From contig JAHFGO010000002.1 in the NCBI GenBank assembly GCA_023247385.1, positions 5,220-37,532 on the forward strand: a stretch of DNA of 32,313 nucleotides. Direction: 5' to 3'. A model generated the notes under the pieces. It did no database searches. It worked only from the letters and a program-made list of their open reading frames with translations, and was not told the origin of the DNA. A program made the translations under genes and the position numbers. Numbering within the stretch: the stretch's first letter is position 1; the number at the start of each line of letters is the position of its first letter. This document shows, one piece after another, positions 1 to 32,313 of the stretch. This DNA is from Candidatus Omnitrophota bacterium (GTDB lineage: Bacteria; Omnitrophota; Gorgyraeia; 2-01-FULL-45-10).

Positions 1-19
1 GTGTGAATTGCATAAATTT

Positions 20-1084
20 TCAAATATAATTCTTGTGGAACAAGGTATTTATTTTATTAAACAATAAACCCCATGGCCAGTAAAATATGGTGGCGAAAAG
101 TATAATTACTAAAAAGGCGTATTCCCCCGCTAAAACCGCTGTAGCGAACATAATCGCGTATATGGATAGAATCAATAACGAGACTGGTAATACTGACTTA
201 AAATAGTGGGTGTCATAACATTTATCATGCTTGATGGGTAGAACATGTTTATGCTTATCGCTTTTGTTTAATCCCAGCACATTTTCCACCGTAGAAAATT
301 CTAAGCGCTCTAATAAAAGATTGATTTTTTTCTCTGCAGATCTAATATTACAGTAATGCATGAACTTGCGGTTAATAGGCAGCTCTATCTTTTCGTGTTC
401 AGAATCAAATTCCCAGGGATGTAGATAAAATATTACAGGATGCCCTAGGCGATTAATCTTTCTGGTAATGCTAAGAATATAAAAATATGGGTTAATGCGC
501 ATAGGTAGCCCCCCGGAAAAAGGAAGTCTTTCCCAAAAGCAGCGAAACGTGCTTAGGGGGAACTCGATAATGCCGCCATATTTTGTTTTTGTCTCGTGCG
601 GATATAAACCAAAATACCTTCCGCCTAAGTGGGTCAGGGGAACAGCGCTTGCATCATATGCAAACCCGTGTTTTTTTAATATTTCCAGCGCCCAAAGGTT
701 GCTTTTCTTCAGAGACCACTCCGGCGCTCTATATCCTAATATTTTCATGCCTGCCGCTTTTTCGATGGCGGCCTTCGAACGAACTAAGTCTCTTTCAAAT
801 TCCTCAGGACCCATATCAAATATCCTGCGATGGGCAAAGCCATGCGAGGCCAACTCATGCCCGGCATCGGCTATTTTTTTAATAAGCCTCGGTGCATTTT
901 CCGCGATTATTCCTACAGTAAAAAAGGTGGCATGAACGTTATGTTGTTCAAAAAGACGCAGGAGCTTTTCTACGTTATTCTCCAGGCGAACGCTATATCT
1001 TCGCCATTTACTTTGCACAGAAGCATCATCAATGCCACAAATATGATACCAGTCTTCTAAATCTACAGAGATTGCGTTAAACAC
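20..1084 (-). CDS. Polysaccharide deacetylase family protein (NodB/DUF3473-like) with C-terminal membrane anchor
   Basis: 354-aa ORF. 'ISVDLEDWYH' and 'GHELASHGFAHR' fit the Asp-containing and His-x3-His metal-binding motifs of NodB-type deacetylases. The last ~60 aa are hydrophobic (about 2 TM helices). Last visible gene of the minus-strand array. Confidence 0.8.
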   Translation of the reverse strand: MFNAISVDLEDWYHICGIDDASVQSKWRRYSVRLENNVEKLLRLFEQHNVHATFFTVGIIAENAPRLIKKIADAGHELASHGFAHRRIFDMGPEEFERDLVRSKAAIEKAAGMKILGYRAPEWSLKKSNLWALEILKKHGFAYDASAVPLTHLGGRYFGLYPHETKTKYGGIIEFPLSTFRCFWERLPFSGGLPMRINPYFYILSITRKINRLGHPVIFYLHPWEFDSEHEKIELPINRKFMHYCNIRSAEKKINLLLERLEFSTVENVLGLNKSDKHKHVLPIKHDKCYDTHYFKSVLPVSLLILSIYAIMFATAVLAGEYAFLVIILFATIFYWPWGLLFNKINTLFHKNYI

Positions 1085-1097
1085 GTATTATCTCATC

Positions 1098-1757
1098 CTA
1101 TTTGTTGCTTTTCCTTATAGCAGGGAAAAGAAAGCGCAAAAGATACAAACATACTCCAAGCGAGACTACGAAACCTATCTTCCAGGAAACAGACCAATTG
1201 AATGCAAGATTCCCAAGTGAAGCATAAAAAACACATGCTGGGAGGCACCCTAACAGCGTGCCGTAAAAGTAGTGCGTGAATTTAATAGGAGTAAAAGCCA
1301 AGCCGCAATTTTGTAAATCGAACGCTACGTTGGGGATAAGCCTCACTAAAAATACTGTAAGAAACCCATGTCTTACCACAACATGGCTCACCATCCGTGT
1401 CTTCTCTTTCAAGAATTTCTTTGCCTTTTCTCCTACAAAGTAACGAACGAGCAAAAATTCACAAACACTTGAACACATTGTCCCTATCAACACGTATACC
1501 GCACCCCACGTACTGCCAAATAATATTCCTCCCAGTATTGCAAAAGGTACTGCTGGAAAAAGCACTAAAGGTCGTAGGACATATCCAAGAAGATACGCCA
1601 ATGGCGCCCACACTCCTATCTTATCTACCCAGTGTTTTATTATTTCTGCTTTCTCGCTGAGATTTAAGAATATGAATCCATGCCAATGTACTAGCATAAG
1701 AACAACACCGCACGTAGCAATACCTATCCCAACCCACATCCACCATCGCATGCGCAT
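1098..1757 (-). CDS. TVP38/TMEM64-type (DedA superfamily) integral membrane protein
   Basis: ORF 1098..1826 trimmed to the ATG at 1757 (MRMRWW...), 2 nt after the upstream TGA (1760-1762). Multi-pass hydrophobic protein with 'VLRPLVLFPAVPFAILGGILFG', typical of SNARE-associated/TVP38 proteins. Confidence 0.7.
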   Translation of the reverse strand: MRMRWWMWVGIGIATCGVVLMLVHWHGFIFLNLSEKAEIIKHWVDKIGVWAPLAYLLGYVLRPLVLFPAVPFAILGGILFGSTWGAVYVLIGTMCSSVCEFLLVRYFVGEKAKKFLKEKTRMVSHVVVRHGFLTVFLVRLIPNVAFDLQNCGLAFTPIKFTHYFYGTLLGCLPACVFYASLGNLAFNWSVSWKIGFVVSLGVCLYLLRFLFPAIRKSNK

Positions 1758-1759
1758 AA

Positions 1760-2845
1760 TCAGTCCTTGTCCACAGAATAACGCGAAAATAGTGCGCAGG
1801 CATTTGCGCCAGCTAAAGCTGTACACATCACAAACATACGATCGACCTGTCTTTTGAGATTGCTAAATACTTCAAAAGAGGAAAGGTTCTCTGAAGAATA
1901 TACCCCGAGTACGCCTAAAATAAGCTGAAACGCTTCGGCTGCGCTAAATCCATATCCAAAACTGTTGCTGCAGTCAAGTACGACACGCTGCGGATGTTTA
2001 AAGGCCTGCAAACACATGTCCCCTCTCTGAAGGCTGTCTTCTTCATCATAGGATGAGCTCAGTAAACAATCGTGTTCTTTTAGCCCATCGCCTATCTGGC
2101 ATAGCAATTCATGTAAAGGAGAAAGATCATAGCGCTTTGCGATATCATATGAGGCAGTGATAGTGTTAACTCCTTTCAGTTGAGCATAAACCCTTACTTT
2201 TCTTTGTATCGCGCACTCCAACGACTCTATTACTAAAAATCCACTTCCTCCAAAACTCCTGGCGATTAGCGCTGAATTACGCAAACACGCACCATAAGCT
2301 TTTACCAAAAAGTCATGATTAACATCCGCTCCTCCAACTAAGCAAACATCAACAATCCCCTCTTCAATAAGTTCTGCACCGAGTCGAAGTGCCTGCATAA
2401 CCGCGCAATATCCAGATAGTGTCGTTGTATAACCACGGATACCCAGTACAGCAGAAATATGGCTCACGGCTGCATTTGGCACCGAGTCGCTGAAAAGGAG
2501 CGGGCTAGAGAGTTTGGGATCACCTAGAACCAAAGAAGCGTGATACTCAATACTATAATGCAGCGGCCCGTGCACAGTCCCAAACACAATGCCAACTTTT
2601 CTGCTGTCTTCGCTGGACAGTGCAGACAACCCAGCGTCTTCTAACGCAAATTTAGCGGCAACCAACGCACAACGTGAAACATGGTCTGCGCGCCGAACCA
2701 ACGAGGTATCGATATGGGCATCGAAATCAATTTTCTCGAGAGGGGTCTGGGGAATAGGCTCTGAAAGGAAACGAGTAAAATTCTCCTTTCCCGCTACCCA
2801 ATCATTTAAGAATCCAACACCAGTTACTACAGTACGTTTTTCCAT
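1760..2845 (-). CDS. Ketosynthase-like partner subunit (CLF/KS-beta-like, probably non-condensing)
   Basis: 361 aa with thiolase/KS-fold N-terminus 'VVTGVGFLN'. A Cys is retained near the active-site position ('LSGYCAVMQAL'). Neither catalytic His context is present (no HGTGT; 'FGYGFSAAEA' instead of GH..GA.G). It is shorter than a true KS and lies 15 nt downstream of a complete KS gene. Confidence 0.7.
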   Translation of the reverse strand: MEKRTVVTGVGFLNDWVAGKENFTRFLSEPIPQTPLEKIDFDAHIDTSLVRRADHVSRCALVAAKFALEDAGLSALSSEDSRKVGIVFGTVHGPLHYSIEYHASLVLGDPKLSSPLLFSDSVPNAAVSHISAVLGIRGYTTTLSGYCAVMQALRLGAELIEEGIVDVCLVGGADVNHDFLVKAYGACLRNSALIARSFGGSGFLVIESLECAIQRKVRVYAQLKGVNTITASYDIAKRYDLSPLHELLCQIGDGLKEHDCLLSSSYDEEDSLQRGDMCLQAFKHPQRVVLDCSNSFGYGFSAAEAFQLILGVLGVYSSENLSSFEVFSNLKRQVDRMFVMCTALAGANACALFSRYSVDKD

Positions 2846-2860
2846 AACCTTATATTCTAA

Positions 2861-4075
2861 TCACTCAAATTTTCTAAAAAGCATGGCTGAATTTGACCCT
2901 CCAAAACCAAAAGAATTGGAAAGGACAACCTTTATGTCTTGCTTTTTACTACCTCCGGTGACTATATTAAGATCACATTCCGGATCCGGAGTTTCAAGAT
3001 TTAAATTTTCTGGAATTATATTTTTCTGCAGCGAAATTACAGAAAAAATTGACTCCGTAGCCCCGGCGGCTCCTAAAAGATGACCGGTAAATGGTTTAGT
3101 GGAACTCACGGGGACTTTTCGCGCATATGCTCCGAGCGCCAGATAAAGCGCTTTTGCCTCCATAATATCGTTCGATGGAGTACCTGTCCCATGAGCATTT
3201 ACATAATCTATTGCTTCAGGCATAATAAGCGCCTCCTCTGTGGCTGCGCATATTGCGCGGGCAGCCCCTTGCGCTTTCGGGTCTGGTTTCGTGATATGAT
3301 AGGCATCTGAGGTTTGGCCATAACCAATAATCTCGGCATAAACTACAGCCCGTCTTTTTATGGCGTGCTCCAGTTCTTCAATCACTACTATTCCTGCTCC
3401 TTCACCAAGTATTAGCCCGCTTCTGTTTTTATCAAAAGGACGACATTTATCCGATGTTACTAACTGCAAGGCATTAAATCCTGCATGAGTAAAATCTGAC
3501 ATTTCATCATAACCGCCTGCAATAGCAAAGGCGGTTTTGCCGAGACGCACGTGTTCATATGCGCATCCTATTGCGCTTAACCCTGAGGCACATGCGTTAT
3601 TAAGCACTATGACCTCTCCAACAATTCCCAGTATTGACGCTATATGAAAAGGTTGACGACAAAGAGCATCTCCCAGAAGCGGGGCATACTTGCGCGTGTC
3701 TTCTTGTAAAAGTATTGCGCGATGATAACGCTGCCCTGCCAGCATCCCCCCAAGAGTAGTCCCCACAATCAACGGTGCTTTTATATACTGTTTTTCAGAA
3801 GTTGCAAGTTTTGCGCTTTCTAACGCCTCAGTGCATGCGCGCAAGAGTAGTTTGGAAGAGCGGCCGAGCGGAAATCGCGGATTTTCATCAAGGCCACATT
3901 CAAGTATCTTTGGATCAACTTCACCGCCTTGGCTCGTTCTATGTTTTGAGGCATCAAATGAAGTAATCGTATCTATTGCTGACCTGCTTTCTTTCAGGGC
4001 CAAAGCTGTCGCATCAACACCGGCGCCTAGAGAAGTCACGATCCCCATGCCTGTAATTACTACTCGTTTTTTCAT
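2861..4075 (-). CDS. Beta-ketoacyl-ACP synthase (KAS II / FabF-like), catalytically complete
   Basis: 404 aa. Contains 'NNACASGLSAIG' (active-site Cys), 'NAHGTGTPSND' (His), 'TGHLLGAAGA' (His) and C-terminal 'NSFGFGGSNSAMLF'. Confidence 0.9.
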   Translation of the reverse strand: MKKRVVITGMGIVTSLGAGVDATALALKESRSAIDTITSFDASKHRTSQGGEVDPKILECGLDENPRFPLGRSSKLLLRACTEALESAKLATSEKQYIKAPLIVGTTLGGMLAGQRYHRAILLQEDTRKYAPLLGDALCRQPFHIASILGIVGEVIVLNNACASGLSAIGCAYEHVRLGKTAFAIAGGYDEMSDFTHAGFNALQLVTSDKCRPFDKNRSGLILGEGAGIVVIEELEHAIKRRAVVYAEIIGYGQTSDAYHITKPDPKAQGAARAICAATEEALIMPEAIDYVNAHGTGTPSNDIMEAKALYLALGAYARKVPVSSTKPFTGHLLGAAGATESIFSVISLQKNIIPENLNLETPDPECDLNIVTGGSKKQDIKVVLSNSFGFGGSNSAMLFRKFE

Positions 4076-4083
4076 GTCGGTAT

Positions 4084-4986
4084 TTATTTATTCCATATTG
4101 CGGAGAAATTGAACCATTGGCTTGGATATAAGCGTATGTACTGCTCAAAAATGTGCGCTATCTTAGCTGTATTGACGCGGATATCCTCATCCCTATCTTC
4201 ACCCCACTCCATAGATATGGGAGAACCTAAAACTGTTCTGTATTTTTTATCCGGCTCTAAGACTGTAAAGGCCGGAAGCAATGAAGCACCGGTAGTCCTT
4301 GCCAACAACACAGGTCCTTGCGGAAAATATGTTTTTTCCCCAAAAAAATCAACAAGCACACCATTCTCCTTCTCGTATCGGTCAACAAGCATTGCGACAA
4401 GCTCGTTCCGCTTGAGCGCATTGACAATATCAATAAAAAAGAAGGGGTCATCTTCGATAGTGATCGTTTTCATATTATGCAGAGCCCTTACCTTTGTACG
4501 CGCTTGCGCAATCGCCTCAACCCCGTCTTTTGCAGTAATAATGTTGAAGGGGATTCCTGAGTTCGTAAAAACAAGCCCTCCCAGTTCCCAATTTCCCAGA
4601 TGGGCAGCCAAAATAATGATGCCCTTGCCCCTTGCATGCGTTTTTTTAAAAATGTCTTCTCCTTCGATCTTGCCAAAAAACAAGACTGCCTTAGATGTAC
4701 CTAAAGAGCTAAGCTTAGCCCAATCCGCTAAATATGTTCCGTAATTGATAAAAAGCTCTTTCGAGGTCTTATGTAATTGCGCTGGGTTATCGCCGATAAC
4801 GCGTAAAAGATTGCTCTCAACCTGGCCTCTTGCATTTTTATCAATAAAATACCAGATTCCCGCACTAATTCTGGCAGCTAACCGCATAATACAAAGAGGC
4901 AACAGCTTCGCTATTACAAGTGATATCCTGTAACTCCAAGCGTAATTAAATATATTCTTCTTTGGCGAACGTTTTGTTTGCATCAT
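4084..4986 (-). CDS. LpxL/HtrB-family (lysophospholipid/lipid A-type) acyltransferase
   Basis: 300 aa with an N-terminal TM segment. 'AAHLGNWELGG' matches the H-x4-(D/E) acyltransferase motif in the form seen in LpxL/LpxM-type enzymes. ATGA start/stop overlap with the upstream ATP-grasp gene (4983-4986). Confidence 0.75.
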   Translation of the reverse strand: MMQTKRSPKKNIFNYAWSYRISLVIAKLLPLCIMRLAARISAGIWYFIDKNARGQVESNLLRVIGDNPAQLHKTSKELFINYGTYLADWAKLSSLGTSKAVLFFGKIEGEDIFKKTHARGKGIIILAAHLGNWELGGLVFTNSGIPFNIITAKDGVEAIAQARTKVRALHNMKTITIEDDPFFFIDIVNALKRNELVAMLVDRYEKENGVLVDFFGEKTYFPQGPVLLARTTGASLLPAFTVLEPDKKYRTVLGSPISMEWGEDRDEDIRVNTAKIAHIFEQYIRLYPSQWFNFSAIWNK

Positions 4987-6152
4987 GAGCGGTATTTTTT
5001 CATTTCATCGCTAGTGAGGTAGTCAAGCAAAGCCAGCGATAACCCTAAAAAAGGCAATGGGTCGGATAGCGACCATACGGCATGACAATTGTTTTTTTCA
5101 AATAATTTAAAGACATCAAGATCAAATTTCCTTTGGGCGGTTAAATTTGCGAGAAAATTCATAAAATCACCCTGCATAAACCAGCGAAACTTCACACCTG
5201 CCTGATATTCAAAATGAGGCGCGATATCACCATGTACGGCAAGTTGATACAGTAGATAAGGAATGTTAATTCCGGAAGAAATCGCTAGCTGTAATGACCC
5301 CCATAATCGCGGGTTCACTTCCATTAACTTTGGGGAGCCATTTCTTTGATCGATCTTAAACTCAATATTTGCGCTCCCGTACCATCCGATAGAGGTAAGC
5401 AACGTTTCTGCTATTTCTATGAGTCGAGGAAATTTTACCGACACCGCATAAGTACTCGCCCCGCCTGTGACAGGGTACTGACGCAGTTTTTTGTGCACAA
5501 AGGCGCTCCGCATCTGATTGCGCGCATTAAAAAGGACTGATACGCCATAATAGTCATTACCAGGAATATATTCCTGCATTAGAAACGTTCCGTATTTCTT
5601 ACGCATGCTATCGCAGTGCGCATCAGACGTATCTTTGGTAAGCACATAGCGAATTCCATGGCCGCCAGTGCCAATAACAGGCTTCAACACCAAAGGAATT
5701 GACAACTCCTGCATACCCCTTTGGGCATCGTCAAGCGTATTAATCATCAATGTCTTTGGACAGGGTATTCCAAGTTTCTGGGCATGAGTGAGAAGGCTAA
5801 ATTTATTGCGCGTAAAAGCGAGTGTTTCGTATTGAGTGAGCGGTATACGAATATATGATGAAAACTCTGAAGTGTGCTGCGCTACCAATAAGCTCGTTTC
5901 TTCTTCCGGAGTAATAAGAACATCGTATTTATTGGATTTAACGGTAAGTTTAAGCCAAATCAGGAAACCATCCGAATTTTTCTCGGGAGAGGGATAAATA
6001 TATCTATGGCTAACATATCGAGAGAGCAGGGCCGGAGCCATCCAAGTGCGTTCCCCCACGGCAACTTTAACTCCAGAATGAGATAATGCCCTTACGGCTG
6101 CGAGAGATTTGCGCCAAATACCATCGGTGACAAGCACGCTTTTATTACGCAT
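4983..6152 (-). CDS. ATP-grasp domain protein (carboxylate-amine/thiol ligase type)
   Basis: 389 aa. Rossmann-like pre-ATP-grasp N-terminus ('VLVTDG...AAVRALSHSGVKV') is followed by 'PLVLKPVIGTGGHGI', 'LMQEYIPG' and 'NIEFKID...PKLMEVNPRLWGS', which resemble the nucleotide- and Mg-binding segments of ATP-grasp enzymes. 8-nt overlap with the upstream gene. Confidence 0.7.
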   Translation of the reverse strand: MRNKSVLVTDGIWRKSLAAVRALSHSGVKVAVGERTWMAPALLSRYVSHRYIYPSPEKNSDGFLIWLKLTVKSNKYDVLITPEEETSLLVAQHTSEFSSYIRIPLTQYETLAFTRNKFSLLTHAQKLGIPCPKTLMINTLDDAQRGMQELSIPLVLKPVIGTGGHGIRYVLTKDTSDAHCDSMRKKYGTFLMQEYIPGNDYYGVSVLFNARNQMRSAFVHKKLRQYPVTGGASTYAVSVKFPRLIEIAETLLTSIGWYGSANIEFKIDQRNGSPKLMEVNPRLWGSLQLAISSGINIPYLLYQLAVHGDIAPHFEYQAGVKFRWFMQGDFMNFLANLTAQRKFDLDVFKLFEKNNCHAVWSLSDPLPFLGLSLALLDYLTSDEMKKYRS

Positions 6153-6987
6153 CCCTGTATCTCATTTTTCTCGCTATAGTAGTTTTACTTACACCGGGAA
6201 CCAATAACCGCTTGCCGCTTATAGCGTATAAGGCATCCGCCAGTAATCCTGAACTATAAGAGACAATCCGTTTGCTAAGTACGTGGGGCCTTGTCGCGCC
6301 TCCAGGAAAGGTCTGGATTTCGTTAAATCCAGTTTTTTCTAAGGCCAGGGCGATGGTACGAGGAGAAAAATCGCTTACATGGGAAGGAGTGTCATACAGT
6401 CTATTGGGAATTCCGAGTATTTTTAGAACTTTTACAAGTGGAGTCGTGTGGGGTGCTCTTATCAACAACAAGCCGCCCGGTTTTAGGGTGCGATTAATTT
6501 CGTTAAGGTACCGCAGCGGCTCCGGTAAATGCTCAAGCACATAAAAAAGCGTAATAACATCAAACATCTCATCTTTATATGCTCGAGCAAAGAGATTTCT
6601 TGAGTCAACTTCAAGCGATTTTGATACTGCATAGGCTCGCGCATGCGCGCACGGCTCCACTCCATAGACCCGCCATCCCCTTTGACGCGCCAGCTCCATA
6701 AAAAATCCGTAGCCGCAGCCAATATCCAGCAATGTGCCTCTATTAAGACCATACCTCGCTTCAATGGCATCTAAAGATCTTCGAAAAACATCCGACATCA
6801 TCGTACGCCATTGCTCGATACGATTTTTGTCTGCGGGAAGATACTTCTGATAGTGAAGATAGAGAAACTTCTCATCAGGAAGCGGGGTGACGTATACAAA
6901 TGAGCAGGTCTTGCATTGTACTACGTCCCACGCATCCTCTTTTTTGATGAAACAAACATCTTCCCCGCCACAGATATGACAACGCAA
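6145..6987 (-). CDS. Class I SAM-dependent methyltransferase with N-terminal 4-Cys zinc ribbon
   Basis: 280 aa. 'CHICGG...CKTCSF' zinc ribbon, SAM motif I 'LLDIGCGYGFF', then 'VYGVEP' and 'FDVITLFYVLEHL'. Confidence 0.85.
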   Translation of the reverse strand: MRCHICGGEDVCFIKKEDAWDVVQCKTCSFVYVTPLPDEKFLYLHYQKYLPADKNRIEQWRTMMSDVFRRSLDAIEARYGLNRGTLLDIGCGYGFFMELARQRGWRVYGVEPCAHARAYAVSKSLEVDSRNLFARAYKDEMFDVITLFYVLEHLPEPLRYLNEINRTLKPGGLLLIRAPHTTPLVKVLKILGIPNRLYDTPSHVSDFSPRTIALALEKTGFNEIQTFPGGATRPHVLSKRIVSYSSGLLADALYAISGKRLLVPGVSKTTIARKMRYRDA

Positions 6988-7025
6988 TGGTTATTACTCG
7001 ATTTCATAAACACGCTAAACTATTG

Positions 7026-7595
7026 TTACTTTTCAAATCCACCTGTTTTGACAACAATTCCATTCGCGAAGGTTACCATCACATCATGCCCGCGCGAATT
7101 GTTCATGTAATACCATTTATCGCTTTGCATAATTTCGGCAAAGGATTTTCTTTCAGACGTCTTCCCCCACGCGATATAGGCAGGGCACCCTTTCGATACA
7201 TATACTTCTTCTTTGGTCATACCAGCTACTACCCCGCCATTCTCAACTTGTTCTTTTTTATCGGGAGAAAGCTTCTCTAACCCAATCTCCTTTTTGTCCT
7301 TTACGAAAAACTTATCCCACTTATTAGAATCAGCCGCTATCCTATATGTTTTTTTGGTATCGATTCTGATGAACCCAATGCTTCCACCCGTGCTTTTCTC
7401 AATCTTCACTTCGGTACCTACCGGAATTAAATTTTTGAAAATCCTCATGTTGTGCCAGAATACTGTATTTCCGTCCGCGCGTAAATTGGAGCGGGCATAA
7501 GCCGTCTCCCCTTTTTCCAGTATAGCCGCATATGTGCTGCCTATAAAACTTAAACAGCAAATAACCACTAAAAACATCAACGCCAGCTTCTTCAT
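7026..7595 (-). CDS. Secreted protein of unknown function, BamE/SmpA-OmlA-like C-terminal half (paralog of 8343..8909)
   Basis: 189 aa. Signal peptide MKKLALMFLVVICCLSFIGSTYA|A. 'GMTKEEVYVSKGCPA' resembles the BamE/OmlA motif. Collinear similarity to the 8343..8909 product (YAR.NL...W.N, VGT.VK, KF.VK, GMTKEEVY, IM.S..W.Y). 4-nt overlap with the upstream fabZ gene. Confidence 0.6.
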   Translation of the reverse strand: MKKLALMFLVVICCLSFIGSTYAAILEKGETAYARSNLRADGNTVFWHNMRIFKNLIPVGTEVKIEKSTGGSIGFIRIDTKKTYRIAADSNKWDKFFVKDKKEIGLEKLSPDKKEQVENGGVVAGMTKEEVYVSKGCPAYIAWGKTSERKSFAEIMQSDKWYYMNNSRGHDVMVTFANGIVVKTGGFEK

Positions 7596-8053
7596 ACAGC
7601 TCCCCCTTTCTGTTTTGTTAATACCAATTCTCCTTCTGCTACAATCCTACCATTTACTTTACAAACTACCTCTGTTTTAAAAAAGGGTTCGAAATATTGT
7701 GCGACCCTTGCTTTGATGGTCAGGGTGTCTCCCGGCAATACGGCATATTTAAATTTAACGTCAGAAATGCGAGAGAGAAAATACCCCCCAGGGTGCTTCA
7801 AAGAGATATTCTTTTGTTCGTTCAAGTGTAAGGCGCACGCAATCCCGCTTGTCTGAGCCATGCTCTCAACAATCAAGACTCCCGGCATAAGCGGCTCATC
7901 AGGAAAATGCCCTTTGAAATACTCCTCATCTTTTTTTATATATTTTGAGGCTACGATACACCCAGGCTCAACCGATACTACTTTATCGATAAAAATAAAC
8001 GGCTCACGATGAGGGAGCAACTCTCGGATATCTTTATTGAGGAGACTTTCCAC
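7592..8053 (-). CDS. fabZ: 3-hydroxyacyl-ACP dehydratase (FabZ family)
   Basis: 153 aa. 'LPHREPFIFIDKV' and 'FKGHFPDEPLMPGVLIVESMAQ' are the canonical FabZ hot-dog active-site motifs (His...Glu). Confidence 0.9.
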   Translation of the reverse strand: MESLLNKDIRELLPHREPFIFIDKVVSVEPGCIVASKYIKKDEEYFKGHFPDEPLMPGVLIVESMAQTSGIACALHLNEQKNISLKHPGGYFLSRISDVKFKYAVLPGDTLTIKARVAQYFEPFFKTEVVCKVNGRIVAEGELVLTKQKGGAV

Positions 8054-8318
8054 TATTATTATCCTCTATAAATTTAACTATGGTTTCAACCGAAACTAAA
8101 ACTTTTCTGCCCACATCGGCATCAGGGATCCTTGCTCCGAATTCCTTTTCGAGCGCAACCACCAATTCAAGGGCATCTAAAGAATCAAGCCCTACCCCTC
8201 CGGCCCCAAATAAAGGCTGCGTATTTTTAATGCTTTCTGGAGGAATCTTCAGCCTTACTACCTTGACAATCATTTTTTTCACACGATCATAGAAATCGAT
8301 TTCGTTCCCTTGTTCCAT
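8034..8318 (-). CDS. Acyl carrier protein
   Basis: 94 aa. Phosphopantetheine attachment motif 'GLDSLDALELVVALEKEFG'. AGGAGG Shine-Dalgarno about 10 nt upstream (rc of 8325-8335). Confidence 0.9.
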   Translation of the reverse strand: MEQGNEIDFYDRVKKMIVKVVRLKIPPESIKNTQPLFGAGGVGLDSLDALELVVALEKEFGARIPDADVGRKVLVSVETIVKFIEDNNSGKSPQ

Positions 8319-8342
8319 TTTAACAAAGCCCTCCTTTAATCT

Positions 8343-8909
8343 TTATCTCCAAATACCTTCTGTTCTAGTAACCTGCTTTGTGGAGGGGTTGAATTCAACG
8401 CCAATATTTTTTCCAAAACGGCTTCTCTTATATACCCATAGATTGGAGGCCATAATATTATCATAAGTCTTATTGTCGGTATTCCCATCGATCACCCAAG
8501 CTGGAGGCCCCATCGCTATATATACCTCTTCCTTTGTCATTCCGACTCTCGCCACTGCGTTGTTAATATTGTCCTGGATATCTTTGGAAAATCTATTAAT
8601 ATTAACAGGGCCCTTAACAACAAATTTCTCCATAAATTTTTCGGCATTTGCTCCGACATCTAAGGTATATGTCGCTCCAGTATCAACATCTGTAAGACTG
8701 GCTGATTTACCCTTAGGCTTAACTTTGAATTTTGTACCAACTATCAAATATTCCGGAGAGGCCTGCCAATTAACCCAAGTTATATGATTAGCTTTAATAA
8801 CTTTAAGATTGCATCTGGCGTAATAAATATTATCCTCTTCTGCCCTGGCATCGCTGAGCAATACCCCTAATATCAACCCCCCGGCCAACAAACAAGACAC
8901 ATTTTTCAT
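8343..8909 (-). CDS. Secreted protein of unknown function, BamE/SmpA-OmlA-like C-terminal half (paralog of 7026..7595)
   Basis: ORF 8343..8939 trimmed to the ATG at 8909 (MKNVSCLLAGG...). This start follows a GGGGGA RBS and lies after the upstream stop (8914-8916). Signal peptide ...SDARA|EE, then 'GMTKEEVYIAMGPPA'. Confidence 0.6.
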   Translation of the reverse strand: MKNVSCLLAGGLILGVLLSDARAEEDNIYYARCNLKVIKANHITWVNWQASPEYLIVGTKFKVKPKGKSASLTDVDTGATYTLDVGANAEKFMEKFVVKGPVNINRFSKDIQDNINNAVARVGMTKEEVYIAMGPPAWVIDGNTDNKTYDNIMASNLWVYKRSRFGKNIGVEFNPSTKQVTRTEGIWR

Positions 8910-8913
8910 AGCA

Positions 8914-10335
8914 TTATCCCCCAGCAATGTCCTTAGCAACCTTACACGCTGAAAGCATTGAAGGCATCACCCCTCCCCCGTATCCCGCCCAATGTCCTAC
9001 CACATGAAAATTGCCCGCTATGTTCCGCATGAAAGGCAGATTTTCCAAAAAACCCGCTTCTTGCTCCCAGCCGTATGCAGCTCCAAAGGTATTACCCGTA
9101 TAACGTTGCAGCGTGCACGGGCCAGCGATGCTTTGGTATACAATTCGATTGGCAATCCCTGGTACAATTTTACTCAATTCAGCTACCAGTCTTTTACCAA
9201 TATCATCCTTGGATATCGCTGTAGAGTGTTTATTGTAGCACATCGGCCAATGGATTACAATACTGCCGCATTCTTTAGGGGCTACCGATGAATCCAGCGC
9301 AGAAGGAAAACTCAAGCCAAAAGAGGCGTGTGCATTCTTGTTTAGCATTCCATCGAGATCGTAGGAATTAAAATACCCCAGGTCCGGCGGCAGGCCGTAG
9401 CTGCGTAAATTATCATTAACCCCTATATAAACCATAACGAACGATCCCGAAACCTTCATCTTCTTTATTTTATTAACCTTCTCCTTATCTACTGCGCAAC
9501 CTTCCATTAATCTAATAACGGTCTTGATATCCATATTTGAAATGATATGCGCGGCCTTCACTTTACGGCCGCCTTTTGTAACAATGCCTGTTGTGTTTGT
9601 TTCGTCATAGAGAATGCGGGTAACTTCTTCGGTAAAGAAAACCTCACCTCCGCGATTCCTTAACGCGCCTACAAGCGCATTACTCAATCCCTGAATGCCG
9701 CCACGGATCCGAAATGCCCCTCCCCTCACATAGTGTATCAGAATATTTGAAAGAGCAATCGCTGATGCCTCCCGCGCGGGCAATCCCAAAAAGGTACAAT
9801 ATGTAGAAAGCACTGATTTAAGCTTCTCGTCAGAAATAAAAGAGGACAGCAGGTCGTAAAACGATATCTCCATGAAATCATATAGCAGGCTCCCATCGCC
9901 CGTACCACACATCGTCTGAAGCGATGACATATATATTTTTTCCATCGCGGAAAAAGATCTATCGATCCCTTCCTGCTCTGCTGGAAATATCATTTTTAAG
10001 GTGTCTTTATACTGGGTGACATCGGCAGGAATATCGACAGCCATATCGGGGAATATATTGCGGCGCAAAGGATTTAATTCAATAAAATCAAGTTCATCCC
10101 ATATCCCAAGTTTTTCTTCTATTATATGACGCAACGGCTCATCCTTACGCAGCCCTCCAATCGAATCAACACACGCATCAAATGTATATCCATCAACCGA
10201 AAATGAAGAACAGTAGCCTCCCGGCCGTTTTTCTTTCTCAAACACAGCAACGCGCGCCCCTTTTTTTGCTAAAAGGAGGGCGCACGTTAATCCCCCAATT
10301 CCTCCGCCGATAATCACCGCGTCATACTTATTCAT
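8914..10335 (-). CDS. FAD-dependent oxidoreductase, phytoene desaturase (CrtI)-like family
   Basis: 473 aa. N-terminal dinucleotide fold 'YDAVIIGGGIGGLTCALLLAKKGARVAVFEKEKRPGGYC'. Length and C-terminal 'GHWAGYGGGVMPSMLSA' are typical of CrtI/amine-oxidase-fold enzymes. Confidence 0.85.
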   Translation of the reverse strand: MNKYDAVIIGGGIGGLTCALLLAKKGARVAVFEKEKRPGGYCSSFSVDGYTFDACVDSIGGLRKDEPLRHIIEEKLGIWDELDFIELNPLRRNIFPDMAVDIPADVTQYKDTLKMIFPAEQEGIDRSFSAMEKIYMSSLQTMCGTGDGSLLYDFMEISFYDLLSSFISDEKLKSVLSTYCTFLGLPAREASAIALSNILIHYVRGGAFRIRGGIQGLSNALVGALRNRGGEVFFTEEVTRILYDETNTTGIVTKGGRKVKAAHIISNMDIKTVIRLMEGCAVDKEKVNKIKKMKVSGSFVMVYIGVNDNLRSYGLPPDLGYFNSYDLDGMLNKNAHASFGLSFPSALDSSVAPKECGSIVIHWPMCYNKHSTAISKDDIGKRLVAELSKIVPGIANRIVYQSIAGPCTLQRYTGNTFGAAYGWEQEAGFLENLPFMRNIAGNFHVVGHWAGYGGGVMPSMLSACKVAKDIAGG

Positions 10336-10345
10336 GATTCTAAAT

Positions 10346-10486
10346 CATATGTGTCCAAAATAGGCAATGTTTCCTTAACGAGAATATGATTTTGAGATTC
10401 GATTCCAAAATACCCCCTCACCCTACCCTCTCCCCCTTTAGGGGGAGAGGAAAAAGGTGAGGGGGAAGAGCTTATTTTGGACAGCA
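10346..10486. mobile_element. MITE-like non-coding insertion flanked by a 12-bp direct duplication
   Basis: ATGATTCTAAAT occurs at 10334-10345 and again at 10487-10498. Just inside lie inverted repeats TGTCCAAAATA (10352-10362) and TATTTTGGACA (10473-10483). The centre is a 53-nt GC-rich hairpin (10413-10465). There is no ORF. Removing the element would leave fabG-TAG-AATC-ATG-crtI-like, matching the tight spacing elsewhere in the operon. Confidence 0.5.
10413..10465 (-). terminator. Strong GC-rich hairpin inside the MITE-like element, possibly an intrinsic terminator/attenuator
   Basis: CCCCCTCACC/GGTGAGGGGG and CCTCTCCCCC/GGGGGAGAGG form two perfect 10-bp stems, with a TTTA loop and a small internal loop. 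On the minus-strand RNA the hairpin is followed by UAUUUUGG. A U-rich stretch also follows on the plus strand. Confidence 0.35.
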
Positions 10487-10492
10487 ATGATT

Positions 10493-11245
10493 CTAAATAC
10501 CTAATCCTCCGTCGATTAAAAGCGTCTGGCCAGCGATATAATCTGAGTGATTAGAAGCGAGGAATAGTACTGCCCCAACAATATCACCTACCGTGCCAAT
10601 TCTACCCAGAGGAATTCCCTGTATTAATTCTTTAAGCGCTTCTTTGTCCATATCTTTAAGGATATCCGTCTCTATCAAGCCGGGGGCAACAGCATTAACC
10701 TGGATGCCAAACCTACCTAATTCACGGGCAACGGCGCGGGTAAAGCTTATAACGCCTCCCTTGGAAGCAGCATAATTCGCCTGGCCTGCGAGCCCTTTAA
10801 ACGCACTTAATGAAGACATGTTAATGATCTTGCCTTCGTGCTGCCGCATCATAATCCGCGATACCCATTTGGTGACATAATAAACGCTTTTTAGATTTGT
10901 ATCTATGACTTCCACCCAATCCTCATCACTCATTAAGGCAAGAAAAGAATCTCGTTTTAACCCGGCGTTATTTATTAAGATATCGATGCGTTCGTAGCGT
11001 TTGACTACCTCATCGACCATCCGCTCTACCTCTTTACCATTTGTCACATCCGCGCGCAATGCCTCAATAGCGCAGTGTTTATTTTGCAGCGACTCCACCA
11101 GTGATGTTATTTCCTTCTCGCTTTTATGATAGTTAGCAATTACGCGCGCGCCGCATAGACTCAAGGACTCGGCAATCGCTCTGCCTATCCCGCGGCTTGC
11201 TCCAGTAACAAGCGCTACCTTATTTTTAAAATACGCCTCTTCCAC
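10493..11245 (-). CDS. fabG: 3-oxoacyl-ACP reductase (SDR, FabG family)
   Basis: 'VALVTGASRGIGRAIA' (TGxxxGxG), 'NNAG', 'YAASKGG' (YxxxK) and 'PGLIETD'. The long ORF (to 11392) overlaps the upstream gene by 119 nt. I trimmed it to the GTG at 11245, preceded by GGGAGG with 5-nt spacing, which gives a typical 250-aa FabG. Confidence 0.85.
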   Translation of the reverse strand: MEEAYFKNKVALVTGASRGIGRAIAESLSLCGARVIANYHKSEKEITSLVESLQNKHCAIEALRADVTNGKEVERMVDEVVKRYERIDILINNAGLKRDSFLALMSDEDWVEVIDTNLKSVYYVTKWVSRIMMRQHEGKIINMSSLSAFKGLAGQANYAASKGGVISFTRAVARELGRFGIQVNAVAPGLIETDILKDMDKEALKELIQGIPLGRIGTVGDIVGAVLFLASNHSDYIAGQTLLIDGGLGI

Positions 11246-11273
11246 ATTCGCCTCCCAAAGGCCTGAAAACAAC

Positions 11274-12650
11274 TCATCCCAAATATCCCCATAACGGCCC
11301 TTCACGATAAGTTTCTCGTAAAATTGAGTACATTGCTTCCGAGCTTCTAATCCCCAATCCCGGAACAACGCAATGGAAGTTAGCCAGGGCAAACTCTTTA
11401 ACTTTTACCATCAATTCATCAGTAGATATTTCAGAAGATAAATAAAAACGCGGAAACAAAAGACTCGCGCGTGCCGTGATAACTCCTTCGCGGATACTTA
11501 TTTTCTCCAATTCCGTTCCAGGATAAATACGAATTCCTAGCATGGCGATAATGGCATCGCCTTCAAGCTTACGAATTGCCTCAATCCCTTCCTTTAATGA
11601 AGCGTGGTTTTCGCCTGGCGCGCCAAAAATGATATAATGCGCGCATTTGATGCCAATCTCATTACACAATCGACTTGCTCGCAGCACCTCTTTTATCGTA
11701 AATGGCTTACGCAGCTTTGCCAATACCCTATCGGATAATGCGTCAGAACCAAACTCGACGTGCGTGCATCCTGCCTTTTTCATGAGCTTAAGAAGTTTCT
11801 TAGAAATACCATGCGGGGAAGCGAAGCAGCTCCAATGCATCTTTACATTCTTCTTCAATAGCGCCTCGCATACCGCTGCTGCATGTTCGGGAGGATATGT
11901 AAATACGTCATCCACGAAAAAGATATGGGGTACTGCATATTTTTTCTGCAGGAGACGCATCTCTTCGGCTATTATTTCTGGCGCCCTAAGCCGATAACTC
12001 CTGCCTTCGATCAAAGGATAGGTGCAATACGCACATTTAAAACCGCATCCCCGCTTAGTCTGCACATTCGCCATTCCGGCGAATTTTACATACATGCGAT
12101 TATCAACAAGACTGTAATCCAACACGGAATCGATCGAATGGTTCAAAGACCTCGCTCGGTTGCCGCGGATCCTGCCCTCCTGTTTCCAGAGAAGGTTGTC
12201 GATCGTTTTATAGTTCTTTTCGTCTCTACTAAAACGCGTCAGGAGTTCGGCCAGCGCATCCTCCCCCTCGCCTACGATTCCCCATTTACAGTTCAGGAAT
12301 GATAATATTTCTTTAGGGAAAAGAGAGAATGCCGACCCGCCCAAAACGAGAGGCGCACGCGTATAAAGTTTGATAGCCTTTATGACCTCTTTCACGGCAG
12401 GTAAATAAGAAACGCTTTGAGGAAAGGTGAGATTGTCAATGTTGCGCAGTGATATGCCAACAAAATCTGGGGCTATCCGTTCTATAGATCTTTTGATATC
12501 GTCATGCGCATCCGCGCTGAAACAGAGATCGAGTATTGAAACACTAAACCCAGCCCTCCTAAGCGCATGCGCAATGTATAAAAGACCGAGGGGTGCTACG
12601 GGATATGGGACCTTCTCCTGATTTGCTGAAACCAGCAATACTTTTTTCAT
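11274..12650 (-). CDS. B12-binding-domain radical SAM enzyme (class B-like)
   Basis: 458 aa. N-terminal cobalamin-binding-type fold ('KVLLVSANQEKVPYPVAPLGLLYIAHALRRAGFSVSILD'), then the radical SAM cluster motif 'TKRGCGFKCAYCTY' (CxxxCxxC). Confidence 0.9.
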   Translation of the reverse strand: MKKVLLVSANQEKVPYPVAPLGLLYIAHALRRAGFSVSILDLCFSADAHDDIKRSIERIAPDFVGISLRNIDNLTFPQSVSYLPAVKEVIKAIKLYTRAPLVLGGSAFSLFPKEILSFLNCKWGIVGEGEDALAELLTRFSRDEKNYKTIDNLLWKQEGRIRGNRARSLNHSIDSVLDYSLVDNRMYVKFAGMANVQTKRGCGFKCAYCTYPLIEGRSYRLRAPEIIAEEMRLLQKKYAVPHIFFVDDVFTYPPEHAAAVCEALLKKNVKMHWSCFASPHGISKKLLKLMKKAGCTHVEFGSDALSDRVLAKLRKPFTIKEVLRASRLCNEIGIKCAHYIIFGAPGENHASLKEGIEAIRKLEGDAIIAMLGIRIYPGTELEKISIREGVITARASLLFPRFYLSSEISTDELMVKVKEFALANFHCVVPGLGIRSSEAMYSILRETYREGPLWGYLG

Positions 12651-12653
12651 AAT

Positions 12654-13961
12654 CTAGTTAAGGTTTTTGAGCAACCGACTGACGGAAATGTGAAAACCGA
12701 TATTCATAGGCCAGGAGAAAAGAGGGTATGCCTTTGACCTATGAAGCCTCTTAAATATAGAATAACTTGAGTACGATTTCTTCAGCGCCCACCGGTAACC
12801 CTTGCTTAATGTCTCGGCGCTCATTCTCCTGGGATGAAAAACCACATGTGATGTGTCGTAGTTACTCCAGTCGTGATCGAATATCCTGCCTTCTTTATTC
12901 AAGTCATCGAAAACCCTCGTCCCTGGATAAGGAGTCATGATGCCTAAATAAACGGCCTCGAGCCCAGATTGCTTGAGAAACTGCCAGTATGTTTCGAATA
13001 CCGTTTCGTCATCCTGGTCAAACCCAAATATAAAAGACCCCATAATCCCTATCCCATAGCTCTGAATCGTACGGATTGCGGCGAGATATTCTTTGGTTAC
13101 ATTTGGCTTCTTCCCTACATCTTTAAGCACCTCGTCGGAAAGCGATTCAAAGCCTATCAGAAAGCCCATACACCCGCTTTCTTTCGCAAGGGCTAAAAGC
13201 TCTTCATCTTTAGCCAAATCCATAGAAGTCTGGCCCAGCCAATTAAGTTTATAAGGTTTGATTCTTTCAAATAACTCCCGCGCATGATTCCGATCGCCGA
13301 TAATATTATCATCTACAAAGAAGACCACATTTTTTATACTGAATCTTGTTGTAGTAGGTTTAAACATTGCGATTTCTTTTACGACTTCATCTACCGGACG
13401 CACCCGGTACTTTCCTCCGAAAAATCTGGTTACAGAACAAAAATGGCAGCCAAAAGGGCATCCGCGCGTAGTTTCCACAAACTCAACAGGCACATATTTA
13501 TCCTTGTTGAGCAAATTCCGTTTCATGGGGATAAAGGAGCTCGGGTTGACATGTGCTTCCGCCTTATACACCTTCTTCAGCGCGCCTCGCTTAAAATCAT
13601 CGATGAGCTGGTGCCAAACTTGTTCCGCTTCTCCTATAACGATGGTATCGGCATGATGGATCGCCTCGTCCGGACACGCGCTCACATGCATCCCCCCCAT
13701 CACCACGGTTACGCCTCGCCTGCGAAACTCTTCCGCAATTTCATATGCCCGCGGCGCCAAAGGAGTCATGATCGTAATCCCAACCAGATCATACGGAGCA
13801 TCGAAATTAATTTGTTCGACCCGCTCATCAATGATAGTCACTTCGACATCGGGAGGAGCATGGGTGGAAAGGATGGGGAGGCTCAGGAAAGGGAGATTAA
13901 AAGCGAATCCTTCCCCTAAAAATTTACTTTTTGCAATTGGCGCTACAAGTAAAAGCCTCAT
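12654..13961 (-). CDS. B12-binding-domain radical SAM enzyme (class B-like), second copy
   Basis: 435 aa. 'MRLLLVAP...' B12-type N-domain ('VVMGGMHVSACPDEA'), then 'TTRGCPFGCHFCSV' (CxxxCxxC). 3-nt gap to the next gene. Confidence 0.9.
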   Translation of the reverse strand: MRLLLVAPIAKSKFLGEGFAFNLPFLSLPILSTHAPPDVEVTIIDERVEQINFDAPYDLVGITIMTPLAPRAYEIAEEFRRRGVTVVMGGMHVSACPDEAIHHADTIVIGEAEQVWHQLIDDFKRGALKKVYKAEAHVNPSSFIPMKRNLLNKDKYVPVEFVETTRGCPFGCHFCSVTRFFGGKYRVRPVDEVVKEIAMFKPTTTRFSIKNVVFFVDDNIIGDRNHARELFERIKPYKLNWLGQTSMDLAKDEELLALAKESGCMGFLIGFESLSDEVLKDVGKKPNVTKEYLAAIRTIQSYGIGIMGSFIFGFDQDDETVFETYWQFLKQSGLEAVYLGIMTPYPGTRVFDDLNKEGRIFDHDWSNYDTSHVVFHPRRMSAETLSKGYRWALKKSYSSYSIFKRLHRSKAYPLFSWPMNIGFHISVSRLLKNLN

Positions 13962-14994
13962 CTTTTATCCTCCAGCACGTGGGGTCGCTTGCCAAATAGT
14001 CGCCTGTCATGTTATAGGCGTTACCGCGGCACCCGTAGCAGTTTTCGTGATGACCGCATGTTTTGCATGGGCCTTTTATGGTGGTACGAATTTGCGATAA
14101 TTCATGCATTACCTTACTGTTTCGTAGTATTGAGGACAATTTCGCGGTTCGAATATTGCCAAGCTGTATGTCAATGCCAACACAAGGCTGAATAAATCCC
14201 TGTGAATTTAAAGTACAACTGTATAGATGTCTCTTGCAAAAAAATCCAGCAATAGGAGGACATGCATCCCATGTAAACTCAAATTCATTTTTATCGATTT
14301 GTACAAGGTTTTCGAATAAGCGTTGAATCGTTTCTTTGTCGGGGAAAATGTCGTTGTGCTCAATTGCCGATCCCTTACGCGTTATGCACTCTACATACGG
14401 AAGTATATTATTGTTACGCGCCCATCGCCATATTGTAGGAATTTCTTTTATGGTATAAGTAGTCACAATCGTTTCTATTCCTAGATTATGCTTTTTATCC
14501 GGATAGCCTGCTTTGCGAAGATAGGCGAAGCCCCGCATCATTGAAGCATATGCGCCATCACAACCGGTAAGCTGATCGAACGACTTTTCTTTCATGCTGG
14601 AATATTTTATAACCGGGACAACTTCATTATCAAATAGAAATTTTGCCATTTCAGCATTAATTAGTGTGCCGTTTGTAAACAGCACGTGTTCCATGCCTAG
14701 CTTATGCACATAGTGAATGATATCTCGCAGTTTAACATCTAGTAGAGGTTCACCGGCTCCGACATAAATAATCTTACGCGCGCCTAATGCCTTAGCCTGA
14801 CTTACGGCATCGAAAATTTCTTCTTGCTCTAGCTCATTTTCTCTAAAAAGATTTTTACCCGCGTAGCAGTACACGCAACGCAGGTTGCACCGACTTGACA
14901 ACTCAATTTCCATAGACAGAAGTTGATTATTCTTTGATGCAAAAGCTATTTCTTCATCGCTGAATCCTAAGACTCTCTGCATTTTACGTATCAT
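13924..14994 (-). CDS. Radical SAM enzyme with C-terminal SPASM-type auxiliary cluster domain
   Basis: 356 aa. 'IELSSRCNLRCVYCYA' (CxxxCxxC). C-terminal Cys-rich 'CVGIDIQLGN...CKTCGHHENCYGCRGNAY' matches the SPASM CxxCxxxxxCxxC pattern. 38-nt overlap with the downstream gene. Confidence 0.85.
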   Translation of the reverse strand: MIRKMQRVLGFSDEEIAFASKNNQLLSMEIELSSRCNLRCVYCYAGKNLFRENELEQEEIFDAVSQAKALGARKIIYVGAGEPLLDVKLRDIIHYVHKLGMEHVLFTNGTLINAEMAKFLFDNEVVPVIKYSSMKEKSFDQLTGCDGAYASMMRGFAYLRKAGYPDKKHNLGIETIVTTYTIKEIPTIWRWARNNNILPYVECITRKGSAIEHNDIFPDKETIQRLFENLVQIDKNEFEFTWDACPPIAGFFCKRHLYSCTLNSQGFIQPCVGIDIQLGNIRTAKLSSILRNSKVMHELSQIRTTIKGPCKTCGHHENCYGCRGNAYNMTGDYLASDPTCWRIKDEAFTCSANCKK

Positions 14995-15007
14995 TGCAGC
15001 CCCTTAT

Positions 15008-16315
15008 TTATTTTGTTGTTGCGTTCCTGTGATCGATAAAGGTTTTCGGTTTTCTATTTTTTCCATTATCGCTTTGCAGTGAATATACTTCTCCAATTGA
15101 AGCGAATTTCAATATTGGAACTACGCGTGCTCTCGCTGCAATTTGTGCAGAGAGCAAACGCTTAAATGACTCGCTCCTTTTTTTTGAGCCTACTTTTATT
15201 ACTACTTTGTCAGAAAGATCATCACCTGTAAATGCTTCGATTACATAATTATACACACCATCGATACTCGCTATCGCATTCTCAATCGCCTTCGGATACA
15301 CCTTTGTGCCCCTATACTTTAGCATATGGGCCTTTCTTCCCATGATTGGTCCAATACGCGAAGAGTTTCGTCCGCATGCGCAAGGCTTGGTGATTTTAAA
15401 GGTAATGTCGCCCGTGCAATAACGTAAAAGAGGCATACCTCGCGTTTGAAGGGTAGTAAGCACAAGCTCACCCATTGCTCCATCAGGAACTACATTTCCA
15501 TTTTCGTCAATAATCTCAGTAATAATCAAATCTGAATGCTCGTGCCCGCCATGTTTAAACTTGCATTCGCAATAAGAGATAGCCGCTTCGCTATTGCCGA
15601 ATGTAGAATAAAGGTCTAACGGCCATGTTTTCTGCAATAATTCGCCGATACCACTTAAACGAAAATCTTGATCTCTAATGCTGTCCCCTACCAATAACGC
15701 CTTTTTAACTGATAACGACAAGGGGTTGCCCCCTCCCTCCATTATCTCTTTTCCTAATTGCAGCAAAAATGACGGTACAGTCATGATACCGGTGGGCTTA
15801 AGTTTTTGCAAAAGAAGTATCTGCCTTTTTATGTTATGCATACCCGCGCGATATACGCCTGCCCCTAGTTCTATAATGCCTAGATAATATGCGATGCCAG
15901 CCATAAAAAGATTATCCACAGTCACTGCTAAATGAAATATATCGTTCGCAGTAGCGCCTGCGCATGAAAAGCTATAGACTTCGTTAAGCGCCAAACGCTG
16001 CAGATCGTGTTTGGTTAAAACGATAAATACGGGCTCACCTGTCGTTCCGGTTGTAGCGACAATATCTGCAATTTCTCTTTTATCAACACAATAAAAACTA
16101 TTATTATATTTTTGCAATTGCTCCTTTTTTGTAAGAGGCAATGTTGCAAGACTCTGCATTGATTTTATATCGGAATATTTTATTTTGGTTTTCCGAAGCA
16201 CGTTTTTATAAAATGGGGAATTTTTACTTGCATAACACACCATCTCTCGTAAAAGGCGGACTTGCTCCCTCTCGATTGTGCTTTTGGATTTAAATTCAAG
16301 AGCCTTTTTTAACAC
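15008..16315 (-). CDS. Adenylate-forming enzyme, phenylacetate-CoA ligase (PaaK)/F390-synthetase-like
   Basis: 435 aa, the size of the short PaaK-type ANL enzymes. 'ATTGTTGEPVFIVL' (P-loop-like A3 motif), 'YSTFGNSEA' and 'RYCTGDITF' (A8-like). Confidence 0.75.
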   Translation of the reverse strand: MLKKALEFKSKSTIEREQVRLLREMVCYASKNSPFYKNVLRKTKIKYSDIKSMQSLATLPLTKKEQLQKYNNSFYCVDKREIADIVATTGTTGEPVFIVLTKHDLQRLALNEVYSFSCAGATANDIFHLAVTVDNLFMAGIAYYLGIIELGAGVYRAGMHNIKRQILLLQKLKPTGIMTVPSFLLQLGKEIMEGGGNPLSLSVKKALLVGDSIRDQDFRLSGIGELLQKTWPLDLYSTFGNSEAAISYCECKFKHGGHEHSDLIITEIIDENGNVVPDGAMGELVLTTLQTRGMPLLRYCTGDITFKITKPCACGRNSSRIGPIMGRKAHMLKYRGTKVYPKAIENAIASIDGVYNYVIEAFTGDDLSDKVVIKVGSKKRSESFKRLLSAQIAARARVVPILKFASIGEVYSLQSDNGKNRKPKTFIDHRNATTK

Positions 16316-16344
16316 AACATCGTCCTTGTATAGTGAATCATGCT

Positions 16345-17418
16345 TTATTTTCGTTTCCGCGTAAACGCGGGGGACTCAACAAGCATCTTAACGGCACTGC
16401 CGTTACTACCTATATTTGAATACAAAATACTTTCTTGCGTTCGACCAAAAGGACACCATTTAGTATTTTTAGGTAAATTAAAAAGATCGGCGCTTAGCGC
16501 CACACCTAGCACACCTGCCGCATCAAAAACATTACCTATCACATCGCTCAAGAAAAAAAATTTATCCTGTTCTTTGGTTATTTCAGATTTGTTTTTATTA
16601 TAGCTAAAGACGTTATCTCCCAAATTATTTCCCAAATAGACTATTTCTGGGATATCCTGATGAAAGCACCCAGGCGCTTCATCATTAACGCCTGACACAG
16701 ATTTTTTATGCATAATTTTTTCTATCTGTTCTTGTGTGAAGATAGTTCTCTGCTGGTCTTTTAAAATAGCGATAGGTCTTCTGTTAGCAAGCGTCGCATT
16801 CTTCATTTTCTCCAACACAAGCATTCCTGCAGATTCGTATCCAAAACCAGAGGCGTAAAATTCATCGCTTAAATTGTTGTCTATAATACTAACGCCCCCT
16901 ACAAAAGCCATATCGCACTCATCTGCAACAAGCGCGTCGCACGCCGCAAGTATCGCCTCAGCAGAAGAAGTACTCCCGCCCACAAAAGTAAGGTTGGGCC
17001 CTTTAGCGTCTATTTGAATTGCCAACCACGACGCAAGTGAATTCGCGTTGGTAAATGGGAACAATGTTGAGCTTGTTAAAGCAGGGCCGCTTTTTTTATA
17101 GAGACGAAAGAATTCGGTTTTGAATTCTTCGATTCCATAGCTATTTCCCAAAAAAATGCCTGTTCGCTCTGGTGATGGCAATCCCATTTTTAATCCCGCT
17201 GCGTGTGATGCTTTTAAAAATGCTGTCAATAATAGCTTCTGAATCCGGTATAGTTCACGCGGCCCGGTATTTAGGGAAGCGATTTCTTTTTCGTACATCT
17301 GGAGATCGATTTGCTGTGTTATTTTTTTCCCCAATACAATATTCTCACACAATGCAAACGCAGTCTCGCCTGCGCTGCTTAAGACACACTCCCCAGTAAT
17401 AGCAATCTCCGTTTCCAT
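16345..17418 (-). CDS. Ketosynthase-like partner subunit (CLF-like; active-site Cys and both His absent)
   Basis: ORF trimmed to the ATG at 17418 (METEIAITGE...), 12 nt after the upstream KS stop. KS fold ('IAITGECVLSSAGE'), but 'FVGGSTSSAEAILAA' replaces the Cys motif and 'IGNVFDAAGVLG' replaces GH..GA.G. Confidence 0.7.
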   Translation of the reverse strand: METEIAITGECVLSSAGETAFALCENIVLGKKITQQIDLQMYEKEIASLNTGPRELYRIQKLLLTAFLKASHAAGLKMGLPSPERTGIFLGNSYGIEEFKTEFFRLYKKSGPALTSSTLFPFTNANSLASWLAIQIDAKGPNLTFVGGSTSSAEAILAACDALVADECDMAFVGGVSIIDNNLSDEFYASGFGYESAGMLVLEKMKNATLANRRPIAILKDQQRTIFTQEQIEKIMHKKSVSGVNDEAPGCFHQDIPEIVYLGNNLGDNVFSYNKNKSEITKEQDKFFFLSDVIGNVFDAAGVLGVALSADLFNLPKNTKWCPFGRTQESILYSNIGSNGSAVKMLVESPAFTRKRK

Positions 17419-17429
17419 CTCTTTTAAGA

Positions 17430-18653
17430 TTATGCCTTCCTGAACACCAACGCGGTATTTTGCCCGCCAAAACCCGCTGACAATGACATGCATGTTTTAA
17501 TGTTTTTTTTGACCGCGTCATTCACCACATACTGCAAATCGCACTCCGGGTCAGGCTCTTCAAAATTTATGGTAGGAGGAATCATGCTATGCTCCATGGC
17601 TTTTACGCAGCTAATTGCCTCTATGGCGGAAGCTGCGCCAAGCATATGGCCTATCATAGATTTCATAGAGCTGATTTTAATTGCGTAGGCCTTTTCTCCA
17701 AACACACGTTTTATAGCCCTGGTCTCCATGCCATCATTGTATTGGGTGCCTGTGCCATGCGCGCAAATATAATCAACGGCATCAATCGTTCCTTCTATAT
17801 TAGATAAGGCATTGTTCATTGCCCGTGAGAGCCCCTCCCCATCCTTGTGAGGTCTTACCATGTGGAAGGCATCCGCGGAGGACCCAGCAGACGCTAATGT
17901 ACAATATATCTTGGCGCCGCGTTTATACGCGTGGTTCTTCTCTTCTAAAACCATTACGCCGGCCCCCTCGCTTAATGCAAGGCCCGTGCGTCTCTTATCA
18001 AACGGACGCACTTTTCCGTCAGTGGTAAGGGCGTTTAATGCGCTAAAACCTCGAAACACAAATTCACTTAATATGTCGGCGCCTCCGGCAAGCATCATGG
18101 CTGCCCTATTATTCCTGATTTGCGCGGTTGCGCTGCGAATCGCATCCGCACCGGAACAACATGCGGTAGTAATCGAAATGACTGGCCCACGCAAGGAAAA
18201 TCTTTTCTTAATAGAATCGGCAATAGCATGCAGGCAATGTTGTCTTAAAAGACCTGGATCTCCTTTTTTAGATAGAAAAAATTTTTCATTCATATATCGC
18301 TCGCCTGATTCAATGCCTGCTAGTATAGTTCCTACGGCAACACCCATCGATTGCAATAATGGCTGCTCAGCCCTTGCATCTTGTAATGCATGCTGACAGG
18401 CTAACGCAAAAAGTCTGGCGCATCGGTCATATTCTTTCTTCCAACAATCTTCCAAAAACGATTCAAAACCAACGATCTCCCCGCCAACATTACATTTATG
18501 CCCTCGCACATCGAATCCATGAATAGGCTTAATGGCATTAACACCATTGCATAACTTATCCCAAAAATCCTGCGTGCCCTTTCCGCACTCCAAAGGCGTC
18601 ACTACGCCAACCCCTGTAACCACTATTTCTTTCGTAGATAAATCTAAGCGCAT
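17430..18653 (-). CDS. Beta-ketoacyl-ACP synthase (FabF/FabB-like), catalytically complete
   Basis: Trimmed to the ATG at 18653 (MRLDLSTKEIVVTGVGVV...). 'ITTACCSGADAIRSA' (Cys), 'CAHGTGTQYND' (His), 'IGHMLGAASAIEA' (His), 'SAGFGGQNTALVF'. Confidence 0.9.
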   Translation of the reverse strand: MRLDLSTKEIVVTGVGVVTPLECGKGTQDFWDKLCNGVNAIKPIHGFDVRGHKCNVGGEIVGFESFLEDCWKKEYDRCARLFALACQHALQDARAEQPLLQSMGVAVGTILAGIESGERYMNEKFFLSKKGDPGLLRQHCLHAIADSIKKRFSLRGPVISITTACCSGADAIRSATAQIRNNRAAMMLAGGADILSEFVFRGFSALNALTTDGKVRPFDKRRTGLALSEGAGVMVLEEKNHAYKRGAKIYCTLASAGSSADAFHMVRPHKDGEGLSRAMNNALSNIEGTIDAVDYICAHGTGTQYNDGMETRAIKRVFGEKAYAIKISSMKSMIGHMLGAASAIEAISCVKAMEHSMIPPTINFEEPDPECDLQYVVNDAVKKNIKTCMSLSAGFGGQNTALVFRKA

Positions 18654-19735
18654 AGTAACACGTCTTCTTTTTCTCGTTTTTTCTTCCACCATGGGCGGTA
18701 TACTTTAAAATATAAAATTGAACCAACTTGGCGCAGCATTGATTTCTCAAAAGAAACATCCCCGAGGCATCTTTGACAATATGGCTCTTTTATGCGTAAT
18801 CTATCAAACCCACCGATGACATCTTGCACCTTTTTTTGAGTTAGCGCTTTCGTAATAGAGGTTTCTTTTATATTTCCAAAATTTGTACTACCATTGAAAT
18901 CTGCACAACAAAATACTATACTACCATTACTTAGAATACCAAAATGTGTCTTAAGTCCTTCACAATAACCAATATGCGCTCTTGTCATTTTTTTAGCAGA
19001 TAGACCATGATGAATCCAGTCGCCCAAAACCCTTGTCTCTAAGCTGAGCTTATTGGTAATGCTAAGCTTATTCCATCCCATAATGTGAAACGAGGATAAC
19101 TTCTTAATAAGCAACTCTTTTTTGGAACCTAGTTTCTTACAAAATGTATTCTCCTGCACTAATATAGCGATCTCATCAAGCCATTCTAAAAAAGATGCAA
19201 CTATTTCTTTTTTATTACGTATGATGCTATACCTTCTGCTCGGAAGGCTAAGAAATGGGATCGGTGTAGTTAAAAAGGAAAGTGTGGCTTTTGCGGAGCC
19301 ATGATCAATTATTTTAGCAATTAAAGAACAAATTCTTTTTTTATACGTAAAAAAATCAACGGGCACCTTGCGTAATTTAAAAGAATTTTCATTAGGAGTC
19401 TGCGCTGAAAATACAATATGGTCAATTCCTGCCTTTAATATTCTATCCAAAAGTTCTAATGACAAACCCCATCCGTTTGTTGTAAGCACTGCGTTAAGTC
19501 GTCTATGCTTGGTTTCTTTAATAATGTTTTCGAGGTCCGCATATAACGTGGGTTCACCCATAACATGAAAATAAATTGTGTCTGTAAGCCGCTCTTGCGC
19601 AATCTCGTCCAGGGCCCTGCGAACAAGATCGGGTTTCAAGTCTTGCGGTGGACGCAACATCAGCGTATTTGGACAAAACACGCATGAAAAATTGCACCGA
19701 TTGGTAAGCTCGATATGAATTCTTTGAAACGTCAT
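18644..19735 (-). CDS. Radical SAM enzyme (fourth in the cluster), C-terminal Cys-rich extension
   Basis: Trimmed to the ATG at 19735 (MTFQRIHIELTNRCNFSCVFCPN = CxxxCxxC), preceded by AAAGG. C-terminal 'IVFCCADF...PYCQRCLG' suggests a partial SPASM/twitch-type auxiliary cluster. Confidence 0.85.
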   Translation of the reverse strand: MTFQRIHIELTNRCNFSCVFCPNTLMLRPPQDLKPDLVRRALDEIAQERLTDTIYFHVMGEPTLYADLENIIKETKHRRLNAVLTTNGWGLSLELLDRILKAGIDHIVFSAQTPNENSFKLRKVPVDFFTYKKRICSLIAKIIDHGSAKATLSFLTTPIPFLSLPSRRYSIIRNKKEIVASFLEWLDEIAILVQENTFCKKLGSKKELLIKKLSSFHIMGWNKLSITNKLSLETRVLGDWIHHGLSAKKMTRAHIGYCEGLKTHFGILSNGSIVFCCADFNGSTNFGNIKETSITKALTQKKVQDVIGGFDRLRIKEPYCQRCLGDVSFEKSMLRQVGSILYFKVYRPWWKKKREKEDVLLCA

Positions 19736-19748
19736 AGAACGCCTTTCT

Positions 19749-20414
19749 CTACGCAATTTTACCATCTAGGACTTGCATTTGCCGGTCATGATATTCTGTG
19801 GAGATGTTTTCATGGGTAACCATGACTACCGTTACATTGTGCTGCCGGTTCACACGACGTAATAATTGCAGGATATTTTCAGCATTGCGGGAGTCAAGGC
19901 TCCCGGTTGGCTCATCCGCAAAAATCACTGACGGACCGGCCACTAAGGCCCTGGCCACCGCTACCCTCTGGCGCTGTCCCATTGATAAAACTTTGACCGA
20001 TGCCTTAACTCTATCCGTTAATCCTACATCGTTTATAATTTCTCTTGCGCGAAGAAGGCTCTCCTTACGGCTTAACGGTATTTCCATTAATGGTAACATT
20101 ACATTTTCTAGAACATTGAGATTCTGCCAAAGATAAAAAGCCTGAAAAATAAACCCCATATTTTTAACTCGAAAACCTCTTTGACGACAAACCGCGTGAA
20201 TAGATTTTCCATTAAAAAAAACCGTCCCATTGGTTGGTGAATCCAACCCGCCGAGCAAGTGCAACAATGTGGATTTACCACTGCCACTTGGGCCACGAAT
20301 AGCCAATATCTCCCCTGAGTAAACCTGCAAAGAAAGGTTGTTCACTGCTTTAACCTGGCCGTCCTTATAAAATTTGGAAATGTTTTTTGCTTCTAGTAAT
20401 ATTGATTTATTCAT
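19749..20414 (-). CDS. ABC transporter ATP-binding protein (MacB/LolD-type)
   Basis: Trimmed to the ATG at 20414 (MNKSILLEAKN...), giving an ATGAATAA overlap with the permease stop. Walker A 'GPSGSGKST', signature 'LSMGQRQR', Walker B 'IFADEPT', H-loop 'VTHE'. Confidence 0.9.
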   Translation of the reverse strand: MNKSILLEAKNISKFYKDGQVKAVNNLSLQVYSGEILAIRGPSGSGKSTLLHLLGGLDSPTNGTVFFNGKSIHAVCRQRGFRVKNMGFIFQAFYLWQNLNVLENVMLPLMEIPLSRKESLLRAREIINDVGLTDRVKASVKVLSMGQRQRVAVARALVAGPSVIFADEPTGSLDSRNAENILQLLRRVNRQHNVTVVMVTHENISTEYHDRQMQVLDGKIA

Positions 20415-21537
20415 AGCGCAGCACATCGATCGGTTCAATAGAAACCGCCTTGACCGCAGGATAGACTCCTGCAAAAACACCTACCAATACGGAAAGCCCT
20501 AATGATTTAACTATAAAAAGATCGTCAGGCATCATAGATATAAAACCTTGGACTGCTGGAGCGGTAATTAATGACCTTGTCATAGTACAACCCAATATAA
20601 CCCCAATGATGCCGCCCAACAATCCGTATATAGCCGATTCGAAAAGAACGAGCGTAATAATGCGGTACTTACGCCAACCAATAGCCAGAAGGATGCCAAT
20701 TTCTTTTTTCCGTTCCAAAACAGCCGTAGACATAGTGTTAATGATCCCCATAACAACTATAATAAATACCACGATGGAAATTGCCCAGGTAAAACTAAAA
20801 ACTATAGCAAATGGAGTAGAGACAAAATCTCGCACATCCTTAACCTCCAAATCGCTGAATTCAGAATTAATTTTATCCTGTACTTGCTGCGAAATAGCCT
20901 GTCGTTGCTCAAGGCTCATTTTTAATGAATCGTTGCAGTCCAGTCTTACATTAATGGCGGTAATCTTGCCGGGCGTCTTTTTAATCCTCTGCAGGGTGTT
21001 CAAAGGCACGATAATACCGCTTTCTTCCAGCATGTTCATGCTTTGAAAAACCCCGCAAATACGAAATTTCTCACCTCTTATATTGATTTCATCTCCTTGA
21101 AACTTATTCAACCTTTTGGCAGCTACTGCGCCAACTAAGGCATCGTAATCATTCCGTAAAGCAGAACCGACTATTTTAAACTCTTCAAAATGATAGCTGT
21201 CAGTTTCCCATCCATATAGAAGAAAGTATTGTTTAAATTTTACTGCATAAAAATAAAACAAAATCGGGGCTGCTTGCTTTACATGTGGTATGCGTTTTAA
21301 TGATTCTATGTAAGACTGATCTATGGTGCTGGAAAAGATATCTAAAGTAGCCTTTTCCATTACCACCAGATCCGTTCCTCTGGCTTTATAGGTGGATTGC
21401 AGTGACTTTTCCAGATTATCAGTGAGGCCGCTCAAAGAAACAAAAGCAGCTATGCTTATCCCTACACCTAGTATGGTAAGTCCGCTACGTACTTTTTGAT
21501 GCCAAAGATTCTTGCAGACAATTGTAAGTAAACTCAC
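20407..21537 (-). CDS. ABC transporter permease, FtsX/MacB-LolCE type
   Basis: 376 aa. TM1 ('GLTILGVGISIAAFVSL'), then a ~230-aa extracytoplasmic domain, then a C-terminal three-TM FtsX-type bundle ('LLAIGWRKYRIITLVLFESAIYGLLGGIIG'). Confidence 0.85.
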   Translation of the reverse strand: MSLLTIVCKNLWHQKVRSGLTILGVGISIAAFVSLSGLTDNLEKSLQSTYKARGTDLVVMEKATLDIFSSTIDQSYIESLKRIPHVKQAAPILFYFYAVKFKQYFLLYGWETDSYHFEEFKIVGSALRNDYDALVGAVAAKRLNKFQGDEINIRGEKFRICGVFQSMNMLEESGIIVPLNTLQRIKKTPGKITAINVRLDCNDSLKMSLEQRQAISQQVQDKINSEFSDLEVKDVRDFVSTPFAIVFSFTWAISIVVFIIVVMGIINTMSTAVLERKKEIGILLAIGWRKYRIITLVLFESAIYGLLGGIIGVILGCTMTRSLITAPAVQGFISMMPDDLFIVKSLGLSVLVGVFAGVYPAVKAVSIEPIDVLRYE

Positions 21538-21560
21538 AATCTCCCCACATGATTTCTGCC

Positions 21561-22223
21561 TTAATTTTTGGTTTCTATAATTTTTTTAAAGTCTGCTGAA
21601 GTGAATATCTCTAAAGCTGAATCTTGAATAGTTTTTGCCAACCAGCTTTTTAGATCTTCAGTAGAGTCAAATATTCCTCCACTCATTCCAGCACGCTCAT
21701 TTCTAATTAACGTGGACCTCCACATCGAATTGTTGGTTGTTGGATCAATTAACTCTATAGATATATTGACCACCACTCCTCTGTTCATTAAAGTCTCGAC
21801 TATCAAACCATTAATTACTCCAACTAGAATCGGCCGTTTGGAATTTTTAATATTTTCAATAACCCACCCATCCCCTTTTTTTCGAGCAACTAAGTCATCC
21901 GGCTTTCTATCGGCAATAATAGCTGATGCCCTAGCAGCATTAATTACTTGCTCTCTTACAAATTCATCTGCGCCTCTACTGTCGCGAATTCTGGTCCATG
22001 GGTTCCCATATCCACCGCGTATGGTTCCAAGTATTGTAGTATCAACATTACTGCCTTTCCTTAAATCTAGAAATGGCCCGACATAAATTTTTCCTATAGC
22101 ATTTTCTTCTCTTACCTGAGAAATGTTTTCAAGCCGCGCAGTAGGTATACTTGCACAACCTGCAAGAAATGTTAAAGCGAGAATTAACACTAGTCCATTT
22201 TTAAAATTACTTAAAATCTTCAT
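21561..22223 (-). CDS. Lipoprotein of unknown function
   Basis: 220 aa. Signal peptide with lipobox 'LTFLAG|C'. No recognisable catalytic motif. Loose architectural resemblance to the 23209..23835 lipoprotein. Confidence 0.6.
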   Translation of the reverse strand: MKILSNFKNGLVLILALTFLAGCASIPTARLENISQVREENAIGKIYVGPFLDLRKGSNVDTTILGTIRGGYGNPWTRIRDSRGADEFVREQVINAARASAIIADRKPDDLVARKKGDGWVIENIKNSKRPILVGVINGLIVETLMNRGVVVNISIELIDPTTNNSMWRSTLIRNERAGMSGGIFDSTEDLKSWLAKTIQDSALEIFTSADFKKIIETKN

Positions 22224-22272
22224 ATCTCCTCCTCTTTAATGTTTCGTGATGTCCTATAACAAATTTTTATCT

Positions 22273-22992
22273 TTAAGCCAGCTCGATCTTAGCGCGCACT
22301 GAATCCCGTAGTTTTTCAAAATCGTCTAGCCCGAGCCCAGCTGTGTTAATAGGTTCTAATATCTTCATGCGTACTGGCACCTTGGTGGTAAATAGCCAAG
22401 TGCCCCTCGGGATTGCGGCGCTAGTACCTTTTATCGATATGGGCAGGATCGGGACTTGTTCTTTTATCGCTAATTTGAACGCGCCATTCTGAAACTCTTT
22501 CATCCCATCAGCATTACCACGTGTGCCTTCTGGAAAAATTGATACTGACATACCACGCCTCAGCCAAGCTGCGGCCTCTTGGTATGCTTTTTTTATGCTC
22601 TCAAACTTTCCTTTTCTAAGTTTAATATGCTTGGCTAGGCACATAGCCCAACCAACAATAGGTAATCTAAATAAGTGCTCGTTAGCAATCCATTTAAACT
22701 GCATATTCGTCTGATACAGTAATATAATATCGGTAAGGCTTTGGTGATTTGCCACTATGACATAGGTCTTGGTCTTGTTTATATTTTTAAGGCCACTTAT
22801 CTCGATATCCCAATAAGGATTCAGCGCGATAAGTAAATCCGACCACAGAAAAGAGTGGGCATGGGCAATCTTTCTCATTTTATCAAACGGATATAGGATG
22901 GCGGTAAAAAAAAGAATCGAAAAAAAGAAAAGCACAGTTAAGACAGAGCCGACGACCCATATTATACAAGATATCAATATCTTTTTGAACAT
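22273..22992 (-). CDS. plsC: 1-acyl-sn-glycerol-3-phosphate acyltransferase family (PlsC-like)
   Basis: 'VANHQSLTDI' (H-x4-D) and 'FPEGTRG' motifs, with an N-terminal TM helix. The start is uncertain: GTG 23040, ATG 23022 or ATG 22992. I list ATG 22992 (MFKKILIS...). Confidence 0.75.
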   Translation of the reverse strand: MFKKILISCIIWVVGSVLTVLFFFSILFFTAILYPFDKMRKIAHAHSFLWSDLLIALNPYWDIEISGLKNINKTKTYVIVANHQSLTDIILLYQTNMQFKWIANEHLFRLPIVGWAMCLAKHIKLRKGKFESIKKAYQEAAAWLRRGMSVSIFPEGTRGNADGMKEFQNGAFKLAIKEQVPILPISIKGTSAAIPRGTWLFTTKVPVRMKILEPINTAGLGLDDFEKLRDSVRAKIELA

Positions 22993-23208
22993 TACGTATA
23001 ATATACCATTTATTGTCAACATATTACCATATAAAAACACTCGTCGATATGCGAAAATCAGTTAAAATTGAATATGGTCCTCCTATAATAAGGGTAGGTA
23101 TTTTAGGAGTATCAACCCCTTATAAAGAAAGGAAGACCGATGAGAAGTTTAGCACTAAGAAGGAGAAAATCCGCCTTTTTCCAACCAGGTTAGAATTATG
23201 ATACGGCT

Positions 23209-23835
23209 TTATTTCTTAATCTCCGATAGAAGATGTTTAAATTCTCCGTCGCGGAATAGTTCGTCTACGCTCGCCTGCATACTATCTTCGATCAATTTTT
23301 CACAACCGAACTGTCCAGTCATGCCTATCCAGTTCTCAGCGTGTCCTGAATAGGTCCTGTTGAAAATGTTCTTCCCATCTCTATCGAAAATTTTGACATA
23401 GAAAGAAGTGGTCCCCGTGCCCTTTTCCATAATAGCGTCGAAGGACGCTACCAGAAAATTGTCTACGCCTCCCGATAGAAAGGCATTGCCGTTATTCGAC
23501 TTCAATATCTCCGCCATCTCACCTTTATCCATCCTATTCGAAAGATTCGCTTTCTGCACATTGAATCCCTCGTTTCTCAGCCTTGACGCGATCCTGTTTG
23601 TGAGAACAATATTTATCGCTGTCTGGGATTTAAGCTGCAAGGCGCCAACCTGCCCAATCTTGACTTTATCCGCCCGATTGTCTACCAGGTCCGCTAATAT
23701 AATTTTCGGTGCGCCTTGTATCGTCGGCAGATTATAGACATTACCTGTGTCTGTTATCTTTGCCGAATACGCGCAGCTTGACAACATAATCACAAGCAAA
23801 CCCAAAATACCAAATAAACCAAATTTTCTCATCAC
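23209..23835 (-). CDS. Lipoprotein of unknown function
   Basis: 208 aa. Signal peptide with lipobox 'IMLSS|C'. Lies immediately downstream (19 nt) of the beta-barrel gene. Confidence 0.6.
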   Translation of the reverse strand: MMRKFGLFGILGLLVIMLSSCAYSAKITDTGNVYNLPTIQGAPKIILADLVDNRADKVKIGQVGALQLKSQTAINIVLTNRIASRLRNEGFNVQKANLSNRMDKGEMAEILKSNNGNAFLSGGVDNFLVASFDAIMEKGTGTTSFYVKIFDRDGKNIFNRTYSGHAENWIGMTGQFGCEKLIEDSMQASVDELFRDGEFKHLLSEIKK

Positions 23836-23854
23836 CTTTTCTGTTCTTTAAATA

Positions 23855-24646
23855 CTAAAATAAATATTTAACCGCTATATTGCCGCCGTAAGTATACAGA
23901 TCGTTATCCGGCCAGACCAGATTACCCGACGTGCCGCCTTCGAGGTGTTGAAACGTGAAGAATCCTCCGAGGCTTAAAGCCAGATTTTCGCTATATTTGT
24001 AATTGACATTCGTTTCAGTCCTGATGGTATACCCGCCGTCGCCGTTCACATCGCCCAGCACGCTATTGTGCGCTGAATTGTAGACGACGAACCCGAACAT
24101 GCTCTTCAGATCAACCTTTAACTTGTCGCTTACGTTATAGACCAGTTTTCCTCCAAGGTCCAGATGGTGAACCCAATAGTCCTCGTCGACGATGGCGGTG
24201 CTGGTGATCTTGCTTAAGACAATGAAATTGGTTCTGGTAAATCTCGTGAAGTTGAAGCCGTATCCGCCCAATAAGGCAAAAGGCATCTTGTCAACGATTA
24301 TGGGCATCGCGTAGCCTAATTCGATGTTGCCCTCCATCCCCCAGAATTTCATATCGTCGGTCTGATACTTTACGCTCGACACGTCCCACTGCTCCTCGGC
24401 GGAGGCTGTAACCGGTATGCCAAGGTCCACCCTTCCGACCAGGCCCTTCTCCTTAAAATAATTCGCGCTGATAAGGCCTTCGTAGTAAAAGGCGTTCCAC
24501 TTGCTGTCTATCGTGCTGTATTCCTCGTGATAGTGCGTCCCGCCGATCTTGTTCTCGAATGCTATGTCCCAATCCGCCGCGCGCGCTATATACGGAGATA
24601 AAACTACCATCGCTAAAGCCACAACCGCCAGCTTTATCACTTTCAT
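23855..24646 (-). CDS. Outer-membrane beta-barrel protein (small porin/OMP-like)
   Basis: Trimmed to the ATG at 24646 (MKVIKLAVVALAMVVLSPYIARA|AD), with an AGAGGTG RBS about 6 nt upstream. Alternating hydrophobic/aromatic-rich strands throughout. C-terminal '...IAVKYLF' ends in Phe, as in typical OMP beta-signals. The 22-codon extension in the ORF track is just the translation of a terminator hairpin. Confidence 0.7.
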   Translation of the reverse strand: MKVIKLAVVALAMVVLSPYIARAADWDIAFENKIGGTHYHEEYSTIDSKWNAFYYEGLISANYFKEKGLVGRVDLGIPVTASAEEQWDVSSVKYQTDDMKFWGMEGNIELGYAMPIIVDKMPFALLGGYGFNFTRFTRTNFIVLSKITSTAIVDEDYWVHHLDLGGKLVYNVSDKLKVDLKSMFGFVVYNSAHNSVLGDVNGDGGYTIRTETNVNYKYSENLALSLGGFFTFQHLEGGTSGNLVWPDNDLYTYGGNIAVKYLF

Positions 24647-24660
24647 ACACACCTCTGCTT

Positions 24661-24678
24661 TCTCTATGATCTCTATGA
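24661..24678 (-). repeat. Tandem 9-bp direct repeat (TCTCTATGA x2) between terminator and RBS
   Basis: Read directly: tctctatga tctctatga at 24661-24678. On the minus strand this is UCAUAGAGA x2, immediately upstream of the Shine-Dalgarno of the first operon gene. Confidence 0.8.
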
Positions 24679-24679
24679 C

Positions 24680-24706
24680 AAAAAAATGGCGCAAAACTTT
24701 TGCGCC
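24680..24706 (-). terminator. Canonical Rho-independent terminator in the operon leader
   Basis: Minus-strand RNA reads GGCGCAAAAGUUUUGCGCC (perfect 19-nt palindrome, 24688-24706), then A UUUUUUU (24680-24686). It ends 33 nt upstream of the OMP start codon. Confidence 0.7.
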
Positions 24707-24818
24707 CTTCATCCATTATAAGAAGTAATTTTCATTTCTTATGCTTAAGTATATACCCCACCCAGCAACAATGTAAACATTTTTTCACCCGCATGTTTTA
24801 TATGCGGCAATCATGAGA

Positions 24819-24847
24819 AGTTTACCACACATTTGATTTTTTGTCAA
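24819..24847 (-). promoter_or_regulatory. Sigma70-like promoter candidate for the lipid operon
   Basis: Minus strand: TTGACA (rc of 24842-24847), 17 nt, TAAACT (rc of 24819-24824), with a TGg extended -10 immediately upstream. Located in an AT-rich intergenic region. Would give a ~165-nt leader. Confidence 0.4.
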
Positions 24848-24880
24848 ATAAATTTTTTATCCTTGTAAATTTTATGGGTG

Positions 24881-25069
24881 TTATACAAAAATCTTCTCTT
24901 CGAGTTTGGTGATGCGCTTTTCATGATTGTCTAAGTTTTTATCTAGCTTCTCCTCAACTGTTTTTAGTCTCGTGTCGATATTTTTTACATCGTTTTGAAG
25001 AGTCTTTACATCGCCGCTTTGTTTAATTAGGGATTTAATTAGGGACAGACACCTATTTATTAGAATTAT
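24881..25069 (-). pseudogene. Start-less 62-codon coiled-coil ORF remnant
   Basis: Open frame IILINRCLSLIKSLIKQSGDVKTLQNDVKNIDTRLKTVEEKLDKNLDNHEKRITKLEEKIFV* with clear heptad character. It has no in-frame ATG/GTG/TTG. It contains an in-frame 12-bp tandem duplication. Confidence 0.3.
25022..25045. repeat. Perfect tandem 12-bp duplication (TTTAATTAGGGA x2)
   Basis: Read directly at 25022-25033 and 25034-25045. Encodes SLIK-SLIK in the minus-strand remnant ORF. Confidence 0.85.
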
Positions 25070-25240
25070 TTACTTGTTAATCCCCGTTTTTTTAGCGACA
25101 GTGACCTCAAACAGCGTGGTTAATTAACTTTCAGGCGATCTTGACCGTTTTTGCTGGTGAGCCAAAATATTTCATCGCCAGGATGCGTTAGGATCGACGA
25201 TCCGCCTGAAAAATAGTATAATACCCAAAGGAGGTCACCA

Positions 25241-25570
25241 TTGGAACCTATAATAAACTCAAAGAAAGAACGCTTGAACCTATCCCCGGAACAGCTCTTC
25301 GACATATATCTGGAGTGCAACGCTCCGGGAGCTCCTGTAAAGACTATTCTGGGCCGTTACGGTCTAAAGCCCTGGGACTTGATCGCCATACGCAAAAAGG
25401 TCAAGGCAGCGGCTTTGGAAGCCCTCGCCCATCCCGGGAAACGGGGACGAAAGCAGCAGGCTATTCCCGTAGAACAGTATCACCAAGTCTCAAAAGAGCT
25501 AACCGAAACCAAAGACGCTCTCGCTGCCGTAGGGCACGAGCTATCCTTATTAAAAAAAAGGACGATTTAA
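25241..25570 (+). CDS. IS transposase OrfA (HTH DNA-binding protein)
   Basis: 109 aa. TTG start preceded by AAGGAGG (25229-25235) and a TATAAT box (25217-25222). Helix-turn-helix-like N-terminus and a C-terminal leucine-zipper-like segment, as in IS3 OrfA. Confidence 0.8.
   Translation: MEPIINSKKERLNLSPEQLFDIYLECNAPGAPVKTILGRYGLKPWDLIAIRKKVKAAALEALAHPGKRGRKQQAIPVEQYHQVSKELTETKDALAAVGHELSLLKKRTI
25552..25559 (+). promoter_or_regulatory. Programmed -1 ribosomal frameshift site (A8 run, A-AAA-AAA)
   Basis: orfA frame reads TTA AAA AAA AGG. Slipping -1 gives AAA AAA AAG GAC GAT and continues the long orfB frame (..LLKKKDDLKLKG..). This heptamer type is classical for the IS3 family. Confidence 0.6.
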
Positions 25571-26652
25571 AGCTAAAAGGACCGCTAAATGGTCATTACA
25601 AATCTGATATTAAAAGAGCTGTGGTTACCGTGATAAACGAATCGGTCACTCAAGGTCTTACCCAGAAACGCGCCTGCGGTATATTCGGGATCGCTCCCAG
25701 AAAGTTCCGCAGGTGGGCAAACCCGAAACCGGTTAAGCCAAGGGTTGCCTGGAATAAGCTCCGCGAGCATGAGCGCGACGCCATTGAGTCCGCTACCTGG
25801 GAACCTGAACTTATCGGCAAACCCATAAGCCATATCTTCGTCCACGGGCATAATTCCGGTCAGTTCTTTGCGTCGTTATCGACGGTATATAGCGTGCTAA
25901 AAGAAAAGAATCTTGTTCAGCCACTCAACCGCAGGCCCAGGACAGCGTCTTATGTCAGCGCTCACACCCTCTTAGACGAAGGCTTTTCGCTTCTCTGTTA
26001 TGATGGAACATCATTTAAGACTGAATCCGGCATTACCGTCTGGGCTATTCCGGTTATGATCCTGCCCCAGAGATACCTGCTTCATATAGGGCATTCCATA
26101 AACGGGATATCGGCGAGCGATCTTACGCGTTCTATCAAGGAAGCGTACGCGATGCTTCCGGAACACTTGACCACAAAGCTTGTCGCTCATTCAGACAGAG
26201 GCTCAGCGATGAAAGCATCGTCTACAAGAGAGCTTATCAAAGAACTATTAGGCGCACCTGTTCACTTTGGTCGTCCTCACACGCCGGATGACCAGGCGTG
26301 GATCGAAGCGTTCATCAAGACGCTTAAACATCGCAGGGACGCTCCACAGACATATAATCTGGTTGACGACATTATTCAATGGCTCAACCGCGTTCCTGAT
26401 ATCTACAACAACGACCCTCACAGCTCGTTAAGCTACGTTACACCACTTGAGGCGCTGTCAGGCCAAAAGGAGGTGATCCTAAATCAGCGAAAACAAAATC
26501 TTGCGGCGGCTCGCTTGTTACGCTATACTGCATGGAAGAACGAGTCTTCGACTCCTTTTCCAACGGCAGCGCCAGCATTGGCTTGCTTGAGCCGAGCCTT
26601 AAAAAGCTCAAGCGAAAGCAAGCCAGGAAGTAGTAACGCAAAACGTTTTTGA
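25552..26652 (+). CDS. IS transposase OrfB (DDE/rve integrase core), expressed as OrfAB fusion by -1 frameshift
   Basis: The frame is -1 relative to orfA. DDE candidates are 'LLCYDGTSF', 'AHSDRGSAMKAS' and 'DQAWIEAFIKTLKH', with 36 residues between the second D and the E. No independent start is needed after the slippery site. Confidence 0.8.
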   Translation, partial: KKKDDLKLKGPLNGHYKSDIKRAVVTVINESVTQGLTQKRACGIFGIAPRKFRRWANPKPVKPRVAWNKLREHERDAIESATWEPELIGKPISHIFVHGHNSGQFFASLSTVYSVLKEKNLVQPLNRRPRTASYVSAHTLLDEGFSLLCYDGTSFKTESGITVWAIPVMILPQRYLLHIGHSINGISASDLTRSIKEAYAMLPEHLTTKLVAHSDRGSAMKASSTRELIKELLGAPVHFGRPHTPDDQAWIEAFIKTLKHRRDAPQTYNLVDDIIQWLNRVPDIYNNDPHSSLSYVTPLEALSGQKEVILNQRKQNLAAARLLRYTAWKNESSTPFPTAAPALACLSRALKSSSESKPGSSNAKRF

Positions 26653-26732
26653 GGTCAAACTCGCAAAAAAACTCCGTAAAATCTCCATGGGTGACCCCCT
26701 ACTTCCCCCACTTCCTTCAAGTGACACGTCCC

Positions 26733-27086
26733 CTATTTAACTTCTTTCAATAACTTTTTGGGATACTTCCAGCTCGAATCGTTTGTTATAGCTTTATTTA
26801 GATACTGCACAACCATGGGTTTCATTTGCGTATTGTTCATCTTCCAGATACCATATGCCTGAACGGTGGCCCCAAATGCTACTATTTTAGGGTCGTTGGT
26901 TTGATTTCCAGATATTTCTAATATTTTTCCTAAATAATCCGCAGCCTTTTTGTACTCTCCATTTTCAATCGCAGTTTTTCCGGCCTTAAGCAGTGTTTCT
27001 GTATCTGCGGTATAGGCAACGGCTGTCATTCCTAATATCGTCATGATACATAGAATACAAAATATAGGCTTCGTAGGATTTTTCAC
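26733..27086 (-). CDS. Small secreted/membrane-anchored TPR-like protein
   Basis: Signal/anchor 'KPIFCILCIMTILGMTAVAYTA|D', then a TPR-like helix pair 'LLKAGKTAIENGEYKKAADYLGKILEI'. I prefer the GTG start at 27086 (4 nt after the upstream TAG). The alternative ATG at 27128 overlaps the upstream gene by 38 nt. Confidence 0.5.
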   Translation of the reverse strand: MKNPTKPIFCILCIMTILGMTAVAYTADTETLLKAGKTAIENGEYKKAADYLGKILEISGNQTNDPKIVAFGATVQAYGIWKMNNTQMKPMVVQYLNKAITNDSSWKYPKKLLKEVK

Positions 27087-27090
27087 TTGA

Positions 27091-27561
27091 CTATTCTTTC
27101 TTCTCTCTAATATAGAATAGCAAACCAATGCCTATCCTAGCTATCAAAAAAATCACAAACAGTACATTGAAATATGAAAAAAACAGTGCTGGATCAATAT
27201 CCGGCTTACCAGTTCGAGTACCTGTAGAAAAGATAAACCCGATTGCCATGGATATTGCTAATCCAAGACTTAAAAATATAATCTCACGCTTCGTTATCGA
27301 CATAGAACTATTACTATCTTTCTCACGATGTCTTAATATATCTATTAGATTTAAGCCTATTACGCCTAGCACAAATATAAAAAATATTTTCCATCCGAAA
27401 ATTATGAGAAACATAATTGATGACAGCATACGAAATAATAGACTGTGATCTCGTATAGGATACCGTATCAAAAAGAATAAAGCAAGTACCATTAGACAGA
27501 GCACGATGGTATTACAGATGAATAGCAAATGTTGTGTAACGGAATTATTTACTATCTTCAT
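27091..27561 (-). CDS. Small integral membrane protein (about 4 TM helices), unknown function
   Basis: 156 aa and very hydrophobic, with four ~20-aa hydrophobic segments. Starts 3 nt after the stop of the giant gene. About 27-30% GC. Confidence 0.6.
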   Translation of the reverse strand: MKIVNNSVTQHLLFICNTIVLCLMVLALFFLIRYPIRDHSLLFRMLSSIMFLIIFGWKIFFIFVLGVIGLNLIDILRHREKDSNSSMSITKREIIFLSLGLAISMAIGFIFSTGTRTGKPDIDPALFFSYFNVLFVIFLIARIGIGLLFYIREKKE

Positions 27562-27564
27562 AAA

Positions 27565-30500
27565 TTAATATTTTGTTCCTATCTGATCTATCTCGTTATA
27601 TATATCGACTGGTGAATATTGGAACTGGTCGGTTACAAAAAGCGGACGGTTGGCTTTTTGATATACATATTTAATCATTCCGCTACAAATAAATGATGTC
27701 TCCGATCTTTCATTTAATCCAAATAGATTAAGGGAGTTATACGGAATATGCTTTGCCTCCTCTGTCCCTGAGACAAGTAATTCTTGTCGTATTGTTGTAG
27801 CCATAGCACCTGCATCTATATTATTTCTTCTGCCGATTTGAATATCATTTCCTTCGGCCACCATTCGGGTCATAAATTCTGTTAATTTAATTTTCTGGAG
27901 GCCCGTGTCAGATAGCATCTCCAGCACCCATTTTTCGCCATTTGAATCAACATATAGCATCCCCGTGTGATTGGTAGGCCCTTGAGTAATATCTTTTGTT
28001 GTATCAGCTAAAAATCCTCTTCCGTTTACAAATATTATATCACCTGTTTGCCCAATAGTTGATATTTTTTGATATTCATTCAGTAAACGTGTTTCGATCT
28101 CGTTATTTGTCCTAAATCCTCGCCATCCTGATGCATTATCGAATCTTTCTTCTACGTTTGACCATATCCCTGGCTGGGATAATTTTGTCCACACATTTTC
28201 AGTTTGTTCATGCGTTGACCAATAAAACTTTTTCGATACGTCTCTATCGGAAGATTTGGTTAATGATATTTGTGCACCGTAAAGATCTTCTAATGTAAAA
28301 CCGTATTCTGAAAATTTTTGAAGATCACCGTCGAACATGTTCCCATGACCATATCGGCTATTGTAGTATTTAACAAAACCATCTTTTAAACTGACATTAA
28401 ATGGTTGGCTATAGGAATTTATCTTTGCATCCACATAATCACCATATGAATCATATCCGATAGATTTTCCAGATAAATATGGATGTGTTTCACTTAGTGT
28501 TCGACCGGTGAAGGAATCGGATATAGATTGATACTCTGGCAAGCCCCATTTGAGGCGTTGTTCGGTGGTGAGACCGTAGGAGTATTTGGATTCGAGGTTG
28601 GCATCGGTGTAGCCGAGCTTGCCGTAGGGGTCGACGCCAAAAGAGCCATAGCCTAAGTGCGAGCCATCTGGAGTAATGTCTTCCTTGCCTGCAAGGCTCC
28701 AGATGAAGGAGGCGCCGGCTTGTTTTTGCTCGAAGAGGGCGGTTGTGGTTGTGCCAGCCTGAGGGTTTGATATGGCGATCCCTGTAAGCTCTTTTCCATC
28801 CTTCAATATCTTTGGTGAGCCAAGGCCTTCATCGAGCCCATGCTTAAAGTATTCGCCTATTGAGAGGCCTGTCTGGGTGATGGAGTTGACTGCTGTGGCG
28901 CTAAAGAAGCTTGTGGCGTATTCATCTAAGGCCTTGACGAAGCCTTTTTCTTGAACTATGCCAGAGAAATCCATGATATTGGCTTTGTAGACAGACTCCT
29001 GCCAGTAGTAGTTGGACCATGCCTTGTCGTAGGAGGCTTGGTTGAAGTCATACTGTTTTCCATCAGCTGAAGACGTCCAGAACTTTTGATCGCCTCTATT
29101 TGGGGTTTCAGCATAGCCTAGGTAGGTGAGGGCATTGTCTTTATAGGTGGTGAACGCATCCTTTAATGGCTCTTTATCCTTGGCCTTGTCGCTTAGGCCT
29201 GATTTTATGCCTGCCTGCAGGGCTGTGGATATAGCGCTATAGCCTATGTTAGCAAGGAGAGGATTTAGGCCTAGTTCCTGGGTGGCGTAATTCAAGCCTA
29301 TTGAGGTTACGCCTTGTAATAATCCTGTGGTAACACTTTGGAACATAGTTCCTGCATCCCAGCCTGATCCAAGGCCTGTACCTACGGCTGAACTTATTCC
29401 TATGGATAGGAGGTGGTTGACGCGACTGTCTATGCCTAAGAGCTCGCCTACCTCTATTATGCCGGTTCGGGTCGCTTCCTGTATTAGCATAGGCGCGATG
29501 TCTTGCATTATGTCAGTATAGGATTTGCCTTTGAAGCCGCCTTCTACAAGTGAGCCGGCGGTGATTGCGGCGATGTGGGTGAGGTTAGGGTCAAGGCCTG
29601 CCGCTTTACCTAATGTATCGACGCCAGCTATTGTGCCGTATTTAAGGGACTCGCCGATTATGTTGCTTACTGAAGCGCCTGGTGAAATCGCGCCCATGAT
29701 AGCGCCTGTAGTGAGGGCTGCTCCGATGGACGCAAGACCCGGATCTATTTTCATGGATTTGAACATCAAGTCTGTGCCAAGGCTTATGCCTTGAGCGATT
29801 ATACGATATCCGATAGTTTGCGCTGCGGCTTGAGTTACACCGGGTGCGCCAAGGGTCATGATATGACCTATGCCAGTAGCTATTTTGGCAGCGACGTCAG
29901 CGATTGGTTTGAATATAGAGGCGACGGCTGTGAATGCGCCTTTTATGGATGCGAATATTCCAGTGCTTGCAGCGGTAGAGCTGCCGGCTGCGACTGCGCC
30001 GCCTGCAGCAGCACCGCTTGCAACGGTTCCGCCTACGGCAGCCCCGGCTGCAACAGTGCCACTTGCGGCGGCAGTTCCGCCTGCGGCAGCTCCGCTTGCA
30101 ACGGTTCCGCCTGCAATTGTTCCAGTTGTCGCTGCGGCACCAGTTGCAGCGGTAGTTCCGGTTTGAGCAGCACCACCTATTGGGCCGCCCCCGCCAAATG
30201 CGACAGTAAGCACAACTGCTACAGCAGTTTCAACGACCGCCCACATCACATCCTGCCAGGTTCCAACCCGAACTACAGCGGCTAGCGTATGAACCAACAG
30301 GTTAAAGCCTAAAATCGCGGCGCCTAGAGGCATGAGCGGCGTTTTTAAAAGAACTGATCCGATAATTATAAGGATAGGCGATATAACCTTATTGTAGAAG
30401 TTATACACACCCTTCAAGAACTTCTTCCACCAGCCGCTGCCGCGGATCATCTTTTCCTGGGAGGAATTTAAGAGCTTGCCGGAGGATTCCTTTGAGAGGG

Positions 30501-32313
30501 CGTAGCCGCGCCACATCTCCATGAATTCGGATCTTGAGACGGTGATCTCCTGGCCGTTCTTACCGACGGTGGAGTCGATGTAGGTGATGATACCGCGAGC
30601 GTCATCGATGGAGGTGATGGTGACGAAGTGTTTGCCGTCGATGTGGATGATGACGCCTTCAGGGACAGTCCCCTGGGCGCTCGGGGTAAGAGAGTTGGCC
30701 GGGGACAGTCCCTTCAACATCGGGGACAGCGCCTTCAGCTCGTCGTAGGTGAGTTTGAGGGAATAGAGTTTTAGGCCGGCTAATTTAGCGGCCTTGCGCA
30801 TGGCGTACATTGAGATGACGAGATCGCCCTTGGTGTCTTTGGTGATGACGCCGGTTAGGATATCGATTAGGATCGCGGTCTTACCGATATCCTCAAAGGA
30901 CTTGTCTATGCCGGAGGCTTTAAGCATAGATACAACACTCTGGATCGCGCTGTCTCCAAAATGCAGGGACTGGCTCTCGAGCCATGAGATGATTGAATCT
31001 ATGTCGGATTGGGTGAGGGTGACGACTTCATCCGGGGATAAACCAAGAGTTTTAGGGACAGTCCCCTGGGCACTCGGGGTAAGAGAGTTGGCCGGGGACA
31101 GTCCCTCACTACTCGCTGGGGGCAGTCCCTGAAGCGTTGATTTAAGCGCATTTATGATATTGGCCTTCCGGGTGGCTCTTTCGGCATATTCAGAGAGGCC
31201 CTTCAGATACTTTGTAATTTCAGAAGGCGTAACTGCCTTGAGTTTGGCCTTCGCGATGTCAATCCAGTATTTTAGGTCCTCTTCTCCTGGGTCTCTACCT
31301 AAGACACTCCTATAATAGTGGTAGATTACAGGCGCTGACTCCTTCTCAACGATGTCGCCTAAGACCTTGTTGTAGTCATTATTGATGAAGCCCTGAAGCG
31401 CGGTAGAAGAATCGGAGGCAATCTTGACCCTCGCGTCAGTTACCTGCCTGGCTAAATCCTCATAGGCGCTCCTTTCCTGCGCAACGAGGTTCACCTCATA
31501 TTCATCGAGTTCCCTGAATACCCTGTCGAATTCCGAGAGGTCGTATATGGAGGAATCATACTTGGCCTTCTCTTTGGTGAGTCTTTCGCGCTCGTTCAAG
31601 ATCTGGGCCTTGATATTCGCCACCTTGGAGACGATGTCGGTTTTGGCGTCAGCTTCGGCCTGCGTTAACCTCGTAAGGGCGGAGTCCTTCTGAGCCGCTA
31701 TCTCGGAAACCGCCTTTTGGTAACCCTCCTCTAACTTCTTCCTCGCGTTGATGAATGTTGTTTTGACGATATTTTTCTTGGCGTCGTACTTATATCTAAT
31801 GTGGACTGTCCCGTCTTTTCCTATAACTTTAGTGGCGAGGCTGTTCTCAAAATATGTCACCGTATGTGCCGCTGTAACTATCTTCCTGGGCGCGTCAGCG
31901 GCCTTGTCGTAGATGATTATTATCTTCTCTGAATCGCTTAATCTGGAGCTTGCTATATCCTCTCTCGCCTTTTCGATAAGGCTTGGGCTGAATACGAGGC
32001 TTGCCAGATCAATGTCTCCCTTAGAGTAAGTCCTGACAACGCCGTCTTCTTTGACATTGACGAACATAATGCCGTCGGGATTCTGCGTAGAAGCGACATA
32101 ACCTATTTTTACCGCGCTAAGCTGGGGGCTGACAGACGGGTCGGCTGTTGAGAGGATTGCCCTGTACTGCAGGTATCTGGCGGGCCTTGAGGCGAGCTGG
32201 CTCGACCAACCAGCCCATGAGCCGTCATCAGGATTGGAGGTATCCCCTGTCCTGGTCTCGATGGTTATGGCTGTGCCGAGAGGGGTTGAGCCATCCAAAG
32301 AAATTGTATTGAG
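27565..32313 (-). CDS. Giant multidomain surface/effector-like protein, 5'-partial (>1,580 aa): coiled coil, DUF4214-like, Cys-less C39-like peptidase fold, TM + Gly/Ala-rich region, C-terminal permuted papain-like (YiiX/C92-like) domain
   Basis: The frame stays open to the window edge, so the listed 'M' is an internal TTG.
- Residues ~185-300: heptad-rich.
- 'YHYYRSVLGRDPGEEDLKYWI': DUF4214-like.
- Residues ~425-600: resemble a C39 peptidase ('VIIHIDGKHFVTITSIDD', 'ITYIDSTVGKNGQEITVSRSEFMEMWRGYAL'), but 'LHFGDSAIQS' replaces the Cys motif.
- Residues ~636-705: TM helices.
- Residues 701-780: G/A/T low complexity.
- Last 162 aa: 'GDIIF', 'NHTGMLYV', 'VLEM', 'IPYNSLNLF', 'FICSGMIKYVY'. The His-before-Cys order is as in YaeF/YiiX permuted NlpC/P60-like enzymes. 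Confidence 0.8.
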   Translation of the reverse strand, partial: LNTISLDGSTPLGTAITIETRTGDTSNPDDGSWAGWSSQLASRPARYLQYRAILSTADPSVSPQLSAVKIGYVASTQNPDGIMFVNVKEDGVVRTYSKGDIDLASLVFSPSLIEKAREDIASSRLSDSEKIIIIYDKAADAPRKIVTAAHTVTYFENSLATKVIGKDGTVHIRYKYDAKKNIVKTTFINARKKLEEGYQKAVSEIAAQKDSALTRLTQAEADAKTDIVSKVANIKAQILNERERLTKEKAKYDSSIYDLSEFDRVFRELDEYEVNLVAQERSAYEDLARQVTDARVKIASDSSTALQGFINNDYNKVLGDIVEKESAPVIYHYYRSVLGRDPGEEDLKYWIDIAKAKLKAVTPSEITKYLKGLSEYAERATRKANIINALKSTLQGLPPASSEGLSPANSLTPSAQGTVPKTLGLSPDEVVTLTQSDIDSIISWLESQSLHFGDSAIQSVVSMLKASGIDKSFEDIGKTAILIDILTGVITKDTKGDLVISMYAMRKAAKLAGLKLYSLKLTYDELKALSPMLKGLSPANSLTPSAQGTVPEGVIIHIDGKHFVTITSIDDARGIITYIDSTVGKNGQEITVSRSEFMEMWRGYALSKESSGKLLNSSQEKMIRGSGWWKKFLKGVYNFYNKVISPILIIIGSVLLKTPLMPLGAAILGFNLLVHTLAAVVRVGTWQDVMWAVVETAVAVVLTVAFGGGGPIGGAAQTGTTAATGAAATTGTIAGGTVASGAAAGGTAAASGTVAAGAAVGGTVASGAAAGGAVAAGSSTAASTGIFASIKGAFTAVASIFKPIADVAAKIATGIGHIMTLGAPGVTQAAAQTIGYRIIAQGISLGTDLMFKSMKIDPGLASIGAALTTGAIMGAISPGASVSNIIGESLKYGTIAGVDTLGKAAGLDPNLTHIAAITAGSLVEGGFKGKSYTDIMQDIAPMLIQEATRTGIIEVGELLGIDSRVNHLLSIGISSAVGTGLGSGWDAGTMFQSVTTGLLQGVTSIGLNYATQELGLNPLLANIGYSAISTALQAGIKSGLSDKAKDKEPLKDAFTTYKDNALTYLGYAETPNRGDQKFWTSSADGKQYDFNQASYDKAWSNYYWQESVYKANIMDFSGIVQEKGFVKALDEYATSFFSATAVNSITQTGLSIGEYFKHGLDEGLGSPKILKDGKELTGIAISNPQAGTTTTALFEQKQAGASFIWSLAGKEDITPDGSHLGYGSFGVDPYGKLGYTDANLESKYSYGLTTEQRLKWGLPEYQSISDSFTGRTLSETHPYLSGKSIGYDSYGDYVDAKINSYSQPFNVSLKDGFVKYYNSRYGHGNMFDGDLQKFSEYGFTLEDLYGAQISLTKSSDRDVSKKFYWSTHEQTENVWTKLSQPGIWSNVEERFDNASGWRGFRTNNEIETRLLNEYQKISTIGQTGDIIFVNGRGFLADTTKDITQGPTNHTGMLYVDSNGEKWVLEMLSDTGLQKIKLTEFMTRMVAEGNDIQIGRRNNIDAGAMATTIRQELLVSGTEEAKHIPYNSLNLFGLNERSETSFICSGMIKYVYQKANRPLFVTDQFQYSPVDIYNEIDQIGTKY
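29959..30198 (-). repeat. Gly/Ala/Thr low-complexity coding repeat with ~78-bp periodicity
   Basis: Encodes GGGGPIGGAAQTGTTAATGAAATTGTIAGGTVASGAAAGGTAAASGTVAAGAAVGGTVASGAAAGGAVAAGSSTAAS. The 21-mer ccgcttgcaacggttccgcct recurs at 30014-30034 and 30092-30112. Confidence 0.8.
30661..30713 (-). repeat. 53-bp direct repeat copy 1 (encodes GLSPANSLTPSAQGTVP)
   Basis: agggacagtcccctgggcGctcggggtaagagagttggccggggacagtccct. Identical to 31054-31106 at 52 of 53 positions. Contains the palindrome GGGACAGTCCC twice. Confidence 0.9.
31054..31106 (-). repeat. 53-bp direct repeat copy 2 (encodes GLSPANSLTPSAQGTVP)
   Basis: Same sequence with a single G->A difference. The offset between copies is 393 bp = 131 codons, so it is in frame. 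Confidence 0.9.

Follow-up and report, generated by a model that had tools for sequence, protein, structure and literature searches.

Organization of the operon

The window, a stretch of 32,313 nucleotides from a Candidatus Omnitrophota bacterium, contains 26 intact open reading frames on the minus strand between positions 20 and 24646, as counted from the open reading frame listing and the table of gaps (Table 1). The first-pass annotation had described a tightly packed train of about 27 genes. The packing was confirmed, with a coding fraction of 0.98, a median intergenic distance of 11 nt, and 22 of the 25 junctions overlapping or no wider than 40 nt, but the number of genes had to be corrected to 26. 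The wider junctions measure 168 nt (g02/g03), 157 nt (FabG/CrtI), and 49 nt (one more). String checks recovered every overlap given earlier as an exact match on the minus strand, namely ATGA at both 4983-4986 and 7592-7595, ATGAATAA at 20407-20414, and the gene overlaps at 6145-6152, 8034-8053, 13924-13961, and 18644-18653. The upstream leader includes a promoter-like site detected by consensus scan (TTGACA-17-TAAACT, 24847-24819), although such sites are no commoner in the region than expected by chance. Reading of the sequence also revealed a hairpin that, with its T-run, resembles a terminator (24706-24688). On the source contig, the genes beyond the left edge of the window encode a hydrolase, a 4HBT thioesterase, and beta-oxidation enzymes; the operon may extend past this edge, and the gene set is therefore possibly incomplete.

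Table 1. Features of the operon region, in the order of transcription
Gene	Feature	Position	Strand	Basis
	Upstream leader	24688..24847	-	Promoter-like site, terminator-like hairpin
g01	Predicted 10-stranded outer-membrane beta-barrel	23855..24646	-	AF2 pLDDT 84.7
g02	Lipoprotein	23209..23835	-	Lipobox LSSC
g03	PlsC-type (lysophospholipid) acyltransferase	22273..23040	-	PF01553 99.9 bits
g04	Lipoprotein, unknown family	21561..22223	-	Lipobox LAGC at residue 20
g05	MacB/LolCE-type ABC permease	20407..21537	-	MacB_PCD 77 bits, FtsX 68 bits
g06	ABC ATPase, LolD/MacB-like	19749..20414	-	ABC_tran 116 bits
g07	Radical SAM, SPASM/twitch-like C-terminus (pair a)	18644..19735	-	PF04055 70 bits, SPASM 42.5 bits
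g08	Ketosynthase 1, FabF-like	17430..18692	-	Both KS domains; Cys-His-His intact (alignment)
g09	Degenerate KS-like partner 1, chain-length-factor type	16345..17418	-	N-terminal KS domain alone detected
g10	PaaK-type adenylating ligase	15008..16315	-	Nearest curated family flexirubin FlxY
g11	Radical SAM/SPASM, AhbD/NirJ-like (pair b)	13924..14994	-	PF04055 70 bits, SPASM 24.4 bits
g12	B12-binding radical SAM with DUF4070	12654..13961	-	Pfam
g13	B12-binding radical SAM, TIGR04072	11274..12650	-	412 bits (cut-off 360)
g14	FabG-type ketoreductase	10493..11305	-	adh_short_C2 217 bits
g15	CrtI/CrtISO-family flavoenzyme	8914..10335	-	Amino_oxidase 93.5 bits
g16	Secreted or membrane-anchored protein, unknown function	8343..8909	-	Best-conserved protein of the system
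g17	Dedicated acyl carrier protein	8034..8318	-	PP-binding 38.7 bits; DSLD motif
g18	FabZ-type dehydratase	7592..8053	-	FabZ NF000582 130.9 bits (cut-off 113)
g19	Secreted paralog of g16	7026..7595	-	31% identical to g16, E 2e-20
g20	Class I SAM methyltransferase	6145..6987	-	Methyltransf_23 90.8 bits
g21	ATP-grasp ligase	4983..6152	-	ATPgrasp_Ter, ATP-grasp_3
g22	LpxL/PIM-type acyltransferase	4084..4986	-	Lip_A_acyltrans 124 bits
g23	Ketosynthase 2	2861..4075	-	KS domains; Cys-His-His intact
g24	Degenerate KS-like partner 2, chain-length-factor type	1760..2845	-	N-terminal KS domain alone detected
g25	DedA/VTT-domain membrane protein	1098..1757	-	VTT_dom 83 bits
g26	CE4 polysaccharide deacetylase with DUF3473	20..1084	-	Pfam

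Domain content and enzymes

Pfam and NCBIfam profile searches of all 26 products upheld the previously claimed domain content with small corrections. This holds for the two complete ketosynthases with one degenerate partner each, the single ACP, FabZ, and FabG, the CrtI-family flavoenzyme, the PaaK-like ligase, the ATP-grasp enzyme, the methyltransferase, the LpxL-type and PlsC-type acyltransferases, the deacetylase, and the ABC pair, composed of a permease with MacB_PCD and FtsX domains and an ABC-type ATPase. The two lipoproteins are borne out by their lipoboxes. The assignment of a beta-barrel outer-membrane protein agrees with the AlphaFold model of g01, which matches Pla/OmpT/OpcA at TM 0.6-0.67. 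Four radical SAM enzymes, two of them B12-binding, were found as described, each with the CX3CX2C motif; the count of a single SPASM enzyme did not stand, as both non-B12 enzymes carry this domain (Pfam cut-off 21.5 bits). The DedA/VTT protein g25 and the two secreted paralogs g16 and g19 had been absent from the earlier list. None of the 26 products gave a Pfam match to FabD, FabH, FabI, or Acc, in agreement with the earlier view that this is not a housekeeping fab locus.

The two ketosynthases are 42-44% (g08) and 46-47% (g23) identical to their counterparts in anammox loci, and KS scores stay below the NCBIfam fabF equivalog cut-off (378 vs 494 bits). According to the alignment, both catalytic histidines are missing in g09 and g24, and the catalytic cysteine of g09 is replaced by serine. 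The best PDB match of g09 is 9s5h_C (33 bits), a chain of an entry with two KS chains. The partner g24 matches 6smo_C (35.7 bits), which was deposited as 'Ketoacyl_synth_N domain-containing protein' and which we take to be an aryl-polyene CLF-type partner. An anammox two-gene pair of this kind has been shown to assemble into a KS/CLF-like heterodimer that decarboxylates malonyl-ACP.

The dehydratase g18 also contains a FabA domain (88.6 bits, Pfam); with the ApeI-like model it scores 26.6 bits, short of the required 28.5. The reductase g14 exceeds the cut-off of the FabG subfamily NF009466 (232.9 vs 222 bits) and reaches 242 bits with FlxB (cut-off 340). For the ligase, the deacetylase, and the CrtI-like enzyme, the closest named family has a curated cut-off that the score does not reach: g10 aligns over its full length with FlxY_rubin at 455.5 bits (cut-off 520; PaaK 201 bits) and matches phenylacetate-CoA ligases in the PDB at E 6e-45, g26 reaches 265.5 bits with TIGR03006 (cut-off 276.2), and g15 reaches 132 bits with crtI_fam (cut-off 238). 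The anammox counterparts of g26 and g15 are 51-53% and 30-33% identical, respectively.

Among the radical SAM enzymes, g13 is already covered by the curated NCBI model TIGR04072, 'lipid biosynthesis B12-binding/radical SAM protein'. For g12, every NCBIfam match was under its cut-off, so that no curated family could be assigned; its counterparts are 50-51% identical in Jettenia and Brocadia and 40-43% in Geobacter. The motif of g07 begins at residue 24, and the Jettenia counterpart is 35% identical over the full length. In g11, 10 cysteines lie from residue 253 on, or 11 after the CX3CX2C motif when C245 is included. Enzymes of the g11 type, described as always adjoining the TIGR04072 enzyme, occur in 18 of 26 full-flank loci.

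Several of the remaining proteins likewise have anammox counterparts. The methyltransferase g20 is 38-41% identical to the one that follows FabZ in anammox bacteria, g21 is 40-47% identical to its counterparts, g22 shares 33% identity with the first gene of the Jettenia operon, and g25 has counterparts in the Jettenia and Brocadia operons. The g16 homologues of Brocadia and Jettenia are 57-60% identical; the AF2 model of g16 (pLDDT 86.6) had no PDB fold match at E <0.001. Its paralog g19 is kept in five relatives (L082, L083, L005, L002, and L003).

Relatives and the anammox counterpart

Among GTDB contigs with one genome per species, we found 341 relatives of g13, which span Omnitrophota, Planctomycetota, Nitrospirota, NC10, Desulfobacterota, and others. 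KS, FabG, ACP, and FabZ genes lie beside the TIGR04072 gene in 19 of the 26 full-flank loci. The order PaaK, SPASM radical SAM, TIGR04072 enzyme, FabG, ACP, FabZ, methyltransferase is kept in loci of Omnitrophota, Planctomycetia, Kiritimatiellia, Brocadia/Jettenia, Nitrospirota, NC10, and Desulfobacterota. The gene set is co-conserved as a neighborhood, and anammox bacteria have it gene for gene in common with many other bacteria, most of them uncultured MAG lineages. The host is not an anammox bacterium; its nearest named relatives, as judged from homologues, are Omnitrophota, in whose MAGs antiSMASH surveys had reported 'ladderane' clusters.

Four close relatives (L082, L083, L005, and L084) are colinear with the window operon at 46-85% amino-acid identity and keep the MacB/ABC genes at the cluster head. 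Homologues of g05 occupy this position in L082, L083, and L084 (66-81% identity), and g06, whose best NCBIfam match is LolD (224 bits, under the 308-bit cut-off), stays beside g05. L084 also has the PlsC gene, with a 74% identical g03 homologue in the same position, and as the largest gap precedes g03, this is probably the first gene of the conserved operon. The lipoprotein g04 has no Pfam match; L083 has a Lipoprotein_16/LptE-like lipoprotein with weak similarity to it (E 0.005), and in relatives the block contains different small lipoproteins. The first-pass annotation had counted the beta-barrel protein and the first lipoprotein as operon parts, which the relatives did not bear out, as these have them in other contexts: g01 has only 7 homologues, none of which adjoins the cluster described here, and a 60-62% identical g02 homologue lies near a g01 homologue in the different context of L129. 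Judged from these neighborhoods, g01 and g02 probably stand outside the lipid system, and their membership is doubtful.

The Jettenia and Brocadia loci contain homologues of 20 of the 26 window genes with conserved internal order. The shared set comprises the four radical SAM enzymes, both KS/CLF pairs, the PaaK-like ligase, the CrtI-like enzyme, the ATP-grasp enzyme, the deacetylase, the methyltransferase, the LpxL-type acyltransferase, and DedA. The anammox operon kuste3335-3352, with the upstream extension seen in Jettenia and Brocadia, is the counterpart of the window operon, and the gene list of Javidpour for kuste3335-3352 has the same functions in the same order. This orthology substantiates the suggested kinship with the candidate ladderane clusters and their look-alikes. 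A merger of aryl-polyene and ladderane themes, as had also been proposed, is not supported, because the anammox operon already holds these 20 counterparts; the window operon is therefore an ordinary member of a described family. The export block differs, as the close relatives keep MacB/ABC/PlsC, whereas anammox bacteria have LolA at that place.

Gene content, active-site status, orthology, and synteny are direct observations. The claim of a dedicated, non-housekeeping acyl-chain cluster with radical-SAM tailoring is supported, and we consider it likely that the window contains an intact single-operon copy of the widespread 'ladderane-type' FAS-II/type-II-PKS and radical-SAM lipid system.

Alternative products

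A more specific version of this reading is an aryl-polyene/flexirubin-like pigment lipid, in which an aromatic acid would prime a KS/CLF polyene synthase lacking an enoyl reductase, radical SAM enzymes would replace oxygen-dependent tailoring, and the LpxL-type acyltransferase would fix the polyene to an envelope lipid. The full-length alignment of g10 with FlxY, the FlxB match of g14, the KS/CLF pairs with KR and DH but no ER, and the 6smo_C match of g24 all point in this direction, and aryl-polyene clusters also contain a methyltransferase and an LpxL-type acyltransferase. However, the FlxY and FlxB scores stay below their curated cut-offs, the dehydratase is FabZ rather than ApeI-like by the curated cut-offs, and the window lacks an MMPL exporter, LolA, an ApeK-type thioesterase, a second ACP, and any enzyme that forms an aromatic acid. 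We know of no described aryl-polyene cluster with radical SAM enzymes, and no pigment has been reported for carriers of the cluster. We regard this version as unlikely.

It is rather improbable that the operon makes polyunsaturated fatty acids or hydrocarbons by a route that needs no oxygen, with double bonds added by the CrtI-like enzyme and the radical SAM enzymes. Other bacteria make polyunsaturated hydrocarbons with Pfa/Ole systems. A polyunsaturate route was proposed by Rattray et al. for the clusters common to Kuenenia and Desulfotalea, and Desulfotalea psychrophila, which carries a syntenic cluster, does contain such hydrocarbons; the presence of a CrtI-family enzyme and the absence of an ER would also fit. 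Such fatty acids, however, were detected neither in anammox bacteria nor in E. coli expressing the genes, and the Kuenenia CrtI homologues made no lycopene and had no phytoene desaturase activity.

A hybrid lipopeptide is very unlikely; here the SPASM and B12 radical SAM enzymes and the ATP-grasp enzyme would mature a ribosomal peptide, to which the FAS-like part would then attach an acyl group before the MacB-type ABC pump exports it. Peptide maturation is a typical role of SPASM and B12 radical SAM enzymes and of ATP-grasp ligases, g11 and g12 weakly match several RiPP maturase models, and the ABC ATPase matches peptide exporters such as DarD (181 bits), but every RiPP model score is far under its cut-off, and in every phylum, ACP, KS, KR, and DH genes lie interspersed among the radical SAM genes. 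Downstream of the operon, the source contig has three small open reading frames (69, 106, and 92 aa), but we saw no conserved precursor-peptide gene within the cluster of any relative, and the sole small reading frame in a gap of the window operon (51 aa, 10332-10487) is of low complexity and lacks a counterpart in L082, whose corresponding gap measures 50 nt.

Even less credible are true ladderanes, i.e., fused-cyclobutane lipids made in a non-anammox bacterium. The window operon carries four radical SAM enzymes and has as an ortholog one of the operons first put forward for ladderane synthesis, but many phyla in which ladderanes have never been found share this operon, and D. psychrophila yielded none. 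Cluster I (kuste3603-3608), now held to be central and restricted to anammox bacteria, has no evident counterpart in the window. The window FabZ reaches 74-82 bits with PDB 8ay*/7qv0, which we take to be amxFabZ, versus 96.6 bits with canonical FabZ, no amxACP entry was identifiable among the best 60 ACP matches, and the CLFs match the chains of 9s5h, presumably the amxFabF heterodimer, only weakly. An ordinary housekeeping fatty-acid synthesis locus, as the FabF-, FabG-, FabZ-, and ACP-like genes might suggest, can practically be dismissed in view of the missing FabD, FabH, FabI, and Acc, the degenerate KS partners, the four radical SAM enzymes, the starter ligase, the sub-cut-off KS score, and the separate canonical FabF of anammox bacteria.

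Proposed function of the lipid system

For the radical-SAM lipid system, we found no demonstrated product of any cluster member in the literature, in line with the first-pass annotation. When Kuenenia genes were expressed in E. coli, no new fatty acid appeared, and kuste3342 and kuste3343 were not detected. Family resemblance is the basis on which we infer the starter, the chain length, the radical-SAM chemistry, and the acceptor. The PaaK/FlxY-like ligase would activate a starter acid, and the two KS/CLF-type heterodimers would add malonyl units to the chain carried by the dedicated ACP, with housekeeping FabD in charge of malonyl loading. FabG and FabZ would process each round, and as no enoyl reductase is encoded, the chain would stay unsaturated unless the CrtI-like flavoenzyme or housekeeping FabI acts on it. 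The two B12-radical SAM enzymes, the two SPASM radical SAM enzymes, and the methyltransferase could then modify the chain without oxygen, through C-methylation and/or the formation of C-C bonds. Transfer of the acyl group to a (glyco)lipid acceptor would fall to the LpxL-type and PlsC-type acyltransferases, the head group of this acceptor may be remodeled by the CE4 deacetylase and the ATP-grasp ligase, and the product would leave the inner membrane with the help of DedA, the MacB-type ABC pair, and the small lipoproteins. That the product is esterified to a lipid anchor and exported to the outer membrane is a reasonable inference, the export part of which is supported by the conserved MacB/ABC/PlsC block of the close relatives. 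The window operon is a new member of a long-known orphan family and not a new kind of system.

Gene train and gene content

The minus-strand gene train comprises 26 intact genes with a coding fraction of 0.98 and a median intergenic distance of 11 nt. At 22 of the 25 junctions the genes overlap or lie at most 40 nt apart, the exceptions being gaps of 168 nt (g02/g03), 157 nt (between the FabG and CrtI-like genes), and 49 nt, as tabulated from the ORF listing of the window and the start positions assigned to the genes on the source contig. The first-pass annotation had described such a dense train, and every overlap that it quoted was matched exactly by the minus-strand sequence. The gene sizes agree with those in relatives, and therefore no gene of the train looks degraded. 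An Rfam search of the window found no RNA family, and a promoter scan found promoter-like sites in no more than the chance number.

Pfam and NCBIfam searches of the products bore out the listed gene content, from which a DedA/VTT membrane protein and two secreted paralogs had been omitted (Table). In alignments, the ketosynthases (KS) g08 and g23 kept the Cys-His-His triad, whereas their KS-like partners g09 and g24 (CLFs) lacked both histidines, just as the distinction between complete and catalytically degenerate enzymes had implied. All four announced radical SAM proteins are present with a CX3CX2C motif, but the count of a single SPASM enzyme was too low: both radical SAM proteins without a B12 domain (g07 and g11) carry SPASM domains.

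Table. Coordinates of features in the window, on its source contig, and at homologous loci
Feature	Position	Strand	Remarks
Gene train	20-24646	-	g01-g26
DedA/VTT membrane protein	1098-1757	-	g25
Secreted paralog g19	7026-7595	-	no Pfam family
Secreted paralog g16	8343-8909	-	no Pfam family
B12 radical SAM g13	11274-12650	-	TIGR04072
g01 and g02	23209-24646	-	probably upstream neighbourhood
g01	23855-24646	-	beta-barrel model
Terminator-like hairpin	24706-24688	-	GGCGCAAAAGTTTTGCGCC followed by a T-run; between promoter-like site and g01 start codon
Promoter-like site	24847-24819	-	upstream of g01
IS3/IS481-like transposase	25315-26652	+	rve domain; NF033516 91 bits, below cut-off; between gene train and upstream minus-strand genes
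1577-aa giant protein	27565-32298	-	weak C39 and permuted-papain C92 (YiiX-like) peptidase domains
Small ORFs, hydrolase, and thioesterase	beyond window left edge	same strand	three ORFs of 69, 106, and 92 aa; alpha/beta-hydrolase; 4HBT thioesterase
Beta-oxidation set	beyond window left edge	same strand	acyl-CoA ligase, thiolase, FadB-like enzyme, acyl-CoA dehydrogenase
g01 and g02 homologues	L129 7301-10512		near a relative of the giant protein
Anammox upstream extension	L127 (Jettenia CP091278.1) 6732-13431; L125 (Brocadia carolinensis)		LpxL-type acyltransferase, LolA, DedA/VTT, SPASM radical SAM, g16 homologue, DUF4070 B12 radical SAM, ATP-grasp; then deacetylase

A block around the TIGR04072 enzyme is conserved across phyla

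The B12 radical SAM protein g13 scored 412 bits, against a cut-off of 360, on the curated NCBI equivalog TIGR04072, "lipid biosynthesis B12-binding/radical SAM protein"; no paper was found in the literature under either TIGR04072 or the name "lipid biosynthesis B12-binding". Its nearest named homologues belong to Omnitrophota (65-69%), Kiritimatiellia (52%), Brocadia (about 46%), and Nitrospirota (about 45%), and the identity to the Brocadia and Jettenia orthologues is 43-46%. When an alignment of the g13 family was scanned against one genome per species (185,579 species), 341 stretches encoding relatives were obtained, the best 80 of which were taken with 10-kb flanks and compared with all 26 window proteins in a tblastn matrix.

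Among these best 80 of 341 loci, one block is conserved, consisting of the PaaK-like ligase, a SPASM radical SAM protein, the TIGR04072 enzyme, FabG, ACP, FabZ, and the methyltransferase. It was found in Omnitrophota, Planctomycetia, Kiritimatiellia, Brocadia, Jettenia, Nitrospira/Nitrospirota, NC10, and "Deltaproteobacteria" MAGs, and its order was mapped by tblastn in the loci L005, L003, L008, L011, L023, L014, L022, and L007 and is also seen in the gene list of the large Kuenenia stuttgartiensis operon kuste3335-3352. The window's version has the DUF4070 B12 radical SAM gene g12 and the CrtI-like gene inserted. The neighbourhood is thus kept across phyla, in line with the reading of these genes as a unit, and KS, FabG, ACP, and FabZ genes lie beside the TIGR04072 gene in 19 of 26 full-flank loci, ten of the ligase type and nine of the Geobacter type. 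TIGR04072-like radical SAM proteins with 37-41% identity also occur without adjoining KS, ACP, or FabZ genes in Gammaproteobacteria (L066-L072, L076-L081) and Nitrospirota (L044, L052, L053); the family is not always linked to a FAS-like cluster.

The look-alike loci of Geobacter, Desulfotalea, and Pelobacter (Rattray et al., 2009) resemble the window in placing a TIGR04072-type enzyme beside FabG, KS, ACP, and FabZ. Geobacter-type loci also share with it g12-like B12 radical SAM proteins, an LpxL-type acyltransferase, and a deacetylase, but they have several copies of the g12-type enzyme and lack the PaaK-like ligase, methyltransferase, ATP-grasp, CrtI-like enzyme, and second KS/CLF pair. The hosts of such look-alikes (Desulfotalea psychrophila, Geobacter, Pelobacter, and MAGs including Omnitrophota) are non-ladderane bacteria, and no product has been assigned to any of these clusters. 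antiSMASH "ladderane" clusters have already been reported, without a product, in non-anammox MAGs that include Omnitrophota (PMC9902471). Among all loci examined, the window has the fullest gene set.

The window operon is the counterpart of the large anammox operon

The kuste3335-3352 operon is described in three sources (Strous 2006; Rattray 2009, PMC2649909; Javidpour 2016, PMC4790861). The published list runs from a glycosyltransferase, a phytoene-desaturase homologue, a SAM methylase, FabZ, ACP, and FabG through two radical SAM proteins, a phenylacetyl-CoA ligase, an unknown protein, FabF, a SAM methylase, a non-canonical FabF, and FabF to an ACP, a conserved hypothetical protein (deacetylase), and an unknown protein (Javidpour 2016, PMC4790861). 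The Brocadia and Jettenia loci L008, L011, and L023 have the same gene order as this list. Taken together, the anammox loci have homologues, at 25-60% identity, for 20 of the train's 26 genes, all four radical SAM genes among them, and the window is therefore the counterpart of the large anammox operon. This finding overturned the earlier view of a merger between aryl-polyene and ladderane cluster types.

Common to both are the two KS/CLF pairs (pairs homologous to those of the window are present in Jettenia), the PaaK-like ligase, both SPASM and both B12 radical SAM proteins, FabG, ACP, FabZ, the methyltransferase, and g16, whereas the PlsC match is weak. The shared accessory set (CE4 deacetylase/DUF3473, ATP-grasp, CrtI-like enzyme, LpxL-type acyltransferase, DedA, the second radical SAM pair, and g16) has homologues of 28-60% in Jettenia CP091278 and Brocadia. 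The order ligase, radical SAM, B12 radical SAM, FabG, ACP, FabZ, methyltransferase is identical in both. However, the blocks of the window are permuted relative to the anammox operon, the CrtI-like gene lies between FabG and ACP instead of at the far end, and the glycosyltransferase and second methyltransferase are absent. Like the window operon, the members of the kuste3335-3352 type have no assigned product.

Tracing g16 in anammox genomes indicated that the operon continues upstream of the deacetylase in Jettenia CP091278 and Brocadia carolinensis (Table). By mapping of these loci onto the published kuste list rather than onto the Kuenenia sequence, the Jettenia/Brocadia operon appears to reach at least seven genes upstream of the kuste3351-equivalent deacetylase, and, going by these loci, the anammox operon appears to be longer than its published range. 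In the Brocadia carolinensis MAG (L008/L125), the homologues of the SPASM radical SAM, KS2, and PaaK genes each seem broken into two pieces, owing either to frameshifts in this MAG or to errors in its assembly.

The secreted paralogs g16 and g19 are 31% identical to each other, and conservation within the system is highest for g16, at 57-60% identity to Brocadia and Jettenia in comparison to about 45% for the enzymes. Its AlphaFold2 model (pLDDT 86.6) consists of an N-terminal helix, an SH3-like beta domain, and a BamE-like domain; a fold search of the PDB gave no match with E <0.001, and only the SH3-like subdomain was matched.

Export block and operon boundaries

The close relatives L082 (GCA_041643075.1), L083, L005, and L002 are colinear with the window over g05-g25 at 46-85% amino-acid identity. 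A MacB-type permease and an ABC ATPase head the cluster in all relatives that reach far enough upstream, and in the related locus L084 a PlsC-type acyltransferase (74% identical) immediately precedes this pair. The small lipoproteins beside the pump vary: relatives have Lipoprotein_16/LptE-like and DUF4823 proteins, and that of the window (g04) is unassigned and has an LAGC lipobox. Since the MacB/ABC head is kept in relatives while its lipoproteins vary, and since the anammox loci carry LolA where the window has the MacB/ABC pair and lipoproteins of its own, the system includes an envelope-export block that is conserved and lineage-specific.

The first gene of the train, g01, is convincingly predicted to encode an outer-membrane beta-barrel (AlphaFold2 pLDDT 84.7; Pla/OmpT/OpcA matches with TM 0.6-0.67). 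It has only seven homologues, none of which adjoins this type of cluster, and in L129 the homologues of g01 and the lipoprotein gene g02 lie away from any radical SAM lipid cluster. As their homologues lie elsewhere, both were rejected as members of the export module, and they are probably part of the upstream neighbourhood. Considered along with the 168-nt gap that precedes g03, this points to 23040 as the start of the lipid operon proper. The hairpin upstream of g01 may act as a leader or attenuator, or it may terminate a transcript coming from upstream. The giant-protein gene has a local GC of 0.50-0.55, as compared with about 0.42 in the operon, and is followed by two small ORFs, one of them TPR-like.

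On the opposite side, past window position 20, the source contig (ENA ERZ27297570, 99,895 bp) runs on with genes on the same strand, so the operon may reach beyond the edge of the window. The hydrolase and the thioesterase found there might belong to the cluster.

Relation to anammox Cluster I

According to the Barends group, Cluster I (kuste3603-3608) occurs only in ladderane producers and has a central role in the making of ladderanes. It consists of amxACP, amxFabZ, amxFabF2/amxFabFmut, PDH, and a B12 radical SAM protein, and the same kinds of parts (ACP, FabZ, KS with degenerate partner, CrtI-like enzyme, B12 radical SAM protein) occur in the window. An active and an inactive FabF homologue of anammox bacteria form a KS/CLF-like heterodimer that decarboxylates malonyl-ACP and that seemingly favoured C6 and C8 over C16 substrates in crosslinking assays (bioRxiv 10.64898/2026.05.19.726425). 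By analogy, this heterodimer logic most likely applies to the KS/CLF pairs of the window.

PDB searches with the window's ACP, FabZ, both CLFs, methyltransferase, and ligase revealed no specific closeness to Cluster I, the chain identities (amxFabZ, amxACP, amxFabF) being based on our reading of the deposit names. FabZ scored 96.6 bits against canonical FabZ versus 74-82 bits against 8ay*/7qv0, which we take to be amxFabZ structures. The CLFs g09 and g24 matched chains B and C of 9s5h, presumably the amxFabF heterodimer, weakly at 33-47 bits, close to their canonical FabF scores, as proteins of the same kind and at most candidate orthologues, and no entry identifiable as amxACP was among the best 60 matches of the window ACP. 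Because no AmxMT1 entry was identifiable among the methyltransferase matches in the PDB sequence search either, g20 is probably the other, kuste3338-type methyltransferase. In contrast to the restriction of Cluster I to ladderane producers, the nearest named relatives of the window are Omnitrophota MAGs, and its synteny is with the other, larger, and widely distributed operon. Judged by these comparisons, the window is probably not the counterpart of Cluster I.

Proposed working of the operon and alternative products

We consider it likely that the window encodes a functional member of this lipid-operon family whose product is a tailored acyl or polyketide lipid of the envelope; much less certainty attaches to each individual step of the proposed pathway. 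The FlxY-like ligase g10 would activate a starter acid, and the two KS/CLF pairs with FabG and FabZ would build an ACP-bound chain, which may be left unsaturated because no ER is encoded. Oxygen-independent tailoring would then fall to the two B12/SPASM radical SAM pairs and the methyltransferase. For an anammox methyltransferase of these clusters, a crystal structure, an AmxACP pull-down, and docking suggest that C-methylation of a short beta-ketoacyl-ACP is possible; the Kuenenia CrtI homologues showed no phytoene desaturation (Javidpour 2016, PMC4790861). The LpxL-type enzyme g22, for which the nearest NCBIfam model is a PIM acyltransferase, and the PlsC-type enzyme could transfer the chain to a (glyco)lipid, whose head group might be altered by the ATP-grasp ligase and the CE4 deacetylase g26, which scored just under the XrtA-type model cut-off, and DedA, the MacB/ABC pair, and the lipoproteins would export the product.

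Aryl-polyene and flexirubin clusters are type II PKS-like and encode an ApeO/ApeC KS-CLF, an ApeH/FlxY ligase, an ApeB methyltransferase, an ApeD LpxL-like acyltransferase, and LolA/MMPL export proteins. A product of this kind would be a specific version of the tailored-lipid model, and we regard it as unlikely, though the best placed of the alternatives. Like those clusters, the window combines KS/CLF, KR, and DH with a dedicated ACP and lacks an ER; it also encodes a methyltransferase, an acyltransferase of the LpxL type, export proteins, and a starter ligase whose nearest family is FlxY. However, the curated cut-offs were missed for FlxY (g10, 455.5 of 520 bits), FlxB (241.8 of 340), and the ApeI-like model (26.6 of 28.5), and the 26 window products include no LolA-like or MMPL/RND export protein and no thioesterase, a 4HBT thioesterase lying outside the window on the source contig. 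Export is of the MacB-type ABC kind instead of MMPL/LolA, and the four radical SAM proteins, ATP-grasp, CE4 deacetylase, CrtI-like enzyme, and DedA set the window apart from aryl-polyene and flexirubin clusters.

Mid-chain methyl-branched fatty acids, of which 10- or 11-methyl-C16 forms occur in anammox bacteria, NC10, and Nitrospira, were rejected as the product, as more than 20 genes go far beyond the need and our literature search found no paper tying them to radical SAM enzymes. An oxygen-independent route to a polyunsaturated fatty acid or hydrocarbon, as in Rattray, has a low probability. Still less probable is a hybrid lipopeptide of the RiPP kind, which was rejected when no conserved precursor ORF was found in the gene gaps. 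True ladderanes are very improbable, and the host is not an anammox bacterium. A housekeeping FAS-II locus, already dismissed in the first-pass annotation, is the least credible reading, as FabD, FabH, FabI, and Acc domains were absent from the 26 products in Pfam searches and the KS scores fell below the fabF equivalog cut-off.

Significance for the family

The window is an unusually complete addition to a known orphan family and reveals no new kind of system. Operons of this kind have been in the literature since 2006-2009 (Kuenenia genome 2006; Rattray et al., 2009), with one enzyme covered by a curated NCBI model, and a specialist would not be surprised to find one here. The window offers a compact, fully intact version with at least 23 colinear genes in one operon at 98% coding density, the gene sets of anammox-type and Geobacter-type loci come together in it, and the comparison singles out the conserved secreted family g16/g19 of uncharacterised role.

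As a speculative extension of the tailored-lipid model, to which we give little probability, the two B12/SPASM radical SAM pairs of the shared system of about 20 genes would cyclise or cross-link the unsaturated ACP-bound chain, so that Omnitrophota and other carriers would make strained-ring or radically rearranged envelope lipids related to ladderane precursors. If this were true, lipid surveys so far would have missed these lipids. All four radical SAM genes and the upstream extension genes are common to anammox and non-anammox bacteria, which argues that the large operon is not ladderane-specific and that its product may be sought in tractable carriers, Geobacter and Desulfotalea for example.

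Follow-up and report, generated by a model that had tools for sequence, protein, structure and literature searches.

Radical SAM enzymes in a putative specialised membrane lipid operon related by sequence to the ladderane-candidate cluster of anammox bacteria

What might several radical SAM enzymes be doing alongside an adenylating ligase in the midst of fatty acid synthase genes? The question is raised by a stretch of 32,313 nucleotides assigned to a Candidatus Omnitrophota bacterium, hereafter called the window. Gene calls placed three consecutive radical SAM genes and the ligase where the preliminary description had located them, all on the minus strand; the four genes are real and part of a 26-gene operon for a putative specialised membrane lipid. 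The operon occupies a single strand from ~24712 to 20. Gaps within the block from the ligase to the last radical SAM gene are -38 to 31 bp, and the largest in the operon are 157 and 168 bp, an overlapping or closely spaced arrangement compatible with one operon. The block is tightly packed between a KS and CLF-like pair (16345-18692) and a FabG-like reductase gene (10493-11242/11392), which bears out the fatty-acid-synthase setting, and the neighbours do encode ACP-dependent enzymes. A fourth radical SAM gene (18644-19765) had been overlooked. The three previously noted radical SAM proteins matched Pfam Radical_SAM far beyond chance (E-values 2e-23, 1.5e-20 and 3e-19), and matches to Pfam B12-binding (1.3e-19 and 1.4e-10) confirmed the cobalamin-binding domains proposed for two of them.

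The remaining genes, likewise on the minus strand, outline an assembly line. KS1 has Cys-His-His, while its partner CLF1 is missing both His and carries Thr in the Cys position; in the pair formed by KS2 (2861-4075) and CLF2 (1760-2845), the latter has Tyr where the catalytic Cys would align. These residues parallel those of the amxFabF2/FabFmut heterodimer (bioRxiv 10.64898/2026.05.19.726425) and of ApeO/ApeC. The 3-oxoacyl-ACP reductase (10493-11392, its ambiguous start probably near 11242) scored 284 bits against TIGR01830 (cutoff 297.75) and 243 bits against FlxB. It is followed by a phytoene-desaturase-family flavoprotein (PDH; 8914-10335, Pfam Amino_oxidase), which is 31% identical to both Kuenenia homologues, kuste3336 and kuste3607, an ACP (8034-8318) and a FabZ-like dehydratase (7592-8053; PRK00006, 131 bits, cutoff 113). 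Two secreted paralogues sharing 31% identity, g16 (8343-8939) and g19 (7026-7595), are interspersed. Further along are genes for a SAM methyltransferase (6145-6987), an ATP-grasp protein (4983-6152), an LpxL-like acyltransferase (4084-4986), a DedA/VTT protein (1098-1826) and a polysaccharide-deacetylase/DUF3473 protein (20-1084; XrtA-type model 265.5 bits, cutoff 276.2). At the other end of the operon, an envelope and export group (19749-24712) was recognised by signal peptides, lipoboxes and a C-terminal YLF; it comprises a beta-barrel-like protein (23855-24712), two lipoproteins (23209-23835 and 21561-22223), a PlsC-type acyltransferase (22273-23040), an FtsX/MacB permease (20407-21537) and an ABC ATPase (19749-20480). 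Annotation of the window revealed no enoyl reductase gene in the operon.

The enzyme encoded at 11274-12650 (g13) is a B12-binding radical SAM protein of TIGR04072 (rSAM_ladder_B12; 412 bits, cutoff 360), named "lipid biosynthesis B12-binding/radical SAM protein" in NCBIfam, and an orthologue of kuste3342 (43% identity over 405 aa). Its GCGFKCAYC motif lies at residues 202-209 of the translation, and its next-best profile was BzaD (234 bits). The top fold match of the AF2 model (pLDDT 89.5) was the cobalamin-dependent Trp C2-methyltransferase TsrM, with a TM-score of 0.87. The family-invariant Arg69 of g13 aligned to Arg69 of TsrM, which shields the lower face of cobalamin (PMC8992657), but the column of Glu273, the residue that blocks SAM binding in TsrM, holds Val249 in g13, and the non-radical mechanism of TsrM is thus not simply transferable. 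Identity of g13 to TsrM and to the tethered-substrate class B enzymes CysS and TokK is only 22-23%. Judging by PDB entry titles, the CysS and TokK structures carry bound pantetheinylated substrates.

The adjacent gene (12654-13961) encodes a second B12-binding radical SAM protein, g12, with Pfam B12-binding, Radical_SAM and DUF4070 domains and the motif GCPFGCHFC at residues 168-175. It resembles kuste3608 and kuste2803 (36 and 34% identity, respectively) and is 42-49% identical to proteins whose genes adjoin that of the TIGR04072 homologue in loci from Verrucomicrobiota, Geobacteraceae and Syntrophorhabdus; no g12 homologue was found beside the TIGR04072 homologue in the Brocadiaceae loci fetched. 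The nearest PDB entry by sequence was 9ccb, the MCR glutamine methylase MgmA (63 bits).

The third protein, g11 (13924-14994), is an orthologue of kuste3343 (47% identity over 333 aa) with Pfam Radical_SAM and SPASM (3.5e-5) domains. Both of the motifs ascribed to it were found, RCNLRCVYC at residues 36-43 and the SPASM Cys pattern CKTCGHHENCYGC at residues 310-322. In an alignment of 34 family members, C253, C271, C310, C313, C319, C322 and C340 were invariant and C260 nearly so, and these eight conserved auxiliary Cys indicate a full two-cluster SPASM domain. The AF2 model (pLDDT 85) has a generic SPASM fold, neighbouring SuiB, SkfB and anSME (TM 0.62-0.71, 16-20% identity), and the profile search reached no NCBIfam family cutoff. 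No RRE was found in g11; since the CX3CX2C motif begins at residue 36 and the model has just two short helices ahead of the barrel, there is no space for a RiPP-recognition domain. The overlooked fourth protein, g07 (18644-19765; Pfam Radical_SAM and SPASM, 7.8e-11), has a reduced, twitch-like SPASM region whose only C-terminal Cys are 268, 286/287, 330 and 333. It is present only in the three closest loci (L081, L001 and L082).

A precursor peptide had not been seen near the radical SAM genes, and indeed the short gaps leave no space for one. Just one small ORF on the operon strand falls in a gap (51 aa, TTG start, 10332-10487); it lies inside a palindromic insert, and the matching spacers of L081 and L001 measure only 49 and 8 bp, respectively. 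Three small ORFs of 69, 106 and 92 aa, known by size alone, lie just past the left end of the window and count against the reading favoured below. Compared with peptide and cofactor maturase families, no radical SAM protein of the operon reached any curated cutoff, the best scores being 132 of 500 bits for AhbD, 123 of 500 for NirJ2 and 80 of 381 for PqqE. That a SPASM enzyme with a non-peptide substrate would be unusual was overstated, as the nearest profiles to g11 are those of the tetrapyrrole enzymes AhbD and NirJ. An acyl-ACP substrate for these enzymes is what we infer from genomic context, as has also been done in the literature.

The ligase g10 (15008-16315) has the AMP-binding and AMP-binding_C_2 domains expected of an ANL-type adenylating enzyme. 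It scored 455.5 bits against FlxY, the flexirubin-cluster ligase (cutoff 520), 177-201 bits against PaaK models and 157 bits against its nearest PDB entry, PaaK 4r1l, and is 46-48% identical to the ligases at the same position in Brocadiaceae and Jettenia loci. A score for FlxY so far above those for PaaK fits the suggested role in loading a starter unit, to which the gene context lends further support. Which acid would be loaded is a matter of guesswork, as FlxY's own role as a ligase is putative and the score falls below the cutoff.

By sequence and gene order, the operon is a member of the kuste3335-3352-type family, first described as a candidate ladderane cluster of anammox bacteria (Rattray et al. 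2009, PMC2649909) and tested by heterologous expression in 2016 (Javidpour et al., PMC4790861), when kuste3342 and kuste3343 were undetectable in E. coli. Our Kuenenia comparison sequences were taken from Table S6 of the latter study. The novelty implied by the preliminary description does not hold, because the block corresponds to kuste3344/3343/3342 of that cluster, is represented by a curated model in NCBIfam and recurs across hundreds of genomes. In Kuenenia stuttgartiensis, the ligase, radical SAM/SPASM, B12-radical SAM, FabG, ACP, FabZ and methyltransferase genes follow the order of the window, with a phenylacetyl-CoA-ligase-like gene (kuste3344) in the place of g10; the PDH-like flavoprotein, two pairs of KS and non-canonical KS, the ATP-grasp and the polysaccharide-deacetylase-like gene are also shared. 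The window differs in having g12 inserted between the two radical SAM genes, g07 as an extra gene upstream and, instead of the MMPL and GT2 of the anammox version, the LolCDE-like ABC system, LpxL- and PlsC-type acyltransferases, lipoproteins and beta-barrel protein; moreover, it probably does not come from an anammox bacterium. At least 593 species genomes, spanning many non-anammox phyla, contain a homologue of the TIGR04072 enzyme. Of the 42 loci that are 15 kb or longer, 34 have a KS, ACP or KR no more than 10 kb away from the homologue; in the other eight, the homologue is more distant (35-40% identity) and the gene context unrelated. L081 is completely syntenic with the window (78-85% identity), as are L001 and L082 across the parts covered. 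The order ligase, SPASM, B12, then ACP, FabZ, methyltransferase and PDH, together with two KS/CLF pairs, ATP-grasp and deacetylase, is common to loci from Brocadiaceae (L003), Jettenia (L009), NC10 (L008), Dissulfurispiraceae (L011), Nitrospiraceae (L004) and a delta lineage (L014). The lineage of the cluster is of Omnitrophota type, one close contig bears a Brocadiaceae label, and the host is uncertain.

Could the operon then be a compact, single-locus version of the three-locus Kuenenia pathway, making ladderanes (fused cyclobutanes) or other carbocyclic lipids? Direct comparison does find homologues of kuste3342, kuste3343, kuste3608/2803 and PDH in one operon, and the ligase, KS/CLF, ACP, FabZ and methyltransferase are matched via the Brocadiaceae and Jettenia loci and gene order. 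One collinear contig, ~85% identical to the window, carries the name Ca. Wunengus (an anammox genus in the Brocadiaceae), but this label depends on a 9.8-kb binned contig. In tetranucleotide composition, the window is most strongly correlated with Brocadiaceae loci (0.92), a match that mostly follows GC content. The window and anammox Cluster I (kuste3603-3608: amxACP, amxFabZ, amxFabF2/FabFmut, PDH and B12-radical SAM) have six enzyme classes in common, among them a KS/CLF-like heterodimer and a B12, radical SAM and DUF4070-type enzyme, yet gene order is not the same, and the identity of g12 to kuste3608 is at paralogue level, no better than to Verrucomicrobiota or Geobacter homologues. The FabZ and ACP of the window are no closer to amxFabZ and amxACP than to canonical proteins, FabZ scoring 96.6 bits against canonical FabZ and 74-82 bits against 8ayc, 8ayb, 7qv0 and 8ayi, which we take to be the amxFabZ entries. 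Hundreds of genomes from outside the anammox group contain the same modules, and the nearest named relatives (65-70% identity) are Omnitrophota. Ladderanes are known from anammox bacteria only, and Desulfotalea carries a syntenic cluster yet has no ladderanes (PMC2649909), making this explanation improbable. Still less credible is modification of isoprenoid lipids of hopanoid or carotenoid type by the B12 enzymes and the phytoene-desaturase-like protein, in the manner of HpnP, HpnR and HpnJ: matches to HpnJ, HpnR, BchE and the CrtI family are sub-threshold (103-116 bits, cutoffs 578-650), no squalene synthase, phytoene synthase or cyclase was found in the window, and the Kuenenia PDH homologues lack CrtI activity (PMC4790861). 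Maturation of a peptide (RiPP) or cofactor (heme d1/heme b, PQQ or the B12 lower ligand) in a coincidental fatty-acid setting is just as far-fetched. AhbD, NirJ and PqqE for g11 and BzaD for g13 are the best sub-threshold profiles, and RiPP maturases and anSME are the structural neighbours of g11, but the maturase scores are far under the curated cutoffs, the window has no precursor ORF, RRE domain or tetrapyrrole, PQQ or Bza genes, and the ligase-SPASM-B12 block is kept with ACP and KS genes across phyla.

Aryl polyene (APE) and flexirubin clusters (ApeA-R; Flx) offer a closer functional parallel. They share with the window the FlxY-like ACP-loading ligase class, KS/CLF, KR, a FabZ/ApeI-like dehydratase, a SAM methyltransferase, lysophospholipid/lipid-A-type acyltransferases and outer-membrane delivery genes, as well as the lack of an enoyl reductase (PMC8253772). 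A pigment lipid of this kind in an anaerobe, built from a hydroxy-aromatic starter and a KS/CLF polyene, would be a specific sub-case of the reading favoured below, with the TsrM/BzaD-like B12 enzyme either replacing or supplementing an ApeB-type methyltransferase by C-methylating the ring or polyene. The FlxY and FlxB scores of g10 and the reductase (455 and 243 bits), ApeI/ApeP-like Pfam matches of the dehydratase, the KS/CLF pairs without an enoyl reductase, and the LPLAT-type acyltransferases and outer-membrane export genes all speak for it, as do TsrM and BzaD, the nearest characterised relatives of g13, both of which methylate aromatic sp2 carbons. The anammox version has MMPL and GT2, as in APE clusters (PMC8253772). 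However, every APE or flexirubin model score of the window proteins is below cutoff, and the operon has one dehydratase rather than the ApeI/ApeP pair and an ABC/FtsX system instead of MMPL and LolA/LolB-like proteins. Canonical APE clusters, for their part, lack the radical SAM, PDH-like, ATP-grasp and deacetylase genes, all of which are present in the window. To our knowledge, neither anammox bacteria nor other carriers have been reported to make an aryl polyene, and we regard this sub-case as unlikely.

On the basis of homology, gene order, active-site residues and distribution, we consider it reasonably probable that the operon specifies an ACP-dependent, type II FAS/PKS-like and aryl-polyene-like line for a specialised cell-envelope lipid, with the four genes from g10 to g13 as its tailoring core. 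In this proposed pathway, g10 would activate a non-acetate, possibly aromatic, carboxylic acid and load it onto the cluster ACP, as in aryl-polyene synthesis, where ApeH puts 4-HBA directly on ACP (PMC8253772). The two KS/CLF heterodimers, the FabG-like reductase and the FabZ-like dehydratase would extend the chain and, as there is no enoyl reductase, enoyl or polyene intermediates would persist, their saturation or geometry perhaps being tuned by the phytoene-desaturase-like flavoprotein. The radical SAM enzymes would tailor the starter or the chain tethered to ACP or pantetheine: the TsrM-like g13 most likely by cobalamin-dependent methylation or C-C bond formation at an sp2 carbon, g12 by a second alkylation or ring-forming step, and g11 by radical dehydrogenation, decarboxylation or cross-linking. 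The methyltransferase, ATP-grasp protein and deacetylase may prepare a head group, and the LpxL- and PlsC-type acyltransferases may attach the chain to its anchor, after which the LolCDE-like ABC system, the lipoproteins and the beta-barrel protein would deliver the finished lipid to the outer membrane.

The four genes named in the preliminary description were confirmed by ORF calls and Pfam searches, with exact coordinates and all on the minus strand: the ligase g10 (15008-16315; AMP-binding and AMP-binding_C_2), the SPASM radical SAM (rSAM) enzyme g11 (13924-14994; Radical_SAM and SPASM), the B12-binding rSAM enzyme g12 (12654-13961; B12-binding, Radical_SAM and DUF4070) and a second B12-binding rSAM enzyme, g13 (11274-12650; B12-binding and Radical_SAM). 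The Pfam E-values across the four genes range from 1e-10 to 1e-23, and all Cys motifs quoted for them occur in the translations. Gaps within this block are -38 to 31 bp, and it is flanked by a condensing enzyme (KS) with a CLF-like partner upstream and a FabG-like reductase downstream. The block is part of a single minus-strand operon of 26 overlapping or closely spaced ORFs, running from ~24712 down to 20, where the largest gaps are 157 and 168 bp. The count of three rSAM genes proved incomplete, as a fourth, g07 (18644-19765, minus strand), lies directly upstream of the first condensing enzyme, KS1. Its C-terminal region, with only four or five Cys, is twitch-like; it reached no family cutoff in the NCBIfam profile search and was found only in the three closest loci (L081, L001 and L082). 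An Rfam scan of the whole window returned no family, and thus no cobalamin riboswitch. An upstream extension of the FabG ORF by 50 codons, to a TTG at 11392 (11243-11392, minus strand), would give a 119-nt overlap with the 3' end of g13; the extension is alignable in L081 and L001, gene callers start later, and the true start is ambiguous.

The claim that no precursor-peptide ORF accompanies the rSAM genes was borne out. A small-ORF search of all operon gaps found nothing conserved, and the only same-strand gap ORF (51 aa, TTG start) lies inside a G/C-rich palindromic insert and shows no conservation. The AF2 model of g11 (pLDDT 85) has a generic SPASM fold, matching SuiB, SkfB, anSME and PqqE with TM scores of 0.6-0.7 at 16-20% identity. 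In this model the rSAM motif starts at residue 36, preceded by two short N-terminal helices, and with ~30 residues ahead of the motif there is no RRE or leader-binding domain. Across the alignment of 34 family members, seven Cys are invariant (C253, C271, C310, C313, C319, C322 and C340) and C260 is almost so, a pattern that indicates two auxiliary clusters. Firm placement in a characterized non-lipid family had been named beforehand as an outcome that would count against a lipid role; all maturase models scored far below cutoff, and the AhbD and NirJ models, whose cutoff is 500 bits, gave 132 and 123. RiPP maturation was rejected on the maturase scores, the missing adjacent precursor gene, gaps of at most 168 bp and the lack of an RRE. 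Cofactor maturation was rejected too, a tetrapyrrole role of the AhbD or NirJ type on the profile scores and on the absence of heme or siroheme genes from the window, and isoprenoid modification by the operon was also rejected.

Among the window rSAM enzymes, only g13 scores above any NCBIfam cutoff. It matches TIGR04072 (rSAM_ladder_B12; "lipid biosynthesis B12-binding/radical SAM protein") with 412 bits (E 2.5e-123) over profile positions 1-439 of 443, the curated equivalog cutoff being a whole-protein score of 360 bits; its best sub-threshold profile is BzaD, with 234 bits. The Pfam matches are an N-terminal B12-binding domain (1.3e-19) and Radical_SAM (2.4e-23), and the three cysteines of the CX3CX2C motif (C202, C206 and C209) are invariant in the family. 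The AF2 model (pLDDT 89.5) has TsrM as its best PDB match (TM 0.87, E 3e-32); OxsB, AprD4, MgmA, CysS and TokK rank well below it in the structure comparison. The family-invariant Arg69 of g13, in the motif S[IL]RN[IV]DNLT, is aligned with Arg69 of TsrM, by which the lower axial position of cobalamin is blocked, and Val249 occupies the aligned position of TsrM Glu273, the residue blocking SAM binding. By the TsrM fold and the BzaD profile match, the nearest characterized relatives of g13 are methylators of sp2 carbons, with radical chemistry possible as well for g13.

Other operon genes encode components of a fatty acid synthase-like system. Both KS1 and KS2 keep the Cys-His-His triad; in their partners, the catalytic Cys column holds Thr (CLF1) or Tyr (CLF2), and both lack the two His. 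The operon thus carries two KS/CLF pairs, similar to ApeO/ApeC and to the amxFabF2/FabFmut heterodimer, for which malonyl-ACP decarboxylation has been shown (bioRxiv 10.64898/2026.05.19.726425). In PDB comparisons the CLFs matched 9s5h and the Iga and Ape CLFs at only 33-47 bits, and canonical FabZ was a better match to the FabZ-like dehydratase than the PDB entries taken to be amxFabZ; the ACP, too, showed no preference for amxACP over canonical proteins. This dehydratase, which gave weak ApeI/ApeP-like matches, is accompanied by one ACP and one FabG-like reductase, and profile searches found no enoyl reductase among the operon genes. Two secreted paralogues, g16 (8343-8939, minus strand) and g19 (7026-7595, minus strand), flank the ACP-FabZ pair; they share 31% identity (E 2e-21), belong to no Pfam or NCBIfam family and are kept in L081 and L001. 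The operon further encodes a SAM methyltransferase, for which a PDB sequence search gave no close structure, an ATP-grasp ligase, a DedA protein, LpxL-like and PlsC-like acyltransferases, a MacB/FtsX and ABC pair, two lipoproteins, a beta-barrel-like protein and, at its end, a polysaccharide-deacetylase-like protein (20-1084, minus strand) that scored 265.5 bits on an XrtA-type model with a cutoff of 276.2.

The gene order of the window is that of Kuenenia stuttgartiensis kuste3344-3336, save for the inserted g12. In Javidpour et al. 2016 (PMC4790861), whose Table S6 supplied the Kuenenia protein sequences, these genes are annotated as phenylacetyl-CoA ligase (kuste3344), SAM radical enzymes (kuste3343 and kuste3342), FabG (3341), ACP (3340), FabZ (3339), methylase (3338) and desaturase (3336). 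In direct comparisons, g11 is 47% identical to kuste3343 over 333 aa and g13 is 43% identical to kuste3342 over 405 aa (E 1.6e-125), and the phytoene-desaturase-like flavoprotein (PDH, 8914-10335) shows 31% identity to both kuste3336 and kuste3607. Among the loci compared, this gene order recurs in Brocadiaceae (L003) and Jettenia (L009), in both again except for the g12 insertion, and in NC10 (L008), Dissulfurispiraceae (L011), Nitrospiraceae (L004) and a deltaproteobacterial MAG (L014), with identities of 41-48% for the ligase, 43-50% for the SPASM enzyme and 41-46% for the B12 enzyme. Further likenesses to the kuste3335-3352 type, the candidate ladderane cluster, are the PDH, KS and non-canonical KS pairs, ACP, FabZ, FabG, the SAM methyltransferase and a kuste3351-like deacetylase. 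The window differs from the anammox cluster in the inserted kuste3608/2803-like B12 enzyme, in the additional twitch-like rSAM and in export, where an ABC/Lol-type system replaces MMPL and the GT2 glycosyltransferase kuste3335; the Brocadiaceae locus L003 has both an MMPL transporter and a GT2, whereas the window ORFs match neither.

The inserted enzyme, g12, is 34% identical to kuste2803 and 36% to kuste3608 of Cluster I (kuste3603-3608) by direct comparison, the latter level being equal to that of Verrucomicrobiota homologues, and orthology of the window cluster to anammox Cluster I is not demonstrable. Its nearest solved structures are MgmA (9ccb) and AprD4, and a g12-type module (42-49% identity) adjoins the TIGR04072 gene in loci from Verrucomicrobiota, Geobacteraceae and Syntrophorhabdus.

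These homologies, as judged from sequence, make the window cluster an additional member of a known family. The earlier reading of the genes as lipid-tailoring had the right direction, but the system is a widespread one that entered the literature in 2009, when Rattray et al. (PMC2649909) described the combination and found it syntenic with Desulfotalea psychrophila, Geobacter and Pelobacter; their account took in SAM radical enzymes, "phytoene dehydrogenase", "phenylacetyl-CoA ligase", non-canonical FabF paralogues, the kuste3347 methyltransferase and the kuste3351 deacetylase-like protein. Clusters of the antiSMASH "ladderane" type have also been reported, with no known product, in Omnitrophota and other non-anammox phyla (PMC9902471; bioRxiv 10.1101/2022.12.20.521206).

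A pattern and tblastn scan covering one genome for each GTDB species detected g13 relatives in at least 593 genomes, from Omnitrophota, Brocadiaceae, Nitrospirota, NC10, many Desulfobacterota, Syntrophia and Geobacterales to Verrucomicrobiota, Fibrobacterota, Bacteroidota and Chloroflexota. As in the window, KS, ACP or KR is found within 10 kb of the g13 homologue in 34 of the 42 loci of at least 15 kb. The other eight hold homologues of 35-40% identity; two of these (37-39%) were inspected and have housekeeping contexts without FAS genes, so the lipid-gene context is not universal across the wider TIGR04072 family. In three Nitrospirota-labelled MAGs (L004, L006 and L007) the kuste3342/kuste3343 orthologues are 57-66% identical to the Kuenenia proteins, as close as those of Brocadiaceae and Jettenia (63-71%), which suggests recent transfer or mislabelled bins.

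Of the three closest loci, L081 (GCA_041643075.1) has a gene order identical to that of the window, with 61-85% identity per protein; in L001, an Omnitrophota MAG, most proteins show 44-78% identity, but g16 just 32%. Among named organisms, Omnitrophota have the closest relatives of g13 and g11 (65-70% identity), and the cluster is therefore of Omnitrophota-type lineage. The window itself holds no taxonomic marker genes, and its tetranucleotide profile correlates with Brocadiaceae loci at r = 0.92 and with an Omnitrophota locus at 0.56, a measure that largely tracks GC content. The third close locus, L082 (GCA_052360565.1, DBJWYK010000095.1), is a 9.8-kb contig that follows the window's order over the covered part, is ~85% identical in g11 and is labelled Candidatus Wunengus sp. 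YC61. Ca. Wunengus is a Brocadiaceae anammox genus. The GTDB Brocadiaceae representatives have only the orthologue at 43-46%, and the conflicting label may possibly reflect mis-binning or horizontal transfer.

Several features lie in the spacers and surroundings of the operon. Within the 157-bp FabG-PDH spacer (10336-10492) is an extended G/C-rich palindrome (ccccctcacc...cctctccccc taaa gggggagagg...gggtgaggggg). L081 and L001 have spacers of 49 and 8 bp at this place, and the palindrome therefore resembles a REP/MITE-like element inserted into the operon. An insertion sequence with 24-nt imperfect terminal inverted repeats (25088-26671) and two overlapping plus-strand ORFs (25241-25570 and 25315-26652, the latter with an rve_3 integrase core) is found ~375 bp upstream of the first ORF of the operon, adjoining the best promoter-like sites (24847-24819 and 24777-24748). 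A terminator-like hairpin and T-run (24688-24706, minus strand) fall within the first codons of the ORF at 23855-24712. Translation of this ORF probably begins 22 codons further down, at the Met that opens the signal peptide MKVIKLAVVALAMVVL, in which case the hairpin would be part of the leader. A 1577-aa ORF (27565-32298, minus strand) in a region of locally higher GC (0.50-0.55) has weak Peptidase_C39 and C92 (YaeF/YiiX) matches; when 8000 word-sharing candidates out of a 5.8-billion-protein collection were scored, only five homologues reached E<=1e-10. Beyond window position 1, downstream of the deacetylase, three small ORFs (69, 106 and 92 aa) with no Pfam match are found together with an alpha/beta hydrolase, a 4HBT thioesterase, a FadD-like ligase, a thiolase, a FadB-like enzyme and an acyl-CoA dehydrogenase, a beta-oxidation-type gene set that is possibly, but not necessarily, part of the cluster.

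The gene content suggests a pathway in which g10 would load a non-acetate starter onto the ACP and the KS/CLF pairs, reductase and dehydratase would extend it with no enoyl reduction. The PDH and the rSAM enzymes would tailor the tethered chain or the starter, the B12-rSAM step being the B12-dependent transfer of a methyl or alkyl group, or ring formation, and the SPASM-rSAM step a dehydrogenation, decarboxylation or cross-linking. Carrier-linked substrates are within reach of the B12-rSAM class, as the solved structures of CysS and TokK have pantetheinylated substrates bound (PDB entry titles). The acyltransferases would join the product to an anchor of phospholipid or glycolipid type, and the Lol-like system would carry it to the outer membrane. 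Much of this equipment, namely the KS/CLF heterodimer, KR and dehydratase without an enoyl reductase, is also that of aryl-polyene and flexirubin synthesis, in which the g10 analogue ApeH adenylates 4-hydroxybenzoate for direct ACP loading (PMC8253772), and g10 scored far lower on PaaK models (177-201 bits) than on the flexirubin-cluster ligase model FlxY. The FlxY score is, however, a near miss (455.5 bits, cutoff 520), there is one dehydratase rather than an ApeI/ApeP pair (ApeI-like 26.6 bits, cutoff 28.5), and no MMPL or LolA match was found in the window ORFs, leaving an aryl-polyene-type pigment an unlikely product.

True ladderane synthesis by the operon is less probable still. It would draw on the presence in one operon of rSAM, desaturase-like, KS/CLF, ACP, FabZ and ligase homologues, which in Kuenenia are spread over three candidate loci, and we consider it just as improbable that this single operon compactly encodes the synthesis of a ladderane-like lipid or of another radical-cyclized or branched one. 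If it were so, the host would be a non-anammox bacterium or a Brocadiaceae member with a second such system, and the conserved ligase-SPASM-B12 triad would both assemble and load a carbocyclic starter, to be lengthened afterwards by ordinary elongation. Such a 'type b' ladderane route is favored by isotope labelling and amxFabZ data (PMC10139942), and reviews still list ladderane biosynthesis as unresolved (PMC13459092; PMC10139942).

Cultivable carriers of related clusters are already known, and the window therefore opens no fresh route to the product. What it adds is that homologues of all three Kuenenia rSAM classes can share one operon, and that the order of the ligase-SPASM-B12 block is kept from anammox bacteria to Nitrospirota, NC10 and Omnitrophota-type clusters. 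The TsrM-like g13, with its conserved cobalamin-shielding Arg, suggests that an ACP-tethered starter or enoyl chain receives a methyl or alkyl group at an sp2 carbon. Together, the shared rSAM classes, the conserved block and the nature of g13 argue that the kuste3335-3352-type cluster is not ladderane-specific.

Follow-up and report, generated by a model that had tools for sequence, protein, structure and literature searches.

A probable polymorphic toxin of Candidatus Omnitrophota with a Cys-less C39-like domain and a C92-type tail

Described systems that resemble the locus

Polymorphic toxin systems (CdiA/CDI, Rhs/YD-repeat toxins; Zhang, de Souza, Anantharaman, Iyer & Aravind 2012, PMC3482391) were compared with a giant protein of a Candidatus Omnitrophota bacterium and with its relatives. 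The likeness lies in a long conserved repeat trunk followed by a pre-toxin region and a sharp junction beyond which unrelated toxin domains are exchanged, in recognised toxin domains of relatives (Ntox10, PT-TG, RES, lipases), in small co-varying downstream genes, in several loci per genome, and in orphan tail-plus-small-gene cassettes near recombinases and transposases. Unlike these systems, the Omnitrophota family is without known trafficking domains such as TPS/FHA, PAAR/VgrG and WXG/LXG and has only a Sec-type signal, and the junction motif of its subfamily is Y[ND]SYG[DE]YVDAKI, not VENN or PxxxxDPxGL. Between trunk and toxin the family has in addition a C39-fold module, a double-glycine-like cis site and a hydrophobic/small-residue module of ~500 aa, and it is restricted almost only to Omnitrophota.

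A C39 peptidase that auto-processes in cis after Gly-Gly has been shown experimentally for StbD-CT, a CdiA-like protein of Citrobacter rodentium (bioRxiv 10.64898/2026.05.07.723447; PDB 8SSK). The two proteins are alike in a C39 fold inside a delivered polymorphic toxin, as the Omnitrophota protein is read here, and in an in-cis site of the Gly-Gly type; the model of the Omnitrophota domain matched 8SSK in Foldseek with E=5.6e-5 and an rmsd of 3.5-3.7 Å over ~167 columns. The C39 domain of StbD is the toxin proper, retains the catalytic Cys and has its site on the upstream side, whereas the Omnitrophota C39-like domain is found mid-protein, has Ser for Cys, and is followed ~20 aa downstream by a site at which cleavage would release a C-terminal fragment.

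C39 domains have also been noted in giant Omnitrophota proteins ('Archaeovorins', Dockerin-type), with the speculation that they cleave the giant protein (bioRxiv 2023.11.21.568195; bioRxiv 10.64898/2026.06.07.730766). Those proteins share the phylum and the presence of LamG and discoidin domains, and differ in being above 10,000-30,000 aa, with SecA-like domains and many enzymes. In neither of these two preprints is the present family of 2,000-7,000 aa described, with its polymorphic tails, cassette genes and cis site. The first-pass annotation of this DNA was aware of no characterised protein with this architecture; the literature searched agrees, the only mention there being of C39 in the much larger giants. 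We regard the large family as undescribed.

For the C-terminal domain, the parallels are Tox-Act1, TseH and YaeF/YiiX (PMC12994826; PMC3142127), which have in common with it a conserved His before Cys and a Pfam C92 match. Tox-Act1, a permuted NlpC/P60 T6SS toxin, has phospholipase activity by experiment and a membrane-associated immunity protein; TseH was active as a phospholipase in one assay and inactive under the conditions of another (PMC12994826). Lipid-binding sites in YiiX-like structures are described in PMC3142127. The Omnitrophota domain would likewise serve as a C-terminal warhead, and a membrane protein is encoded alongside, comparable to the membrane-associated immunity protein of Tox-Act1. 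By sequence it belongs to the YiiX clade, whereas Tox-Act1 and TseH fall in separate clades (PMC12994826). Tox-Act1 and TseH are delivered by T6SS, and the Omnitrophota delivery vehicle is unrelated.

The large clostridial and MARTX toxins offer an analogy only. They combine a receptor-binding part, an internal autoprotease, a hydrophobic insertion region and an enzymatic warhead in one polypeptide. The autoprotease is an inositol-phosphate-dependent cysteine protease domain with a fold unrelated to C39; domain order differs from that of the Omnitrophota protein, and there is no sequence relationship.

Gene, trunk and genomic setting

The window, that is the whole stretch of 32,313 nucleotides that was analysed, holds a minus-strand frame of 1,582 codons without stop at 27565-32313. 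On translation the frame stayed open up to the window end, as expected for the 5'-truncated ORF that the first-pass annotation had described. The source contig (ENA ERZ27297570, 99,895 bp) was reached by an exact-protein match of the downstream 156-aa gene, and the whole gene, whose recovery had been proposed, is called there at 3,467 aa. The window part is thus the C-terminal 46% of the protein; ~1,885 further residues lie upstream of the window, and Laminin_G_3 domains are annotated on the source contig in this N-terminal part. Features are listed below, with residues numbered from the first one encoded in the window.

32098..32313, minus strand: end of a beta-rich domain (...ARYLQYRAILSTADPSVSPQLSAVKIGY), aa 1-72, in a frame open to the window end
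31759..32097, minus strand: last YD/RHS-like beta repeats (e.g. HIRYKYDAKKNIV), aa 73-185, from alignment to P0002 and P0004
31354..31758, minus strand: helical, coiled-coil-like stalk, aa 186-320, from composition and family conservation
31129..31341, minus strand: DUF4214-like motif region (PVIYHYYRSVLGRDPG..YW), aa 325-395, from motif conservation
30493..31056, minus strand: C39-like papain-fold domain, aa 420-607, from AF2, Foldseek, profile and conservation
30436..30477, minus strand: double-glycine-leader-like segment KLLNSSQEKMIRGS, aa 613-626, from conservation and AF2
30193..30435, minus strand: three hydrophobic helices, aa 627-707, from hydropathy and AF2
29959..30195, minus strand: G/A/T low-complexity insert, aa 707-785, from a 15-nt periodic array and composition
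28867..29958, minus strand: small-residue-rich amphipathic module, aa 786-1149, from family conservation and composition
28420..28866, minus strand: beta-rich pre-toxin domain, aa 1150-1298, common to relatives with other tails
27565..28419, minus strand: variable C-terminal putative toxin, aa 1299-1582, and stop codon, from Pfam, profile and conservation
27091..27561, minus strand: 156-aa protein with several hydrophobic stretches, starting 3 nt past the toxin stop codon
26733..27128, minus strand: small secreted helical protein, called at 131 aa and probably ~117 aa with a signal peptide
30658..30713, no strand assigned: 56-nt direct repeat, copy 1, in frame and encoding GLSPANSLTPSAQGTVP at aa 535-551
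31051..31106, no strand assigned: 56-nt direct repeat, copy 2, 96% identical, encoding the same 17 aa at aa 404-420

The beta-rich N-terminal piece noted at first pass was found at aa 1-72, ending ...SAVKIGY, and shares 42% identity with part of the large protein P0006, which is unrelated. The stretches of P0002 and P0004 that align to aa 73-185 gave weak Pfam RHS_repeat scores of 18.5 and 23.6 bits (cut-off 22). The stalk at aa 186-320 has no Pro, three Gly and 34% charged residues, a composition that makes the coiled coil reported there plausible. For the DUF4214-like motif, the motif itself stood (YHYYRSVLGRDPG, aa 329-343), with Y..YR..LGRDP...W invariant in alignment A1 of homologues, and the domain assignment did not: no match to DUF4214 (Pfam PF13946) was obtained in the giant protein at E<=1, and relatives scored 16.8-21.4 bits, below the cut-off of 23.2, the shared part being a YxxxLGRxPD-like motif only.

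Three hydropathy peaks (aa 643-661, 663-681 and 689-707) and AF2 helices at aa 628-656 and 661-679 bear out the two or three TM helices first seen, which fall at aa ~641-707. The low-complexity tract that follows is equally real, at 79 aa where 80 had been given. A, G, T and S account for 70 of these residues, a 15-nt periodic array encodes the tract, and among the aligned homologues the insert occurs only in the window protein. Family-wide conservation and recurring G[LI][DN]P..L motifs mark the module at aa 786-1149, a candidate for membrane insertion or translocation. Its description as small-residue-rich was upheld (G+A+S+T = 42%). Its zipper-like character was not, as 17 small-xxx-small occurrences compare with 12.9 +/- 3.6 from composition and 163 of 1,000 shuffles reach 17. 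Because this periodicity does not exceed compositional expectation, 'glycine zipper' describes composition only. What had been taken as a single ~250-aa region of unassigned function is present but resolves into the pre-toxin domain (AF2 pLDDT 80-88), which ends in the junction motif YDSYGDYVDAKI at aa 1287-1298, and the start of the variable tail.

An analogy with phage tape-measure proteins had been drawn at first pass. The likeness to such a protein, or to another component of a phage-tail-like injection machine that ends in a lytic domain, is superficial and lies in the long helical region, the hydrophobic/Gly-rich segments and the C-terminal NlpC/P60-type domain. PHROGs gave no match for the giant protein or its two downstream neighbours; neither the window nor the recorded 20 kb of the source contig contained a phage gene, and no phage structural gene was found among the conserved neighbours of 54 loci. 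A signal-like N-terminus in relatives, and several copies per genome with different tails, also count against this explanation. It was rejected as very improbable.

The surroundings of the gene bear on another explanation, that of a giant surface adhesin or cell-coat protein, anchored through the hydrophobic module in the producer's own membrane and not delivered. The variable C-terminal domain would then work as an enzyme, in cytoplasm or periplasm, on the cell's own envelope. The usual interpretation of giant Omnitrophota proteins is as adhesins or coat proteins (PMC10066038; bioRxiv 2023.11.21.568195), and LamG, discoidin and YD-like domains occur in the N-terminal parts of family members. 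By simple topology rules, three helices after a Sec-exported N-terminal part would place the C-terminus, and with it the toxin, on the producer's cytoplasmic side. A 24-kb lipid-biosynthesis cluster lies downstream on the same strand, and remodelling of own lipids by the C92 domain would fit it. Against this, a transposase parts the C92 cassette from the lipid cluster, and the lipid neighbourhood is not common to relatives. We consider the adhesin explanation unlikely, and the tails described below weigh further against it.

Exchangeable tails and the C92 cassette

At E<=1e-3 an exhaustive profile search gave 829 representative proteins; the threshold E<=1e-30 left 255 clusters. Members are mostly 2,000-7,000 aa long (median ~3,200; longest 7,079 aa among the 150 matches listed). 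The 51 genomic loci are nearly all labelled Candidatus Omnitrophota, with others such as uncultured Planctomycetia, and several genomes hold two or three copies (L021/L049, L028/L032, JACROU contigs), which carry different tails. The conserved trunk runs from a YD/LamG-type N-terminal part through stalk, DUF4214-like region, C39 fold, helices and small-residue module to the pre-toxin domain. A conserved signal-like N-terminal motif is shared by many long members, and in a crude hydropathy screen 64 of 108 long Met-starting members had a strongly hydrophobic stretch near the N-terminus. Relatives have only this Sec-type signal-like N-terminus, with no known trafficking domain in Pfam, and no dedicated secretion gene is conserved among the neighbours of 54 loci, the commonest being a histidine kinase and a response regulator.

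The variable part is the last ~280-500 aa across the family. The unique tails, 115 in number, fell into 33 clusters, a minimum for the number of unrelated tail types. Pfam matches on relatives' tails were Ntox10 (86 bits, E=3.6e-24), PT-TG, Abhydrolase_8/DUF676/Tle3, RES and C92; the commonest tail type (64/115) had no Pfam match. In a junction test on 22 subfamily members, homology was detected in 231/231 pairs before the motif and in 81/231 after it, and 27 of 70 pairs with >=60% identity before the junction share nothing beyond it. The relatives closest in the trunk (L004, L005 and L009; 44-45% identity) have other or truncated tails. The adhesin explanation leaves unaccounted for the Ntox10, RES, PT-TG and Tle3-like domains at the same position, the sharp junction at which near-identical trunks carry non-homologous tails, and the orphan tail cassettes with small genes of their own.

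In the window protein the catalytic domain of the tail (aa ~1405-1582) is of the YaeF/YiiX (C92) permuted NlpC/P60 type. PF05708 scored 31.7 bits with the whole protein and 35.1 with the tail alone (cut-off 27), and the four closest tail homologues carry the same annotation, precomputed. The tail profile matched the YiiX-like protein 3KW0 of B. cereus (E=2.6e-8) and YiiX of E. coli, 2IF6 (E=9.5e-7), with His1449 (27967-27969) and Cys1543 (27685-27687) aligned to the His and Cys of both. The order is permuted, His before Cys, and both residues are invariant in seven relatives; the permuted papain-like C-terminal domain proposed at first pass is thus borne out. The AF2 model of the tail had a mean pLDDT of 65, with parts of the domain at 77-92, and no Foldseek match at E<0.01 was obtained with it. 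The domain looks like a hydrolase of the lipid-targeting type; by analogy with Tox-Act1, TseH, LRAT and BcYiiX it may act on lipid acyl bonds.

Two small genes follow the tail. The first-pass annotation had held that the genomic context fits neither of its analogies cleanly; it overlooked these genes (27091-27561 and 26733-27128), the foremost candidates for an immunity or accessory role. The 156-aa protein, a candidate immunity protein, had no match in Pfam or PHROGs. The small secreted protein, a candidate second cassette gene with an immunity or accessory role, is 65% identical to a 118-aa gene product of L055 and 39% identical to one of L021. Among the downstream genes of 34 loci it adjoins C92-type tails only. 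Neither the 156-aa nor the ~118-aa gene was seen with other tail types, the former being found in the window and L055 and the latter also in L021.

At L055, a 560-aa orphan ORF matches aa 990-1582 at 60% identity; next come a 156-aa membrane gene (46% identical) and the 118-aa gene (65% identical). This three-gene cassette sits downstream of a different giant gene, which comes with a tail of its own and an 81-aa membrane gene. L056/L057 carries an orphan C92 ORF with two tyrosine recombinases as neighbours, and a further member of the family is 4.5 kb away. At L021 a C92-type tail is followed by a 134-aa four-TM gene, whose product has no sequence similarity to the 156-aa protein, and by the homologue of the small secreted protein.

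Because toxin domains occur in relatives' tails, the junction is sharp and orphan C92 cassettes exist, the giant protein is probably a Sec-exported polymorphic toxin of 3,467 aa with candidate immunity genes downstream. Against this count the lack of a trafficking domain or conserved secretion partner, the cytoplasmic position that simple topology rules give the C-terminus, the commonest tail type without a Pfam match, the moderate model of the C92 tail and the dissimilarity of the 156-aa protein to the four-TM protein of L021. The comparison with self-delivering toxins made at first pass is strongly supported by the same observations: toxin domains at the same C-terminal position, a sharp switch of tails, and orphan C92 cassettes with the same two genes.

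The C39-like domain and a proposed route of delivery

Segments were modelled with AF2, as had been suggested; aa 420-680 gave a confident model (mean pLDDT 86.9), compared with the moderate one of the C92 tail. The top Foldseek matches of the C39-like model were PCAT1, LahT150, ComA PEP and the HlyB C39-like domain (3ZUA), together with 3B79 (E=1e-5 to 6e-4, target-normalised TM-scores ~0.7), in keeping with the C39-peptidase-like fold named at first pass. The profile matched the PCAT1 peptidase at E=3e-7 with His and Asp aligned: His562 and position 580 fall on the PCAT1 segments 'AHFVV' and 'ADPGKG', which we take to be the seats of its catalytic His and Asp. With Pfam PF03412 the giant protein scored 21.6 bits, 0.4 bit short of the cut-off of 22, and relatives scored 24.8-36.1 bits; the match spans model positions ~46-128 only, without the part that holds the Cys motif. 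A loop of this domain (aa 530-549, low AF2 pLDDT) holds copy 1 of the repeat peptide GLSPANSLTPSAQGTVP, which is absent from homologues.

Canonical C39 enzymes use a Cys as nucleophile. C39-like domains that have no Cys, HlyB's among them, bind substrate but do not cut it. Where that Cys would stand, the giant protein reads 'HFGDSA' (aa 451-456), as stated at first pass; the helix of the AF2 model begins at aa 454. Among 110 non-redundant relatives, Ser455 (30949-30951) and His562 (30628-30630) are each present in all, and position 580 (Asp580 here) is D or E in all. Cys was found at position 455 in 0/110, the residue being Ser in every case, and position 454 is Q, D, R, H, K or S, never Cys.

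The classic double-glycine leader pattern is LSxxELxxIxGG. The segment KLLNSSQEKMIRGS, ~20 aa past the C39-like domain, fits it at -12, -11, -8, -4, -2 and -1, in the form [IV][RK]G[AS] with L at -12, S/N/T at -11 and E/Q at -8. In the same 110 sequences G625 is invariant, and the other preferences hold in 109 (A/S at 626), 109 (I/V at 623), 106 (R/K at 624) and 104 (L/I at 615). AF2 places a helix and then an extended stretch here, with pLDDT 94 for aa 610-619. The predicted scissile bond is Ser626/Gly627, and cleavage by the C39-like domain is predicted. As in PCAT-type exporters, the domain leads straight into transmembrane helices; unlike them, the protein is without an ABC transporter part and without the nucleophile Cys, and the would-be substrate lies in the same polypeptide.

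Because the Cys is missing and Cys-less C39-like domains such as HlyB's bind only, the module could be non-catalytic. The protein would then still be a polymorphic toxin, with a docking or chaperone domain to which the leader-like segment binds and by which the hydrophobic module is kept fit for export. Release would be left to another protease or not occur; the departure from the preferred explanation is confined to the cleavage step. This alternative, to which we give a limited but appreciable chance, agrees with the lack of Cys in all 110 sequences, with 3ZUA and 3B79 among the Foldseek matches, and with a Pfam match outside the Cys-motif part. Ser455, His562, the acid at 580, Gly625 and A/S626 are kept more strictly than binding seems to need, although binding could still account for them.

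In the preferred explanation, that of a toxin processed in cis, the N-terminal part would bind the target cell, a prey or competitor. The C39-like domain, in which the invariant Ser would replace the Cys nucleophile and His and the acid are kept, would act in cis on the ...L-S-x-x-E-x-x-x-I-R-G-(A/S) site, whose end coincides with the start of the hydrophobic segment, and a fragment of ~950 aa would be freed. The hydrophobic and small-residue module of this fragment would insert in the target membrane and carry the toxin across or into it. There the C92 domain, in the manner of other permuted NlpC/P60 toxins, would attack membrane lipids or lipoproteins at acyl-ester or amide bonds. Protection of the producer would fall to the 156-aa membrane protein, perhaps aided by the small secreted one.

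More tentatively, the arrangement may amount to a phylum-specific, self-contained means of delivery, in which a Sec-exported adhesin, a Ser-variant C39 autoprotease, its in-cis site and a new membrane-translocation module are joined in one protein. If this is true, exchangeable warheads (lipid hydrolases, Ntox10, RES and others) would enter prey or host cells without known secretion machines, and the family would give the ultra-small Omnitrophota, which are probably predators or parasites, a toxin-delivery system of their own.

The giant gene and its family

On the minus strand, from 32313 to 27565, a single open frame of 1,582 codons plus a stop codon runs off the window edge without closing, as the first-pass annotation had described. 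The source contig (ENA ERZ27297570, 99,895 bp) was reached by exact-sequence look-up of the downstream 156-aa gene, and its call for the whole gene is 3,467 aa long. Among metagenome contigs, an exact search with 54 nt gave no match. The first 1,885 aa of the protein are known from their length and from precomputed Pfam labels alone, which place Laminin_G_3 domains in the portion outside the window. Residues are numbered from the start of the window fragment.

Parts of the giant protein and genes beside it in the window
aa 1-72: terminal piece of a beta-rich domain
aa 73-185: YD/RHS-like repeats (weak RHS_repeat matches in the equivalent stretch of relatives)
aa 186-320: charged helical stalk without proline
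aa 325-395: motif YHYYRSVLGRDPG...YW, invariant in the family
aa 420-607: C39-fold domain
aa 613-626: KLLNSSQEKMIRGS, leader-like segment after the C39-like domain
aa 627-707: three hydrophobic helices
aa 707-785: G/A/T tract of 79 aa, with a 15-nt periodic array at window 29972-30127
aa 786-1149: conserved small-residue-rich module (G+A+S+T = 42%)
aa 1150-1298: beta-rich domain (AF2 pLDDT 80-88)
aa 1299-1582: tail, of which the last ~180 aa form a YaeF/YiiX (C92) domain
27091-27561: 156-aa protein with several hydrophobic stretches, 3 nt beyond the stop codon of the putative toxin
26733-27128: small protein, helical after its signal peptide, next after the 156-aa gene
25315-26652, plus strand: rve_3 integrase-core transposase, directly beyond the putative toxin cassette (340 aa as called on the source contig)
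20-24712, minus strand for all genes: long biosynthetic cluster of lipid/polyketide type

The transmembrane helices, the G/A/T tract and the small-residue-rich sequence of the first-pass annotation are all present. Its glycine zipper at aa 786-1149 was dropped, zipper-like spacing being no more frequent there than composition predicts, and 'small-residue-rich' alone was retained. The G/A/T tract, directly after the third hydrophobic helix, is an insertion unique to this protein. The motif at aa 325-395 had been likened to DUF4214; its invariance in the family stands, and the DUF4214 match, seen in relatives alone, is below threshold, so that the threshold is reached neither here nor in relatives. 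Two copies of a 56-nt direct repeat (96% identical, in frame; window 30658-30713 and 31051-31106) flank the N-terminal lobe of the C39-like domain. Both encode GLSPANSLTPSAQGTVP, with GGGACAGTCCC at the start and end of each copy, and the repeat was not found in any homologue, in the remaining window or in 57 loci.

A word-indexed homologue search returned only 6 relatives. The rarity that this suggested was overturned by an exhaustive profile search with 829 representatives at E<=1e-3, of which 255 also passed E<=1e-30. Most of the 150 members listed are 2,000-5,000 aa long, the longest 7,079 aa. Scanning one genome per species located 51 loci, nearly all labelled Candidatus Omnitrophota; the other labels were 'uncultured Planctomycetia' or 'uncultured bacterium' MAGs and one 2.6-kb contig binned as Parabacteroides. 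Several genomes carry 2-3 copies, and the giant protein is at most 45% identical to any scanned locus. A crude hydropathy screen found a strongly hydrophobic stretch near the N-terminus in 64 of 108 long Met-starting members. Many members have a signal-like motif in common, typically ...F..QQ[IV][AS]WAGD[LV]..., and a second form reads ...FS[YW][ST]QL[LV][YW]AADVRQMLLDAK.... The conservation of this signal-like N-terminus in full-length relatives (for example P0007, P0009, P0004 and P0025) exceeds what an ordinary Sec signal peptide needs.

Exchangeable tails and the C92 cassette

Similarity to the closest full-length relatives ends at about aa 1149-1340. The 115 unique tails of the family fell into 33 clusters, with 64 tails in one, 9 in another, 5 in the C92 type of the giant protein, and 24 singletons among the others. 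Pfam matches on relatives' tails included Ntox10 (86 bits), PT-TG, Abhydrolase_8/DUF676/Tle3, RES and C92. A 24-member subfamily has in common the junction motif Y[ND]SYG[DE]YVDAKI (aa 1287-1298 in the giant protein), and 22 of its members were compared across it (231 pairs). The 162 aa through the end of the motif were homologous in all 231 pairs, the sequence after it in 81 only; 27 of the 70 pairs at least 60% identical before the junction share no sequence beyond it. A conserved trunk with switching tails is what Zhang et al. 2012 (PMC3482391) set out as the hallmark of polymorphic toxins.

A permuted papain-like domain had been proposed for the C-terminus, and the tail profile bears this out with matches to two YiiX-like structures, 3KW0 (E=2.6e-8) and 2IF6 (E=9.5e-7). 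His1449 and Cys1543 align with the His and Cys of both structures and are invariant across seven relatives. The AF2 tail model was only moderate and Foldseek on that model was uninformative, and the C92 call is based on sequence profiles instead. Permuted NlpC/P60 enzymes have been described as lipid-directed, and one of them, the T6SS toxin Tox-Act1, is a demonstrated phospholipase whose immunity protein is membrane-associated (PMC12994826); lipid-binding sites have been described in YiiX-like structures (PMC3142127). With these enzymes as a guide, a lipid or lipoprotein would be the likeliest target of the C92 domain, and the 156-aa membrane protein would be a candidate protector against it.

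The closest tail homologues are 50-81% identical. At one relative's locus (L055), a 560-aa ORF (P0155) is 60% identical to aa 990-1582; next come a 156-aa membrane gene (46% identical) and then a 118-aa gene (65% identical). Upstream of this orphan cassette lies another giant family member, which has a tail and an 81-aa membrane gene of its own. At L056/L057, a 3,993-aa family member with a TPR gene is separated by 4.5 kb from an orphan C92 ORF. At L021, a C92-type tail ends a full-length gene; a 134-aa four-TM gene comes next, to which the 156-aa protein showed no sequence similarity, and a homologue (39% identical) of the small secreted protein follows as well. In an iterative search the small secreted protein was found beside C92 tails only. 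From these arrangements, the C92 tail and the two small genes appear to move as a unit, and such joint movement would be expected of a toxin with immunity or accessory genes.

Two adjacent tyrosine recombinase genes lie immediately upstream of the orphan C92 ORF at L056/L057 (4523-5982), 4.5 kb downstream of the full-length family member. They may be tail-swapping machinery. Y1 (IS200/IS605-type) transposases occur near relatives' cassettes at 11 loci.

The C39-like module and the adjoining leader-like site

A C39-like fold had been read from the sequence, and profile and model agree with it. The Pfam C39 score of the giant protein is 0.4 bit under threshold, and relatives reach 25-36 bits. 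The family profile matched the PCAT1 peptidase at E=3e-7. With 24 family sequences in the input, AF2 modelled aa 420-680 at a mean pLDDT of 86.9; the model's best Foldseek PDB matches were substrate-bound PCAT1, leader-peptide-bound LahT150 and ComA PEP, along with the StbD C39 toxin and two C39-like domains, 3B79 and 3ZUA. In the family profile, His562 and Asp580 align with the PCAT1 segments 'AHFVV' and 'ADPGKG', which carry the catalytic His and Asp of that enzyme.

Conservation in the module and the adjoining site was counted over 110 non-redundant family members. His451, Phe452, Ser455, Ala456, Gly488, Ser501, His562 and Gly625 do not vary, and position 580 is Asp or Glu throughout. Position 454 is Q/D/R/H/K/S, and none of the 110 members has Cys at 454 or 455. 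Ser455 probably occupies the Cys position of papain-fold enzymes, since the central helix of the modelled domain begins at 454; this placement also uses the spacing relative to the ComA sequence. As an alternative, a domain with Ser at this position could be a non-catalytic docking domain of the HlyB type.

A substrate-like site in the same chain, beyond the C39-like domain, ends at Ser626, from which its positions are numbered backwards.

Residues of the leader-like site among 110 family members
-1 (Ser626): A/S, 109/110
-2: G, 110/110
-3: R/K, 106/110
-4: I/V, 109/110
-8: E/Q, 84/110
-11: S/N/T, 97/110
-12: L/I, 104/110

The classic double-glycine leader pattern is L-S-x-x-E-L-x-x-I-x-G-G, and aa 613-626 match this consensus at 6 of its 7 defined positions. 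In the AF2 model the motif forms a short helix and then an extended stretch (pLDDT 94 for aa 610-619), and the hydrophobic segment starts precisely at its end. If the domain is catalytic, it would cut its own chain at the predicted site ending at Ser626. In-cis self-cleavage after Gly-Gly has been found experimentally for a C39 domain in a CdiA-like toxin (bioRxiv 10.64898/2026.05.07.723447), and we infer that the site in this family may be cut as well. Autoprocessing and self-translocation are plausible steps, put forward tentatively: autoprocessing is given somewhat less than an even chance, and self-translocation a lower one.

Genomic setting and meaning for Omnitrophota

No phage or secretion genes lie in the window outside the giant gene, as had been noted before. 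The giant protein has no known trafficking domain, and no conserved secretion gene was found near relatives. Likeness to phage tape-measure proteins and to self-delivering toxins had both been suggested; the former was rejected because PHROGs gave no matches, and the latter is favoured by the polymorphic tails and the cassette.

Among the genes next to relatives, the most frequent are those for a histidine kinase with a response regulator directly upstream (17-18 loci), for Y1 transposases, and for small TPR proteins directly downstream. The sensor kinase is of HisKA_7TM/GAF/HATPase type, with at least one response regulator (L001, L002 and 15-16 other loci). The window ends before the upstream side of the giant gene, and the pair was seen in relatives' loci. 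As the most frequently conserved neighbours, these genes suggest dedicated regulation of the family. In most members with the commonest tail type (L001-L003 and many others), the stop codon adjoins or lies within the gene of a small signal-peptide TPR protein, a candidate immunity protein or chaperone for the hydrophobic module. A universal role of this kind was discarded, the small secreted protein of the window having no detectable relation to the TPR genes.

The cluster at 20-24712 has the appearance of a biosynthetic route to an unusual modified lipid. It holds two KS/CLF-like pairs, an ACP, a FabA-like dehydratase, an SDR, an amine-oxidase/desaturase-like flavoprotein, radical-SAM enzymes (two B12-binding, two SPASM), an AMP-ligase, lipid-A-type and PlsC-type acyltransferases, a methyltransferase, an ATP-grasp enzyme, a deacetylase/DUF3473, a DedA/VTT protein and a MacB-type ABC exporter.

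Omnitrophota occur widely as very small, uncultured bacteria and are thought to be predators or parasites; we know of no described means by which they harm other cells. The giant protein is probably best explained as a polymorphic toxin whose warhead is of YiiX type and whose candidate immunity proteins are encoded next to it. The main genome survey of the phylum took giant ORFs as adhesins and nowhere mentions toxins (PMC10066038). C39 domains in far larger Omnitrophota giant proteins have been speculated to cleave them (bioRxiv 2023.11.21.568195; bioRxiv 10.64898/2026.06.07.730766), and the lipocone paper reports gigantic Omnitrophota proteins with other domains. No account of the 2,000-7,000-aa family, its exchangeable tails, the cassette genes or the cis site was found in the literature searched. 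If the toxin reading is true, three features would be new to polymorphic toxins: a delivery vehicle without a known secretion system; a C39-fold processing module with Ser at the nucleophile position and a substrate-like site in the same chain; and a conserved hydrophobic module of large size, possibly a translocation domain of a new kind. The family, with its at least 255 sequence clusters of giant proteins and their exchangeable toxin ends, would then be the first concrete candidate weapon of the phylum.
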